Below are positions 1 to 64,000 of a stretch of 64,000 bases of DNA, piece by piece; position 1 is the stretch's first letter, and each line of letters opens with the position of its first letter. Made by a program: the position numbers and the translations under genes. Source of the stretch: Marmoricola sp. (GTDB taxonomy: Bacteria; Actinomycetota; Actinomycetes; Propionibacteriales; Nocardioidaceae); NCBI GenBank assembly GCA_025965195.1, contig JAOPXK010000112.1:6-64005 (forward strand). The letters run 5' to 3'. A model generated the notes under the pieces. That model was not told the DNA's origin. It ran no database searches and saw only the letters and a list, made by a program, of their open reading frames with translations.

Positions 1-725
1 AGCATGGGGTTCGCGAGGACTCCGATCGCTCGTGCCCGCAGCTGGTCGAGGGTCTCGACAGTCTCCGAGTCGGCGCCCTGTTCAGCGAGGATCCGGGCGA
101 TCTGGTCGGCCATCGCGGCGAAGCGGTGCACGTCGGCGGCATCGGCCCGTGCGGTCAGCGACCTGAGACCGTGGTCGATACGGTGCCCGGCATGGACGAA
201 CCGATGCCGGCTGGCCTCCTCGGCCTTCGCGTCGGATGCAGCCTGATCGGCCTCGATCACCCGAGCCTCGACGAGACCGAGCAGCCGGCCCGGCGGCAAC
301 GAACCGAGAGCCTCGAGGATGGCCGTATCAACCTGACCCGCCTGCGCCCGGGTCAGCTCACGGGTGGCCTTCGCGATCTTCCGCCCGACCCACGCCTCGA
401 GCGTCAAGGACCGGACCGCCTCCCAGGTGTTCGGGAGCCGGTCGATCAGGTCGATCGCGTCCGCCATCAGATGCTGGGCCGTCAGCGGATGCAGCTCGAG
501 GCTGATGCCGAGCTCGGCTGCGGCGTACTCATAGATGTCGGTGCCCTCGGCCCCGAGCGAGATCCAGGTCCAACCTGAGCGCTGGTCGTTGGGTGAACGA
601 CGGTGAAGCTGAGCCCACTCATAGGCCAGTTCGAGACGCTCTGCCCCGGCAGCTCTGCTGTGCCGCAGGTTCTCCTCCGCACGCGCCAGCACCCGTTCAG
701 CGCTGGTCGTGTCCGACGAGTTCAT
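1..725 (-). CDS. DUF222 / HNH endonuclease-associated (13E12-repeat-like) protein, 5' part; runs off the window edge
   Basis: Hand translation of the minus strand from ATG at 725: MNSSDTTSAERVLARAEENLRHSRAAGAERLELAYEWAQLH...YAAAELGISLELHPLTAQHLMADAIDLIDRLPNTWEAV...LDQLRARAIGVLANP. The frame is open to base 1 and resembles actinobacterial DUF222 N-termini. The HNH domain itself is not visible. Not in the ORF track. Confidence 0.75.
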   Translation of the reverse strand, partial: MNSSDTTSAERVLARAEENLRHSRAAGAERLELAYEWAQLHRRSPNDQRSGWTWISLGAEGTDIYEYAAAELGISLELHPLTAQHLMADAIDLIDRLPNTWEAVRSLTLEAWVGRKIAKATRELTRAQAGQVDTAILEALGSLPPGRLLGLVEARVIEADQAASDAKAEEASRHRFVHAGHRIDHGLRSLTARADAADVHRFAAMADQIARILAEQGADSETVETLDQLRARAIGVLANPM

Positions 726-731
726 AGAGCC

Positions 732-760
732 ACGTTACTCGAACATACGTTCGATGTCAA
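732..760 (-). promoter_or_regulatory. SigA-type promoter with a LexA (SOS) box in its spacer
   Basis: Minus strand TTGACA (760-755), 17 nt, TAACGT (737-732). The spacer holds the perfect actinobacterial SOS box TCGAAC-N4-GTTCGA (739-754). ATG lies 7 nt after the -10, consistent with a leaderless transcript. Confidence 0.85.
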
Positions 761-856
761 GCACATTCGACACGGCCTGGGGCTCGCTGGATGCCTGCCC
801 GACGGCATCAGCAACCCCGGGGGCGCCGGTGGTCCTGGAGTGCCCGGCCGGCCTGC

Positions 857-1798
857 TCAGCCCTTGATCAGCGGGTCGAGCGCCACTGCCACGAAGAGCA
901 GGGAGAGATACATGTTCGACCAGTGGAAGAGCCGCATCGGCTTGACCACGGTGAGCTCGTCGCTCGTGCGGGCACGGGCCCACATCAGGTGCGCCTCGAC
1001 GAGGAACGCAGCGCCCAGCACGATGGCGACCACGGGGTAGACGATCCCGGTGTTGGCGATCGGCCACAGCGCCAGCGAGACGGCCACCATCACCCACGAG
1101 TAGGCCACGATCTGCTTGGCCACGGCCTCAGCGTTGCGGCGTACCGGAAGCATGGGTACGTCGACCCGCGCATAGTCCTCGCGGTAACGCATCGCCAGCG
1201 CCCAGGTGTGGGGCGGGGTCCAGAAGAACACCACCAGGAAGAGCACGACCGGGGGCCACGCCAAGTGGTTGGTGACGGCGGTCCAGCCGATCAGCGCCGG
1301 GAAGCAGCCGGCCAGTCCGCCCCATACGATGTTCTGGGTCGTCCGGCGCTTCAGGATCATCGTGTAGACGAAGAGGTAGAACGCGGACGCCGCGAGCGCG
1401 AGACCCGACGAGAGCCAGTTCACGAAGAAGCCGAGCACCAGTGTCGAGACGACGACCAGCGCCATCCCGAAGATGAAGGCCGCCTTCGGCGTCACCATGT
1501 GACGAGGCAGCGCCCGCCGGCGGGTGCGTCGCATGTGCTCGTCGATGTCGCGGTCATAGACGCAGTTGAGGGCGTTCGCGCTACCGGCCGACAGGGTGCC
1601 GCCGAGGACGGTGGCGACCACCAGCTCGAGCGACGGGACACCACGCTGGGCGAAGAACATGACCGGCACCGTGGTCAGCAACAGCAGCTCGATCACCCGA
1701 GGCTTGGTGAGACCGACGTACGCAGCGACCACGTCGCGCAACGTGGGGTCTTCCGAGGTCTGTCCGGTGACGGACGCCTGGGAGTCGACCGCGGTCAC
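857..1798 (-). CDS. ctaB: heme o synthase (protoheme IX farnesyltransferase)
   Basis: [29 protein letters not shown] and [11 protein letters not shown] motifs; polytopic membrane protein; divergent from tkt as usual in actinobacteria. Confidence 0.95.
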
Positions 1799-2065
1799 AC
1801 ACGCCTCGCCTTCGTTGCTTGCTGGGCTCCCCCGGATCTTGCAACAGGGGCTAGCGCAGTGTATCTGCGCCCGGCTGGGCCCTCCGACCCGGACCGGCCA
1901 TCCGTCATGTGATGTCTGTCCCGGGCGCCACGAGGGTAGGTGCCGGTCATCGCCGGGCGTGAGTAGGCTCGGATGTGACGGGCCACAGCGCCCCGAAACA
2001 GACGTTGAAAGTCGCGAGACAGAGCTTCATTCGCGAGACCGTGCACCTGAGAGGAACCTGCTGCC

Positions 2066-4159
2066 TTGACCAGCAACCGAGCCCCGTTGGAGTGGACCGA
2101 CCTCGACAAGCGTGCGGTCGACACCGCACGTTGTCTGGCCATGGACGCCGTCCAGAAGGTCGGCAATGGCCACCCCGGTACGGCGATGAGCCTTGCGCCC
2201 GTTGCGTACCTCCTGTTCCAGAAGCGGATGCGCCACAACCCCGCCGACCCTGCCTGGACCGGTCGTGACCGGTTCGTGCTCTCGTGCGGACACTCCTCGA
2301 TCACGCTGTACACACAGCTCTTCCTGGGCGGCTGGGGCCTCGAGCTCGACGACCTGAAGAGCCTGCGCACCTGGGGCTCCAGGACTCCCGGTCACCCCGA
2401 GCACGGCCACACCGCCGGCGTCGAGACCACCACCGGTCCGTTGGGTCAGGGCGTCGCCAACGCAGTCGGCATGGCTGCGGCCGCCCGCCGCGAGCGTGGC
2501 CTCTTCGACCCGAGGTCGCAGGCCAGCCCCTTCGACCACCAGATCTATGCGATCTGCAGCGACGGCGACCTCGAGGAGGGCGTGTCCGCCGAGGCATCGT
2601 CGTGGGCCGGTCACCAGCAGCTCGGCAACCTGACGCTGATCTACGACGCCAACCAGATCAGCATCGAAGGCAACACGAACATCGCCTTCACCGAGGACGT
2701 CGGCAAGCGCTTCGAGGCCTACGGCTGGCACGTCCAGCACGTCGACTGGACCAACGGCGGCAAGGAGTACGTCGAGGACGTGCCCGAGCTGTGGACCGCC
2801 CTCGACAAGGCCGAGGCGGTCACCGACCAGCCCAGTCTGATCGTGATGCACACCATCATCGCGTGGCCCGCACCCGACGCCCAGAACACCGGAGCCGCCC
2901 ACGGGTCCGCGCTCGGTGCTGCCGAGGTCGCGGCAACGAAGAAGGTGCTGGGCTTCGACCCGGACAAGCTCTTCGACATCTCCGACGACGTCCTGGCCCA
3001 CACCCGCTCGCTGATCGAGCGTGGCAAGGCCCAGCAGGCCGAGTGGCACAAGGACTTCGACAAGTGGGCCTCATCGCACACCGAGGCGAAGGCACTCTTC
3101 GACCGGATGTCGACCCGGTCGCTGCCCAGCGGCTGGCAGGATGCGCTTCCGACGTACGACGCGGACCCGAAGGGTGTCGCCACTCGCAAGGCCTCCGGCG
3201 CCGTACTCAGTGCGATCGCGCCGCTGCTCCCCGAGATCTGGGGCGGTTCAGCAGATCTGGCCGAGTCCAACAACACCACGCCGGAGGGTGAGCCCTCGTT
3301 CACACCCGACGCGTGGCAGACGTCGGAGTGGAGCGGCAACCCCTACGGCCGCGTCATGCACTTCGGCATCCGCGAGCACGCGATGGGTTCGATCATGAAC
3401 GGCGTCGCGCTGCACGGTGGCACCCGTGTGTACGGCGGCACCTTCCTGGTGTTCTCCGACTACATGCGCCCGGCCGTCCGGCTGGCCGCGGTGATGAAGC
3501 TGCCCGTCACCTACGTCTGGACCCACGACTCGATCGGTCTCGGCGAGGACGGCCCCACGCACCAGCCGGTCGAGCACCTCGCCGCACTGCGCGCGATCCC
3601 GGGCCTCGACGTGGTCCGTCCCGGTGACGCCAACGAGACCGTCGCTGCCTGGAAGGCGATCCTCGAAAACACCGACCGACCCGCAGGCCTCGCTCTGACC
3701 CGGCAGAACATCCCGACGTATCCCCGTGGCGCCGAGGGCTTCGCAACCACCGAGGGTGTCGCCAGGGGTGGCTACGTGCTGATCGACGCCGAGGGCGAGC
3801 CCGACGTGGTCCTGATCGGCACCGGCTCAGAGGTCCAGCTCGCAGTGGAGGCCCGCAACCAGCTCGCCGCGAAGGACATCGATGCCCGCGTCGTGTCGAT
3901 GCCGTGCATCGAGTGGTTCCACGAGCAGGACCAGGCCTACCGCGACTCCGTCATCCCGCCGAAGGTCAAGGCGCGCGTCAGTGTCGAGGCCGGCGTCGCT
4001 CAGGGTTGGCGCGACATCGTGGGCGATGCGGGGCGCAGCATCTCGCTCGAGCACTTCGGAGCGTCTGCCGACTTCGCCACCATCTACCAGGAGTTCGGCA
4101 TCACCGCCGAGGCCGTCACCCTGGCGGCCGAAGAAAGCATCCGGGCAGCCAACTCATAG
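2066..4159 (+). CDS. tkt: transketolase
   Basis: [36 protein letters not shown] and [16 protein letters not shown] motifs. Confidence 0.97.
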
Positions 4160-4212
4160 GCAGGCCGGATACACCAGCCAGATCGAGCAGTACGCAACTT
4201 GGGAGGCAGAAC

Positions 4213-5313
4213 ATGTCAGAACGACTGCAGCAGCTAGCGGAGGCTGGGGTCTCCATCTGGCTCGACGACCTGTCGCGGGAGCGGCTCGAGACCGGCAACC
4301 TCGCCGACCTCGTGAAGAACAGCTCCGTGGTGGGTGTCACCACCAACCCGTCGATCTTCGCCGCGGCCCTGGCCAACGGTGAGCGCTACGACGACCAGGT
4401 CCGCCAGCTCGCCGCCGAGGGCGCCGACGTCGACAAAACGGTGTTCGCCCTGACCACGACCGACGTACGCGATGCGTGTGACGTGCTCCGGCCGACGTAC
4501 GACGCCACCAACGGCGTCGATGGCCGGGTCTCCATCGAGGTCACTCCCGGAGTGGCGCACGACACGGACGCCACCGTCGCCCAGGCCAAGGAGCTCTGGC
4601 AGGCGGTCGACCGGCCCAATGCCTACATCAAGATCCCCGGCACCACCGAAGGCTGCCCGGCGATCACCGCGACACTCGCCGAGGGCATCAGCGTCAACGT
4701 GACCCTGATCTTCGGACTGGGCCGCTACCAGGACGTGATGGAGGCGTTCATCGCCGGCATCGAACAGGCCAAGGCAAACGGCCACGACCTGTCCACGATC
4801 CACTCGGTCGCGTCGTTCTTCGTGTCCCGGGTGGACACCGAGATCGATGCCCGCCTCGACAAGGCGGGAGCCGACGCAGCGTTGAAGGGCAAGGCCGGCA
4901 TCGCGAACGCCCGCCTTGCCTACAAGGCATTCGAGGAGTTCTTCGCAAGCGAGCGCTGGTCGGTGCTCGCGGCCGCCGGCGGTAACCGGCAGCGGCCGCT
5001 GTGGGCCTCGACGGGGGTCAAGAACCCGGACTACGACGACACGATGTACGTCGTCGACCTCGTCGTCGAGGACACCGTCAACACGATGCCGCAGAAGACC
5101 CTCGAGGCCGTTGCCGACCATGGCGAGGTCAAGGGCGACCAGGTCCGGCCGAACTACGCTGACGCCGAGCAGGTGATGGCGTCGCTCAAGGCCGCCGGCA
5201 TCGACTACGACGACGTGATCGACACCCTCGAGACCGAGGGCGTCGACAAGTTCGTCAAGTCGTGGCAGGACCTGCTGGCGACGGTCCAGAAGAGCCTGGA
5301 CGCGTCGGCGTGA
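4213..5313 (+). CDS. tal: transaldolase
   Basis: Start at [11 protein letters not shown] after GGAGG; [32 protein letters not shown] and RPLWASTG motifs. Confidence 0.95.
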
Positions 5314-6977
5314 CGGACTGGAGCAGCACCTCGGGTGTCGGCGCAGGTGGGATGAACTGCGAGCTCCACTTCGGATACCGCGACGAGTCGGCCTACGTTG
5401 CCGCGGTACAACAGCTCGTCGAGGACAAGGTGGCTTCGCAGATCGCCGTGCGCACGCCGACGCTGTGGGGCCCCGCCGCCGAGCCGGAGTCGGCCAAGCG
5501 GCTGGCCTGGGTCGGGCTGGCCGAGGAGTCACGACCGCTGGTCTTCGAGATCGCGGAGCTGAAGGCGAAGCTCAACGAGGCCGGCCTCGACCACGTGGTG
5601 CTCTGCGGCATGGGTGGCTCCTCGCTCGCCCCGGAGGTGATCTGTCGGACCGACGACGTCGAGCTGACGGTCCTCGACTCCTCGGATCCCGACTACGTCC
5701 GGGCCGCCCTGGGCGACCGGCTGGAGCGCTCCATCGTGGTCGTCTCCAGCAAGTCCGGCGGCACGGTCGAGACCGACAGCCAGCGACGTGCGTATGAGAA
5801 GGCGCTGACCGGCATCGGCCGCAAGCCGGCCGACCACATCGTCGTCGTGACCGATCCCGGCTCACCGCTCGACACCTCCGCGACCGCGGCCGGCTACACG
5901 GTCTTCCACGCCAACCCCGATGTCGGTGGTCGCTACTCCGCACTGACCGCGTTCGGACTGGTTCCCAGTGGGCTCGCCGGCGCCGACATCGACCGGCTGC
6001 TCGGCGAGGCCGCGGCCATCCAGGACGCACTCGAGTCCGATGACGTCGAGAACCCGGGCCTCCGCCTCGGCGCGCTGCTCGGTGTCGCCAACCGGGCAGG
6101 TGCCGACAAGGTGGTTCTGGCCGAGCACGGTTCCGGAATCGTCGGCTTCGGCGACTGGGCCGAGCAGCTGATCGCGGAGTCCACGGGCAAGGACGGCAAG
6201 GGCATCCTGCCGGTCGTCGTACCCGATGTGAGTGCTCCCAACTTCGACCCCAACACCCCCGACGAGGTCCTGGTCACGATCGGTGACCTCTGCGACTCGG
6301 TCAGGCCCGCCTCCGGGTACGGCGCCTCCGTGAAGGCGCCACTCGGTGCGCAGATGCTCCTGTGGGAGTACGCCGTCGTGGTGGCGGGCCGGCTGATCGG
6401 GATCAACCCGTTCGACCAGCCGGACGTCGAGAGCGCCAAGGCCGCCGCCCGAGAGATGCTCGACGGCAAGGGCGAGAGCCCGAAGCCCGCGTTCAGCGAC
6501 GGACCCGTCGAGGTCTACGCCACCGAAGGGCTTCTCGGCGCGGACGTCGACACGGTGGCCGACGCCGTGGCTGCACTGCTCGCACAGCTCGACGACCAGC
6601 GTGGCTATCTCGCCGTGATGGCCTACCTCGACCGACTCGTCGACGCGCCTCTGGCGAGTGCGCGTGAGGCGCTGGCGAACAGGACCGGGCGGCCGACCAC
6701 CTTCGGCTGGGGACCACGGTTCCTGCACTCGACCGGGCAGTATCACAAGGGCGGACCGGCTGTCGGTGTCTTCCTGCAGGTCTCCACGACGCCCGACCAG
6801 GACCTGGAGGTGCCCGACCGGCCGTTCACGTTCGGCGGGTTCATCGCCTCCCAGGTCGCCGGCGATGCGGCCGTCCTGGCCCAGCACGGCAGGCCGGTGC
6901 TCAGGTTGCACCTGACCGACCACGACGCCGGGCTGGCCGTCGTACGCGAGGTGCTGCAAAGGAGCTCAGTGCGTTGA
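5310..6977 (+). CDS. pgi: glucose-6-phosphate isomerase
   Basis: [44 protein letters not shown] and [12 protein letters not shown] motifs; GTG start overlaps the tal stop (GTGA). Confidence 0.88.
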
Positions 6978-8515
6978 CCAACATGTCCGCCGCACACTCG
7001 ACCAATCCACTGCGCGACCCACAGGACCGTCGGCTGCCCCAGATCGCTGGCCCCTGCGGGCTGGTGCTCTTCGGAGTCACCGGCGACCTGGCGCGCAAGA
7101 AGGTGATGCCTGCGATCTACGACCTCGCCAACCGTGGGCTGCTCCCGCCGGGCTTCAGCCTCGTCGGGTTCGCTCGCCGCGACTGGGCCAACGAGGACTT
7201 CGCCAAGGTCGTGCACGACTCGGTCCGGGAGAACTCCCGCACCGAGTTCCGCGAAGAGGTCTGGAAGCAGCTCGCCGAGGGCTTCCGGTTCGTCCCGGGT
7301 GACTTCTCCGACGACGTCGCCTTCGACAAGCTCCGGCAGACCATCGAGGAGCTCGACACCACCCGCGGCACCGGCGGCAACCACGCGTTCTACCTGGCGA
7401 TCCCGCCGTCCTTCTTCGGAGACGTGGTCGGCCAGCTCAAGGAGCACGGACTGTCCGAAGGCCCGGGCGACGCCTGGCGCCGGGTGGTCATCGAGAAGCC
7501 GTTCGGACACGACCTCGAGTCGGCGCGCGAGCTCAACAAGGTGCTCAGCGACGTCTTCCCGTCCGAGTCGGTCTTCCGGATCGACCACTATCTCGGCAAG
7601 GAGACCGTGCAGAACATCCTCGCGATGCGCTTCGCGAACGCCATGTTCGAGCCGCTGTGGAACTCCAACTATGTCGACCACGTGCAGATCACCATGGCCG
7701 AGGACATCGGCATCGGCAGCCGCGCCGGCTACTACGACGGCATCGGCTCCGCGCGTGACGTCATCCAGAACCACCTAATGCAGCTGATGGCGCTCGTCGC
7801 GATGGAGGAGCCGACGTCCTTCGACGCGGCATCGCTGCGGCTGGAGAAGCAGAAGGTGCTCTCGTCCGTCGTGCTCCCCAAGCGGCTGGACCTCACCACC
7901 GCCCGCGGGCAGTACGCCGCCGGGTGGGCCGGTGGCGAGGAGGTCGTCGGCTATCTCGACGAACAGGACATCCCACCCACGTCGACCACGGACACGTTCG
8001 CGGCGGTCAAGCTCAACATCGAGACCCGCAGGTGGGCCGGCGTGCCGTTCTACCTCCGCACCGGCAAGCGCCTGGGCCGACGGGTCACGGAGGTGGCTGT
8101 GGTCTTCAAGCGGGCCCCGCACCTGCCGTTCAGCTCGACCCAGACCGAAGAGCTCACCGAGAACGCCCTGGTGATCCGGATCCAGCCCGACGAGGGCATG
8201 ACCATCCGGTTCGGCTCGAAGGTCCCCGGCACCGCGATGGAGATTCGCGACGTGAACATGGACTTCGCCTACGGGGGCACCTTCACCGAGGTCAGCCCGG
8301 AGGCCTACGAGCGACTGATCCTCGATGTCCTCCTCGGCGACCCGCCGCTGTTCCCCCAGCACGAAGAGGTCGAGCTGTCCTGGCAGATCCTCGACCCCGT
8401 GCTGGCGCACTGGGCGAAGAAGGGCAAGCCCGAGCAGTACGAGCCGGGCGCCTGGGGTCCGGACTCTGCTCACGCAATGCTGGCCCGCGACGGCCGCACC
8501 TGGAGGCGACCATGA
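6974..8515 (+). CDS. zwf: glucose-6-phosphate 1-dehydrogenase
   Basis: FGVTGDLARKK, EKPFGHDL, RIDHYLGKETVQN and VPFYLRTGKR motifs; the start may be ATG 6983. Confidence 0.97.
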   Translation: MTNMSAAHSTNPLRDPQDRRLPQIAGPCGLVLFGVTGDLARKKVMPAIYDLANRGLLPPGFSLVGFARRDWANEDFAKVVHDSVRENSRTEFREEVWKQLAEGFRFVPGDFSDDVAFDKLRQTIEELDTTRGTGGNHAFYLAIPPSFFGDVVGQLKEHGLSEGPGDAWRRVVIEKPFGHDLESARELNKVLSDVFPSESVFRIDHYLGKETVQNILAMRFANAMFEPLWNSNYVDHVQITMAEDIGIGSRAGYYDGIGSARDVIQNHLMQLMALVAMEEPTSFDAASLRLEKQKVLSSVVLPKRLDLTTARGQYAAGWAGGEEVVGYLDEQDIPPTSTTDTFAAVKLNIETRRWAGVPFYLRTGKRLGRRVTEVAVVFKRAPHLPFSSTQTEELTENALVIRIQPDEGMTIRFGSKVPGTAMEIRDVNMDFAYGGTFTEVSPEAYERLILDVLLGDPPLFPQHEEVELSWQILDPVLAHWAKKGKPEQYEPGAWGPDSAHAMLARDGRTWRRP

Positions 8516-8567
8516 TCTCACCCCACAAGACCGCTCGCTGCGCTCCCGTTCTCGCGAGGACCCCGAG

Positions 8568-9479
8568 ATGATCGAACTGACCGACACCAACTCGTCGGCC
8601 ATCGCGGCAGCCTTCGTCCACGGTCGGACCCAGGCCGGCAGCCCTGCGATGGGCATGGTGATGACGCTGGTGATCGTCGTCGACGAGGACGTTGCCGACG
8701 ACGCCATGGAGGCGGCTCGCGCCGCCTCGCAGGAACACCCCGCCCGGGTGCTCGGCGTGATCGTCGGCGACGGCCGTGGCGCGGCTCATGTGAACGCCCA
8801 GGTCGGGATCGGCTCGGGCTGGATCGGTGAGACCGCACTCATCCGACTGTCCGGGCAGGTCGTCAAGCACGCCGACTCCGTCGTACTCCCGCTACTGCTT
8901 CCTGACTCCCCCGTCGCGGTCTGGTGGCCGTCGAACCCGCCGGCCGATCCGGCGGCAGACCCGCTCGGTGCGCTCGCGACCCGGCGGATCACCGATGCTG
9001 CTGCCGCGTCGTCGGGCAAGACGCTCGCGATCTACAGCCAGTGCGAGTCCTACGCGCCGGGCAACACCGACCTCGCGTGGACCCGGATCACCGCGTGGCG
9101 CGCGCTCCTCGCCGCGTCGCTCGACCAGCATCCGCTCAAGGTTCGTCGAGCCTCGATCACGTCCGAGCGGATCAGCCCGAGTGCCGACCTCCTCGGCGCG
9201 TGGCTCTCCGACCGGCTCAAGGTGCCGGTGGATCGCGCCAACTCCAGCGGGCCCGGCATCACCGAGGTCGTGCTCGAGACCAAGGAAGGTCCGATCCGGA
9301 TCACCCGCACCGACGGCAAGCTCGCCACGTTCTCCTCACCGGGGCGGCCGGACCGGCCGATCGCGCTCAAGCGGCGAGACCTGCCCGAGCTGCTGGCCGA
9401 GGAGCTCCGCCGGCTCGACGAGGACAACGTCTACGCCGCCACGGCCCGGCGACTGGTGGCTCTGGGGAAGAAGAAGTGA
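8568..9479 (+). CDS. opcA: G6PDH assembly protein OpcA
   Basis: MIELTDTNS start; HPARVLGV, PLLLPDSPVAVWWP, DLAWTRITAWR and LAEELRRLDED motifs; follows zwf. Confidence 0.92.
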   Translation: MIELTDTNSSAIAAAFVHGRTQAGSPAMGMVMTLVIVVDEDVADDAMEAARAASQEHPARVLGVIVGDGRGAAHVNAQVGIGSGWIGETALIRLSGQVVKHADSVVLPLLLPDSPVAVWWPSNPPADPAADPLGALATRRITDAAAASSGKTLAIYSQCESYAPGNTDLAWTRITAWRALLAASLDQHPLKVRRASITSERISPSADLLGAWLSDRLKVPVDRANSSGPGITEVVLETKEGPIRITRTDGKLATFSSPGRPDRPIALKRRDLPELLAEELRRLDEDNVYAATARRLVALGKKK

Positions 9480-10213
9480 CCGCACCCCGTACGTCGATCT
9501 CCGCCGATGCCGCGGGACTTGCCGATCAGGCGGCAGACGCCTTCATCAGCCGGCTCCTCAGCATCCAGGGCAGCGGCAGTGATCCTTCCGTCGTACTCAC
9601 TGGTGGCGGCATCGCCGACGAGATCCACCACCGCATCGCCACCCACCAGCGTGGGTCGGGTGTCGCCTGGGACCGGATCGACTTCTTCTGGGGTGACGAG
9701 CGCTTCGTCGCTGCCGACTCACCGGATCGCAACGAGGGGCAGGCTCGCGCCGCGCTCCTCGACCAGCTGCCCGTCGATCCGGCCCGGCTGCACCCGATGC
9801 CCGCCGAAGCCGGTGCCTACACCGGCCACCCGGAGGCTGCTGCCGCCGCCTACGCCTCGGAGCTCCAGGCGGTGCTCGGCGATCGCCCGTTCGACATCGT
9901 GATGCTCGGGGTCGGGCCCGACGGTCACTGCGCGTCGCTGTTCCCGGGCCAGGACCAGGTGCTCGCGACGGCCCCGGTGGTCGTCGTTCCGGAGTCACCC
10001 AAGCCGCCGCCGGTGCGGCTCTCGCTGACGCTCCCCCGGCTCTCGCACGCCGACGTGGTCTGGTTCGTGGCGTCGGGTCGGTCGAAGGCTGCTGCGGTCG
10101 CGGCCGCCCTGGATCCGGACGCCGAGCCGCTGCAGGTTCCGTCGGCAGGCCCGCGGGGACGCAAGGAGACGCTCTGGTTCCTCGATCAGGACTCGGCGTC
10201 GTCGCTCAGCTGA
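9476..10213 (+). CDS. pgl: 6-phosphogluconolactonase
   Basis: VLTGGGI, FFWGDERFV, DRNEGQA, LGVGPDGHCASLFPG and PKPPPVRLSLT motifs; GTG start overlaps the opcA stop. Confidence 0.95.
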   Translation: MTAPRTSISADAAGLADQAADAFISRLLSIQGSGSDPSVVLTGGGIADEIHHRIATHQRGSGVAWDRIDFFWGDERFVAADSPDRNEGQARAALLDQLPVDPARLHPMPAEAGAYTGHPEAAAAAYASELQAVLGDRPFDIVMLGVGPDGHCASLFPGQDQVLATAPVVVVPESPKPPPVRLSLTLPRLSHADVVWFVASGRSKAAAVAAALDPDAEPLQVPSAGPRGRKETLWFLDQDSASSLS

Positions 10214-11441
10214 TGCTTGCGACCCGTTCGGTCAGGTAGCTGCGCTCGGCATCGTTCGTGCAGAGCTCGATCGCGATCTGGTACGCCGCCACCGCGGCGG
10301 CAGGGTCGCCGGCGCGGTCGAGCAGCTCGCCACGGACCGCGTACAGCCGATGGTTCCGGGGCAGCTGCTCCTCCAGCCCTTCGAGCAGCGCCAGCCCGGC
10401 GTCCGGGCCCTTCAGCTCGGCGGCGGCGACGGCGCGGTTCAGCCGTACGACGGGCGACTGGGTGTGCGCCTCGAGGGCCTCGTAGTGCGCCTCGATCCGC
10501 TCCCAGTGCGTCTCCCCGGCGGTCGGCGCGACAGCGTGCTCCGCTGCGATCAGGGCCTGCAGGAAGTACGCCCGGCCTGCACCAGACGGCTCGACGGCAA
10601 GGTGGGGTTCCAGCAGCCCGAGGGCCTCGACGATCTCGTCGTGCTGCCAGCGCGACCGGTCCTGGTCGGGCAGCAGCACGATCCGGTTCGCCGAGACCCG
10701 GGCGTTGCGGCGGGAGTGCTGGAGCAGCATCAGCGCGAGCAAAGCGTCGATCACCGGCTGGGAGCCGGCCAGGTCCCGGACGACCCTGGCGAGGCGGATC
10801 GCCTCACCGGCAGTCTCCACGCGCAGCAGGTCCTCGCCGGTCGACGGTGCGTAGCCGGTCGTGAACGCGAGGTAGATGACCGCGGCGACGACCTCGAGAC
10901 GATCGGCCAGGGCCGTGCCTCCCGCCATCGCGAACGGCACTCCGGTGGCCGCGAGCTTCCGCTTCGCCCGGGTGAGCCGGGCAGCCATCGTTGCCTCGGA
11001 CACCAGGAACAGCCGGGCAACCTCCGCGGTCGGAACACCGAGCACCAGGCGGAGCGACAGCGCGCTCGCGGACTCGGGCGCCAATGAGGGGTGCGCACAC
11101 AGCAGCACCAGCCGCAGCCGTTCATCAGACAGCAGCCCGCCCGGATCGGCCATCGTGCTCTGCACCTCCTGTCGCAGCGACTCGTCGACGACGAGCATCG
11201 GCTCCTTCCGCGCCGCGACCGCCTCGGCCCGGAGCCGATCGAGGATCCGGCGGCGGGCCGCGGTCAGGAGCCAGGCCCCGGGATTGTCCGGTGGCCCGTC
11301 GACGGCCCAGTGCCGAGCCGCCGCTTCGAAGGCGTCGGCCAGCCCGTCCTCGGCAAGGTCAAGTCGCCGATAGCGCGCGACCAGCAGGGCCAGAAGTCGG
11401 CCCCACTGGTCGCGAAACGCTTCCTCGACGGCGCGCTGCAT
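10206..11441 (-). CDS. ECF sigma factor with C-terminal TPR-like extension (ECF42 type)
   Basis: Region 2 (DLAEDGLADAF...WLLTAARRRILDRLR), DERLRLVLLCAHPSL, RLTRAKRKL and TPR tail (YFLQALIAAEH, SPVVRLNRAVA); directly downstream of two YCII genes. Confidence 0.88.
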   Translation of the reverse strand: MQRAVEEAFRDQWGRLLALLVARYRRLDLAEDGLADAFEAAARHWAVDGPPDNPGAWLLTAARRRILDRLRAEAVAARKEPMLVVDESLRQEVQSTMADPGGLLSDERLRLVLLCAHPSLAPESASALSLRLVLGVPTAEVARLFLVSEATMAARLTRAKRKLAATGVPFAMAGGTALADRLEVVAAVIYLAFTTGYAPSTGEDLLRVETAGEAIRLARVVRDLAGSQPVIDALLALMLLQHSRRNARVSANRIVLLPDQDRSRWQHDEIVEALGLLEPHLAVEPSGAGRAYFLQALIAAEHAVAPTAGETHWERIEAHYEALEAHTQSPVVRLNRAVAAAELKGPDAGLALLEGLEEQLPRNHRLYAVRGELLDRAGDPAAAVAAYQIAIELCTNDAERSYLTERVASIS

Positions 11442-11803
11442 CAGTTCTGGTCGAAACCGTCGATCTGGATGACTGGCCGGATCTCCAGGCTGTACGCCGA
11501 GGGCAGCAGCTCGCACAGGCTCGTCATCACGTCGAGGTTGGCGGCCTCGATCAGGTAGAAGCCTCCGACGATCTCGGCGGACTCCGCGAACGGTCCGTCG
11601 GTCAGGACAGGTTTGCCGTCCACGTGACGCATCGTGGTGGCTGTCTCCGGCCCGGCGAGGGCCTCACCGGAGATCAGCTGGGCTCGTTGCTCGACGGCGT
11701 CGTGGAACGCCAGATGCGCCTGGTGGTAGGTCTTCTGGACCTCTTCAGAGGCGTCGGACCACACCGTCGGCTCGTAGGCGATCGTGACGAAGTAGCGCAT
11801 CAC
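11441..11803 (-). CDS. YCII-related (DGPF-motif) protein
   Basis: LTDGPFAESAEIVGGFYLI and EIRPV motifs. Confidence 0.9.
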   Translation of the reverse strand: MMRYFVTIAYEPTVWSDASEEVQKTYHQAHLAFHDAVEQRAQLISGEALAGPETATTMRHVDGKPVLTDGPFAESAEIVGGFYLIEAANLDVMTSLCELLPSAYSLEIRPVIQIDGFDQN

Positions 11804-12159
11804 ATTCCTTCGTGCACGACCGTCGCACGGACTTCGACCGCGCCGTCGCCCGCAAGGATGCCGCAGACGTTGAGCAGGTCATCGAGGTTCTCGGTGCTGA
11901 CCAGGTAGAAGCCGGTCAGCTGCTCGACGGTCTCGGCGTACGGCCCGTCGGTGACGGTGACCGTGTCGAGGGAGCCGCGGACGACCTGAGCGCTCTTGCT
12001 CGGCGTCAGCTCCGCACCGCCCGCCATGGTGTGTCCGCGCTCGGCGAGCAGCTGCATGAACTGGTTGTGCTTCGCGTACATGGCGGCCTGGTCCTCAGGC
12101 GTTGCCGACGACCACTTGCTCTCGTCGCCCGGCAGCAGGATGGCGTATTCAGTGCTCAT
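11800..12159 (-). CDS. YCII-related (DGPF-motif) protein
   Basis: VTDGPYAETVEQLTGFYLV and VEVR motifs. Confidence 0.9.
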   Translation of the reverse strand: MSTEYAILLPGDESKWSSATPEDQAAMYAKHNQFMQLLAERGHTMAGGAELTPSKSAQVVRGSLDTVTVTDGPYAETVEQLTGFYLVSTENLDDLLNVCGILAGDGAVEVRATVVHEGM

Positions 12160-12208
12160 GTCTTCGTTCCTTCCGATCTGTGTCAGCGGGAGGTGTTCCC
12201 AGCACGAT

Positions 12209-12235
12209 GACGTGCGTGGGCACCGACAATCGACA
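12209..12235 (-). promoter_or_regulatory. putative ECF42-dependent autoregulatory promoter
   Basis: Minus strand TGTCGA-N17-CGTC about 50 bp upstream of the first YCII gene. It matches the ECF42 consensus as recalled from Streptomyces work (TGTCGA at -35, CG[A/T]C at -10). Confidence 0.6.
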
Positions 12236-12285
12236 CTTGCCAGAAAAAAACCGAAGAAACTTGCCGCGAAGCTGGAGATCGGTGC

Positions 12286-12645
12286 TTAGAAGATGACCTC
12301 GCCGCGCTTGCGACGATCACGAAGGGTCTGGATCGCCTCGTCGAGGATATCCGCCGCTTCCTTGTCGGAACGACGCTCCTTCACATACGCAAGATGCGTC
12401 TTGTACGGCGCAACCTTGGTCGGCGGGGGCGGGTTCTCCGAGTCGAGGCTGGCGGGGAGTCCACACCGCGGGCAGTCCCAGGCCTCGGGCACCGTCGCCT
12501 CGACCGCGAATGCGATCAGCGTCCGGTGCTGTTGCGAACAGAAATAGGTGACGTTCTGCCGGGGTGCCGCCTCGCCGCGCTCGGCCTCGCCCATGGGGCC
12601 TGCCCCCACCCGACTGCCACGAATTGCGCTTCCTCCGCCTGCCAC
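12286..12645 (-). CDS. rbpA: RNA polymerase-binding protein RbpA
   Basis: AIRGSRVGAGPMGEAERGEAAPR, WDCPRCG and YKTHLAYVKERRS...ILDEA motifs. Confidence 0.93.
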   Translation of the reverse strand: MAGGGSAIRGSRVGAGPMGEAERGEAAPRQNVTYFCSQQHRTLIAFAVEATVPEAWDCPRCGLPASLDSENPPPPTKVAPYKTHLAYVKERRSDKEAADILDEAIQTLRDRRKRGEVIF

Positions 12646-12669
12646 GCTTCTCCTAAAGAGTTGGGGAAA

Positions 12670-12906
12670 TCAGTTCTGGATCTTGAACAGCAGACCCAGT
12701 CCGATCACACACGCTGCCCACACCAGGCCAATACCGATCGTGATCCGGTCCAGGTTGCGCTCGGCCACCGAAGAGCCGCCCAGCCCGCTGGACACGCCTC
12801 CGCCGAACATGTCGGAGAGCCCGCCGCCCCGTCCCTTGTGGAGGAGGACCAGCAGAATCATCATGAGGCTCGACAGAACAAGCACAATTTCAAAAGCGGT
12901 GATCAC
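12670..12906 (-). CDS. secG: preprotein translocase subunit SecG
   Basis: LVLLHKGRGGGLSDMFGGG...ERNLDRIT; two TM helices; start taken at GTG 12906. Confidence 0.93.
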   Translation of the reverse strand: MITAFEIVLVLSSLMMILLVLLHKGRGGGLSDMFGGGVSSGLGGSSVAERNLDRITIGIGLVWAACVIGLGLLFKIQN

Positions 12907-12978
12907 GGCGGGAAGCCTAACCGATGAGGGGACGAATCCCAGCACAGGGAGCGCCACGTCCGCCTGGCGACCCCAACG

Positions 12979-13776
12979 TCACAGGATGGGCATGTCGTAA
13001 AAACGACAGATCCCGCCGAACTCATCGGCCTGCAGGCTGGCGCCACCGACCAGCGCACCATCGACGTCTTCCTTCTGCATGATGCCCCCGACGTTGTTGG
13101 CCTTGACCGAACCGCCGTACAGGATGCGTACGCCGGCGGCGGCGGCGTCACCGTGGATCTCCTGGATCCGGCCCCGGATCGCGGCACAGACCTCTTGCGC
13201 GTCCTCAGGGGTGGCCACCTCGCCGGTGCCGATCGCCCAGACCGGCTCGTAGGCGATCACGAGTGACGCGATCTCCTTGGCGGTGAAGCCGGCCAGCGAC
13301 CCGTCGACCTGCGCCAGGGTGTACTCGACCTGACGACCTTCCTTGCGTACGTCGAGGCCCTCGCCCACGCACACGATCGGGGTCATCTTCGCGTCGAACG
13401 CCTTGTGCGCCTTGGCGTTCACCTCGGCGTCGTTCTCGGCGTGGTACTCGCGGCGCTCCGAGTGACCCACCACCACATAGGAGCAGCCCAGCTTGGCCAG
13501 CATCGACGCGGAGATCTCGCCGGTGAAGGCGCCGCCGTCGTGGGTGGAGATGTCCTGTGCGCCGTACTGCACCTGAAGCCGGTCCCCGTCGACCAGCGTC
13601 TGCACGCTGCGCAGGTCGGTGAACGGCGGAACCACCACCACCTCGACCTTGGCGTAGTCGTGCTTCTTGTCCGCCAGCGTCCAGGCAAGCTTCTGCACCA
13701 GGACGACGGCCTCCTGGTGGTTGAGGTTCATCTTCCAGTTGCCGGCCATCAGCGGCACGCGCGTCTGCTTCGCCAT
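12979..13776 (-). CDS. tpiA: triosephosphate isomerase
   Basis: [30 protein letters not shown] and LVGGASL motifs. Confidence 0.97.
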
Positions 13777-13786
13777 GGTCAGTCCT

Positions 13787-14992
13787 TCAGTCGTCGAGTA
13801 CGTCGATGCCGGGAAGTTCCTTGCCCTCAAGGTATTCAAGGCTGGCCCCACCCCCGGTGGAGATGTGTCCGAACTGGTCATCGGCGAACCCGAGCTGGCG
13901 AACCGCGGCAGCGGAGTCGCCGCCGCCGACCACGGAGAGCCCGTCGACCTTCGTCAGTGCCTCCGCGACCGCCCGGGTGCCTGCCGCGAAGGCGTCGACC
14001 TCGAAGACCCCCATCGGGCCGTTCCAGAACACCGTCCTGGCGCCCGTCAGTGCAGCCGCGAAGGCGGCACTGGAGTCGGGGCCGATGTCCAGCCCGAGGC
14101 AGTCGTCCGGGATCGCACTGGCGCTGACGACCGTGGGCTGCGGCGTCCGGTCCCCGGAGGGGAACGCGGTGTCGACGACGATGTCTGTCGGCAGCACGAT
14201 CTCGACGCCGGAGTCGGCGGCCCGCTTGAGGTACTCGCGACAGGTGCCGAGCTGGTCGTTCTCGAGCAGGCTCTTGCCGACGCCATGGCCCTGGGCAGCA
14301 AGGAAGGTGAAGACCATCCCGCCGCCGACGAGCAGCTTGTCGGCCTTGCCGAGCAGGTTGTCGATGACAGCCAGCTTGTCGGAGACCTTCGAGCCGCCGA
14401 GCACGACGACGTAGGGACGCTCCGGGTCGACCGTGAGCCTGCGGAGTACGTCGATCTCGGCCGCGACGAGGCCGCCCATCGCGTGCGGCAGCCGCTGCGC
14501 GACGTCGTACACCGAGGCCTGCTTGCGGTGCACCACCCCGAAGCCGTCGCTGACGAAGGCATCACCGAACGCGGCGAGCTGGTCGGCGAACGCACCTCGC
14601 TCCGCGTCGTCCTTGCTGGTCTCGCCCGGGTTGAACCGGACGTTCTCGAGAAGCGCGACGTCACCATCGGAGAGGCCGGCAACGGTTGCCTGCGCCGAGT
14701 CCCCCACCGTGTCGGTCGCGAACGCCACCGCCGACCCGACGAGCTCGCTGAGGCGAGCTGCCACCGGAGCCAGGGAGTACGCCGGATCCGGTGCGCCCTT
14801 CGGCCGGCCGAGGTGGGCCATCACAATGACGCGTGCACCGGCGTCCGACAGCTGCTTGATCGTCGGCGCACTGGCGCGGATCCGGCCGTCGTCGGTGATC
14901 GTGCTCCCGTCGAGCGGGACGTTCAGGTCCGAGCGGACCAGGACACGCTTGCCCCGCAGGTCGCCGAGGTCCGCAACGCGGTTGATGCTCAC
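13787..14992 (-). CDS. pgk: phosphoglycerate kinase
   Basis: [32 protein letters not shown] and [15 protein letters not shown] motifs. Confidence 0.97.
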
Positions 14993-15011
14993 CGCTGTTC
15001 CCGGACCGCGC

Positions 15012-16055
<1,044 letters not shown>

Positions 16056-16081
16056 TTATCGCGACGGCGCTTCTGGCCGCT

Positions 16082-17068
16082 TCAGGCGTCCTCGGCGAGC
16101 ATCTCCGGGGTCAGCGACGCCTCGGTGTCGGGAATGCCGAGCTCCTCGGCCTTCTTGTCGGCCATCGCGAGCAACCGCCGGATGCGACCCGCGATCGCAT
16201 CCTTGGTGAGCACCGGGTCGTGCAGCTGACCGAGCTCCTCGAGCGATGCCTGCTTGTGCTCCAGCCGGAGCTGCCCGGCAAGTTGGAGGTGATCGGGGAT
16301 GTCCGCACCGAGGATCTCCAGCGCACGGTCGACCCGAGCGCCTGCCGCGACAGCTGCGCGTGCAGACCGGCGGAGGTTCGCGTCGTCGAAGTTGGCGAGC
16401 CGGTTGGCGGTCGCCCGGACCTCGCGGCGCATCCGGCGCTCCTCCCAGGCCAGCAGCGACTCGTGCGCGCCGAGACGAGTGAGCAGCTGGCCGATGGCGT
16501 CGCCGTCGCGAATCACGACCCGGTCGACGCCGCGGACCTCACGAGCCTTGGCGCTGATGCCGAGCCGACGGGCGGAACCGACCAGGGCGAGCGCGGCCTC
16601 GGGGCCCGGGCAGGTGACCTCGAGCGAGCTCGAGCGGCCGGGTTCGGTGAGTGAGCCGTGGGCGAGGAAGGCACCCCGCCAGGCGGCGACCGCGTCACAG
16701 CCGGAGCCGGACACGACCTGCGGGGGCAGTCCACGGACCGGACGGTTGCGCTGGTCGATGAGCCCGGTCTGGCGAGCGAGCGACTCGCCGTCCCTGGCGA
16801 CCCGGACGATGTAACGAGTGCCGCGTCGAAGACCGCTGCCCTTGACCATCACGACCTCGGAGTCGTGCCCATAGACCTCGGCGATGTCTCGTCTGAGGCG
16901 GCGTGCTGCGGCACCGGTGTCGAGCTCGGCCTCCACCACGATGCCGCCGCCGACGAGGTGCAGGGCGTCGGCGAAGCGGAGCATGGAGGACACCTCCGAC
17001 TTGCGACAACACGTCTTGGTGACCTTGGTGTTGGCCAACTCCGCCTTGACTTGTGCCGTCATCGCCAT
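16082..17068 (-). CDS. whiA: DNA-binding protein WhiA
   Basis: [33 protein letters not shown] and [15 protein letters not shown] motifs. Confidence 0.96.
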
Positions 17069-17151
17069 GCGCTCGATCCTGCCGTCTCATCGATTGCCTG
17101 TGTTGGCTGTTTGATCAGCGACCAGGGGTTGATGGCCGCGAGGTCCTCACC

Positions 17152-18108
17152 TTAGTTCGCTCTCGTCAGGCGCGCATACGCACGGGCAAGTTTCTCGGGA
17201 TCATGCTGGCCGATTGCCAATGGATCGGACACATCCGCGACCTCGAGCCGGGCACCAATGGCTTCGACGGCCTTGCGCAGGTGATCCGGATGTACGACGG
17301 AACCGACGTCGACCAGCACGGTGTCGATCCGAAGGTCCGGTGCCTGGCGGAGGAGTACGTCGAGATGGTCCTCGGGCGTGAACCCCTCGGTCTCGCCGGA
17401 CTGTTCCTCCAGGTTCATCGTCACGATCAGCCTGGCCGGCGTACGGACCAGAGCGTCGCGCAGACCCGGGACCAACAGGTGCGGGATCACCGAGGTGTAC
17501 CAGGAGCCGGGGCCGATCACGACCCACTGGGCTTCCTCGATCGCCGTGACGGCTTCGGGACAGGCCTGCGGGTGCTCGGGATCGACGCTGACCGACAACA
17601 CCTCGCCGGGGGTGGTCGCGATCTCCACCTGACCGCGCACCGTGGTCACGTCGTCGGGCCTCGCGGGATCCGCACCTCGGACCTCGGCCGTGATGTCGAT
17701 CGGGGTCACCGCCATCGGGAGCACCCGGCCGCGGGCACCGAGCAGGTTCCCCACCCAGTCGAGACCCTCGATGTGGTCGTCGAGCAGCTCCCACAGGGCC
17801 ACGATCAGCAGGTTGCCGACGGCGTGGCCGTCGAGTGAACCCTCGGACTCGAACCGGTGCTGCAGCACCCGCGCCCAGGTCTGTCCCCACCGGTCGTCAC
17901 CGCACAGTGCTGCCAGCGCCATCCGCAGGTCACCGGGCGGGAGCACGCCGAACTCGGTGCGCAACCGACCGGAGGAGCCACCGTTGTCGGCGATCGTGAC
18001 GACCGCCGTGAGGTTGTTGGTGATCCGCCGCAACGCGGACAGTGACGCGGCGAGGCCGTGTCCACCGCCGAGCGCGACCACGGCAGGCTCCGTCGACCAG
18101 GCCATCAC
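17152..18108 (-). CDS. cuvA: YvcK/CuvA UDP-sugar-binding protein (CofD-like)
   Basis: LGGGHGL, VTIADNGGSSGRLR, PPGDLR, GHAVGNL and GPGSWYTSVIP motifs; lies between rapZ and whiA. Confidence 0.88.
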   Translation of the reverse strand: MMAWSTEPAVVALGGGHGLAASLSALRRITNNLTAVVTIADNGGSSGRLRTEFGVLPPGDLRMALAALCGDDRWGQTWARVLQHRFESEGSLDGHAVGNLLIVALWELLDDHIEGLDWVGNLLGARGRVLPMAVTPIDITAEVRGADPARPDDVTTVRGQVEIATTPGEVLSVSVDPEHPQACPEAVTAIEEAQWVVIGPGSWYTSVIPHLLVPGLRDALVRTPARLIVTMNLEEQSGETEGFTPEDHLDVLLRQAPDLRIDTVLVDVGSVVHPDHLRKAVEAIGARLEVADVSDPLAIGQHDPEKLARAYARLTRAN

Positions 18109-18983
18109 TCGCGGCCGAGGTCGCGGTGGTTGGCGGTCGCCTCGAGCCCGATGCTGCGCAGTCGAAGGGCGAGCTCCTCGGACATCGCGACGCTGCGGTG
18201 CTTGCCGCCGGTGCAGCCGATCGCGACGGTCATGAAGCGCTTGCCCTCGCGGAGGTAGCCGTAGCCGACGGTCTGGATGACCGGGACATAGCGGTCGAGG
18301 AACTCCTCCGCGTCCTCCCGGGTCTTGACGTACTCGGCGACGTCGGCATCGAGGCCGGTGTGGTCGCGGAGCTCCGGAATCCAGAACGGGTTGGGCAGGA
18401 AGCGCATGTCGGCCATCAGGTCGGCATCGACCGGAACGCCGTACTTGAAGCCGAAGCTGACCACCGTGATCTGCAGGTGCATCGCCTCGGGCGAGCCGAG
18501 CGCGGAGCCGACCTTCTCCTTGAGCTGGTTGACGTTGAGGCTGGTGGTGTCGATGACCAGGTCCGCGTCGCCGCGCAACGCAGCCATCGCGGCGCGCTCA
18601 CGCTGGATGCCCTCGAGCAGCCGGCCCGAGCCCTGCAGCGGATGTGGCCGCCGGGCTGCTTCCTGACGACGCACGAGGATGTCGTCGTCGGCCTCGAGGA
18701 ACACCAGGGTCGTCCGCCGGGTGGGGACATTCTTCGCGAGCTGTTCGGGGAGGGTGTCGAGCAGCGAGCCGGCGCGTACGTCGACAACCACCGCGATCGG
18801 CTGATCCCTGCCCTGGCGGCCGTCGACCAGCCGCACCACGTCACTGACGAGCTCGGGCGGCAGGTTGTCGACCACGAAGTAGCCGAGGTCCTCGAGCTCC
18901 TTCGACGCGGTGCTGCGGCCTGCTCCGGTCATCCCGGTGACGATCACGAGCTCGCCCCAGGCTGCCTCGGTCGGCTCGTGCAT
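18105..18983 (-). CDS. rapZ: RNase adapter RapZ/YvcJ P-loop protein
   Basis: TGMTGAGRST, VVDNLPP, SFGFKYG, RFLPNP and GCTGGKHRSV motifs. Confidence 0.95.
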   Translation of the reverse strand: MHEPTEAAWGELVIVTGMTGAGRSTASKELEDLGYFVVDNLPPELVSDVVRLVDGRQGRDQPIAVVVDVRAGSLLDTLPEQLAKNVPTRRTTLVFLEADDDILVRRQEAARRPHPLQGSGRLLEGIQRERAAMAALRGDADLVIDTTSLNVNQLKEKVGSALGSPEAMHLQITVVSFGFKYGVPVDADLMADMRFLPNPFWIPELRDHTGLDADVAEYVKTREDAEEFLDRYVPVIQTVGYGYLREGKRFMTVAIGCTGGKHRSVAMSEELALRLRSIGLEATANHRDLGRE

Positions 18984-20977
18984 CAGGACTCCTCGATTTC
19001 GCCGGTCGCGGTGTTCACAGTCTGGCGGCGGCCGGGCCTCTCTGCTTGCTTTTGGGCGACAGCGTTCGCGATCGCGGTCGCCGTGCGGGTGCCGATGCCG
19101 GGCACCTCGGCGATCTCCTCGACGGTCGCGCTGCGCAGCTTCTTCAACGAGCCGAAGTGCTTGATCAGCGTCTTGCGGCGTACCTCTCCGAGACCGGGTA
19201 CGTCGTCGAGCATGCTCTCGACCATCGTCTTCGAACGTCGGGAGCGGTGGTGGGTGATCGCAAACCGGTGCGCCTCGTCGCGGACCCGTTGCAACAGGTA
19301 GAGGCCCTCGCTCGACCGAGGCAGGATCACCGGGTCGGCCTGGCCGGGCAGCCAGACCTCCTCGAGTCGTTTCGCCAGCCCGCACACCGGGATGTCGTCG
19401 ATGCCGAGCTCGTCGAGCGCGCGCTGGGCGGCGGCGACCTGGGGCGGGCCACCGTCGACGACCACCAGGCCGGGCACATAGGCGAACTTCTTCGGCCGGC
19501 CGGTCTCCGGATCGATCAGCATCGGCCCGGTGTCCTGCTCGGCGTCGATCTCGCCGCTCGCCAGATCCGGGTGCTCGATCCGCTCGTCGAGCAGCCGCTT
19601 GAAGCGCCGGGTGATCACCTCGTGCATCGAGGCGACATCATTCTGGCCGTCGACACCCTTGATCACGAAGCGGCGGTACTCACTCTTGCGGGCCAGTCCG
19701 TCCTCGAAAACCACCATCGAGGCGACCACCTCGGTGCCCTGGAGGTTGGAGATGTCGTAACACTCCATCCGGAGCGGGACGCTCGGCAGCTCCAGCGCCT
19801 GCTGGATCTCCTCGAGGGCCTGGTTGCGGGTGGTCAGGTCGCTGGCCCGCCGGGTCTTGTGCAGGGCGAGCGACTGGGCGGCGTTCTGGGCCACGGTCTC
19901 CTGCAGGGACTTCTTGTCGCCGCGCTGTGGCACCCGGATCGACACCCGGCTCCCCCGCGTCTCCGAGAGCAGCTCCTCATAGGTCGAGGCGTCCTCGGGC
20001 AGGGCCGGCACCAGGATCTCCTTGGGGATCGCGTCCGCTTCCTCACCGGCATAGAGCTGGAGCAGGAAGTCGCCGACCAGGGCCGCGGTGTCGGAGTCCT
20101 CGACCCGGTCGGCCACCCAGCCCCGCTGCCCGCGGATCCGTCCGGACCGCACGTGGAAGATCTGGACGGCGACCTCGAGCGGGTCCTCCGCCAGCGCGAT
20201 CACATCGGCGTCGGTGCCGTCACCGAAGACGACTGCCTGCTTCTCCAGGGCCTTGTTGAGCGCGCCCAGGTCGTCGCGCAGCCGGGCAGCCTTCTCGTAG
20301 TCCTGGCGCTCGGATGCGGCGTACATCTCCTGCTGCACGCGGCGTACGAACGCATCCGTCTTGCCACCGAGGAAGTCACAGAAGTCCTCGGCGATCCGGC
20401 GATGCTCGTCCGCATCGATCCGGTCGACACACGGCGCCGCGCACTTGTCGATGTAACCGAGGAGGCATGGCCGCCCGATCTGGGAGCTGCGCTTGAAGAC
20501 CCCGTTGCTGCACGACCGCATCGGGAAGACCCGCAGGAGCAGGTCGACGGTCTCGCGAATGGCCCAGGCGTGCGAGTAGGGGCCGAAGTACTTGACCCCC
20601 TTCTTCTTCGCGCCGCGGCCCACCATCACGCGCGGGTACTCCTCGTTGAGGGTGACGGCCAGCCAGGGATAGGACTTGTCGTCGCGGTACTTCACGTTGA
20701 AGCGCGGGTCGTACTCCTTGATCCAGGAGTACTCCAGCTGCAGGGCCTCGACCTCGGTCGCGACGACGGTCCACTCCACGCTTGCGGAGGTGGTCACCAT
20801 GGTGGCGGTGCGCGGATGCAGGTTGGTGATGTCCTGGAAGTACGACGACAACCGGGCCCGGAGGTTCTTCGCCTTGCCGACGTAGACGACGCGGTGGTCC
20901 TTGTCGCGGAACCGGTAGACGCCCGGCCGGGTAGGGATCGACCCGGTCTTCGGACGGTACGTCGACGGGTGAGCCAC
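18983..20977 (-). CDS. uvrC: excinuclease ABC subunit C
   Basis: GIY-YIG domain (GVYRF...[17 protein letters not shown]), [23 protein letters not shown] and C-terminal HhH (VPGLG/VPGIG). Confidence 0.97.
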
Positions 20978-20983
20978 GGCCCA

Positions 20984-21005
20984 ACCCTACTGAGCGCCGC
21001 CGACA
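20984..21005 (-). promoter_or_regulatory. PafBC-type (RecA-NDp) DNA-damage promoter of uvrC
   Basis: Minus strand TGTCGG-N10-TAGGGT, an exact fit to TGTCGG-N10-TA-N3-T. The GTG start follows 7 nt later, consistent with a leaderless transcript. Confidence 0.7.
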
Positions 21006-21067
21006 GGACACTCCAATGAGCGGGTTCGGTTCACGATGTCTTTGTTTAGTGACTTACTATCGTATGC

Positions 21068-22348
21068 GTGACACTTCTCGACCGGGCGGGACACCGGCTC
21101 AGCGGATCGGCGGAAGCCGTGGCGGCGTACAACCGCGGCGTCGACCGGTTGCTGCAGCTGCGCGCGGGAGCGCTGACCGAGCTGTCGATGGCGATCACGT
21201 TCGATCCGACGTTCGCGGTGGCCCATGCTGCGCTGGCTCTGCTCGGTCAGGAGTTCTGTGCGCCCGTCGACATCCGCGCCCGGCTCGCCTCGGCTCGGCT
21301 GCACTCTCGTCGTAGTACGGACCGGGAGCGCAGCCATGTGGACGCCGTCGTACGCCATGTCGGCGGGGACCGGACCGCGATCGTCTCGCACCTCGGCCGC
21401 TACCCCGACGACGCCTTGCTGCTCTCGGTTGCGGTGCCGACGATCGCGTTCGCCGGCGTGACCGAGGTGCCTGCTGATGCCTGGCGGATCGTGGAGTCGT
21501 GCGCGCCGGTGTACGGCGATGACTGGTTCTTCAGCGGGCTGCTCGGCTTCGTCCGCCAGGAGCAGGGTCGCTTCGACGAGGCAATGGCGCTGTCCTGCGC
21601 GTCACTCGAAGCGATGCCGTCGGCTGGACACTCGGCTCATGCTCGGGCGCACGTCCACTACGAGACGGGTGACCATGCGGCCGGGCTGGCCTGGATCGAC
21701 CGCTGGATCACCGACGCGGGCGCCCACACCGACAACCTCGCGCACTACGCCTGGCATGCCGCGCTGCACGAACTCGCCGATGGGGACCTGGCCGCGGTCG
21801 GACGCCGCTACGACGCGCAGCTGTCCCCCGTCCACGTCCGTGGCTGTCGATCGCTGGTCGACACGGGTTCACTGATCTGGCGCTGGGGCATCACGCCCGG
21901 CGCCACGGCCGTTCCGGCGATCGCTGCGGCCATCGACGTCCCCCGGTTCCAGCTGTTGCGGCCACCGACCGTGTTCATGGCACTGCACGCGGCGGTCGCC
22001 CTCTGCGCCGACGACGACAGCACCGGGCTGTACTCCCTGGCACTGTGGGCCGGCAACCACGAACACCCCTGCTATCGGTCGGTGATCGCTCCGCTCGCCG
22101 AGGCACTGCGGCTGCTGGTCGATGGCTGTCCGTCCGCCTGCGCCGACGTACTGCAGAGGATCGCCTCCGAGGTCTGGCGGGTCGGCGGCAGCGATGCCCA
22201 GCGCGAGGTCGTCGAGGAGACCCTGCTGACCGCGTTGCTGCGTGCGGACAGATTTGACGAGGCCGGCCGGCTCATCGACACCCGGTTGGACCGGCGGCCG
22301 TGCCGCCGTGATGAGTGGTTTCGCGAACTGGCCCAGGAAACCGGGTAG
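21068..22348 (+). CDS. TPR-like helical protein of the TTC38-like family, function unknown
   Basis: DPTFAVAHAALALLG, GLLGFVRQEQGRFDEA, HSAHARAHVHYETG, HYAWHAAL and GGSDAQREVVEETL; TACTAT at 21055-21060 just upstream. Confidence 0.7.
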   Translation: MTLLDRAGHRLSGSAEAVAAYNRGVDRLLQLRAGALTELSMAITFDPTFAVAHAALALLGQEFCAPVDIRARLASARLHSRRSTDRERSHVDAVVRHVGGDRTAIVSHLGRYPDDALLLSVAVPTIAFAGVTEVPADAWRIVESCAPVYGDDWFFSGLLGFVRQEQGRFDEAMALSCASLEAMPSAGHSAHARAHVHYETGDHAAGLAWIDRWITDAGAHTDNLAHYAWHAALHELADGDLAAVGRRYDAQLSPVHVRGCRSLVDTGSLIWRWGITPGATAVPAIAAAIDVPRFQLLRPPTVFMALHAAVALCADDDSTGLYSLALWAGNHEHPCYRSVIAPLAEALRLLVDGCPSACADVLQRIASEVWRVGGSDAQREVVEETLLTALLRADRFDEAGRLIDTRLDRRPCRRDEWFRELAQETG

Positions 22349-22349
22349 C

Positions 22350-22754
22350 TCAGGCGATGCTGATCGAGCCGCCCTTGACGTTGATCTTCACGGCCGGGAG
22401 CGGACGCGGGGCCGGCCCGCCGACGACCTTGCCGGTTGCGATGGCGTACTCGCTGCCGTGGCAGGCGCACCGGATGTCGCCGCCGGAGACCGAGGAGACC
22501 GTGCAGCTCGCATGCGTGCAGATCGCGCTGAATGCCTTGAAGACACCCGCGGTCGGCTGGGTCACCACCACCGACTGCTCGGCGAAGATCTTGCCACCCC
22601 CGACCGGGATGTCGCTGGTCTTGGCAAGCACCGTCCCGGCCTTCGCAGCGGAGGTCGTCGAGGCGGCGCCACAGGCCGCCAGGAAGGGCACCGCGGCCCC
22701 GCCGATGACAAGGCCCTGGATGACGGTGCGACGGCTGGTGTGCTCTTCGGTCAC
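22350..22754 (-). CDS. Rieske [2Fe-2S] protein with Tat signal and lipobox
   Basis: SRRTVIQG twin-arginine-like motif, FLAAC lipobox, CTHASC...CACHGS Rieske ligands. Confidence 0.9.
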   Translation of the reverse strand: MTEEHTSRRTVIQGLVIGGAAVPFLAACGAASTTSAAKAGTVLAKTSDIPVGGGKIFAEQSVVVTQPTAGVFKAFSAICTHASCTVSSVSGGDIRCACHGSEYAIATGKVVGGPAPRPLPAVKINVKGGSISIA

Positions 22755-22842
22755 GTTTTGACTCCTCGGTGGGGATGCGGCACGACGTTAGTAGTTGAAT
22801 CCGTGTGTTTCCTGAGCAAGACGGATGAACTACCTGTCAGGT

Positions 22843-25809
<2,967 letters not shown>

Positions 25810-25850
25810 GAAAGTTCCCAACGGTGTCGACTGATGATGCTCAACAAAGG

Positions 25851-25918
25851 TGCCCAGAGATGTCCAGTGAGATGTCCAGCGAAATGTGCTGCGAAATGCC
25901 CAGTGAGATGTCCGAAAC
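25851..25918. repeat. 12-bp tandem repeat array upstream of uvrA
   Basis: tgcccagaga|tgtccagtgaga|tgtccagcgaaa|tgtgctgcgaaa|tgcccagtgaga|tgtccgaaac: four 12-mers flanked by two truncated units. Confidence 0.85.
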
Positions 25919-25923
25919 AGCGT

Positions 25924-25946
25924 TCGAACAAGTGTTCGCTATCCTA
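25924..25946 (-). promoter_or_regulatory. LexA SOS box and -10 element of uvrA
   Basis: TCGAAC-AAGT-GTTCGC (25924-25939, one mismatch to consensus) immediately downstream of minus-strand TAGGAT (25946-25941). Confidence 0.75.
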
Positions 25947-26004
25947 CCGGATCACGCAACTCGCCACGCCTGGGGCCAATCCAAGCAGCAGCCACCGACA
26001 GGTC

Positions 26005-27045
26005 TCAGGGCCGGAAGATCTCGAAGACGCTCTCAGCCAGGTTCGTGCCGGGCCTCAGCCAGAAGCCGGCCGGAATGCCCGGATGCCTGGCGAAGGCGTT
26101 GCAGGGCACGTCCGGGTTCGTCGCGTTCTGCTGGGTGAGCACGACGTTCCCGGTGCAGGTGGCGTTGCCGTCGACGGTGATCTCGCGGGTCGGCCCGGCC
26201 GGAGCGTCGTAGTAGTCGTCGTCGAACGGATAGGACAGGTGGTGCGCCACGGCGTACGCCTTGCCGGCGGCGTCGTTGCCGTAGGTGCGAAACGGCCGCA
26301 CGGTGAAGGTGAGGCCGCTGACGATCTTCACGTGTGCGGTGAGGTACGTCGGCATCGGCGGCAGCGGCGCGCCATCGCTGGCGAACTTGGCTGAGTTCAG
26401 GATCGCGGCCGTCTCCGGATGGTCGAGGTAGTCAAGGATCAGCACCTTCGACGTCGGCAGGAACCATGCCTGCGGGGTGAACCGCGATCCGTCCTTGCAG
26501 GTGGCAGTCCACTTGTTCCAGCTGGCCTTGTGGTCACCGACCGGGCGCAGGCCGTTCTCGAACTTCGCCCCGACCGTCACGCCGTTCAGGTGGTTGCCAG
26601 CGCTCGCCTGGCCAATCGGGCACGGCTGCACGTCGGTCGCGGAGTACCAGCCGGCCGCCTCGCCGGCCCGGTAGTCGCTCGCGTTCGCGCCCGGAAGGTG
26701 CTGCCCGTAGTAGATGCGGACGCCGCCGCAGCCGAACAACGGATGCGGGTTGCCCTGCGGTGCGAGACAGATCGAGCTGGGGCCACCGGTGGACGGCTCA
26801 CCCCGGATGATCTCCCAGCCGGTGGGAGGTACGACGGACAGCACCGTGCCGACCGCGATCGCGTTCGGATCGACTGCGGGAGTCGTCGCCGTCGGAGTCG
26901 ATGTGACGGGCGCAGACGCAGCCGGTGACGTTGCCGGCGAGGTCGGCGTGCTGTCGACGGCAGGAGGTGTGTTGTCCGTGCCGCAGCCGGCAACCAGGAC
27001 GAGGAGCGCGCAGCCGAACAACCCGAGAACTGCCCGATTCTTCAT
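26005..27045 (-). CDS. predicted lipoprotein, unknown function
   Basis: MKNR + hydrophobic stretch + LVAGC lipobox; Pro/Thr-rich linker; paired cysteines. Confidence 0.75.
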   Translation of the reverse strand: MKNRAVLGLFGCALLVLVAGCGTDNTPPAVDSTPTSPATSPAASAPVTSTPTATTPAVDPNAIAVGTVLSVVPPTGWEIIRGEPSTGGPSSICLAPQGNPHPLFGCGGVRIYYGQHLPGANASDYRAGEAAGWYSATDVQPCPIGQASAGNHLNGVTVGAKFENGLRPVGDHKASWNKWTATCKDGSRFTPQAWFLPTSKVLILDYLDHPETAAILNSAKFASDGAPLPPMPTYLTAHVKIVSGLTFTVRPFRTYGNDAAGKAYAVAHHLSYPFDDDYYDAPAGPTREITVDGNATCTGNVVLTQQNATNPDVPCNAFARHPGIPAGFWLRPGTNLAESVFEIFRP

Positions 27046-27080
27046 GGTCCGACGTTAGTGCGTGCGCTTGGATGGATGCC

Positions 27081-27800
27081 ATGACCCCATCGCCCGTTGA
27101 CTCCAGCGCCCTGGCCGAGATCGCCCGGGCCACCGCGGCCGTGCAGGCCACTGTCGCTTCGGCGTCCGGCGCCGAGCTCGCCGAGCCGTCGGTGTTGCCC
27201 GACTGGTCGCGGGCACACGTCGTCGCGCACCTCGGGCTGAACGCGGCTGGGATGATCCGGCTGTTCGAGGGCCTTGCCAAGGGCCAGGTGCTCCCGTTCT
27301 ACGACTCGGTCGAGAAGCGCAATGCCGACATCGAGGCGTGGGCCGCTCTCCCGGCCGCCGACCTGCGGGCCCGCTTCAACGACGCGGCCGACGGCTGGGA
27401 GCCAGCCGTCCTCGGCGTTCCAGCGGATGGCTGGCAGACCGCGGTCGAGCGGGTGCCGGGCCAGCCGTTCGGATCTGCGCTCCGTTTCATCACGACACGA
27501 CACCGCGAGGTCGAGATCCACCATTGCGATCTCGATCTCGGCTACCCACCCGCGGCCTGGCCCGAGTCCTTCGTCATCTCGTTGCTGGACTCGACTTCGC
27601 TGGACCGCGCGGCCGGGCCGGGGATGCTCCTCGAACCCGACGACATCGACCAGCACTGGCTGATCGGCCCGTCCTCCGACGTACCCACTGTGCGAGGTCA
27701 CGCGGCAGCCATCGCCTGGTGGCTGATCGGGCGAGGCGACGGGTCTGACCTGAGGTCCGACGCGGACGGCGGACTGCCTACGATCGGGGCATGGGTATGA
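27081..27800 (+). CDS. mycothiol-dependent maleylpyruvate isomerase (MDMPI/DinB-like) family protein
   Basis: PSVLPDWSRAHVVAHLGLNA and RHREVEIHHCDLDLGY His-metal motifs; the start may be ATG 27072. Confidence 0.88.
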   Translation: MTPSPVDSSALAEIARATAAVQATVASASGAELAEPSVLPDWSRAHVVAHLGLNAAGMIRLFEGLAKGQVLPFYDSVEKRNADIEAWAALPAADLRARFNDAADGWEPAVLGVPADGWQTAVERVPGQPFGSALRFITTRHREVEIHHCDLDLGYPPAAWPESFVISLLDSTSLDRAAGPGMLLEPDDIDQHWLIGPSSDVPTVRGHAAAIAWWLIGRGDGSDLRSDADGGLPTIGAWV

Positions 27801-28468
27801 ACTACACCGGCAAGGTCACTCCCGGCGGCACTCCTGACACCCGGGAGCTGGCCGAGCTGATGATCACCAAGCTCGCGGTCGACCCGAAGATGTCCAACAA
27901 CTGTTACGTGCTGCGCTGCCGCGCGACCGACGAGCAGGTGCTGATCGACGCGGCTGCCGAGTCCGAGGGTCTGCTCGCGTTGATCGGCCCCGCCGGCATC
28001 TCGAAGGTGATCACCACACACGAGCACTGGGACCACCACCGCGCGCTTGCCGACGTCGTCGCCTCCACCGGTGCCGTCGTCGTGGCGGGGGCTGCCGATT
28101 CGGCCGGCATCACCGAGCAGACCGGCGTCCGGGTCCAGGACCAGGTCGAGCACGGCGACACGATCGAGTTCGGCAACTGCCGTCTCGAGGTGATCCACCT
28201 GATCGGTCACACCGCAGGCTCGATCGCCTTGCTCTACGACGACCCCGAGGGCACCCCGCACCTCTTCACCGGCGACTCACTCTTCCCCGGCGGTGTCGGC
28301 AGCACCCGCGGCGACAAGGCGGCCTTCGCCACCCTGATCGACGAGGTCGCCGCCAAGGTCTTCGACCGGCTTCCCGACGAGACCTGGTTCTACCCCGGCC
28401 ACGGCAACGACTCGACCCTCGGCGCCGAACGCCCACACCTCCCCGAATGGCGCGAGCGCGGCTGGTAG
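27797..28468 (+). CDS. MBL-fold metallo-hydrolase
   Basis: THEHWDHH, GHTAGS, FTGDSLFPGG and YPGHG motifs. Confidence 0.92.
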   Translation: MNYTGKVTPGGTPDTRELAELMITKLAVDPKMSNNCYVLRCRATDEQVLIDAAAESEGLLALIGPAGISKVITTHEHWDHHRALADVVASTGAVVVAGAADSAGITEQTGVRVQDQVEHGDTIEFGNCRLEVIHLIGHTAGSIALLYDDPEGTPHLFTGDSLFPGGVGSTRGDKAAFATLIDEVAAKVFDRLPDETWFYPGHGNDSTLGAERPHLPEWRERGW

Positions 28469-28486
28469 CGCCTCCGGCAGGACTGT

Positions 28487-28525
28487 GCGGTTGATCGGTG
28501 CCACCAGGTGACTCCGATCAACCGC
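28487..28525 (+). terminator. hairpin, probable intrinsic terminator after the MBL gene
   Basis: GCGGTTGATCGG (28487-28498) and CCGATCAACCGC (28514-28525) form a perfect 12-bp stem. Confidence 0.6.
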
Positions 28526-28557
28526 CCAGACGGGATTCAGACCCCTAGTCTCCTCAC

Positions 28558-30426
28558 ATGCTGGTCGACTGGGTGGGCGCCGAGAACGGCGGACGGTTTC
28601 GGCTCGACCTGCCGGTCCCTGTACGGCCGGGGCTCCCTCACGTCGACGGGCTCCTCGCCGGCGCGGCCGAGGTCGACATCACGCCGCCACCGGGGATGCC
28701 GAAGTCCGGGCACTCGAAGAATGCCCATGACGGCAACGGGTTCCGCACCCGGCTGAAGGCCCGGGTGATCCATCTCCGGGCGGGTGAGACATCGCTCGCG
28801 CTGGTCGCGCTCGACCTGCTGGCCGGGTCCGCGATCGTGCATCGGGCGCTGGCCCACGAGATCGCTGCCGACGTACCGATCGAGGGCCTGTTCCTCGGCG
28901 CCACCCACACGCACGCCGGGCCCGGGCAGTACAGCGGCAGTGAGTTCTACAACCAGTGGGCGTCCAACCGGCCCGGCTTCGACCCGGTCTACACCCGGTT
29001 CCTGGTCGGGCAGCTGAGCTCGGCAGTGCAGCAGGCCGTCGCATCGCGGGTGCCGGCCCGCCTCGCAGTCGGTACGTCCGACGTCTGGGGCCTCACCCGC
29101 AACCGGTCGCTCGGTGCGCATGTCCGCAACGAGAACCTCACCGACCACCGGGTGGAGGACCAGCGCAAGTACGCCGCGATCGACCCGCGGCTGCACCTGC
29201 TCCGGGTCGACAGCGAGGCCGGCCCACTCGCGGCGTACAGCTGGTTCTCGATCCATGGCACTGGCATCAGCCACCACGACACGTCGTACAACGCAGACGT
29301 GTGGGCCTACCTCAACCGTGAGCTCGCCGATCGCGTGGAAGCGGGGACCGGCCATCGGCCGATCAGTGCCGCGGCGGTCGCATCGCACGGTGACATGACG
29401 CCCGCCGTTCGACCCGGGATGCTGGTCTTTCCCGAGGCCGAGCGAGTTGGACGAGGGATCGGCGCAGCGGCCGCCGAGCTCCACCACAGCCTGGAAGCCC
29501 AGCTCAGCAACGAGGTCACGCTCGGTGCGGCGTTGCGGGAGATCGATCTCGCGACCGACCCGGAGGTCGACGGGATCCGCCTTCCGGAGCCACGCATCGG
29601 TTGGGCGAAGACCGCCGGCGCCGCCGAGAACACCACACCCGTCCTGCATCTGCTTCCCCCGTTCAAGGCGGGCATGGGCCGGCGGCCGAAGGGTCCGCAC
29701 GGAGAGAAGCGCATCGCCGGCACCGAGCTCGGCCACAGCCGCCTCGCCGGCCGGACCGAAGCCTTCCCGCGCATCATTCCTGTCCAGATTCTCCAACTGG
29801 GCAACGCGCAAGTGATCGGCCTGCCGTTTGAGGTCACCGTCGAAGCTGGCCGCCGGATCGCGGCCGACGTGGGCGCCGGCGCGTTCGTGTCGTCGCTGGC
29901 GAACGACCACTGCGACTACCTGACCACTCCGGAGGAGTACGCCGCCCAGTACTACGAAGGCGCGAGCACGCTCTTCGGTTCGCAGCAGCAGGCCTTCATC
30001 GCCGGCGCGGCGCGGGATCTCGCATCCGGCCTGCGCAGCGACGTGCTGGATCGCCGGTTCGACTTCACGGTCCATCACTACCTCGCTGAGCCCACGGGCA
30101 GGGCCGCCAGCCGGTCGCTGGAGTCAGCCCGGTTCGTGGAGGCGACGCCGGCGGAGGACGCCTACTGGGAGCTGATCTGGCGCGACGTGGCTCCCGGTGA
30201 CCTGCACTGGCACGAGCCGCTCGTCCGGGTCGAGACCGAGGCAGGCACTCCGGTCGCCGACGACCAGGGCTGGCGCGTCGGCGTCGTCCACCTGGGCGAG
30301 CGCAAGGGTGTGCACCAGTACGCCGCGCGCTGGTTCGCCCCGCCGCTCGGACGGCCCGGACGGCACCGGTTCGTACTGTCCGCGAACGCCGGCCAGCCCG
30401 AGACGGTCAGCCTGCCGTTCGACTGA
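28558..30426 (+). CDS. neutral/alkaline non-lysosomal ceramidase family protein
   Basis: GATHTHAGP (Zn-binding HTH), TRNRS (catalytic Arg region), FSIHGT, PFEVT, YLTTPEEY...QYYEGASTLFG; no signal peptide; TAGTCT 7 nt before ATG (leaderless). Confidence 0.85.
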   Translation: MLVDWVGAENGGRFRLDLPVPVRPGLPHVDGLLAGAAEVDITPPPGMPKSGHSKNAHDGNGFRTRLKARVIHLRAGETSLALVALDLLAGSAIVHRALAHEIAADVPIEGLFLGATHTHAGPGQYSGSEFYNQWASNRPGFDPVYTRFLVGQLSSAVQQAVASRVPARLAVGTSDVWGLTRNRSLGAHVRNENLTDHRVEDQRKYAAIDPRLHLLRVDSEAGPLAAYSWFSIHGTGISHHDTSYNADVWAYLNRELADRVEAGTGHRPISAAAVASHGDMTPAVRPGMLVFPEAERVGRGIGAAAAELHHSLEAQLSNEVTLGAALREIDLATDPEVDGIRLPEPRIGWAKTAGAAENTTPVLHLLPPFKAGMGRRPKGPHGEKRIAGTELGHSRLAGRTEAFPRIIPVQILQLGNAQVIGLPFEVTVEAGRRIAADVGAGAFVSSLANDHCDYLTTPEEYAAQYYEGASTLFGSQQQAFIAGAARDLASGLRSDVLDRRFDFTVHHYLAEPTGRAASRSLESARFVEATPAEDAYWELIWRDVAPGDLHWHEPLVRVETEAGTPVADDQGWRVGVVHLGERKGVHQYAARWFAPPLGRPGRHRFVLSANAGQPETVSLPFD

Positions 30427-30429
30427 GGC

Positions 30430-32292
30430 TCAGCCCTGGCGCCAGGCCCGCCGGAACAGTGCGAGATACGCGACCGCGCTCGCCGCAGCGTGGATCTCCA
30501 GCGTCGTCCCGTCGCTGCTCCGCGCGCCTTCGGACCAGCCCGCGTTGCCGGTCCAGACGAGCTGGCGGTTGCGCTTCCGGCCGAACCTGCCGTCGACGAC
30601 CAGCACCGACTGGCCCGTGCGAGCCTTCCGGATCCCGATGCGACCGGCCGCAAGAACCTTCCGGACGGCCTTCGACGTACCAGACCCGTAGACAGCACGA
30701 ACGTCACAGCCGGCCCGTTCCAGCGACGCGAGCCGGTGGGCGATCGCGACACCCCGGGGCCCCGACCACGCCGACATCACCACGCGTACGTCGGTTCGGC
30801 CGTCCTTGGTCCGCGGGCTCCGGGAGCCGCGACACCTGACCGGCGCAAGGACGTGCACCACCGGGTCCACGCGTGCCGAAGGCACCGGATAGAACTGCGC
30901 GCGGAACGGGCCGTAGCTGTGTACCTGGTCGGGTCCGGCCTTCGCGTCCTTCATCTGTCCGAACAGGCCGCGATAGCCGACGTACAGCTTCAGCGCGGAG
31001 GCGATGTACGCATCGGACCAGCGCTGCGTCGAGCCCGGACCTGCAGGACCCGAACTGGTGATCGTCAGGTTCGAAACCACCCCGCTGCGGCTGACCACCA
31101 TGAAGTTGGCGTGCTGGGCGCCCTTGCCCACGCGACAGCCGGCCCTGCACCGATGCGCCCACGAGGCTGCGGACAGCCGGCCACCGAGCTCCGCTGCGAC
31201 CCGGCGCTCGGCGGCGGTCGAGCTGCTGTCGCCCAGGATGACGCGCACCTGCACTCCCCGCTGATGAGCGGCAATCAGGGCGTCCGCGAGGTAGCGGTCC
31301 CCGAGCTGTGCCGTCGCCAGCCGGATCACGCTTCCGGGCTCGGTGTCCTGGACCGCCCGGGTCAGCCGGGTGAGCACCCGACGGCGTACGCCGGGATCTC
31401 CGTGCGGATTGTTGAAGACCGGCCCGGTCGCGAACAGGTTCTCCGGCTGGTACGTCGCAACCACCGCGTCGTGGTCGGAGTTGAAGCCGTGCACGATCTT
31501 CGAACCGAGCAGGTGCAGCCCGCTGCCGTTCTTCATCGTCATCAGGTAGTCCATCAGCGAGGTCCTGCCGCGCGATCCGGCCAGCGGCATGTCGAAGGAC
31601 ACCAGCTTGCCGAGCACCGCAGTCGGAAAACCGGCCACCTTGCGGCGTCGGTCGGCGAGGTAGTTGATGTTCAGGTCGCCCATGGCGACGGTGTTCTCGG
31701 TGCGCCGGAACATCAGCTGCATGGTGTTCCGCAGAGCCAGGATGTGCTTGCGCAGCCGGGGATCGCGGTGCTTGCTGGTGGCCTGTGCTCCGAAGGAGCC
31801 CTCGGAGATGGCGTGGGTGTTGATGACGCCGAAGATCTTCCCGGTCTGCAGATCACGCAGCCGAACCCTGTCGATGAACCGGGCCGGTGTGACACCGGCC
31901 TCGAAGCCGTAGATCTTCTGGGTTGCGGCGTCGACCAGGCTGAAGCGCCGCGAGTTCCAGACGATCGGGGTGGCGATCCCGCCGCTCCGTGGCATGTACC
32001 AGCTCCAGCCATGGTTGCGCAGGATGCGCACCAGCTCGTCCCGGTCCGCCTGCTGCGACATCTCCTGGAACCCACCGACGTTGCCGAGGGTCAGGGCCTT
32101 TCGGACGTCCGCGGCCGCGGCGGACCTGCTCAGCGTGTGCGCCACGTTGAGCGTGAAGAAGCTGACGGCCGGCCAGCGCCTGGCAGCCGCCACCGGCGCG
32201 GTGCCCAGCGGCTGGGCGGTCGCGGGCGTGACCGACAGTGCCGTCGCAGCGAGCCCGAGCGCCAGGACAGCAGTCACTGCCTTCGTCAGCAT
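30430..32292 (-). CDS. secreted endonuclease/exonuclease/phosphatase (EEP) domain fused to a degenerate phospholipase D-like region
   Basis: Signal peptide; EEP motifs TLNV, FQEM, INTH, GDLN, DY and SDHDAV. The C-terminal half has PLD-like layout (IRLATAQL, GVQVRVIL, GCDVRAV) but HKD positions read HANFMVVS and GQSVLVVD. Confidence 0.75.
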   Translation of the reverse strand: MLTKAVTAVLALGLAATALSVTPATAQPLGTAPVAAARRWPAVSFFTLNVAHTLSRSAAAADVRKALTLGNVGGFQEMSQQADRDELVRILRNHGWSWYMPRSGGIATPIVWNSRRFSLVDAATQKIYGFEAGVTPARFIDRVRLRDLQTGKIFGVINTHAISEGSFGAQATSKHRDPRLRKHILALRNTMQLMFRRTENTVAMGDLNINYLADRRRKVAGFPTAVLGKLVSFDMPLAGSRGRTSLMDYLMTMKNGSGLHLLGSKIVHGFNSDHDAVVATYQPENLFATGPVFNNPHGDPGVRRRVLTRLTRAVQDTEPGSVIRLATAQLGDRYLADALIAAHQRGVQVRVILGDSSSTAAERRVAAELGGRLSAASWAHRCRAGCRVGKGAQHANFMVVSRSGVVSNLTITSSGPAGPGSTQRWSDAYIASALKLYVGYRGLFGQMKDAKAGPDQVHSYGPFRAQFYPVPSARVDPVVHVLAPVRCRGSRSPRTKDGRTDVRVVMSAWSGPRGVAIAHRLASLERAGCDVRAVYGSGTSKAVRKVLAAGRIGIRKARTGQSVLVVDGRFGRKRNRQLVWTGNAGWSEGARSSDGTTLEIHAAASAVAYLALFRRAWRQG

Positions 32293-32420
32293 GGTCGACC
32301 CTCCGTCCGAGTGTGGGCGGTTTCATCACAACAGCCCCATCTGCAACATGCAAGCACTGAGCCGCGGACTGAGAGACTGTCTGCTGCGAACCATTGGATC
32401 CGTCCCCCTCAGGAGAACCC

Positions 32421-33206
32421 ATGACCGTCCAGCTGCGCGGCGCCCGCATCCTGCTCACCGGAGCGACAGGCGGCATCGGCCATGCCATCGCCCGCGCCCT
32501 TCATGCCGAAGGCGCCGAGCTGATCCTCACCGGCCGCAAGGTCGACGTCCTCGAGCCGCTCGCGAAGGAGCTCGGCGCGATCAGCATCGCCACGGACCTC
32601 GCCGATGCCGACGCGGTCACCAGCCTCCTGGAGGAGGCCGGCACGCTGGACGTGCTGGTGGCGAATGCGGCGCTGCCCGGCGTCGGGAACCTGACCGGGA
32701 TGAGCGTCGACCACATCGAGAAGAACCTCGACGTCAACCTGCGCGCGCCCATCGTGATGACCCGGCACCTGCTGCCCGGGATGCTCGAGCGGGGAAGCGG
32801 CCAGATCGTGCTGATCGGGTCGGTCTCGGGCATTGTCAGCTCACCTGGCAGCGCGATGTACAACGCGACCAAGTTCGGGCTCCGCGGCTTCGCGAGTGGT
32901 CTGCGCCAGGACCTGCACGGCACCGGCGTCGGAGTCTCCATCGTGATGCCGGGCTTCGTCCGCGATGCGGGGATGTTCGTGAACAGCGGGATGGTGCTGC
33001 CTGCCGGCGTACGCACCGTCTCCCCGGAGCAGGTCGCCAAGGGCGTCGTGCGCGCGATCAGGAAGGACAAGGGCCAGGTCGTCGTCGCACCCGCCGAGCT
33101 GAAGGCCGGCGCGAAGCTCGGCTCCATCGCCCCCGAGGTCAACGCCACCATCCAGCGCCTCAGCGGCGCGGCCGACATCGTCGGAGGCCACTCCGGCACC
33201 GAGTGA
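32421..33206 (+). CDS. short-chain dehydrogenase/reductase
   Basis: TGATGGIG, NAA and YNATK motifs. Confidence 0.92.
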   Translation: MTVQLRGARILLTGATGGIGHAIARALHAEGAELILTGRKVDVLEPLAKELGAISIATDLADADAVTSLLEEAGTLDVLVANAALPGVGNLTGMSVDHIEKNLDVNLRAPIVMTRHLLPGMLERGSGQIVLIGSVSGIVSSPGSAMYNATKFGLRGFASGLRQDLHGTGVGVSIVMPGFVRDAGMFVNSGMVLPAGVRTVSPEQVAKGVVRAIRKDKGQVVVAPAELKAGAKLGSIAPEVNATIQRLSGAADIVGGHSGTE

Positions 33207-33229
33207 CCTGAGTGATCGCCGGCAGAACC

Positions 33230-34321
33230 TCAGCCGTTGTAGGTGATCCGGAGCTTCTCGCTGGCCGGCATCGACTGGCAGACCAGCCGGATCCCTTCGG
33301 ACAGGTCCTCGGCCTCGAGGATCTCGTTGTGCTTCATGGTGACCTCGCCCTCGAGGACCAGGCAGGCGCAGGCGCTGCACTGGCCGGCGCGGCAGGAGAA
33401 GGGTGCGTCGACGCCCTTCTCCTCCAGGAACTCGAGCAACGGCTTGTCACCTTGCCAGTCGTCGAACGAGTAGTGCTCCCCGTCGAGCTCGACCTCGACC
33501 GTGATGGGACCCGTCACTGCCGACGGTGCCTCGTCGTCACTGTCGTCGTGGTCATCGGCCTCGGCGAGAGTTGCCGCGGCGGCGCTCATCTCCTCGACAT
33601 CGCCGAACGGGTTGCCACCGAGGGAGACGAACTTCTCCTGGTGGCGACGGTCGCGCGGAAAGCCCAACGCCTTGAGGGAATCCGTCACGGCCTTCATGTA
33701 CGGCGCCGGCCCGCAGACGAACGCCGTGTAGTCGGTGAAGTACGCCGCAAAAGCCGTCAGCTGCTCGGTCGACGGCAGGCCCTGGACCGACTCGAGCCAG
33801 TGCACGACCACGAACCGGTCGGGATGGGCACTGGACAACGCAGCCAGCTCGGAGCGGAAGATGACCGACTGCTCGTCGCGGTTGGCGTAGAACAGCACCA
33901 CCTTGCGGCTGCCCTTCTCCAGCGCCGTGCGTGCGATCGAGATGACCGGGGTGATGCCGGATCCGCCGCCGAAGAGGAGCAGGTCGACGTCGAGCGACTT
34001 GGGGGTGAAGATCCCGCTCGGCGGCAGCATCCGGAGCGTGTCGCCCGCACGGAGGTTGTCGCAGATCCAGTTCGACGCATAGCCGTCGACCGTGCGCTTC
34101 ACCGTGATCTGGTGCCTGCCCGAGTGCGGCGCGCTCGAAAGCGAGTAGCACCGAGCCGCGAGGCCGGTCTGGTCGCTCGGCACGGCAACCGTGAGGAACT
34201 GGCCCGCGGTGTAGGCGAAGGTCTCGCGAAGCTCGTCGGGCACGTCGAAGACGATCGAGTGCGCGTCCGCAGTCTCCTCGATGACGTCGACCACGGTGAG
34301 CACGTGGGACTCAATAGCCAT
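33230..34321 (-). CDS. kshB: 3-ketosteroid 9alpha-hydroxylase reductase subunit
   Basis: RCYSL (FAD), GGSGITP, VCGP and C-terminal CRAGQCSAC...C [2Fe-2S]; in the kshA operon. Confidence 0.88.
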   Translation of the reverse strand: MAIESHVLTVVDVIEETADAHSIVFDVPDELRETFAYTAGQFLTVAVPSDQTGLAARCYSLSSAPHSGRHQITVKRTVDGYASNWICDNLRAGDTLRMLPPSGIFTPKSLDVDLLLFGGGSGITPVISIARTALEKGSRKVVLFYANRDEQSVIFRSELAALSSAHPDRFVVVHWLESVQGLPSTEQLTAFAAYFTDYTAFVCGPAPYMKAVTDSLKALGFPRDRRHQEKFVSLGGNPFGDVEEMSAAAATLAEADDHDDSDDEAPSAVTGPITVEVELDGEHYSFDDWQGDKPLLEFLEEKGVDAPFSCRAGQCSACACLVLEGEVTMKHNEILEAEDLSEGIRLVCQSMPASEKLRITYNG

Positions 34322-34613
34322 CGGCTGCGCCGACCTCCAGTTCACCCTCGAGGACGGCGCTCTCAATCGACGCCATCAACCGAGGACATGAGTCATGCAC
34401 CGGGCGGCCGCCCGGTTGCGCAGCCATTCTGGCGAACTCCGGGCACTGCTCGAGCGAACCACCCGTCCACTGGACGCTCGTCTGGTGCTCGCTGTTCTTC
34501 TTCACGCGCACCTTGGCGAGGCAGTCGAGGCAGGCGATCTCCGTGAGCCTGCCGTCGAGATAGAGCTTCTGGTCCGACCGGGTCTCCTCGGTCGTCCCTC
34601 CGAACGAGAGCAT
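34311..34613 (-). CDS. small Cys-containing protein between kshA and kshB
   Basis: 100 aa; CLDC...C...C; its start overlaps the kshA stop (TGATG) and its stop overlaps the kshB start. Confidence 0.75.
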   Translation of the reverse strand: MLSFGGTTEETRSDQKLYLDGRLTEIACLDCLAKVRVKKNSEHQTSVQWTGGSLEQCPEFARMAAQPGGRPVHDSCPRLMASIESAVLEGELEVGAADGY

Positions 34614-35815
34614 CAGGACTCGGCCGGACCAGTGGTCGAGCCGCCTCCGGTGGTCGAGCCTGTCGAGACCACGTCCCCTTCGGACCCGGCGTCGGCTGCC
34701 CTCTTCGCGAGGTTCTCGGTGACTTCCTCGTGCCAGTACTCGTTGGCCTTGGTGGTGTCGACCTCGAACTCGAACCGCGCCACCATCTCCGGGGCGATGT
34801 CCGCCTTGTCGACGTAGAACTGCTCGTACCAGCGGCGCAGCTGGTAGACCGGGCCGTCCTCCTCGCAGAGCAGCGGGTTCTGGACGGGGACCTTGTTCTT
34901 CCAGATGTGCACGTCCTGCAGGAACCCGCCGCCGAACATCTCGGCGTACTTCTTGCTGATGTACTGCGCGGTCTTGTCATCGATGCCCTCGGGCTTCTTG
35001 ACCGTGATGCCGTACTGCAGGGTGAACGAGTTCGGGCCGGTCGGGATGTGGCAGTTGATCAGGATGACCTCGGTCTCGAACCCCTTGTAGTCCACGTCGA
35101 GCCAGTTGATCATGTAGGCCGGTCCGTAGTAGGTCGCCACCGACTTGAGGAACAGGTCGGCGTCGCCGTACCCACCGCTCATGTCGGGGCGGCCCTTGGA
35201 CTCCATGAACTGGGTGGCCACGTGATCTTCGAAGACGTTGCGAAAGCTCGTCGGGAACGAGAAGTGCACGTAGTAGAAGTGCGCCATGTCCACGACGTTG
35301 TCGATCAGCTCGCGGCAGTGGGAGTCGGTGATCGGGACGACCTCCCAGGTCCAGTCGGTGTACTCCGAGGTGCCGATGCCCGGAAGCTCCGGCGGCAGGA
35401 TGTCCAGGTCCGCCTCGGAACCCTCGGTGTCGTGCCAGATCAGCAGCTGCCCGTTGCGGACCGCGGTCGGGTACTTCTGGGTGCGCGCGCGCATCGGGAT
35501 CCGCCGGGCATACGGGATCGCCTTGCACTTGCCGTCGCCGCCCCAGCGCCAGTCGTGGAACGGGCACGCGATCTCGTCACCCTTGACCGAGCCCTGGGTC
35601 AGGTCGCCACCCATGTGCCGGCAGTAGCCGTCGAGGACGTTGAGCTCGCCCGTGGTGTCCTCCCAGACGACCAGCTTGCCGCCGAAGGCCTCGATCGCAT
35701 GCGGTTTGCGATCCCGGAAGGAGTCGGCCAGTCCCAGGCAGTGCCAGCCACGAGCGAACCTGTCCGGCGGGGTGCCTCCGTCGAGGGAGCGGGCTTCGGT
35801 AGTCGCGCTGGTCAT
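34613..35815 (-). CDS. kshA: 3-ketosteroid 9alpha-hydroxylase oxygenase subunit
   Basis: Rieske CRHMGG...CPFHDW; mononuclear Fe ligands DMAHFYYVH and FLQDVHIW; RFARGWHCLG. Confidence 0.93.
   Translation of the reverse strand: MTSATTEARSLDGGTPPDRFARGWHCLGLADSFRDRKPHAIEAFGGKLVVWEDTTGELNVLDGYCRHMGGDLTQGSVKGDEIACPFHDWRWGGDGKCKAIPYARRIPMRARTQKYPTAVRNGQLLIWHDTEGSEADLDILPPELPGIGTSEYTDWTWEVVPITDSHCRELIDNVVDMAHFYYVHFSFPTSFRNVFEDHVATQFMESKGRPDMSGGYGDADLFLKSVATYYGPAYMINWLDVDYKGFETEVILINCHIPTGPNSFTLQYGITVKKPEGIDDKTAQYISKKYAEMFGGGFLQDVHIWKNKVPVQNPLLCEEDGPVYQLRRWYEQFYVDKADIAPEMVARFEFEVDTTKANEYWHEEVTENLAKRAADAGSEGDVVSTGSTTGGGSTTGPAES
34632..34670. repeat. dispersed REP-like repeat copy inside the kshA 3' end
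   Basis: GGTGGTCGAGCCTGTCGAGACC (34649-34670) plus a partial unit GTGGTCGAGCC (34632-34642); 20 of 21 nt identical to 58357-58377. Confidence 0.8.
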
Positions 35816-35852
35816 GGGTCCTCCAGTGGTGCCGACAGTCATTGCCGAAAAC

Positions 35853-35866
35853 AAGAACAGGTTATA
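35853..35866. promoter_or_regulatory. KstR-type operator (kshA / fadE26 divergent region)
   Basis: AAGAACAGGTTATA vs TnnAACnnGTTnnA, one mismatch. Confidence 0.7.
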
Positions 35867-35921
35867 GTTTTACGCGGGAGAAGGCCAGTCTTCTGCTCCG
35901 AGAGTCTATGAGGTCAAGCTG

Positions 35922-37100
35922 ATGAAGATCGCCCTGAGCGCCGAGCACGAGGCCCTGCGCAGCGAGCTCCGCGAGTATTTCGCCGGGATCGCGACGCCCG
36001 AACGTCGTGCCGCGCTCGCCATGTCCACCGGCGAGTTCGGAGACGCCGGCGTCTACAAGGAAGTGATCCGCGAGATCGGCCACGACGGCTGGCTGGGCAT
36101 CGGCTGGCCCAAGGAGTACGGCGGCCAGGACCGCTCGATGATCGAGCAGCTGATCTTCACCGACGAGGCCGCCGTTGCCGGCATCCCGATCCCCTACCTG
36201 ACGCTGAACACGGTCGGACCCACGATCATGCGGTTCGGCACCGACGAGCAGAAGGCGGAGATCCTGCCCAAGATCCTCAAGGGCGAGATGCACTTCTCCA
36301 TCGGCTACTCCGAGCCCGCCTCCGGCACCGACCTCGCCAGCCTGCAGACCCGTGCCCGTCGCGAGGGCGACGAGTGGGTGATCAACGGCCAGAAGATGTG
36401 GACGTCGCTGATCCAGTACGCCGACTACATCTGGCTCGCGTGTCGCACCGATCCGGACCTGCCGCGCCACAAGGGCCTCTCGATGATCCTGGTGCCGGCC
36501 GACGCCAAGGGGTTCTCGTACACCCCGGTGCACACCGTCGCCAGCGTGCACACCAGCGCGACGTACTACGAAGACGTCCGGGTGCCCGTGGGCAACCTGG
36601 TCGGCGAGCTCAACGGCGGCTGGTCGCTGATGACCAACCAGCTCAACCACGAGCGCGTCGCGCTGACCTCGTCGGCACCACTGACCCAGTCGCTCAAGCA
36701 GGTCCGCGAATGGGCACAGCAGACCAAGAACCCCGACGGCTCCCGCGTCATCGACACCGAGTGGGTGCAGGTGCTCCTCGGCCGCGCCCAGGCGCGCATC
36801 CAGATGCTGACGCTGCTCAACTGGAAGCTGGCCTCCGCGACCAAGGACCTCTCCCCCGCGGACGCCTCGGCCACGAAGATCTATGGCTCCGAGCTCGCCA
36901 CCGAGGTGTACCGCTCGCTGATGGAGATCACCGGTCCCGAGGCGTACGTCGCCGACGGCTCACCCGGCGCGATCCTGCACGGCAGGCTCGAACGCTACTT
37001 CCGCTCCGCCCTGGTGATGACCTTCGGCGGCGGCACCAACGAGATTCAGCGCGACATCATCGGGTACGTCGGCCTCGGCCTGCCGGCGGCGAAGCGATGA
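35922..37100 (+). CDS. fadE26: steroid side-chain acyl-CoA dehydrogenase subunit (ChsE4)
   Basis: IGYSEPASGTDLASL, NGQKMWTS and TFGGGTNEIQRDII; N-terminus resembles mycobacterial FadE26 as recalled; paired with a fadE27-like gene. Confidence 0.85.
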   Translation: MKIALSAEHEALRSELREYFAGIATPERRAALAMSTGEFGDAGVYKEVIREIGHDGWLGIGWPKEYGGQDRSMIEQLIFTDEAAVAGIPIPYLTLNTVGPTIMRFGTDEQKAEILPKILKGEMHFSIGYSEPASGTDLASLQTRARREGDEWVINGQKMWTSLIQYADYIWLACRTDPDLPRHKGLSMILVPADAKGFSYTPVHTVASVHTSATYYEDVRVPVGNLVGELNGGWSLMTNQLNHERVALTSSAPLTQSLKQVREWAQQTKNPDGSRVIDTEWVQVLLGRAQARIQMLTLLNWKLASATKDLSPADASATKIYGSELATEVYRSLMEITGPEAYVADGSPGAILHGRLERYFRSALVMTFGGGTNEIQRDIIGYVGLGLPAAKR

Positions 37101-37128
37101 CCTGCGCCACCTCACGAGGAGACAACTG

Positions 37129-38238
37129 ATGGACTTCGACTTCACCCCCGAGCAGGTCGACGCGACCGAGCTCGCAGCGACGATCTTCACCGATGCCTGC
37201 ACCCCCGAGCGCCTGAAGGCCATCGACGGCGAGACCGGACGTTTCGACCGTGAGCTCTGGTCGACCCTCGGCAAGGCCGGCCTCCTCGGGCTGGCCGTGC
37301 CCGAGGCCTACGACGGCGGCGGGCTCGGCCTGCTCGAGCTCTGCAGCGTGCTCGTCGAAGCCGGTCGGGTGGTGGCTCCGGTCCCCCTGGTCGTGCATGC
37401 GCCGACCGCGATGGCGATCGCCGAGTTCGGCACCGACGCACAGAAGTCCGACTGGCTCACCCACGCCGCCACCGGAGAGGTGGTGCTCAGCACCGCGATC
37501 AGTGAGGAGCGCAACGCGCTTCCCGACCGGCCGACGACCCGCGCCGAGCTCGCGGGCGACAGCTGGACGCTGACGGGCACGAAGGTGGCCGTCCCCGCCG
37601 GGACCGTCGCGGATCTCTTCGTCGTGCCCGCGGACACCGCGGACGGCGTCAAGGTGTTCCTTGTCAGGCCTTCCGAGGAAGGTGTCACCGTCTCGGCCCA
37701 GCGGATCAGCGACGGGGACGAGGTGGCGCGCCTCGAGCTCGACGGTGTCGTCGTATCCGCCGACCAGGAGCTCGGCACCGGCCGTGAGGTCGTCGAGTGG
37801 CTGCAGCAGCGCCTGGTCGTGGCGCTGTGCGCCCAGCAGGTGGGCACGCTCGACGGCGCGCTGAAGCTGACCAGCGCCTATGCCCGGACCCGTGAACAGT
37901 TCGGCCGGCCGATCGGCACCTTCCAGGCCGTTTCGCAGCGGCTGGCGGACGGCTACATCGACGTCCTCGGCACGCAGCTCGCGCTGTGGCAGGCCGCCTG
38001 GCGCCTCGACGAGGGCCTGCCTGCGGGGGTCGAGGTCGCCAGTGCCAAGGTCTGGGCGGCCGACGCCGGCCACAAGCTCGCGCACACCACCGTGCACGTC
38101 CACGGGGGCAACGGCATCGACCTCGATGGTGAGGCGCACCGCTACTTCACCGCCGCGAAGCGCAACGAGTTCACCTACGGCGGTGTCACCGAGCACTCGC
38201 TGCGGATCGGCCGGGCCCTCGCCGCCGAACCCGCCTGA
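37129..38238 (+). CDS. fadE27: steroid side-chain acyl-CoA dehydrogenase partner subunit (ChsE5)
   Basis: MDFDFTPEQ, REQFGRPIGTFQAV and HVHGGNGID; short ACAD following fadE26. Confidence 0.82.
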   Translation: MDFDFTPEQVDATELAATIFTDACTPERLKAIDGETGRFDRELWSTLGKAGLLGLAVPEAYDGGGLGLLELCSVLVEAGRVVAPVPLVVHAPTAMAIAEFGTDAQKSDWLTHAATGEVVLSTAISEERNALPDRPTTRAELAGDSWTLTGTKVAVPAGTVADLFVVPADTADGVKVFLVRPSEEGVTVSAQRISDGDEVARLELDGVVVSADQELGTGREVVEWLQQRLVVALCAQQVGTLDGALKLTSAYARTREQFGRPIGTFQAVSQRLADGYIDVLGTQLALWQAAWRLDEGLPAGVEVASAKVWAADAGHKLAHTTVHVHGGNGIDLDGEAHRYFTAAKRNEFTYGGVTEHSLRIGRALAAEPA

Positions 38239-38246
38239 GTTCGGAC

Positions 38247-39788
38247 GTGACGACGCTCCGCGAGACGTTCTCGGGACTGGCGGAGGTCGACTCCCCAGGG
38301 CTGCTCACCGCCTCCGGGAGCTGGTCGTGGCGGGAGTACGTCGAACAGGCGGAGCTGCGGGCCCGCGCGATCGCCGGCATGCTCGACCCGGCACGACCTC
38401 CGCACGTCGGCGTCCTCCTCGACAACACTGCGGAAATGGCCTTCCAGCTCGCGGCAGCGGGCATCGGCGGCCATGTGGTCGTCGGACTGAACACGACCCG
38501 ACGCGGGACGGGGATGGCGAGCGACATCACCAGGTCGGACTGTCAGTTCGTCGTCACCGACGCCGCTCACCGCCCCTTGCTCGAGGCGACCGACGTCCCG
38601 ATCCTCGACGAGACGCAGGTGTGGCAGACACCGAACACAGCCGGTCCGCCGCGCACGGTCGGCCCCGCCACCCTCTTCATGCTGATCTTCACCTCCGGGA
38701 CGAGCGGTGAACCCAAGGCCGTCCGGATGACCCACGAGAAGGTCACGTTCCCCGGCATCATGCTGGCCGACAGGTTCCAGCTGACGGCCGAGGACGTCTG
38801 TTACGTCTCGATGCCGCTGTTCCACTCGAACGCGATCATGGCCGGTTGGAGCGTCGCGATCGCAGCGGGTGCGGCGATCGCGCTCGGCGAGAGGTTCTCC
38901 GCGAGCGGCTTCATCGAGGATGCCCGCAGCTACGGAGCGACGTACGCGAACTATGTCGGCAAGCCTCTTGCGCACATCCTGGCCACACCGCCGAAGCCCG
39001 ACGACGACGACAACCCGTTGCGGGTGGTCTTCGGCAACGAAGCCGGGGAACGCGACATCACCGAGTTCGGCCGGCGTTTCGGCTGCCTGGTCTGGGACGG
39101 CTTCGGCTCGACCGAGAACGCCGTCATCGTCACCCGCACCCCCGACACCCCGACCGGCTCCATCGGGCAGCCGCTGGACGGGGTCGCCGTGCTCGACCCG
39201 GAGACGAGCCGGGAGTGTCCCCGCGCCGTGGTCGACGAGCACGGCAACGTCAGCAACCTCGATGACGCCGTCGGCGAGCTGGTGAACACCTTGGGAGCCG
39301 GTCAGTTCGCGGGCTACTACAACGACGAAGCCGCAACCTCGGCGCGGATGCGCGACGGGATGTACTGGAGCGGCGACCTGGCCTGGCGCGACCAGGCCGG
39401 CTACGTCTACTTCGCGGGACGGACCAGTGACTGGCTCCGGGTGGACGGCGAGAACCTGGCCGCCGCGCCCATCGAGAGGATCCTGCTGCGGCATCCGCTG
39501 GTCAGCGAGGCCGCGGTGTACGCCGTGCCCGACCCGTCCTCCGGCGACCAGCTGGTCGCGGCTCTCGTGCTGCGCGAGGACGTGACGCTCTCGCCTGCGG
39601 AGTTCGAGAGCTTCCTTGCCGGCCAGGAGGACCTCGGCACCAAGGCCTGGCCGCGCCACGTCCTGCTGGCCGTGAGCCTGCCGAGGACCGCGACGAACAA
39701 GGTCCTCAAGCGCGCCCTCCAGCAGCAGGGGCTCGACCAGATGACCTGGATCCGCGAGGAACGCGGCCGGGCCTACTCCGCGCGCTGA
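38247..39788 (+). CDS. fadD17: acyl-CoA synthetase (steroid side chain)
   Basis: FTSGTSGEPK, SMPLFHSNA, FGNEAG, YWSGDLA and LRVDGENL; synteny fadE26-fadE27-fadD17. Confidence 0.82.
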   Translation: MTTLRETFSGLAEVDSPGLLTASGSWSWREYVEQAELRARAIAGMLDPARPPHVGVLLDNTAEMAFQLAAAGIGGHVVVGLNTTRRGTGMASDITRSDCQFVVTDAAHRPLLEATDVPILDETQVWQTPNTAGPPRTVGPATLFMLIFTSGTSGEPKAVRMTHEKVTFPGIMLADRFQLTAEDVCYVSMPLFHSNAIMAGWSVAIAAGAAIALGERFSASGFIEDARSYGATYANYVGKPLAHILATPPKPDDDDNPLRVVFGNEAGERDITEFGRRFGCLVWDGFGSTENAVIVTRTPDTPTGSIGQPLDGVAVLDPETSRECPRAVVDEHGNVSNLDDAVGELVNTLGAGQFAGYYNDEAATSARMRDGMYWSGDLAWRDQAGYVYFAGRTSDWLRVDGENLAAAPIERILLRHPLVSEAAVYAVPDPSSGDQLVAALVLREDVTLSPAEFESFLAGQEDLGTKAWPRHVLLAVSLPRTATNKVLKRALQQQGLDQMTWIREERGRAYSAR

Positions 39789-39803
39789 GTCAGCGCTGAG
39801 TCA
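39782..39803. repeat. 11-bp tandem duplication at the fadD17 stop
   Basis: GCGCTGAGTCA twice, followed by degenerate GGGCTGGCTCA. Confidence 0.6.
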
Positions 39804-39811
39804 GGGCTGGC

Positions 39812-40420
39812 TCATTCGGTTGCCAGCCGGACGCCGAAGCCGATCAGCACGACTGCGGTGATCGCGTCGAGCCGGCGGCGGATGTGTGGTGTGTTCATCC
39901 AGCCCGTCACCCGCGTCGCGAGGCGGAGCAGCAGCACCCAGTAGAGCGCGGTGATCACCACGAAGATCGCGCCGAACAGCAGCGACGTCAGCCCGACCGA
40001 GTGCCCCTTCGGCACGAACCCGGGCAGGAAGGTCACGAAGAAGACGCCGACCTTCGGGTTGAACAGGTTGGTGAGCAGGCCGGCGCGGAAACCGGTGCCG
40101 AGCACGCCGCCACCCTGGCCTCCGGCCTGCTGGATCGCGCCACGCGACCGCCAGGCCTGGACACCGAGATAGACGAGGTAGCAGGCGCCGACGATCCGGA
40201 GGAGGTCGTAGCCGACCTCGCTCGCCCTCAGCATCGCCGCCAGACCCAGAGCCGCAGCACCCACCCAGACCCCGAGTCCGCAGAGGTTGCCGAGCGCGGT
40301 GAGCACTCCTTGACGCCGGCCACCGCGCAGGATGCTCCGGACCACGACGAGCGTGTCAGGGCCCGGCAGCAGCACAATCAGGACGGCCGCGAGGGCGAAG
40401 GTGAGCACGGGGACCAGCAC
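39812..40420 (-). CDS. LysE/RhtB family translocator
   Basis: LLPGPDTLVVVR, GACYLVYLG, GLLTNLFNPKV and LDAITAVVLIGFG motifs. Confidence 0.92.
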   Translation of the reverse strand: MLVPVLTFALAAVLIVLLPGPDTLVVVRSILRGGRRQGVLTALGNLCGLGVWVGAAALGLAAMLRASEVGYDLLRIVGACYLVYLGVQAWRSRGAIQQAGGQGGGVLGTGFRAGLLTNLFNPKVGVFFVTFLPGFVPKGHSVGLTSLLFGAIFVVITALYWVLLLRLATRVTGWMNTPHIRRRLDAITAVVLIGFGVRLATE

Positions 40421-40474
40421 CGCCAAATGGTACGTCGAATCAGGTGCCCGGACTGCTGCACTAGCGTGACCGAC

Positions 40475-41032
40475 ATGCCGCTGTACTCCTTCGAGGGCAC
40501 CAGCCCCACCGTGCACCCGTCCGCCTTCATCGCTGCCAATGCCGTCCTCGTCGGTGACGTCGTCGTCGAGGCGAACGCCTCGGTCTGGTACGGCGCGATC
40601 CTTCGTGGCGACTACGCGCAGATCGCTGTCCGTGAGGGCGCGAACGTCCAGGACGGTTCGGTGCTGCACGCGGCGCCCGACCTGCCGTGCATCGTCGGGC
40701 CGGGGGCGACGATCGCCCACCTCTGCGTCGTACACAGCGCGACGATCGGTGAGGAGGCCCTGATCGGCAACCACGCAACGGTTCTCGACGGCGCGAAGAT
40801 CGGCCGCCGGACCCTCGTTGCCGCTGGCTCGCTCGTGGTGCCGGGGTCCGACTTTCCCGACGAGGTGCTCGTCATCGGCTCACCGGCGAAGGTGAAGGGC
40901 CCGATCGCGGGAACTGCGTCCGAGTTCTGGATCGCCGCCAACCCGCAGGCCTACCGCGACCTCGCGCAGCGCCACCTCAAGGGCGTGGCAGAGGTCAGTT
41001 CATCAGGGCCGCGGCCCGGTTGGTCAGCTTGA
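40475..41032 (+). CDS. gamma-class carbonic anhydrase family (hexapeptide repeat) protein
   Basis: IGDV-type VLVGDV, WYGAILRGD, NVQDGSVLH and IAHLCVVH His ligands; 3' end overlaps the convergent ORF by 38 bp. Confidence 0.9.
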   Translation: MPLYSFEGTSPTVHPSAFIAANAVLVGDVVVEANASVWYGAILRGDYAQIAVREGANVQDGSVLHAAPDLPCIVGPGATIAHLCVVHSATIGEEALIGNHATVLDGAKIGRRTLVAAGSLVVPGSDFPDEVLVIGSPAKVKGPIAGTASEFWIAANPQAYRDLAQRHLKGVAEVSSSGPRPGWSA

Positions 41033-42479
41033 CGTCGTAGAAGCCCGAGTTGACGTCGGAGTACCAGATCGACTTGCGCTTCCGGTCCCACGCCGGCTGC
41101 GACATGGCGTAGCCACCCGGCAACGGGATCGTCAGTCGGGTGCTCGACACCAGCGGCTTGTTGAAGTAGGCCACCTCGCGAGGGTGCTTGACGTCACGGA
41201 TGTCGAAGACCCGCAGACCCGAGAGGATCATCGAGCAGGCGGCGAGGTTCGGGTTGGTGCGCGTCGGCATCGAGCAGTAGTGCGCGGCGTACCCCTGCGC
41301 TGGGAACCAGGCACCGGGGTCGTCCTTCTCGGCTCCACGGCGAGCGTCGGGCTGTTGCACCCGCAGCCGGATGTTGGAGACCACCCGGGGATGCCGGGGA
41401 TCCTGGACGTCGATGATCCGGGCAGCCCCGACGCTTGCCTGGTTGAGGTTGGACAGTCCCTTGAGGGTGAACAGGTCGACGAACTCGTCGACCTCGAACA
41501 CGTAGTGATGGCCGTTGCGGGTGAACGGCTCCGCGACCTGCGGGATCGACACCTCCCGCCAGCTCAGCGAGGACCGCACCGGCACGCTCGGATTGGGTGT
41601 GCGGTCCTGGATCTGACTGACGTCCAGGATCCGGAGCCCACCGTCGGTGATGCCGCCGAGTCCGACGGTGCCGATGTTCGCGACGTACATCGTCCGGCCG
41701 TCGTCGGAGAGCCGGAGCCCGTGGTACTGCACGCCGAACTGGGTGAAGATCGTCCGCGGCTGGCGCGGGTTCGTGACGTCGATCGCGACCAGGCTGGCGG
41801 TCGCGCTCGAGGCGTAGAACGTCTTGCCGTCAGGTGCGAACCCGCTCTCGTGTCCCAGGATGGCGGACAGCGTGCTCGACATCAGTTGAGGGTGCCGGCA
41901 GTCGTTGTGGACGTCGTAGATGTCGAAGAATCCCGGAGCGGTCGCGGCGGTGCCCATGTCCGCCGCCAGCAGGCCGCGGCGGGTGTTGAGCAGCAGCGAC
42001 TCGTGCGGGCTGAGCATGGCGGGCGTGGTCAGGTTGGCCGTCTTGCGCGGATGCCTGGGGTCGTTCATGTCGAGCACCACAACGCCAAGGCCGTCTCCGG
42101 AGATCAGGTTGGCCAGGACGTCCTTCGGCAGGGTCAGGGTCGAGTCGTAGTACGCGCAGGTGTTGCCGTGAACGTCGGTGTAGCGGATCACCTTGAAGCC
42201 ACCTGAGGCACCCTGATGGGAGACCTGGACCGTGTTGCAGCGATAGCCCTTCGCCGCTCGGCCCGACCGGAAGTCCGCCAGCGGCACCCGTCCGTCGATG
42301 CTGGTCTCCGGGTGGGCGCCCGGGCCGCAGTGCGGCTTGGCCAGCGCCTTCGGAAAGGCCGCCTCCGCGCCTTCGGACGAGCCGGGCCAGATCAGCAGTA
42401 CGCCGATGGTGGCGCAGATCGTGACGATCAGGCCGAGGCGGAGCCATTCGGAACGGTGACGTGCTGGCAGGACCGTCAT
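40995..42479 (-). CDS. exported LVIVD-repeat-like beta-propeller protein
   Basis: N-terminal TM/signal; repeats VVVLDMNDPRHP, LVAIDVTNPRQP, LRILDVSQ, ARIIDVQDPRHP and LRVFDIRDVKHP. Confidence 0.72.
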   Translation of the reverse strand: MTVLPARHRSEWLRLGLIVTICATIGVLLIWPGSSEGAEAAFPKALAKPHCGPGAHPETSIDGRVPLADFRSGRAAKGYRCNTVQVSHQGASGGFKVIRYTDVHGNTCAYYDSTLTLPKDVLANLISGDGLGVVVLDMNDPRHPRKTANLTTPAMLSPHESLLLNTRRGLLAADMGTAATAPGFFDIYDVHNDCRHPQLMSSTLSAILGHESGFAPDGKTFYASSATASLVAIDVTNPRQPRTIFTQFGVQYHGLRLSDDGRTMYVANIGTVGLGGITDGGLRILDVSQIQDRTPNPSVPVRSSLSWREVSIPQVAEPFTRNGHHYVFEVDEFVDLFTLKGLSNLNQASVGAARIIDVQDPRHPRVVSNIRLRVQQPDARRGAEKDDPGAWFPAQGYAAHYCSMPTRTNPNLAACSMILSGLRVFDIRDVKHPREVAYFNKPLVSSTRLTIPLPGGYAMSQPAWDRKRKSIWYSDVNSGFYDVKLTNRAAALMN

Positions 42480-42490
42480 CGGCGGACCGG

Positions 42491-43597
42491 TCAGCCCTTG
42501 AACGTCTCGAGCCGGGCCACCGCTTCGTCGTACTCGCTGATCAGGTCGGCGATCACGTCAGCCACCGGGCGTACCTCGTTCATTCGGCCGACGATCTGCC
42601 CGACCGGCATCGAGACGGTGTCCGGGTCGTCGCCGACGTTCATCCGGTTGTGGGCATTGGCGACCAGCAGGTTCTGCAGCGGCATCGGCAACGGTGTCGG
42701 GGCATCCTCCGCGGTCCAGGCCTCGGTCCACTTGGTCTTCAGCAACCGGGCCGGCTTGCCGGTGTAGACCCGGGTCCGAACGGTGTCCGAGGACCCGGCC
42801 CGCAACAGGCCCTGTCGAATGCCGGTGCCTCCGGTGAGGTCGTACTCCGCGACGGTCAGCCAGATCGAGCCGGTCCAGACGCCTTGCGCACCGAGTGCGA
42901 GCGACGCGGCGATCTGCCGACCGGAGCCGATGCCACCAGCCCCGAGCACGGGTACGTCGGGCCCGACGGCATCCACGACCTCCGGAGTGAGCACCATGCT
43001 GGCGATCTCTCCGGTGTGGCCGCCGGCCTCGTAGCCCTGGGCGATGATGATGTCCACGCCGTTGGCGACGTGGGAGAGCGCGTGCTTGGCGGCGCCGGCC
43101 AGAGCGGCGACCTTCACCCCGGCAGCATGGGCCTGCTCGATGACGTCGACCGGAGGCGAGCCGAGCGCGTTGGCGATCAGCACGGGCCGGTGCTTCAGCG
43201 CGATGTCGACGTGGGAGCGGGCGACAGAGTGCAGCCAGCCGAGCACGCCCTCACGGCCTTCACCCTCCTCGTCGGGCAGCGGCGGGACACCCAGCTTGCG
43301 CAGCGTCTCGGCCACGAAGTCCTTGTGTCCTTGGGGAATCAGCTCGGCGAGGTCGACGGCCTTGCCCTCGGTGGGGATCTTCATCGGCATCACGACGTCG
43401 ACGCCGTACGGCTTGCCGTCGGTGTTCTCGTCGAGCCAGGTCAGTGTCGTGTCCAGCTCGTCGGCGTCGTTGAAGCGGACGCAACCGAGCACACCTAGGC
43501 CGCCGGCCTTGGACACAGCCGCGGCAACGTGCTCGGACGGGGTGAACGCAAAGATCGGGTACTCGATCCCGAACATCTCGCACAGGTCGGTGCGCAT
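42491..43597 (-). CDS. nitronate monooxygenase / FMN-dependent oxidoreductase (NPD family)
   Basis: AQGYEAGGHTG, AGGIGSG, GAQGVWTGS and PVGQIVGRM; translationally coupled to fadD19. Confidence 0.88.
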   Translation of the reverse strand: MRTDLCEMFGIEYPIFAFTPSEHVAAAVSKAGGLGVLGCVRFNDADELDTTLTWLDENTDGKPYGVDVVMPMKIPTEGKAVDLAELIPQGHKDFVAETLRKLGVPPLPDEEGEGREGVLGWLHSVARSHVDIALKHRPVLIANALGSPPVDVIEQAHAAGVKVAALAGAAKHALSHVANGVDIIIAQGYEAGGHTGEIASMVLTPEVVDAVGPDVPVLGAGGIGSGRQIAASLALGAQGVWTGSIWLTVAEYDLTGGTGIRQGLLRAGSSDTVRTRVYTGKPARLLKTKWTEAWTAEDAPTPLPMPLQNLLVANAHNRMNVGDDPDTVSMPVGQIVGRMNEVRPVADVIADLISEYDEAVARLETFKG

Positions 43598-45249
43598 CAG
43601 GCGAGCGCTCGCTCTTCGTTGGCCTTGGTCTCCATCGCGAGCTCCTTGGCACGTGGGTACTGCGCCTTGCCTGTCGCGTTGCGCGGGATCTCCGCCACGA
43701 TCGTGAGTGCGCGCGGCAGCTTGTACCCCGACAGCGACGGCCGCAGGAAGTCACGCAGCTCCTCGAGGACCACGGTCGCGTTCTCACGTGGCTGGACGAC
43801 GGCCGCCACGGCCTGGCCGTACTTCTCGTCCGGGATGCCGACGACGAGGCAGTCGTAGACGGCAGGGTGCGCCTTGATCGCCATCTCCACCTCTTCGGGG
43901 TAGACCTTCTCGCCACCGGTGTTCACGCAGTTCGAGCCGCGACCCAGGAGCGTGACCCGGCTGTCGGTCTCGATCCTGGCGAAGTCGCCGGGCACCGAGA
44001 ACCGCTCACCGTCGACCACGAGGAAGGTCGCTGCCGACTTCTCCGGGTCCCGGTAGTAGCCCACCGGCACCGAACCACCCCGGGCGAGACGACCCACCAC
44101 ACCGACGTTCGTGGCCATGTCGAGGACGTTGTTCTCGTCGTCGAGGACGACACTGTTGGGCCCGAGACCGATCACCGGGCCGTCGCTGCTGATCGCGTTC
44201 TTGTCCTGCAGGCCCATGCCCTGGAACCCGGTCTCCGAAGCGCCCACCGAGTCGGTGAAGACGCTGTTCGGGAACGCGGCCATCCAGCGCTCCTTGATGG
44301 GAGGGCTGAAGATCGCGGCACTGCTGGAGATCGCGAACAGGCTCGTGCCGTCGTACGCCGTTCCGGTTTCGGCCTTGCGCTCGAACTCCTCGATCAGCGG
44401 TCGCGCCATCGCGTCACCCGTCATGAAGATCAGCTGGACCTTGTTGGCCTCGATGATCTCCCAGGTGCGCTGGGCATCGAACTTCGGCTCGAGGATCGTC
44501 AGGTGACCGGCGAACAGGTGCATCAACAGGCCGGCCTGGGCACCGCCGTGCATCAGCGGGCTGAGCGGGAAGGTGACCATCCGGCCGTCCTGCTTCGCCT
44601 GCTCGGACTGGTCGAACTCCTCCAGCGGCGCACCGGTGTAGAAGTCGATGCCGCCGCCGAGCACCCTCCAGAAGTCTTCGTGCCGCCACATCACGCCCTT
44701 GGGGAACCCGGTGGTGCCGCCGGTGTAGATGATGTGCAGGTCGTCGGCGCTTCGCGGACCGAAGTCACGCTCCGCGCTCTGGTCCGCGACCGCGTCCTCG
44801 AGCAGCACGCCGCCGTACGACGAGACGTCCTCGGTGCCGTCGGGCTCGATCACGTCCGGTATCACCACGATCGTCTTCAGCTTCTCGTGCTTGGCAACGC
44901 ACTTCGCGACCAGGGGCGCATAGGAGCGCTCGTGGATCAGGGCCACCACGTCGGCGTTCTCGAAGAGGTAGTTCAGCTCGCCCTCGACGTAGCGGTAGTT
45001 GACGTTGATGTTGACGGCACGGATCTTGACCACCGCGAGAACCGCGACAACGTGTTCGATGCTGTTCTTGGCGTAGACGGCGACATGGTCACCGGGCTGC
45101 ACGCCCTGTGCGGTCAGATAGTGAGCGAGACGATTGGACTCGGTCTCGAGCTCGGCATAGCTGATCACCCGGTCGCCCACCTTGACGGCAGGTTTCTCTG
45201 GCGCAGCGTCGACGGCGTGCTCGAAAAGGTCAGCAATATTCAGGGCCAC
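43597..45249 (-). CDS. fadD19: steroid acyl-CoA ligase
   Basis: MALNIADLFEHAVDA, YTGGTTGFPKGVMWRHED and NTGGEKVYPEEVE; divergent from echA19. Confidence 0.9.
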   Translation of the reverse strand: MALNIADLFEHAVDAAPEKPAVKVGDRVISYAELETESNRLAHYLTAQGVQPGDHVAVYAKNSIEHVVAVLAVVKIRAVNINVNYRYVEGELNYLFENADVVALIHERSYAPLVAKCVAKHEKLKTIVVIPDVIEPDGTEDVSSYGGVLLEDAVADQSAERDFGPRSADDLHIIYTGGTTGFPKGVMWRHEDFWRVLGGGIDFYTGAPLEEFDQSEQAKQDGRMVTFPLSPLMHGGAQAGLLMHLFAGHLTILEPKFDAQRTWEIIEANKVQLIFMTGDAMARPLIEEFERKAETGTAYDGTSLFAISSSAAIFSPPIKERWMAAFPNSVFTDSVGASETGFQGMGLQDKNAISSDGPVIGLGPNSVVLDDENNVLDMATNVGVVGRLARGGSVPVGYYRDPEKSAATFLVVDGERFSVPGDFARIETDSRVTLLGRGSNCVNTGGEKVYPEEVEMAIKAHPAVYDCLVVGIPDEKYGQAVAAVVQPRENATVVLEELRDFLRPSLSGYKLPRALTIVAEIPRNATGKAQYPRAKELAMETKANEERALA

Positions 45250-45260
45250 GCGCCCGAGAC

Positions 45261-45274
45261 TAGAACACGTTCTC
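45261..45274. promoter_or_regulatory. KstR-type operator (fadD19 / echA19)
   Basis: TAGAACACGTTCTC, one mismatch to TnnAACnnGTTnnA. Confidence 0.8.
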
Positions 45275-45296
45275 GTTCTTGGCTAGGCTGAAACGC

Positions 45297-46097
45297 ATGT
45301 CTGAAGCCGCTGAATCACCCCACTGCCTGGTCGAGCTCGAGGGCCACACCCTGGTCGTCACGATGAACCGCCCGACGGCGCGCAACGCGTTGTCCGGCGA
45401 GATGCTCGCGATCATGTCCGACGCCTGGGACCGGGTGAACTCCGATGTCGACGTACGCGTGGTGATCCTGACGGGAGCGGGCGGCTACTTCTGCGCCGGG
45501 GCGGACCTGAAGGCGATGTCGAAGTCCGCACCGTCCGACAGCTTCGAGTCCGGAGCGTTCGACCCGGCCTACATCAAGTCGCTGCTCAAGGGTTTCCGCC
45601 TGACCAAGCCCCTCATCGCGGCGGTCGAGGGACCCGCCATCGCCGGGGGCACCGAGATCCTGCAGGCCACCGACATCCGGGTCGCGGGCGAGTCCGCTCG
45701 GTTCGGGGTCTCGGAGCCGAAGTGGGGCCTCTATCCGCTCGGCGGGTCCGCGGTACGGCTCCCCCGCCAGATTCCGTACACGGTCGCCGCCGAGCTCCTG
45801 CTCACCGGCCGGCACATCACCGCTGCCGAGGCGCTGTCCTATGGGCTGATCGGCCACGTCGTGCCCGACGGGTCCGCCCTCGAGAAGGCGCACGAGATCG
45901 CGGCCGTGATCAGTGCCAACGGGCCGGTCGCGGTGCAGGCCGTGCTGAAGACCATCCGCGACAGCGAGGGCAAGCACGAGAACGACTGCTGGAAGGACGA
46001 CGCCCGCGTCGGTGCCGCCGTCTTCGCCTCCAACGACGCGAAGGAAGGCCCCCGCGCGTTCGCCGAGAAGCGGAAGCCTCGATTCACCGGGTCCTAG
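45297..46097 (+). CDS. echA19: enoyl-CoA hydratase
   Basis: [33 protein letters not shown] and [11 protein letters not shown]; TAGGCT -10 just upstream; synteny with fadD19. Confidence 0.88.
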
Positions 46098-47047
46098 CTC
46101 GCGCCGACCACGATGGTCAGCGGCGGCAGCTTGCGTCCGCCGTACCCGACGGTCTCCTTGCCGATGGTCAACGTCGACCGCGAGCCGGCCGTCAGCCGGC
46201 TGAGGGAGTCGTCGAGTGAGATGTTCCCGCGTTCCCTCCTGCGACGCCGCTCGGAGATGATCCCGAACCAGGCGTAGTACGCGATGCCGGCGTCGAGCAG
46301 CAGAAAGGCCAGACCGAGCAAGGCCACCGTCACGTAGGCGTGCCCGCCGACCAGGTAGGCGCTGTCGTCGCCCCCGAGCGGGTCGTTGACCACGGTCCAC
46401 CGCTGCCCCTCGTGGGGGGTGTTGCCCTCGGCGTCGGCTGCGCCATCACTGGTCTGCAACCGATAGATGGTCCCGCCGCCACCGCGGCCGGAGACCGGTT
46501 GGGTGTAGCTGGTGAACGTCGCGTCCTTGCCGATGGTCACCACGTGGCCACCCCGCCCGTGGTTGCCTTCGTACGTCGGCCACACGTTGACAGCAGTCGC
46601 AGCGACCATCCCGGTGAAGACCAGGAAAGCGGTGAGCACCCCGAACCCGACGTAGCCGGTCCTCCGGAGCGCCGGGAGCAGACCGGCGACCGCGTCACCG
46701 CCACTCACGACGTTCAGTGGGGCGGCCGGCCCGATCTCCGGCACGATCAGCGCAGCGGCCTTGCCGGCGCGGCCGACGACCCGCAGCGCGGTCTGGGCGG
46801 CAAGAGCCAGACCCGCCACCACGAGCAGGATGATGAACCCGGGCGAGGCGTCAGCGTCGACGCGGTCCCATTGCGCGGATCCTTCCGGTGTGGACCTCTC
46901 GACAGTGAGGACGAACGCTCCCCACAACAGGCAGCCGAACAGCGCGAACCGCCACAGGAACCTCAGATCCCGGCCGATCCGCACCAGCCGCACCAGGGTG
47001 CGGGCGTCCACATCGAAGTCGCGCCCCACCGGGTTCAGCTGAGTCAC
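46094..47047 (-). CDS. membrane protein of unknown function
   Basis: About four hydrophobic segments with a soluble loop; its stop overlaps the echA19 stop in CTAG; divergent from the LuxR-ATPase. Confidence 0.65.
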
Positions 47048-47094
47048 GGATCCACTTTCTCATTTGCGGTGATAACGGACCTAGACTTCACGAC

Positions 47095-49668
47095 GTGGAA
47101 CTGCTCGAACGAGAACGTTTCCTCGAGGCGCTGACCGAGTATGCGGCGGAGGCGGTGGATGGCCACGGCCGTTTCGTGATGGTCACTGGCGAGCACGGGA
47201 TCGGCAAGACCTCCTTGATCGACACCTTCCGTGAGCTGCACGGCGAACTGCGCTGGCTCTGGGGAGCGTGTGACGGAAGCTTCACGCCACACCCGCTCGC
47301 ACCTCTCTACGAGATCGCCCAGGACATCGGTGGTCCCCTGCTCGAGCTGTGTCGGTCAGACGCCGATCGTCGGGCGATCTTCGCCGCCTTCCTCGACGAG
47401 CTCGAGTCGTCCGATCAGCCGACGGCGGTCGTCGTGGAGGACCTGCACTGGTCGGACGAGTCCACGCTCGACTGGTTGCTCCATCTCGCTCGCCGGATCG
47501 GTAAGACGCGGACGCTGGTGATCGTGAGCTACCGCGACGACGGCCTGCTCGCCGACAGCGCACTGCGGACCGCCATCGCCCAGATCGTGACGCACCGGTC
47601 GACCAGCCGGCTCTCCCTGCTGCCGCTCTCGGCCGACGGCGTACGGCGTCTTGCTGCCGGTGACGGCTTCGAGGCCGAGCGACTCCACGAGCTGACCGGA
47701 GGCAACCCCTTCTACCTCACCGAGGTCCTGGCCGCCGGCCTGGATGAAGTGCCACAGAACGTCGCCGACGTGGTGACGGCCCGCGCGGCAACGCTGTCCG
47801 AGGCTGCGCAGACGATGCTGCAGGCAGCCGCGGTCCTCGGGCGACCCAGCGCGCTGGAGCTGCTGGCCGCCGTCGGAGACGTGGACCCCGCGGTCCTCGA
47901 CGAGTGCCTCACCGCTGGCGCGCTGGTCGGCACGACTGGCCACTACGGTTTCCGGCATGAGCTGAGCCGACAGGCAGTGGAGTACTCCATTCCTGATCAT
48001 CGGCGTACCCAGCTGCACGCGGCGGCTCTCAGGCTGATCCAGAGCGGGCCGGGAGCCAGCGACCACGCGCGTCTCGCGTTTCACGCCGATGGCGCCAACA
48101 GCCGCGCTGCCGCGGTGCGCCACGCGTCCATCGCTGCGCGCAAGGCGGCACAGCTCTCCTCGCATCGTGAGGCGATCGCTCAGTACGAGCGCGCGCTCCG
48201 GTTCGCCGAGGAGGCCGACGTCGAAACCCGGGCCACCCTCCTCGAGGGACTCTCCGAGTCCCTGTCCCTGCGAGATCGCTGGGAGGAGGCGAGCATCCAC
48301 CGCGAGGCGGCGCTCGGTCTCCGCCGTCAGCTCGGTGATCCGGAGGCCGTCAGCAAGAACCTGCGTGCCCAGGCATCCTGCCTCTGGCGACTCTGCCGGG
48401 GCGACGAAGCCCAGCGGGCGTCCGACGAGTCGTTTCAGCTGATGGCCGGCGCTCCCGACTCCTTGGAGAAGGGCTGGGCGCTGACGTCGTACGCCGCCGG
48501 ATGGCTCGATGACCCGGCGGAGTCGCTGAGGCTTGCCACCACGGGCCTCGCACTCGCGGAACACCACGGAGACGGTCCGCTTCGAGCACGTGCGCTCGCG
48601 ACGATCGGCTACCAGAAGTTCAACCTGGGTGACGAAGGCTGGACGGAGATGGAGCAGTCACTCCGCATCGCGGCTGACGTCGGATCCGCCCCGGCGGTCA
48701 CACACGGCTACGTCAACCTCTACGAGGCCGCCGTCGGCCACCTGCGCGAGAAGGACTATGAGTGGTGCTTCACCGAGGGCATGGCCGCTGGTCGCGACAA
48801 CGACCTGAACGTCTACACGATCTGTCTGCGGGGTTCCCGGGCAATCGTGTTGATGCGCAGGGGACAGCTCGCCGAGGCGATTGAACTCAGCACCAGGACT
48901 CTCGCTGAGGAGATGTCAGCGATCAATCGCATGCACCTGCTGATCCCGCTCGCGCTGTCCCTCGCCAGGCAGGGCGAGCCCGCCGCTCTCGGCCACCTCC
49001 GCGAGGCACGGGTTCTCGGTGACGCCAGCGGCGACGCCGAGTGGATCATCCAGATCGCGGCAGCTCACGCACAGGTCGCCTGGCTCACCGGGGACGGCGG
49101 CCTCGTCGACGAGGCCATGATCGGCGTACTCGACCGCGGTGAGCTCCAGGACCCCTGGCATCGAGGCGCATTCGCCGTCTGGCTGCAACGGATCGGGCGT
49201 CTGGACCGCGAGCTTGGCACCGTGCCGCCGCCCTACGGCCTCGAGCTCGCCGGCGACAACCTCGGCGCAGCCGACGCCTGGCGGGCGCTGGGCTGCCCGT
49301 TCGATGAGGCGTCGGCGCTGTTCTTCTCCGGCAGTCCTGAGGCCCTGAAGCGCGCCCACCAGATCTTCTCCGACCTCGGGGCGGTTCCTGCGACTGCGCT
49401 CGCTCGCCAGGCCCTGCGTGAGGCCGGCGAGCGACCACCGCGTGGCGCACGTACGACGACCCGGGCGCATCCGCACGGGCTGACCGCCCGAGAGGCAGAG
49501 GTGCTCGAACTCGTCCGGGAGCGGATCTCCAACAAGGAGATCGCGGAACGGCTGTTCATCTCCGAGCGGACCGTGGACCACCATGTCGCAGCGGTGCTCG
49601 CAAAGCTCGGAGTCGCATCACGAGCAGAGGCGTCGAAGGCGACCGCGAGCGTGTCGATCCGCAAGTAG
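47095..49668 (+). CDS. large ATP-binding LuxR-family regulator (AAA ATPase + TPR-like + LuxR HTH)
   Basis: Walker A GEHGIGKT, Walker B VVVEDLHW, GGNPFYL, FRHEL and C-terminal LTAREAEVLELV...ISERTVDHHVAAVLAKLG. Confidence 0.92.
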   Translation: MELLERERFLEALTEYAAEAVDGHGRFVMVTGEHGIGKTSLIDTFRELHGELRWLWGACDGSFTPHPLAPLYEIAQDIGGPLLELCRSDADRRAIFAAFLDELESSDQPTAVVVEDLHWSDESTLDWLLHLARRIGKTRTLVIVSYRDDGLLADSALRTAIAQIVTHRSTSRLSLLPLSADGVRRLAAGDGFEAERLHELTGGNPFYLTEVLAAGLDEVPQNVADVVTARAATLSEAAQTMLQAAAVLGRPSALELLAAVGDVDPAVLDECLTAGALVGTTGHYGFRHELSRQAVEYSIPDHRRTQLHAAALRLIQSGPGASDHARLAFHADGANSRAAAVRHASIAARKAAQLSSHREAIAQYERALRFAEEADVETRATLLEGLSESLSLRDRWEEASIHREAALGLRRQLGDPEAVSKNLRAQASCLWRLCRGDEAQRASDESFQLMAGAPDSLEKGWALTSYAAGWLDDPAESLRLATTGLALAEHHGDGPLRARALATIGYQKFNLGDEGWTEMEQSLRIAADVGSAPAVTHGYVNLYEAAVGHLREKDYEWCFTEGMAAGRDNDLNVYTICLRGSRAIVLMRRGQLAEAIELSTRTLAEEMSAINRMHLLIPLALSLARQGEPAALGHLREARVLGDASGDAEWIIQIAAAHAQVAWLTGDGGLVDEAMIGVLDRGELQDPWHRGAFAVWLQRIGRLDRELGTVPPPYGLELAGDNLGAADAWRALGCPFDEASALFFSGSPEALKRAHQIFSDLGAVPATALARQALREAGERPPRGARTTTRAHPHGLTAREAEVLELVRERISNKEIAERLFISERTVDHHVAAVLAKLGVASRAEASKATASVSIRK

Positions 49669-49782
49669 GCACCGCCCGGGCGAAACCTGGGCACCAGGCA
49701 CCGATTCGCTGCAACTCTCGCCTTCCTAGCGTGATGGGTGTGCTCGACCGAGCGCATCCCCTCGCCAGGAAAGGCTGTTCCG

Positions 49783-50034
49783 ATGCCCCTCTTCATGGAT
49801 GTCCACACGCTCGCCGGTGGTGTCTCCACCGATGACGTTGCCAAGGCCCACCAGGCCGACCTGCAGACCCAGGACAGTCACGACGTGCAGTACCTGCGCT
49901 ACTGGGTCAACGAGGCAGAGGGCAAGATCTTCTGCCTGGTCGACGCCCCCTCGGCCGACGCCGCCAACACCGTGCACCGCGAGGCCCACGGCCTGGTGGC
50001 CGACGAGATCTACCCGGTCCAGGAAGGCACCTGA
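49783..50034 (+). CDS. DUF4242 / SCO4226-like small metal-binding protein
   Basis: MPLFMDVH, AHQADL, YLRYWV, KIFCLVDAP and HREAHGLVADEIYPV. Confidence 0.85.
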   Translation: MPLFMDVHTLAGGVSTDDVAKAHQADLQTQDSHDVQYLRYWVNEAEGKIFCLVDAPSADAANTVHREAHGLVADEIYPVQEGT

Positions 50035-50036
50035 GG

Positions 50037-51209
50037 TCAGAGAACCATCAGCGGCAGGCTTCGCCTTGGCTGGAAGGCGAAGCCTGCTCCGGTGCTGAGC
50101 TTCGCAAGCTGCACAGGGTCCGCCTCAGGCTGGGTCGTGCCGGTGTCGACGACGCGTACGACGAGAGCGTCTTCGTCATCCTGGACGACCTCGACCACCA
50201 GGGTCTCGCCGATGCCGCGAACCATGGCATTGAGCGGAGCCAGGTGGTCGGAGTCGACCAGGGAGAGCCAGCCGCCATCTCGCACCGCGGGGCTGTCGCG
50301 AGGGATCCGAAGCGTGTCACGGTCCAAGGACACGCCGGTGTAGGCCGTCGGCAGCAACACCGGATGGATCGCCAGGACGGACTCGACATCAGGGAGCTCG
50401 AAGGCGGCTCGGAGCCGTTCCGACGTCAGGCCGGCAACGCCGGTGACCTGGCGCAGGCCCAACTGGCGGGCATTCTCCGGGTTGGTTCGCGCGCGCACGG
50501 CCTGGAGGAATCCCAGCCCGATCAGGTGCCACTGCAGTGCGACCTCGGCAGCGAGCACGGTCAACAGCTCGGCCGGCATCGCGGTGAAGTCGATGTCGGC
50601 AAGGAGCTCTGACGCAGTCGCCGCCGCTGTCGGCAACGCGATGCCGGCGGCCTCGGATCCCTGCAGGGCAACGGCTTCGGCCGGAAACGGCAGCTCCTCG
50701 ACGTCGGGGTCGATCGTGACCGTCCAGCCGCAGTGCGGGTGCCGGTCGGCGGGCATCCGCGGCGGTCGGTGGATCGGCCGGATCCGGGCACGCGGGTTGG
50801 TCGCGATCGCGGTCGCGTCGAACGTCGGGTCCTCGATGTCGTGGCACATCGAGGAGACGAACTCCTCGCCCATCGGCTCGACGTCCATCAGCGCGCCGCA
50901 GTGCGCGAGCTCGAACTGACCGTGCTGCTCGTCGTGCACCGTGAAGCGGAAGTCCATGAACTGGGGCGGCGCTCCGACGTCGATCTGCAGACAGCGGAAC
51001 ATGTCCGTCACTCCGTCGCCGGTCAGGCCCAGGGCGGCGCGCATCCGTCGTGTGTAGATCGGGCTGGCCGCCATCCATTCCTCGATGGCGACCTCGGCCA
51101 TGCCTTCGCGCCCGAAGGCCTCGATCGCGTACGGCATCCCGGCGCGGTCGATCAGGTGCCCGCAGAGCAGGTACTCCGGCAGCAGCCGCGCCAGCTCGGT
51201 CTGGTCCAT
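50037..51209 (-). CDS. conserved hypothetical protein with internal two-domain duplication
   Basis: Starts 1 nt after the fadD8 stop; conserved-looking core EEWMAASPIYT, DVGAPPQFMDFRF, HCGAL, MCHDIEDPTFDATA and HPHC. Confidence 0.75.
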   Translation of the reverse strand: MDQTELARLLPEYLLCGHLIDRAGMPYAIEAFGREGMAEVAIEEWMAASPIYTRRMRAALGLTGDGVTDMFRCLQIDVGAPPQFMDFRFTVHDEQHGQFELAHCGALMDVEPMGEEFVSSMCHDIEDPTFDATAIATNPRARIRPIHRPPRMPADRHPHCGWTVTIDPDVEELPFPAEAVALQGSEAAGIALPTAAATASELLADIDFTAMPAELLTVLAAEVALQWHLIGLGFLQAVRARTNPENARQLGLRQVTGVAGLTSERLRAAFELPDVESVLAIHPVLLPTAYTGVSLDRDTLRIPRDSPAVRDGGWLSLVDSDHLAPLNAMVRGIGETLVVEVVQDDEDALVVRVVDTGTTQPEADPVQLAKLSTGAGFAFQPRRSLPLMVL

Positions 51210-51210
51210 C

Positions 51211-52833
51211 TCAGACCGACCGGTCGTGACCCTGCCAGTAGGTCGCGCGCAGCGCCTTCTTGTCCGGCTTTCCCAAGCCCGTAAGGGGAAGCGCATCAGC
51301 GATGATCACCTGTTTCGGTGACTGCACCGCACCCTTGCGGTCCTTCACCGCAGCCTGGATCTCGGCGGTCATCGTGGCGATGGATGCGTCGTCGCGGGGA
51401 GCGTCGGCACGGAGCACGACGATCGCGGTGACCGCCTCACCCCACTTCTCGTCGGGTACGCCGATCACGCCGACCTGTGCGACCGACGGGTGCTCGGCAA
51501 CGACATCCTCGACCTCGCGCGGGAACACGTTGAAGCCGCCGGTGACGATCATGTCCTTGGTGCGGTCGACGATGAACCAGAAACCGTCCTCGTCCTCACG
51601 AGCGACATCGCCGGTGTGCATCCAACCGTCCCGAAACGTCTCGGCCGTTGCGTCCGGGAGATTCCAGTAGCCACCTGCGAGCAGCGGGCCGGCGACACAG
51701 ATCTCGCCCGGCTCGCCGACTGCGACCGGCTTGCCGTCCTCGCCGAGCAGAGCCGTCCGCAGCAGCGCCGACGGCCGGCCGCACGAGGAGAGCCGGGCCT
51801 GGTCGTGGTCACCCTTCGCCAGGTAGCTGATCACCATCGGCGCCTCGGACTGGCCGTAGTACTGCGCGAAGATCGGACCGAACCGCTCGATCGCCTCGGC
51901 CAGTCGGACCGGGTTGATCGCGGAAGCGCCGTAGTAGACCGTCTCCAGCGAGGACAGGTCACGGGTCTTGGAGTCGGGGTGGTCCATCAATGCGTAGAGC
52001 ATGGACGGCACCAGCATCGTGGCCGTGATCTTCTGCTCCTCGATCGTCCGGAGCACCTCTGCCGGGTCGAACTTCGCGAGCACGAAGAGCGAACCACCCT
52101 TGATCACGGTCGGCACGAAGAACGCCGCGCCGGCGTGCGAGAGCGGCGTGCACATCAGGAAGCGTGGCGACTCCGGCCACTCCCACTCGGCGAGCTGGAC
52201 CTGGGTCATCGTGGACATCGCCTGGGACGTGCCGACGACGCCCTTGGGCTTCCCGGTGGTGCCACCGGTGTAGGTGATCGACACGATGTGGTCGGGCCGC
52301 AGCAGCACTGCCTCGAGCGGCTTCGGCTCGAACGTGGCGGCCGTCGCCGAGAGGTCCTTGCCGATGTGGGCCAGCTCGTCCGGGACCGGCCCGATCGTGA
52401 GCACCTGCTCGAGGGCCGGGACCCTCTCGAGGAGCCCGAGGGCACGCTCGATGAACATCGGCACCGGGTCGATGATCAGCGTCGTGATCCCCGCGTCGTT
52501 GAGCACATAGGCGTGGTCGTCCAGCGAGCCGAGCGGATGCAACGACGTACGCCGGTAGCCCTGGGTCTGACCGGCGCCGAGGATGAACAGGACCTCGGGA
52601 CGGTTCAGCGCGAGCAGCGCGGCGGCAGTCCCCTGGCCGGCACCCAGCGCCTCGAAGGCCTGCACGTACTGGCTGATCCGGGCCTCGGTCTCGCCACCGG
52701 TCAAGGTGGTGTCGCCGAGGAACATCACCGGTTTCTTCCGGTGCCGCTTCAGCGCCGCGACCATCAGGTGGCCGTTGTGCGTCCCTACGCGCAGGGTGTC
52801 GCTGGCGGGCATGGACTGCGCGGGTTCGGTCAT
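51211..52833 (-). CDS. fadD8: fatty-acid/steroid CoA ligase, FadD8-like
   Basis: THNGHLMVAALKRH, YTGGTTGKPKG, YGQSE, HTGDVA and TGGFNVFPREVE; N-terminus matches FadD8 as recalled. Confidence 0.78.
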   Translation of the reverse strand: MTEPAQSMPASDTLRVGTHNGHLMVAALKRHRKKPVMFLGDTTLTGGETEARISQYVQAFEALGAGQGTAAALLALNRPEVLFILGAGQTQGYRRTSLHPLGSLDDHAYVLNDAGITTLIIDPVPMFIERALGLLERVPALEQVLTIGPVPDELAHIGKDLSATAATFEPKPLEAVLLRPDHIVSITYTGGTTGKPKGVVGTSQAMSTMTQVQLAEWEWPESPRFLMCTPLSHAGAAFFVPTVIKGGSLFVLAKFDPAEVLRTIEEQKITATMLVPSMLYALMDHPDSKTRDLSSLETVYYGASAINPVRLAEAIERFGPIFAQYYGQSEAPMVISYLAKGDHDQARLSSCGRPSALLRTALLGEDGKPVAVGEPGEICVAGPLLAGGYWNLPDATAETFRDGWMHTGDVAREDEDGFWFIVDRTKDMIVTGGFNVFPREVEDVVAEHPSVAQVGVIGVPDEKWGEAVTAIVVLRADAPRDDASIATMTAEIQAAVKDRKGAVQSPKQVIIADALPLTGLGKPDKKALRATYWQGHDRSV

Positions 52834-52843
52834 GCAGCGAGAC

Positions 52844-52857
52844 TAGAACGTGTTACA
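52844..52857. promoter_or_regulatory. KstR-type operator upstream of fadD8
   Basis: TAGAACGTGTTACA, perfect TnnAACnnGTTnnA. Confidence 0.85.
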
Positions 52858-52877
52858 GAAACAGGCAATCATCCCCG

Positions 52878-53789
52878 TCAGCGCGTCTCCTGAATCCGGG
52901 TCAGCTGTCGCGCCTGCTCACGGAGGTAGTCGCTGGCCGACTTAGCCTTGATCCCGCGCTCCTGCAGCGGCCCGTCGTCCCAGCGCGCCTCGTGCAGGTC
53001 CTGGAGAAGGCCGGCGCCGAAGACAGAAGCCAGTGCGTCGTTCGGCCTGTTCAGCAGCCGAATTCCGAGCCGGACAAGGGGCCGGGGCATCCGCGAGACC
53101 TTCATCCGGCGGCTGGTGAGCGCCTCCGCGAGAGCGACTGCCTCGTTTCGACTGATCGCCTCGGGGCCGCCGAACTCGATCACCGCGGGCGGATCGGGCT
53201 CCACCGCAACCCTGGCGACGAACGCCGCGACGTCGTCGGTGCTGACCCAGCGGCGGCGGCTGTCTCCCCTGCCGAAGACCGCCACCTCGCCCGCAGCCAT
53301 GTCGAAGCGGCCCAACGGTGCGAGGTGGATCTCCTGGAAGGCGTCCGGGCGCACTACGACCGACCGCATGGAGGACCTGCTCAGCAGGCGCTCGGTCGCC
53401 ACCTTGGCGCGTTCGAGTGGGGTTCCGAGTGCGGCATCCGCGCCGGCGAAGGAGAGGTAGACGAACCGCTCGACCCCTGCGGACTCGGCTTCCTCCACGA
53501 GGGACCGCATCCCGACCTCGTCGGCTTCGCGAATCGATGGCTTGCGTGTTCCGGCGAGCCTGCGGGCGATGACGGTCGCGGTGGCGATGACCGTCTGAGC
53601 TCCCTCGCACGCAGCGGCCAGGCCCAGGGGCTCGGTGAGGTCACCGTGAACCACACTGACGCCCAGCGCCCGAAGTCCGGCGTCCTCGGTGTCCCTGCGG
53701 ACCAGACATCGGACATCGTTTCCCTGCTCACACAGGAGTCGGACCACCCGGCCCCCCAGCTCTCCCGTCCCACCCACAACGAGCAACAT
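52878..53789 (-). CDS. NAD(P)-binding atypical SDR (NmrA-like)
   Basis: VGGTGELG, HGDL, VERFVYLS and WVSTDDVA motifs. Confidence 0.85.
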   Translation of the reverse strand: MLLVVGGTGELGGRVVRLLCEQGNDVRCLVRRDTEDAGLRALGVSVVHGDLTEPLGLAAACEGAQTVIATATVIARRLAGTRKPSIREADEVGMRSLVEEAESAGVERFVYLSFAGADAALGTPLERAKVATERLLSRSSMRSVVVRPDAFQEIHLAPLGRFDMAAGEVAVFGRGDSRRRWVSTDDVAAFVARVAVEPDPPAVIEFGGPEAISRNEAVALAEALTSRRMKVSRMPRPLVRLGIRLLNRPNDALASVFGAGLLQDLHEARWDDGPLQERGIKAKSASDYLREQARQLTRIQETR

Positions 53790-53918
53790 GTCGATCACCA
53801 CCTTCCGCATCGCGGGCAACAGCTGCCCGATGCCTTGCGGACGATGGTCGAACGCGGAGCGTCCCGGCCACCAGGGCGCTGGTTCCCGCCGCCACCGGGA
53901 ACCTTCCGCGCTCCCGGA

Positions 53919-54953
53919 TCAGGCGAGCAGCTCGGCAACCTCGTTGATCTCCTCCGGTGAGCGGCTGCTGAGCAACAACGTCGACACACCGTTGGCCTCC
54001 CACTCCTGGACCCGGTCCCGCACCTTCGCCCTGTCGCCGATGATGTGCAGCTCATCGACGAGCTTGTCGGGGACACGCGCGGTCGCCTCGTCCTTGCGGC
54101 CCGCGAGGTAGAGCTCCTGGACCTCGTTGGCCACGTCGGCGTACCCCATCCGCTCGAAGACCTGCTTGTGGAAGTTCTGGTCCTTTGCGCCCATGCCGCC
54201 CATGTAGAGCGCGACGAACGGCTTCATCCCATTGATCACCGACTCGGCGTCGTCAGTGATCTGGAGGTGGCAGGTCGCCGCGATCTCGAACGTCTCGCGG
54301 GTGTGCCGCGCACCTGGCCGGGCAAACCCTTCGTCGAGCCAGGGCTGGTACATCGAGGCGGCTCCGGGCGAGAAGAAGATCGGCAGCCAGCCGTCCGCGA
54401 TCTCGGCCGTCTGGGCAACGTTCTTGGGACCTTCGGCACCCAGCCAGATCGGGATGTCGGATCGCAGCGGATGCACGATCGACTTGAGCGGCTTGCCGAG
54501 ACCGACACCCCCAGGACCGTTGTAGGGAAGGGGATAGTGCGGTCCGTCGTTGGTGACCGGCGCCTCCCTGGCAAGGACCTGACGGATGATGTCGACGACC
54601 TCGCGGGTGCGCGCAAGCGGCTTGCCGAACGGCTGGCCGTACCAGCCCTCGACCACCTGCGGACCGCTGACGCCCATGCCCAGGATCATCCGGCCGCTGG
54701 AGAGATGGTCGAGTGTCAGGGCGTGCATCGCGATCGAGGTCGGGGAGCGCCCGGACATCTGCACGATCGAGGTACCGAGCTTGATGCGGGTGGTCTCCCG
54801 ACCCCACCAGGCCAGCGGGGTGAAGGCATCGGAGCCCCACGCCTCGGCCGTGAACACCGCGTCGAACCCGGCAGCCTCCGCGGCAGCCACCAGGTCGCTC
54901 GTATTCGTCGGCGGCTGTGCGCCCCAGTAGCCCAACTGCAGTCCGAGCTTCAT
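53919..54953 (-). CDS. LLM-class F420-dependent oxidoreductase (Rv3520c-like)
   Basis: MKLGLQLGYWG, AEAWGSDAFTPL, GVSGPQVVEGWYG and WLGAEGPKNV motifs. Confidence 0.9.
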   Translation of the reverse strand: MKLGLQLGYWGAQPPTNTSDLVAAAEAAGFDAVFTAEAWGSDAFTPLAWWGRETTRIKLGTSIVQMSGRSPTSIAMHALTLDHLSSGRMILGMGVSGPQVVEGWYGQPFGKPLARTREVVDIIRQVLAREAPVTNDGPHYPLPYNGPGGVGLGKPLKSIVHPLRSDIPIWLGAEGPKNVAQTAEIADGWLPIFFSPGAASMYQPWLDEGFARPGARHTRETFEIAATCHLQITDDAESVINGMKPFVALYMGGMGAKDQNFHKQVFERMGYADVANEVQELYLAGRKDEATARVPDKLVDELHIIGDRAKVRDRVQEWEANGVSTLLLSSRSPEEINEVAELLA

Positions 54954-55005
54954 GTCCACACTCCGTTTCGAAGGTTTGGGCCTCTTCGGTCCTTGCGACC
55001 AAGAC

Positions 55006-55019
55006 TAGAACGTGTTTCA
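55006..55019. promoter_or_regulatory. KstR-type operator (LLM gene / OB-fold-ltp4-ltp3)
   Basis: TAGAACGTGTTTCA, perfect TnnAACnnGTTnnA. Confidence 0.85.
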
Positions 55020-55029
55020 CTTCTGAGCC

Positions 55030-56025
55030 ATGACCGGCATCGCATCAGATCCAGCAATTCGCACTCTCCATGCACCCATGAGAGTCGACTTCGACTACAC
55101 CCGGTCACTCGGCCCGGTGCTCTCCCAGTTCATGACGGGTCTCCGTGATCGTCGCATCCTCGGTGGCGTGCTCAGCGACGGACAAGTCGCCGTACCGCCT
55201 CCGGAGTACGACGGCAGCACACACCAGCCGGTCACCGAGCTGGTCCCGGTCGGTGACGAAGGTGTCGTGCAGACCTGGGCCTGGGTCTCGGAGCCGGTCG
55301 ACGACCAGCCGCTCTCGGTGCCGTTCGCCTTTGCGCTGATCCTTCTCGATGGTGCCGACGTGCCGCTGCTGCATGCTGTTGCGGTCGACTCCCCCGCTGC
55401 GATGGAGACCGGACTCCGGGTCAAGGTCCAGTGGGCCGCGGAGACCAGGGGCGCGATCACCGACATCGCCTGCTTCGTGCCGGTCGGTGCATCGGAGGTG
55501 GTCTCGACAAGCTCGAGCACCGAGGGAAGCTCGATCACCGAGGGCGCCGTGACGACCCTGATCACCCCGGTCAACCTCGCCTATGACTACGCGGCCTCCC
55601 CGGAGGAGTCGAAGTTCTTCCGCGGCCTCGCGGAGGGCAAGATCCTCGGCCAGCGCTGCCCGAAGTGCGAGAAGGTCTACGTCCCGCCGCGCGGTGCCTG
55701 TCCGGTCGACGGGGTGCCGACGACCGACGAGATCGAGCTGCCCGACAAGGGCACCCTGACGACGTTCTGCATCGTGAACGTGCCCTTCCTGGGTCAGAAG
55801 ATCGTCCCGCCGTACGTCTCGGCGTACGTCCTGCTCGACGGTGCGGACATCGGCTTCCTGCACCTGATCCTCGGCGTCGATGCCGCGGAGGTGCGGATGG
55901 GCATGCGAGTCAAGGCAGTCTGGAAACCACGAGACGAGTGGGGTACGACCATCGAGAACATCAGCCATTTCGAGCCGACCGGTGAACCGGACGCCGACTA
56001 CGACACCTACAAGCAGCACCTCTGA
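55030..56025 (+). CDS. tandem OB-fold / Zn-ribbon partner of the sterol thiolase-aldolase (Rv3521-like)
   Basis: Two DUF35-like OB units; the second has CPKC...CPVD; the first lacks Cys; a Ser/Thr-rich linker contains a repeat copy. Confidence 0.85.
   Translation: MTGIASDPAIRTLHAPMRVDFDYTRSLGPVLSQFMTGLRDRRILGGVLSDGQVAVPPPEYDGSTHQPVTELVPVGDEGVVQTWAWVSEPVDDQPLSVPFAFALILLDGADVPLLHAVAVDSPAAMETGLRVKVQWAAETRGAITDIACFVPVGASEVVSTSSSTEGSSITEGAVTTLITPVNLAYDYAASPEESKFFRGLAEGKILGQRCPKCEKVYVPPRGACPVDGVPTTDEIELPDKGTLTTFCIVNVPFLGQKIVPPYVSAYVLLDGADIGFLHLILGVDAAEVRMGMRVKAVWKPRDEWGTTIENISHFEPTGEPDADYDTYKQHL
55500..55544. repeat. dispersed REP-like repeat copy inside the OB-fold linker
   Basis: GGTCTCGACAAGCTCGAGCACCGAGGG followed by a second partial unit AAGCTCGATCACCGAGGG; near-identical to the reverse complement of 58351-58377. 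Confidence 0.8.
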
Positions 56026-57074
56026 TGCGGGACGTAGCGGTCGTCGGGTTCGCCCAGCGACAGATGAAGGAGTTCGAGGGCTCGCCCACCTGCGTCGAGC
56101 TGCTCGTGCCGATCTTTGCCGAGCTCTTCGAGCAGACCGGCTGGACCAAGGACGACATCGGCTTCTGGTGCTCCGGCTCGAGCGACTACCTGGCCGGGCG
56201 GTCGTTCTCGTTCGTCACGGCCGTCGACGCGATCGGCGCGCTGCCTCCGGTGATGGAGTCCCACGTCGAGATGGACGCCGCCTGGGCGCTCTACGAGGCG
56301 TGGATCAAGATCCAGACCGGTGAGGTCGACACGGCCCTGGTCTACGGCTTCGGCAAGGCCTCAGCGGGAGTCCTCCGCCGGACGCTGGCGCTGCAGCTCG
56401 ACCCCTACACGATGACCCCACTCTGGCCCGACACCGTGTCGATCGCCGGCATGCAGGCCCGACTCGGGATCGAACACGGTCGCTGGGACGCGAGGGCGAT
56501 GGCAGCAGTGGTCGCACACTCGCGGACCAGCTCGCTCGACAACGAGTACGCCGTGCTGAAGGGCGCGATGTCGGTTGACGACGTACTCGCCGAGGAGCTG
56601 TACGCCGACCCGCTGCGACGCTCCGACTGCGCACCGGTCAACGACGGCGCCGCCGCGATCGTGCTCGCCGCCTCCGAACGGGCCGGCGAGGCGTCCACGA
56701 GGCCGGCCTGGATCACCGGGATCGAGCACCGGGTGGACCCGCTCCACCTGGGCGCCCGCGACCTGACCCGCTCCCCGAGTGCCGCTGCAGCGGGCAAGGC
56801 GGCCGGCAGCGCCGGCGTCGACCTCGCCGAGCTGCACGCTCCGTTCTCGCACCAGGAGCTGATCCTCCGCGAGGAGCTCGGCCTGTCCGAGAACACCAGG
56901 ATCAACCCGTCGGGTGGCGCCCTGGGCGCCAACCCGATGTTCTCCGCTGGTCTGATCCGGATCGGCGAGGCAGCCAAGCGGATCTGGGCCGGCGAGTCCG
57001 ACAAGGCGCTCGGCCATGCCACCTCCGGGCCGGCACTGCAACAGAATCTCGTCTGTGTGATGGAGGGCCGCTGA
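56025..57074 (+). CDS. ltp4: thiolase-like lipid-transfer protein Ltp4
   Basis: WCSGSSDYLAGRSFSF, SHVEMDAAWALYEAW and INPSGGAL; synteny. Confidence 0.85.
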   Translation: MRDVAVVGFAQRQMKEFEGSPTCVELLVPIFAELFEQTGWTKDDIGFWCSGSSDYLAGRSFSFVTAVDAIGALPPVMESHVEMDAAWALYEAWIKIQTGEVDTALVYGFGKASAGVLRRTLALQLDPYTMTPLWPDTVSIAGMQARLGIEHGRWDARAMAAVVAHSRTSSLDNEYAVLKGAMSVDDVLAEELYADPLRRSDCAPVNDGAAAIVLAASERAGEASTRPAWITGIEHRVDPLHLGARDLTRSPSAAAAGKAAGSAGVDLAELHAPFSHQELILREELGLSENTRINPSGGALGANPMFSAGLIRIGEAAKRIWAGESDKALGHATSGPALQQNLVCVMEGR

Positions 57075-57075
57075 G

Positions 57076-58266
57076 ATGGCTGGTATCGACGGGCTCAACC
57101 ACCGCAAGACGCTGGCCGCCGTGATCGGCGTCGGCCAGACCCATCACCGTGCGAAGCGCGAGGACGTGTCGATCGCCGGACTCTGCCGCGAAGCCATCGA
57201 CCGCGCTCTCGAGGATGCCGGGCTGACCTTCGACGACATCGACGCGGTGGTCATCGGCAAGGCACCAGACCTGTTCGAGGGCGTGATGATGCCGGAGCTC
57301 TACCTCGCCGAGGCACTCGGCGCGGTGGGCAAGCCGTTGCTGCGCGTGCACACGGCCGGCTCCGTGGGTGGTACGACGGCCATCGTCGCGGCCTCCCTGG
57401 TCCAGGCCGGTGTGCACGACCGCGTGCTCACCGTCGCCTTCGAGAAGCAGTCCGAGTCCAACGCGATGTGGGCGCTCTCGGTGCCGGTGCCGTTCATCAT
57501 GCCAGTGCACGCCGGCGCGGGCGGCTACTTCGCCCCGCACGTCCGGTCCTACATCCGGCGTTCGGGCGCACCCGGTCACATCGGCGCGATGGTCGCTGCA
57601 AAGGACCGCCAGAACGCGCTGAAGAACCCCTACGCGCACCTGCACAACGAGGGCACGACCGTCGAGACCGTCCTCGCGTCCCAGATGCTCTGGGACCCGA
57701 TCCGGTACGACGAGACCTGCCCGTCGTCGGACGGCGCCTGCGCAATGGTCATCGCCAGCGAAGCCGTGGTCGACGCGTCGGACGTCAAGAACCCGGCCTG
57801 GATCCACGGGACCCAGATGCGTTCGGAGCCGACCACGGCTGCCGAACGCGACCAGGTGAACCCGCACGCCGGCCGGGCAGCCGCTGCCGCGCTCTGGAAG
57901 CAGGCCGGCATCACGAACCCCCTCGAGGAGATCGACTGCGCGGAGGTCTACGTGCCGTTCTCGTGGTTCGAGCCGATGTGGATGGAGAACCTCGGCTTCG
58001 CCGCCGAGGGCGAGGGCTGGAAGCTCACCGAGTCGGGAGCCACCGCGATCGGTGGCCAGCTCCCGGTGAACATGAGCGGCGGCGTGCTGTCCTCCAACCC
58101 GATCGGAGCCTCTGGCATGCTCCGCTTCGCCGAGGCCGCGCTGCAGGTGATGGGTGAGGCCGGCGAGCACCAGGTCGACGGCGCGAGCCGCGCACTCGGA
58201 CACGCCTACGGCGGCGGTTCCCAGTTCTTCGCAATGTGGGTTGTCGGCGCGCAGAAGCCTGCCTGA
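57076..58266 (+). CDS. ltp3: thiolase-like protein Ltp3
   Basis: GKAPDLFEGVMMPE, EKQSESNAMWAL, DETCPSSDGAC and GHAYGGGSQFF. Confidence 0.9.
   Translation: MAGIDGLNHRKTLAAVIGVGQTHHRAKREDVSIAGLCREAIDRALEDAGLTFDDIDAVVIGKAPDLFEGVMMPELYLAEALGAVGKPLLRVHTAGSVGGTTAIVAASLVQAGVHDRVLTVAFEKQSESNAMWALSVPVPFIMPVHAGAGGYFAPHVRSYIRRSGAPGHIGAMVAAKDRQNALKNPYAHLHNEGTTVETVLASQMLWDPIRYDETCPSSDGACAMVIASEAVVDASDVKNPAWIHGTQMRSEPTTAAERDQVNPHAGRAAAAALWKQAGITNPLEEIDCAEVYVPFSWFEPMWMENLGFAAEGEGWKLTESGATAIGGQLPVNMSGGVLSSNPIGASGMLRFAEAALQVMGEAGEHQVDGASRALGHAYGGGSQFFAMWVVGAQKPA
57081..57104. repeat. dispersed REP-like repeat copy inside the ltp3 5' end
   Basis: TGGTATCGACGGGCTCAACCACCG, 21 of 24 nt identical to the kshA copy read on the minus strand (TGGTCTCGACAGGCTCGACCACCG). 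Confidence 0.65.
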
Positions 58267-58310
58267 GTTCTGCACCGAGGGTGGCCGACAAACACAGCTA
58301 GCGGACACGA

Positions 58311-58347
58311 CAGAAGGCCCCGATCACGAGGTGATCGGGGCCTTCTG
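58311..58347. terminator. bidirectional terminator hairpin between ltp3 and cyp125
   Basis: CAGAAGGCCCCGATCAC-GAG-GTGATCGGGGCCTTCTG, a perfect 17-bp stem between convergent genes. Confidence 0.85.
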
Positions 58348-58350
58348 GCT

Positions 58351-58377
58351 TGCCTCGGTGGTCGAGCTTGTCGAGAC
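58351..58377. repeat. intergenic copy of the dispersed REP-like repeat
   Basis: TGCCTCGGTGGTCGAGCTTGTCGAGAC abutting the cyp125 stop codon. Confidence 0.8.
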
Positions 58378-59612
58378 TAGGCGTACTTGACCGGAAGGTC
58401 CTTGATGCCGTTGATCCAGCCGCTGCGCAGTCGGCGTACGTCCCCGGTCTTGGTGATGTCCGGGGCGTAGTCGGCAAGGGCGTTGAACATCAGGTTGACT
58501 TCCTGGCGGGCCAGGTTGGCGCCGATGCAGTAGTGCGCGCCGTGACCGCCGAACGCCACATGCGGGTTCGGGTCACGGGTGATGTCGAACGTGTGCGGGT
58601 CCTTGAACACGTCGGTGTCGTAGTTCGCGCTTGCGTAGAAGAGCCCGACACGCTGGCCCTTCTTGACCGGGACACCGCCGACCTCGACGTCGTTCAGCGC
58701 GGTGCGCTGGAAGGCGCTCACGGGTGTCGCCCAGCGGATCACCTCGTCGACCATCGTGGCCGGGCGCTCCTTCTTCCAGAGCTCCCACTGGTCGGGATTC
58801 TCGAGGAAGGCGTTCATCCCGTGGGTGATGGCGTTCCGGGTGGTCTCGTTGCCCGCGACCGTCAGGATGATCACGAAGTAGCCGAACTCGTCGTCGGTCA
58901 GGCCTCGGCCGTCGACGTCGGCGTGCACCAGCTTGGTGACCAGGTCATCGCGCGGGTTGGCCTTGCGGTCGGCAGCCATCTCCATCGAGTAGCCCAGGAT
59001 CTCGGCAGCGGCCGTGTCCGGGTCGACGGAGTACTCCGGGTCGTCGTACGCCAGCATCTGGTTGGACCAGTCGAACAGCTTGCGCCGGTCCTCCTGGGGT
59101 ACGCCGAGCAGGTCGGCGATCGCCTGCAGGGGCAGCTCGCAGGCGACCTCCTCCACGAAGTTGCCGGTGCCGCGGGCGACCGCTTCCTCGACGATCTGCT
59201 TGGCGCGCGTCGTCATGATCTCGTCGAGCGCACCGATCGCGCGCGGCGTGAAACCGCGGGAGATGATGCGCCGCGTGGTGGTGTGGTCCGGCGGGTCCTG
59301 GTTGATGATCATCACCCGCTGGAACTCGACCATCTCGCGCAGCATGTCGGGCTGGAAACGGATGATTGCGCCGTTCTCCGCCGTCGAGAAGTCCTTGCTG
59401 TTCTTGGAGACCGCAGAGACGTCGGCATGCTTGGTGAGCGCCCAGAAGCCGGTGCCACCCTCCATGCCGGCCCGAGCCTCGGGCGCCTGCTCGATCCAGT
59501 GCACCGGGGCGGTGCTACGCAGCTCGAGGAACTCCTTGTACGGAATGCCTGCTTCGTTCAGACCCGGGTCTGTCGGGTCGAACCCTTCGGGCAGTACGGG
59601 TGCAGCGGTCAC
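58377..59612 (-). CDS. cyp125: steroid C26/C27 monooxygenase cytochrome P450
   Basis: VAGNETTRN (I-helix), EVIRWA (ExxR) and FGGHGAHYCIG (heme Cys); divergent from fadA5. Confidence 0.9.
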   Translation of the reverse strand: MTAAPVLPEGFDPTDPGLNEAGIPYKEFLELRSTAPVHWIEQAPEARAGMEGGTGFWALTKHADVSAVSKNSKDFSTAENGAIIRFQPDMLREMVEFQRVMIINQDPPDHTTTRRIISRGFTPRAIGALDEIMTTRAKQIVEEAVARGTGNFVEEVACELPLQAIADLLGVPQEDRRKLFDWSNQMLAYDDPEYSVDPDTAAAEILGYSMEMAADRKANPRDDLVTKLVHADVDGRGLTDDEFGYFVIILTVAGNETTRNAITHGMNAFLENPDQWELWKKERPATMVDEVIRWATPVSAFQRTALNDVEVGGVPVKKGQRVGLFYASANYDTDVFKDPHTFDITRDPNPHVAFGGHGAHYCIGANLARQEVNLMFNALADYAPDITKTGDVRRLRSGWINGIKDLPVKYA

Positions 59613-59629
59613 GGTAATCCTCCCAAATC

Positions 59630-59643
59630 TGGAACACGTTCTA
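59630..59643. promoter_or_regulatory. KstR-type operator upstream of cyp125
   Basis: TGGAACACGTTCTA, perfect consensus. Confidence 0.85.
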
Positions 59644-59736
59644 GTAAGGAGGTTACATACTCTCGGTACCTTTCGGAAGGGCCGACGACGTTTCGGCGGA
59701 TGTTTCTCACCGCTCGACGTGGCGGTTGTGCTCAGC

Positions 59737-59750
59737 GAGAACGTGTTCTA
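59737..59750. promoter_or_regulatory. KstR-type operator upstream of fadA5
   Basis: GAGAACGTGTTCTA (reverse complement TAGAACACGTTCTC). Confidence 0.8.
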
Positions 59751-59777
59751 GTTTTAGATGTTCAGTAGCCATCTTGA

Positions 59778-60953
<1,176 letters not shown>

Positions 60954-60956
60954 AGC

Positions 60957-61004
60957 CGAATTCCCACGGTATGTAGGTTTCCTTCGTCTCCCTGAGGTGT
61001 GCAG
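60957..61004 (+). repeat. left terminal inverted repeat
   Basis: CGAATTCCCACGGTATGTAGGTTTCCTTCGTCTCCCTGAGGTGTGCAG is the exact reverse complement of 62148-62195; imperfect extension to 61033. Confidence 0.95.
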
Positions 61005-61172
61005 CAGTCAGAATGACGAAGGATCCATTGGGATGTCCGAGGTCGTTGGGCGCATCCACGGGGTCCCGATCTGGCCACCCCAATCGTCCACAGCCACTCG
61101 CGCGTGACGGTTCTCCACCTATCCGGCTCAGACCGTTGGTAGGACGACCGCACAGTGCGATCTTTCCGGTCC

Positions 61173-62108
61173 ATGGATGAACTCATCGAGCTCGTTAGCC
61201 AGTCCGGCGTACTCCTCCGAAGGGAAGCCTTGGCGAACGGCTTCACCGACCAGGACCTTTCTAGGGGGCTCCGGCACGGGCTGCTGCGGCGCGTCCGCCA
61301 CGGCGCGTACACGACTCCCGAACACTGGGACCACGCTTCGGCAACAGAACGACATCGCCTCAGGTGCATCGCTGTTGATCGATCGCTGAAAGGTCAAGTG
61401 GTGTTCACCCACACGTCGGCTCTGGTGATGCACGGCGTCGCCATCTGGGGCGCATCGCTCGACCGCGTACACGTGACGAGGCTCGACGGCATCGGACGCA
61501 CGGATGCAGGCGTTGTCCATCACGAAGGGCGCGTTGCGGAGGCTGAGACGACCACTGCCGGAGGACTCCTTGTCACAACCCCGGGGCGGGCGGTCGTCGA
61601 GCACGCCTCGTTGACCTCCGTCGAGTCGGGCCTCGTGTCGGCGGACTCCGCGCTCCGACGTAACGACCTCGACTTCGATCAACTCGCACGTCAGTTCATG
61701 TCGATGGAGCACTGGCCAGGCACGCGCAGGGTCCACATCGTGGTACGTCTTGCAGACGGTCGTGCCGAGTCAGCTGGAGAGACACGGTCGCGCTACCTCT
61801 GTTGGCGGCATCACCTACCCGCGCCGGAGCTCCAGTTCGAGGTGTATGACGAGTTCGGGCTCGTCGGCGTGACAGACATGGCGTGGCCGGAGCGAAAGCT
61901 CCTCGGGGAGTTCGACGGCAAGATCAAGTACGGTCGCCTCCTCAAACCCGGACAGGAACCGGGCGACGTCGTCTTCGCAGAGAAGCGCCGTGAGGACCGC
62001 CTGCGCGAGATCACTGGGTGGCAGATGGTTCGGCTGGTCTGGTCAGACCTCGAAGATGCCGCCTACACCGCGAGCCGGATCAGGCGCATGCTCTTCCGCG
62101 CGGCCTGA
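61173..62108 (+). CDS. AbiEi-antitoxin-like wHTH + C-terminal PD-(D/E)xK (DUF559/Vsr-like) domain protein
   Basis: N-terminal GVLLRREALANG...LLRRVRHGAY; FTHTSALVMHG; AESAGETRSR, PELQFEV, TDMAWPERKLLGEFDG and GWQMVRLVWSDL; alternative GTG start at 61155. Confidence 0.8.
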   Translation: MDELIELVSQSGVLLRREALANGFTDQDLSRGLRHGLLRRVRHGAYTTPEHWDHASATERHRLRCIAVDRSLKGQVVFTHTSALVMHGVAIWGASLDRVHVTRLDGIGRTDAGVVHHEGRVAEAETTTAGGLLVTTPGRAVVEHASLTSVESGLVSADSALRRNDLDFDQLARQFMSMEHWPGTRRVHIVVRLADGRAESAGETRSRYLCWRHHLPAPELQFEVYDEFGLVGVTDMAWPERKLLGEFDGKIKYGRLLKPGQEPGDVVFAEKRREDRLREITGWQMVRLVWSDLEDAAYTASRIRRMLFRAA

Positions 62109-62147
62109 TCGCCGTACTTCCCAATGAATCCTGATGCGTCCCGAGTT

Positions 62148-62195
62148 CTGCACACCTCAGGGAGACGAAGGAAACCTACATACCGTGGGAATTCG
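62148..62195 (-). repeat. right terminal inverted repeat
   Basis: Exact reverse complement of 60957-61004; imperfect extension inward to 62119. Confidence 0.95.
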
Positions 62196-62198
62196 ACC

Positions 62199-63104
62199 CT
62201 AGGCACCGTAGACGGGCTCGGGAGGGGTGCCCTCGGCGATCAGGTCGCGAAGCGCACTACCGACCTCGGCGGTCTCCCAGCGACGGCCGATGTCCTTCTT
62301 GGGACCGTGCCGCCAGCCTTCCTCGACGCAGATCTGGCCACCCTCGATCTCGATGACGCGACCGGTCACGTCGCCGGCCTCTTCGGAGGCGAGCCACGCC
62401 ACGATCGGCGAGTTGTTCGCCGGGTCCATCGCGTCGAAACCGCCTTCGACGCCCGCCATCATCTCGGGGAATGCGCCTTCGGTCATCCGGGTCCGGGCCA
62501 CCGGGGCGATCGCATTGACCGTCACGCCGTACCTCCCCATCTCGGCCGCCGCAACGATCGTCATGCCGGCGATCCCGGCCTTGGCAGCGGAGTACGTCGT
62601 CTGCCCGATCGAGCCCTGCATGCCGGCGCCCGACGAGGTGTTGATGACCCGGGCGACCCGTTGCCGGCCTTCCTTGGACTCGGCACGCCAGTAGGCGCCC
62701 GCGTGCCGCAGGGGTGCGAAGTGGCCCTTGAGGTGGACGCGGATCACGGCATCCCACTCCTCCTCGGCAGTGTTCACCAGCATCCGGTCGCGCAGGAAGC
62801 CGGCGTTGTTCACCAGGATGTCGAGGCCGCCGAACGTGTCGATCGCCTGCCGCACCATCGCGGCCGCCTGCTCGAAGTCGGCGACGTCCGCACCGTTGGC
62901 GACGGCGTGCCCACCCAACTCCTTGATCAGTGCGACCACTTCGTGGGCCGGCCCCTCGGAGGAACCCTGGCCGTCGGCGGTCACGCCGAAGTCGTTCACC
63001 ACGACCTTCGCGCCCTGCCGCGCCAGCTCGAGCGCGTGCTCACGCCCAATGCCGCGGCCCGCGCCGGTCACGATCGCGATGCGTCCTTCGAGGATCCGGG
63101 TCAC
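62199..63104 (-). CDS. SDR oxidoreductase (Rv3548c-like, steroid C/D-ring cluster)
   Basis: TGAGRGIG, VVVNDFG, NNAGFLRDRM and YSAAKAG; start taken at GTG (VTRILEG). Confidence 0.88.
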   Translation of the reverse strand: MTRILEGRIAIVTGAGRGIGREHALELARQGAKVVVNDFGVTADGQGSSEGPAHEVVALIKELGGHAVANGADVADFEQAAAMVRQAIDTFGGLDILVNNAGFLRDRMLVNTAEEEWDAVIRVHLKGHFAPLRHAGAYWRAESKEGRQRVARVINTSSGAGMQGSIGQTTYSAAKAGIAGMTIVAAAEMGRYGVTVNAIAPVARTRMTEGAFPEMMAGVEGGFDAMDPANNSPIVAWLASEEAGDVTGRVIEIEGGQICVEEGWRHGPKKDIGRRWETAEVGSALRDLIAEGTPPEPVYGA

Positions 63105-63126
63105 TGCTTCTCCTGGTTGTCGGGGG

Positions 63127-63888
63127 CTATCGGGGGCTCTCAAGGGCGGTGAGGAACGCGGGTCGCTCTCCCCCGCCATGACATTCGATGCTCGCGCCGC
63201 TGATGTACGACGCAAGCGGCGAGGCCAGGAAGGCCGCAACCGCACCGACCTCGCCAGGCCGGGCCAGCCGGCCCAGCGGGATCGTCCGCTCGATCGCGGC
63301 CACTCCCTCGTCGCCGCCGTAGTGCAGGTCGGTCTGCTCGGTCAGCACCAGGCCGACGTTGATCCCGTTGACACGCACCTTCGGCGCCCACTCGACCGCG
63401 AGCGACTTCGTCAACGAGTCCAGGCCCGCCTTCGCTGCGCCGTACGCCGCGGTGCCCGGTGAGGGCCGTAGCGCCGACACCGAGGAGACGTTCACGATCG
63501 AGCCGCCGTGTTCCTGCGTCTGCATCACGGCGTTGGCCACCTGCATCAGCGCCAGCGGAGCCAGCAGGTTGAGGTCGGTGATCTTGGCGTGAAAGTTCGG
63601 GGACGCCTCCGCTGCCAGGGCGTACGGCGCTCCGCCGGCGTTGTTCACCAGCACGTCCAGCGACCCCTGCGTCGAGACGATCGTCTCGACCAGGTCGACC
63701 ACTGCCAGCGGATCCCTGACGTCACAGGTCAGGTGGGTGGTGCCGACGAGCGCCTCGACCTCGGACCGCGAGCAGGTGACCACCGTGGCGCCGGCCTCGA
63801 GGAAGGACCTGGTGATGCCGAGCCCGACCCCGCGCACTCCCCCGGTCACGAGCACGACCCGACCCGTCAGGTCGATGGAGATGGCCAT
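63127..63888 (-). CDS. SDR oxidoreductase (Rv3549c-like)
   Basis: TGGVRGVG, NNAGGAP, YGAAKAG and VEWAPKVRVN motifs. Confidence 0.88.
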   Translation of the reverse strand: MAISIDLTGRVVLVTGGVRGVGLGITRSFLEAGATVVTCSRSEVEALVGTTHLTCDVRDPLAVVDLVETIVSTQGSLDVLVNNAGGAPYALAAEASPNFHAKITDLNLLAPLALMQVANAVMQTQEHGGSIVNVSSVSALRPSPGTAAYGAAKAGLDSLTKSLAVEWAPKVRVNGINVGLVLTEQTDLHYGGDEGVAAIERTIPLGRLARPGEVGAVAAFLASPLASYISGASIECHGGGERPAFLTALESPR

Positions 63889-63957
63889 CTGACTCCTCTT
63901 TCGGCGAGCGGTGCAGCGAACCCTGGGTGGCGCGGGTGGTTTTGCGACCGTGGCGAA

Positions 63958-63994
63958 ACCAAGCAAGTGTTAGGGTACCAAGCAAACGTTAGGT
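63958..63994. promoter_or_regulatory. tandem KstR2-like operators
   Basis: ACCAAGCAAGTGTTAGG and ACCAAGCAAACGTTAGG repeated at a 19-bp period; the cores AGCAAGTGTTAGGG and AGCAAACGTTAGGT partially match AnCAAGnnCTTGnT; upstream of Rv3549c/Rv3548c-like genes. Confidence 0.6.
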
Positions 63995-64000
63995 TTGTGG

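Follow-up and report, generated by a model that had tools for sequence, protein, structure and literature searches.

Copies of a short repeat in a sterol gene cluster

The DNA analyzed here (the window) is a stretch of 64,000 nt of contig JAOPXK010000112.1 (GCA_025965195.1) from Marmoricola sp., a 3.97 Mb Nocardioidaceae MAG, and it contains four copies of a short repeat within a sterol gene cluster. Copies were sought with an R-degenerate 23-mer, against which mismatches are counted throughout, and 0 matches were found in all 100 dinucleotide shuffles of the window. A first-pass annotation made from the sequence alone had placed the four copies within 1–2 nt of these matches, and both its translations in KshA, the OB-fold linker and Ltp3 and the second partial unit that it saw after two of the copies were recovered.

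The copy at the 3′ end of kshA (34630..34670, minus strand) comprises a 23-mer without mismatches (34648–34670), a 6-nt spacer and a second 12-nt core. Its host gene (34613..35842, minus strand) encodes the oxygenase of 3-ketosteroid 9-alpha-hydroxylase (E 7e-157 to 4qdc), and the copy reads VVSTGSTTGGGSTTG in a 26-residue tail past the solved KshA fold, the C-terminus of KshA being ..GDVVSTGSTTGGGSTTGPAES*. A second copy (55500..55540, plus strand) lies in the interdomain linker of an Rv3521-like OB-fold/zinc-ribbon protein of the ChsH2 type (55078..56025, plus strand; PF12172 + PF01796), where a 23-mer with one mismatch (55500–55522) is followed by a spacer and a second core of the GATC type. 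This copy encodes VVSTSSSTEGSSIT in a linker translated as EVVSTSSSTEGSSITEG, which is a hotspot where many lineages hold peptides from this or other repeats.

A decayed single unit (57082..57105, plus strand; three mismatches in the 23-mer at 57082–57104) supplies codons 3–10 (GIDGLNHR) of the gene for an ltp3-like thiolase-domain protein (57076..58266, plus strand; NF006180). Compared with orthologues, which begin M-A/G/S-K-x-x-AAV, the N-terminus, MAGIDGLNHRK, carries an insertion of exactly eight codons, and the family profile match begins only at residue 11. The fourth copy is a single extragenic unit (58356..58378, minus strand; one mismatch) that both abuts and overlaps the TAG stop of a cytochrome P450 gene (58377..59612, minus strand), the stop codon overlapping the 5′ end of the repeat. 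This copy was present at none of 20 orthologous loci, and P450 orthologues end at the same residue without it.

Two other features of the window fall outside the repeat family. A GC-rich terminator-like hairpin between the convergent ltp3 and P450 genes (58313..58345), read directly from the sequence, adjoins the fourth copy, and a nuclease element at 60950–62202 was set aside, its inverted repeats being unrelated in sequence to those of the hairpin family.

Anatomy and placement of the repeat across the genome

In the whole genome the 23-mer occurs 54 times exactly, 38 times with one mismatch, 32 times with two and 33 times with three, with 156 copies counted in the family at ≤3 mismatches, and the reversed-sequence control gave 0. 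Genome-wide enrichment, which the first-pass annotation had named as a test of its proposal, was also found with a 19-nt core pattern (98 copies versus 0 in the control).

The basic unit of ~24 nt has a 6-bp stem (GTGGTC/GACCAC; general form GTGRTY/RAYCAC), an 11-nt loop and a CG(G) tail, and the loop, TCGACA(A/G)GCTC, is constant in all stem variants. The stem is GGTC/GACC in 92 copies in this genome, GATC/GATC in 24 and GGTT/AACC in five; GGTT/AACC is dominant in genomes G011 and G001, and GATT/AATC is seen in Specibacter. These four complementary variants amount to compensatory change, with support from about three independent double changes since the variants are few subfamilies. In thermodynamic terms the hairpin is weak, single-strand folding of consensus units giving no significant z-scores (−0.9 to +0.7). 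Genome G008 has a 'long form' whose loop is extended, and this form is absent from G000.

Elements start with (G)TGGTC, finish with CACCG(G) and span 23–77 nt when full, with one to three extra copies of the 12-nt 3′ half (GCTCRAYCACCG) common after a 6–9-nt spacer. The 26 loci that have a perfect 23-mer and a perfect second core contain 25 different spacers, and both cores carry the same stem variant at 26 of 26. Flap duplication, by which the spacer would be copied from the downstream flank, was rejected as a general rule (identity 0.44 versus 0.36 for the null) because the excess identity comes from a few arrays; spacers showed no similarity signal with the upstream flank.

The first-pass annotation dealt with three sterol genes; the scale is far larger, with at least 88 in-gene copies in the genome. 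By home-made gene calls at 80% coverage, in which copies near predicted starts may fall within 5′ leaders, 88 of the 156 copies lie inside genes, 13 overlap gene ends and 55 lie between genes; at ≤1 mismatch, 59 of 92 are within called genes, and the overall in-gene share is 56–64%. Frame use is uneven (sense 54, 15 and 1; antisense 17, 1 and 0), the corresponding peptides being VSTSSTT (54), GLDKLDHR (15) and antisense VVELVET (17). Both flanks are best-coding in one frame at 45 of 49 mid-gene copies, and spacer length is a multiple of three in 62 of 64 cases inside genes versus 30 of 47 elsewhere. Intergenic copies have no orientation bias to neighboring genes (17 anti/anti versus 15 co/co). 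Orientation relative to local GC skew split 36 to 36, a proxy that is uninformative here because the genome is fragmented, the genes themselves splitting 751 to 784.

At least 15 housekeeping proteins contain copies inside Pfam domains, and these reach the catalytic domains of biotin carboxylases, CobN, RecC, methylmalonyl-CoA mutase and CFA synthase. The repeat peptide faces an 11-residue gap in structure 5z9o in CFA synthase and a 6-residue gap in structure 3u9s in MCC alpha, and a second carboxylase is 7/8 aa longer than its nearest orthologues. Orthologues from repeat-free genomes, the other test named in the first-pass annotation, lack the eight residues of Ltp3 and have shorter and different KshA tails. 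Together, orthologues and solved structures show that the insertions are real in Ltp3, KshA, the OB-fold linker, CFA synthase and two biotin carboxylases. The repeat thus offers raw material for new linkers and tails and provides a natural map of insertion-tolerant loops in ~90 proteins per genome. Because the peptides it yields (VSTSSTTG, VVELVET) are not homologous between proteins, it also carries a warning for annotation and alignment.

Distribution and origin of the copies

When the 19-nt core pattern was scored in 61 genomes of the genus, 12 had 18–117 copies and 28 had none, and in the rest of the phylum five of 400 other genomes had any copy, at most eight. The closest relatives, G045, G032 and G040 ('closest' by the second carboxylase, the single protein compared, at 80–81% identity), have 2–4 copies versus 98 here; the 23-mer is also found in the distant genera Nocardioides, Cryobacterium and Arthrobacter, and the dominant stem variant changes from genome to genome. 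The motif had no match in a phage collection and matched one Arthrobacter megaplasmid only in a plasmid collection, so these collections give no hint that phages or plasmids carry it. Rfam 15 gave no match at gathering score in the window and only chance-level hits at E<=1 in four repeat-rich loci, and literature searches for the DNA motif and the encoded peptides found no paper.

The repeat is a non-autonomous REP/RPE-like mini-element, and we consider it probable that it is inserted, filtered by selection and translated. Because copies are absent at orthologous sites, copy number is patchy and the dominant stem differs by genome, the element probably multiplies by insertion. Each event would often add further copies of the 3′ half behind a 6–9-nt spacer that is new at the locus, and arrays may lengthen later by local slippage, 18 nt at a time. 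Whether a site is coding seems to have almost no influence on insertion, and selection would sort copies afterwards, sparing those that lie between genes, flush with start or stop codons, or in frame with a harmless peptide (VSTSSTT(G), GLDKLDHR or antisense VVELVET). Copies in genes are found in loops, linkers and tails, where they would be translated and then drift faster than their flanks. A putative trans-acting enzyme would read the conserved loop and the covarying stem of the hairpin, probably in single-stranded form, and may cut in or near the loop, since the 12-nt reiterated piece begins inside it.

Some observations weigh against this reading. A metagenome scan for near-identical empty sites found best relatives that are 78% identical and a sole 97% relative that is already filled; with the nearest genomes at ~78% protein identity, bar that one filled contig, no transposition event or within-species empty/filled polymorphism was seen. 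No target-site duplication is visible in the flank profiles of copies.

One alternative, which we regard as unlikely, dispenses with a dedicated enzyme and views the copies as repair scars, left when end-joining or template-switching polymerases prime by microhomology on an existing copy. Cycles of annealing, extension and dissociation would yield a 23-mer followed by a few bases without template and another copy of the 3′ half, in keeping with the locus-unique spacers between perfect templated segments and with a second core that always matches the variant of the first. Repair would also suit the reuse of sites in either orientation, the lack of any transposase found, and a net gain that is smaller than the element at some sites (~4 aa in the OB-fold linker; 7–8 aa for a 14-aa element in the carboxylase). 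However, it leaves unexplained the use of a single 23-mer, covarying in its stem and invariant in its loop, as the template in Nocardioides, Cryobacterium and Arthrobacter, the sharp 5′ boundary of the element, and the absence of copies from close relatives that share the same repair genes.

Slightly less credible is the proposal that the copies are old, immobile insertions that were inherited and homogenized by gene conversion, so that patchy counts reflect differential loss and not recent bursts. The KshA tail, OB-fold linker and carboxylase loop are filled in many species, and in some these sites contain an opposite-orientation copy or an inverted pair; such sites could have been filled long ago and then converted, instead of being hit anew several times, and inverted pairs could lose either arm. 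The ltp3 copy has three mismatches, and in the OB-fold linker the insert shared with the 97%-identical relative is already decaying, differing at 9 of 42 nt versus ~4 of 130 in the flanks. Against this proposal, 54 copies are identical over 23 nt, yet a shared copy is ~20% diverged between near relatives. The counts of 2–4 copies in G045, G032 and G040 and the different dominant stem variants also argue against old insertions.

We give little credence to a selected signal (a protein-binding site, an uptake-type sequence or an RNA element) that arose in place by point mutation, for all that the loop is strongly conserved, copies often sit at gene ends, and coding-region copies have a frame preference, as in uptake sequences. 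Homologue alignments show residues added, not substituted, copies change faster than their flanks, intergenic copies lack an orientation bias, and there is no Rfam match. Uptake signal sequences are built by substitution and reach hundreds to thousands of copies in every member of a group, whereas the repeat adds length, has only ~100–150 copies per genome and is missing from most congeners. Convergence, in which selection for Ser/Thr-rich linker peptides yields similar DNA, is effectively refuted: the commonest reading, VSTSSTTG, resembles a flexible linker, but the same DNA is read in three frames, lies on either strand and turns up at 55 sites that do not code, with identity at the nucleotide level that includes synonymous positions.

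Known repeat systems and a candidate enzyme

In-frame insertion of repeats into genes has hitherto been known mainly from Rickettsia, where it was put down to weak selection in an intracellular parasite. The Rickettsia palindromic elements (RPEs) are roughly 100–150 nt long and limited to this obligate intracellular genus under relaxed selection, and we know of no cognate transposase. They were reportedly described by Ogata and coworkers in 2000. Like RPEs, the repeat is a dispersed palindromic family with many copies in frame in unrelated housekeeping genes, where the peptides are tolerated and orthologues lack them. It differs in sequence, in its 24-nt unit, in its reiterated 3′ half and locus-specific spacers, and in a strong filter for three of six frames. 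Here an element smaller than the RPE behaves likewise, and on a larger scale, in free-living actinobacteria of the soil.

The repeat resembles REP/REPIN-RAYT systems in being a patchily distributed short hairpin with a covarying stem, which occurs singly, as inverted doublets or in arrays, often directly abuts gene ends, and frames a multi-copy nuclease gene with inverted copies. It is an imperfect palindrome of the 20–40 nt expected of a REP, with compensatory stem change, though its folding energy is not significant. Unlike REPs, it has no GTAG or CGTC tag, and a majority of its copies are intragenic, as opposed to a small minority. A survey that also discusses RPEs found REPs inside ORFs of several proteobacteria, often DNA repair genes, adding 20–30 residues; intragenic REPs were the exception there, and Actinobacteria are absent from its text (Di Nocera et al., 2013; PMC3733652). 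Repair-type genes are hit here too (RecC, an SNF2 helicase and an ImpB-type polymerase). MITEs are likewise non-autonomous, short, dispersed and at times in frame within genes, but they are usually 50–500 nt, and the repeat has a terminal inverted repeat of only 6 bp, no target-site duplication that we could find, and no related IS with a known transposase.

The first-pass annotation had proposed a mobile mini-repeat that adds peptides to proteins, probably propagated by a nuclease or transposase encoded elsewhere. The mobile repeat is supported; the enzyme is unproven. A RAYT/IS200 Y1 transposase (PF01797) is excluded, with 0 matches in the 61 genus genomes, including G000, and positive controls matching in six of 14 reference genomes. 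Repeat-flanked genes, where a mobilizer was to be sought, do include a candidate: a multi-copy gene that breaks the assembly, matches PF02720 above cut-off and ends in an HNH motif (DUF222-HNH), a type that is unrelated to HUH/Y1 enzymes and is not a known transposase. At the 5′ ends of these genes, four of four have an antisense copy 95–135 nt upstream with the core array facing outward, and a copy directly follows the stop at three of five 3′ ends. The upstream antisense copy recurs at three of six loci in G008, four of seven in G033, and three of four loci of other genera.

The same features (PF02720, an HNH end and multiple copies) characterize the repeated REP13E12 genes of mycobacteria, for which the literature searched describes no short satellite repeat or mobility mechanism; a link between REP13E12/DUF222-HNH genes and the mini-repeat is new, as an unproven candidate. 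DUF222 gene counts bear no relation to repeat counts across the 61 genomes, 0 of 20 sampled DUF222 loci in the repeat-rich genomes G004, G067 and G068 have a flanking copy, and only four of 119 motif loci elsewhere have a DUF222-HNH gene nearby. We tentatively suggest this enzyme as a possible driver of the repeat, and place a little less trust in the specific model that the mini-hairpin is the cognate site of DUF222-HNH nucleases, which would nick the loop, with templated resynthesis leaving behind a spacer of random sequence and a second copy of the 3′ half. The spacers, which vary from locus to locus between perfect repeats, offer a mechanistic clue concrete enough for laboratory testing. 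If the link is true, the widespread but functionally uncharacterized REP13E12/DUF222 genes of Actinobacteria would gain a role, and a partnership like that of REP and RAYT, but with an unrelated enzyme, would be steadily writing modules of 8–20 residues into the loops of housekeeping proteins of free-living bacteria. Two DUF222 loci of G067 hold a repeat copy inside the gene.

Repeat copies in the window and the source genome

All four motif copies claimed in the first-pass annotation were recovered: on the minus strand in kshA (34613-35842, minus) at 34648-34670 with 0 mismatches to the 23-mer, on the plus strand in the OB-fold gene (55078-56025, plus) at 55500-55522 with 1 mismatch, on the plus strand in ltp3 (57076-58266, plus) at 57082-57104 with 3 mismatches, and, for the fourth copy, on the minus strand at 58356-58378 with 1 mismatch. 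No match to the 23-mer arose in 100 dinucleotide-preserving shuffles of the window. The peptides that had been proposed for the translated copies agree with translations of the host genes, and the host-gene names are borne out by structure and profile matches: KshA matches solved KshA structures over residues 14-383 (E 7e-157), Ltp3 and Ltp4 match thiolase-domain and lipid-transfer models, and the OB-fold protein contains ChsH2-type zinc-ribbon and OB domains. The window also contains, at 60950-62202, one nuclease-like gene flanked by two 90-nt inverted repeats (84% complementary), which have no sequence in common with the 23-mer family.

The source genome (3.97 Mb, 67% G+C, 200 contigs) is that of a member of the Nocardioidaceae, a placement that follows from related records named Nocardioides, Marmoricola and Aeromicrobium. 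The 23-mer is its most abundant short repeat, and the genome-wide enrichment expected of a dispersed family was found, with 54 exact occurrences, plus 38, 32 and 33 at 1, 2 and 3 mismatches, against 0 for a reversed control pattern. Outside the window, this genome holds other dispersed families, such as 18-mers at 13-23 copies with words starting GGATAGTCCGCCACG, AGTTTTCACAGGGTATG and GGCCAGAACGTCTCGG; their G+C content is below that of the genome, and they are probably pieces of larger elements.

The 23-mer, mostly preceded by GT and followed by G, forms a 6-bp stem in which 5' GTGGTC pairs with GACCAC around an 11-nt loop, TCGACA(A/G)GCTC. Folding predicts an energetically weak hairpin, and no Rfam family matches the repeat. 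Stem subfamilies in the source genome all keep pairing (GGTC/GACC in 92 copies, GATC/GATC in 24 and GGTT/AACC in 5). The GGTT/AACC variant is dominant in other genomes of the genus, and a GATT/AATC variant was found in a Specibacter; the loop sequence is constant across all of these.

Insertion into proteins and probable selection on reading frame

The proposal that an inserted mini-repeat adds peptides to proteins is supported by comparison with homologues and can be much widened, since at least 88 copies lie inside genes and several represent length-adding insertions. For example, the N-terminus of 100 Ltp3 orthologues, drawn from genus genomes and metagenomes, reads M-(A/G/S)-K-x-x-AAV, and Ltp3 of the source genome carries eight additional residues between MA and KTLAAV. 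Independent copies occupy the same ltp3 junction in other lineages: one is read in frame (GGFDKLKHQ), and another immediately precedes the start. The conserved body of KshA stops at ..ENLAKKAAEDA, beyond which tails are variable: those in repeat-free genomes are short and unrelated, several species show the antisense reading SVEPVETP.. and one species contains both arms (VVEPVETHDVVSTGSTTG). At the fourth site, 20 orthologues of the P450 encoded at 58377-59612 (minus) stop at the same residue and are without the copy.

The OB-fold protein has a hypervariable interdomain linker, in which more than 12 of 120 homologues contain VSTSSTT-type or VEPVET-type peptides. In other linkers of this set (e.g. 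the Nocardioidaceae proteins P0008, P0009, P0016, P0024 and P0028), the peptides come from no fewer than three further repeat families (GFETVAGAPSSTT, whose antisense is ERGTSVSKP, STNVGSGRPEPGSARHNPTNVGSG and RARPRPRDEAATEQSRPG); GC-rich repeats in general land in this linker.

Elsewhere in the source genome, the best solved homologue of a CFA synthase has an 11-residue gap opposite the copy, which falls after the DYRE strand and before the following conserved one. In one methylcrotonyl/acyl-CoA carboxylase alpha subunit, a hairpin of the ATP-grasp domain contains 6 surplus residues. A second such subunit has 7-8 more residues than its nearest orthologues, in a loop that carries the antisense reading in one other genome (G008) and an expanded antisense array in another (G004). 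Copies also lie inside Pfam domains of CobN, RecC (two copies), a SNF2 helicase, methylmalonyl-CoA mutase, penicillin amidase, a glutamine amidotransferase, NAD synthase, a metallo-beta-lactamase-fold protein, FemAB and others. In RecC (contig C193:81459-84839) an antisense copy is inside the Exonuc_V_gamma domain and a sense copy is further on, and an NHL-repeat/thioredoxin-like protein (C88:59559-61424) contains two sense copies 37 nt apart.

Genes were called with a home-made three-periodic Markov model (3055 genes), and because these calls cover 80% of the genome, in-gene counts are lower bounds. Among 156 elements, at least 88 are wholly inside a gene, 13 lie across a gene end and 55 are between genes; at no more than 1 mismatch, the corresponding figures are 59, 3 and 30. 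For copies at least 150 nt from both gene ends, both 150-nt flanks were best-coding in one frame and strand in 45 of 49 cases. The frames of in-gene copies are strongly non-random, the sense strand being read as VSTSSTT 54 times, GLDKLDHR 15 times and SRQARPP once, and the antisense strand as VVELVET 17 times, RWSSLSR once and GGRACRD never. In addition, spacer length was a multiple of three in 62 of 64 cases inside genes versus 30 of 47 elsewhere, where many spacers are 7 or 8 nt, and intergenic copies showed no orientation preference relative to neighbouring genes. Together, the in-gene share, frame bias, spacer lengths and lack of intergenic orientation bias suggest insertion that is heedless of genes, followed by selection: the insertion process itself would not spare genes, and selection would then purge frame-breaking copies and those giving Arg/Cys/Trp-rich peptides.

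Some copies near predicted gene ends may really be in leaders: 30 of the 88 in-gene copies have a predicted gene end no more than 30 nt away, and copies are most numerous in the first decile of gene length. This explanation does not apply to the ltp3 copy, since no other start codon lies downstream of the ATG before residue 11, the point at which the family profile begins to match.

Spacers and a candidate mobiliser

In 89 of the 156 elements, the repeat is followed, after a short spacer, by 1-3 additional copies of its 12-nt 3' half, or core (GCTCGACCACCG). At the 26 loci with a perfect 23-mer and a perfect second core, the 6-9-nt spacers differ in 25 and the stem variant is identical in first and second core in all 26. 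Divergence from a master copy by point mutation is excluded as the source of these spacers, since a spacer unique to its locus lies beside 35 flanking bases without a substitution. The spacer, which is not a copy of the upstream or downstream flank, must be made together with the copy or with its second core, and the same element must have served as template for the second core. Within one array the spacers are identical, for instance three on C199 and two on C73, which points to later growth by slippage, through which arrays would be enlarged in 18-nt steps. Tandem arrays of the full unit were seen in an uncultured actinobacterium (L080:7779-7951, six copies, 30-nt period) and in Cryobacterium fucosi (L013:3271-3400, 40-nt period).

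The REP paradigm was rejected because its defining enzyme, the RAYT transposase (PF01797), is absent from all 61 genus genomes in a search to which control genomes do respond. Phage and plasmid collections were essentially free of copies. A DUF222-HNH nuclease of the REP13E12 type is encoded by a multi-copy gene with which several contigs end, and in all four contigs with the 5' end of this gene (C51, C88, C21 and C70) the ATG is preceded, at a distance of 95-135 nt, by an antisense motif. Similarity among the near-identical copies on C88, C21 and C70 starts at this motif; further outward come arrays of cores whose spacers are specific to each copy, followed by unique DNA. At the 3' end, a sense copy begins two bases after the stop in 3 of 5 visible cases, also with outward cores, and a degenerate HNH remnant on C46 is enclosed by an inverted motif pair. 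Having motifs at both ends, the DUF222-HNH gene is framed as the RAYT gene is in a REPtron, and the 'head, new spacer, core' junction of solo copies is found again at its ends.

The upstream antisense arrangement recurs at 3 of 6 loci in G008, at 4 of 7 in a further genus genome (G033) and, in other genera, at 3 of 4 loci with motif and DUF222-HNH gene together. Against this link, no flanking motif was found at 20 sampled DUF222 loci of three other repeat-rich genomes, and 60 of 61 genus genomes contain DUF222 genes, whose numbers bear no relation to repeat load. Of 119 motif loci elsewhere, only 4 have a DUF222-HNH gene nearby, as would be expected for solo copies. The DUF222-HNH enzyme is thus put forward, tentatively and with considerable doubt, as the best candidate mobiliser. 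The mechanism, in part inferred, would pair templated formation of the junction with a nuclease specific for the hairpin, predicted to nick the loop near AA^GC.

Between motif and start codon on C88, C21 and C70, some 30-60 nt upstream of the gene, is a conserved near-palindrome (TCGAATAC ACG TTTGAATA) that resembles the actinobacterial LexA box, a likeness that would fit damage-induced nuclease expression. Upstream of another DUF222-HNH gene (C51:1240-1700), the motif is inside a tandemly duplicated module of ~165 nt, which holds a GGGAGCG...CGCTCCC hairpin and has no match in Rfam. At G008 loci L152, L157 and L161, the short form upstream of the DUF222-HNH gene is accompanied by a longer relative, which shares its outer arms (GGTTTCGAG...CTCAACCACC) and has an extended GC-rich inner stem; this longer form is not present in the source genome.

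Distribution, age and relation to known systems

A 19-nt core pattern found 18-117 copies in 12 of the 61 genus genomes, 1-8 in 21 and none in 28, a group that includes complete genomes. The nearest relatives of the source genome, as judged by the second carboxylase only (80-81% identity), have 2-4 copies, and far more distant species have ~100. Across the phylum, an even sample of 400 genomes contained only five others with any copy (maximum eight), and a scan of named genomes found the family in Nocardioides, Marmoricola, Cryobacterium, Leifsonia, Arthrobacter, Pseudarthrobacter, Promicromonospora and others, some with tandem arrays. Patchy counts and a dominant stem variant that differs between genomes are what bursts of a mobile element usually leave, although as evidence they are indirect, and the 54 copies identical over 23 nt argue for recent production or homogenisation.

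No pair of filled and empty sites was found between strains of one species. A metagenome contig with 97% protein identity has its OB-fold site already filled, at the identical position, and its 42-nt element shows 9 differences from that of the source genome versus ~4 in 130 flanking positions; the OB-fold copy is therefore older than the strain split and drifts faster than its gene.

The mini-hairpin is nearest in behaviour to Rickettsia palindromic elements and to the intragenic REPs listed by Di Nocera and co-workers (PMC3733652), and nearest in architecture to REP/REPIN elements. It differs from these systems in its 24-nt unit, its in-gene majority in a free-living organism, the reiteration of its 3' half with de novo spacers, the absence of a Y1 transposase and the framing of an HNH gene. 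A description of the 23-mer family or its peptides was not found in the searchable literature.

Exact matches to a degenerate 23-mer also occur in Treponema, Fibrobacteria and Bacteroidales metagenome-assembled genomes (loci L003, L008, L009, L011, L017, L019, L034 and others). At L009, a second hairpin 20 nt away has the same loop and different arms, so that the loop may define a wider, cross-phylum superfamily.
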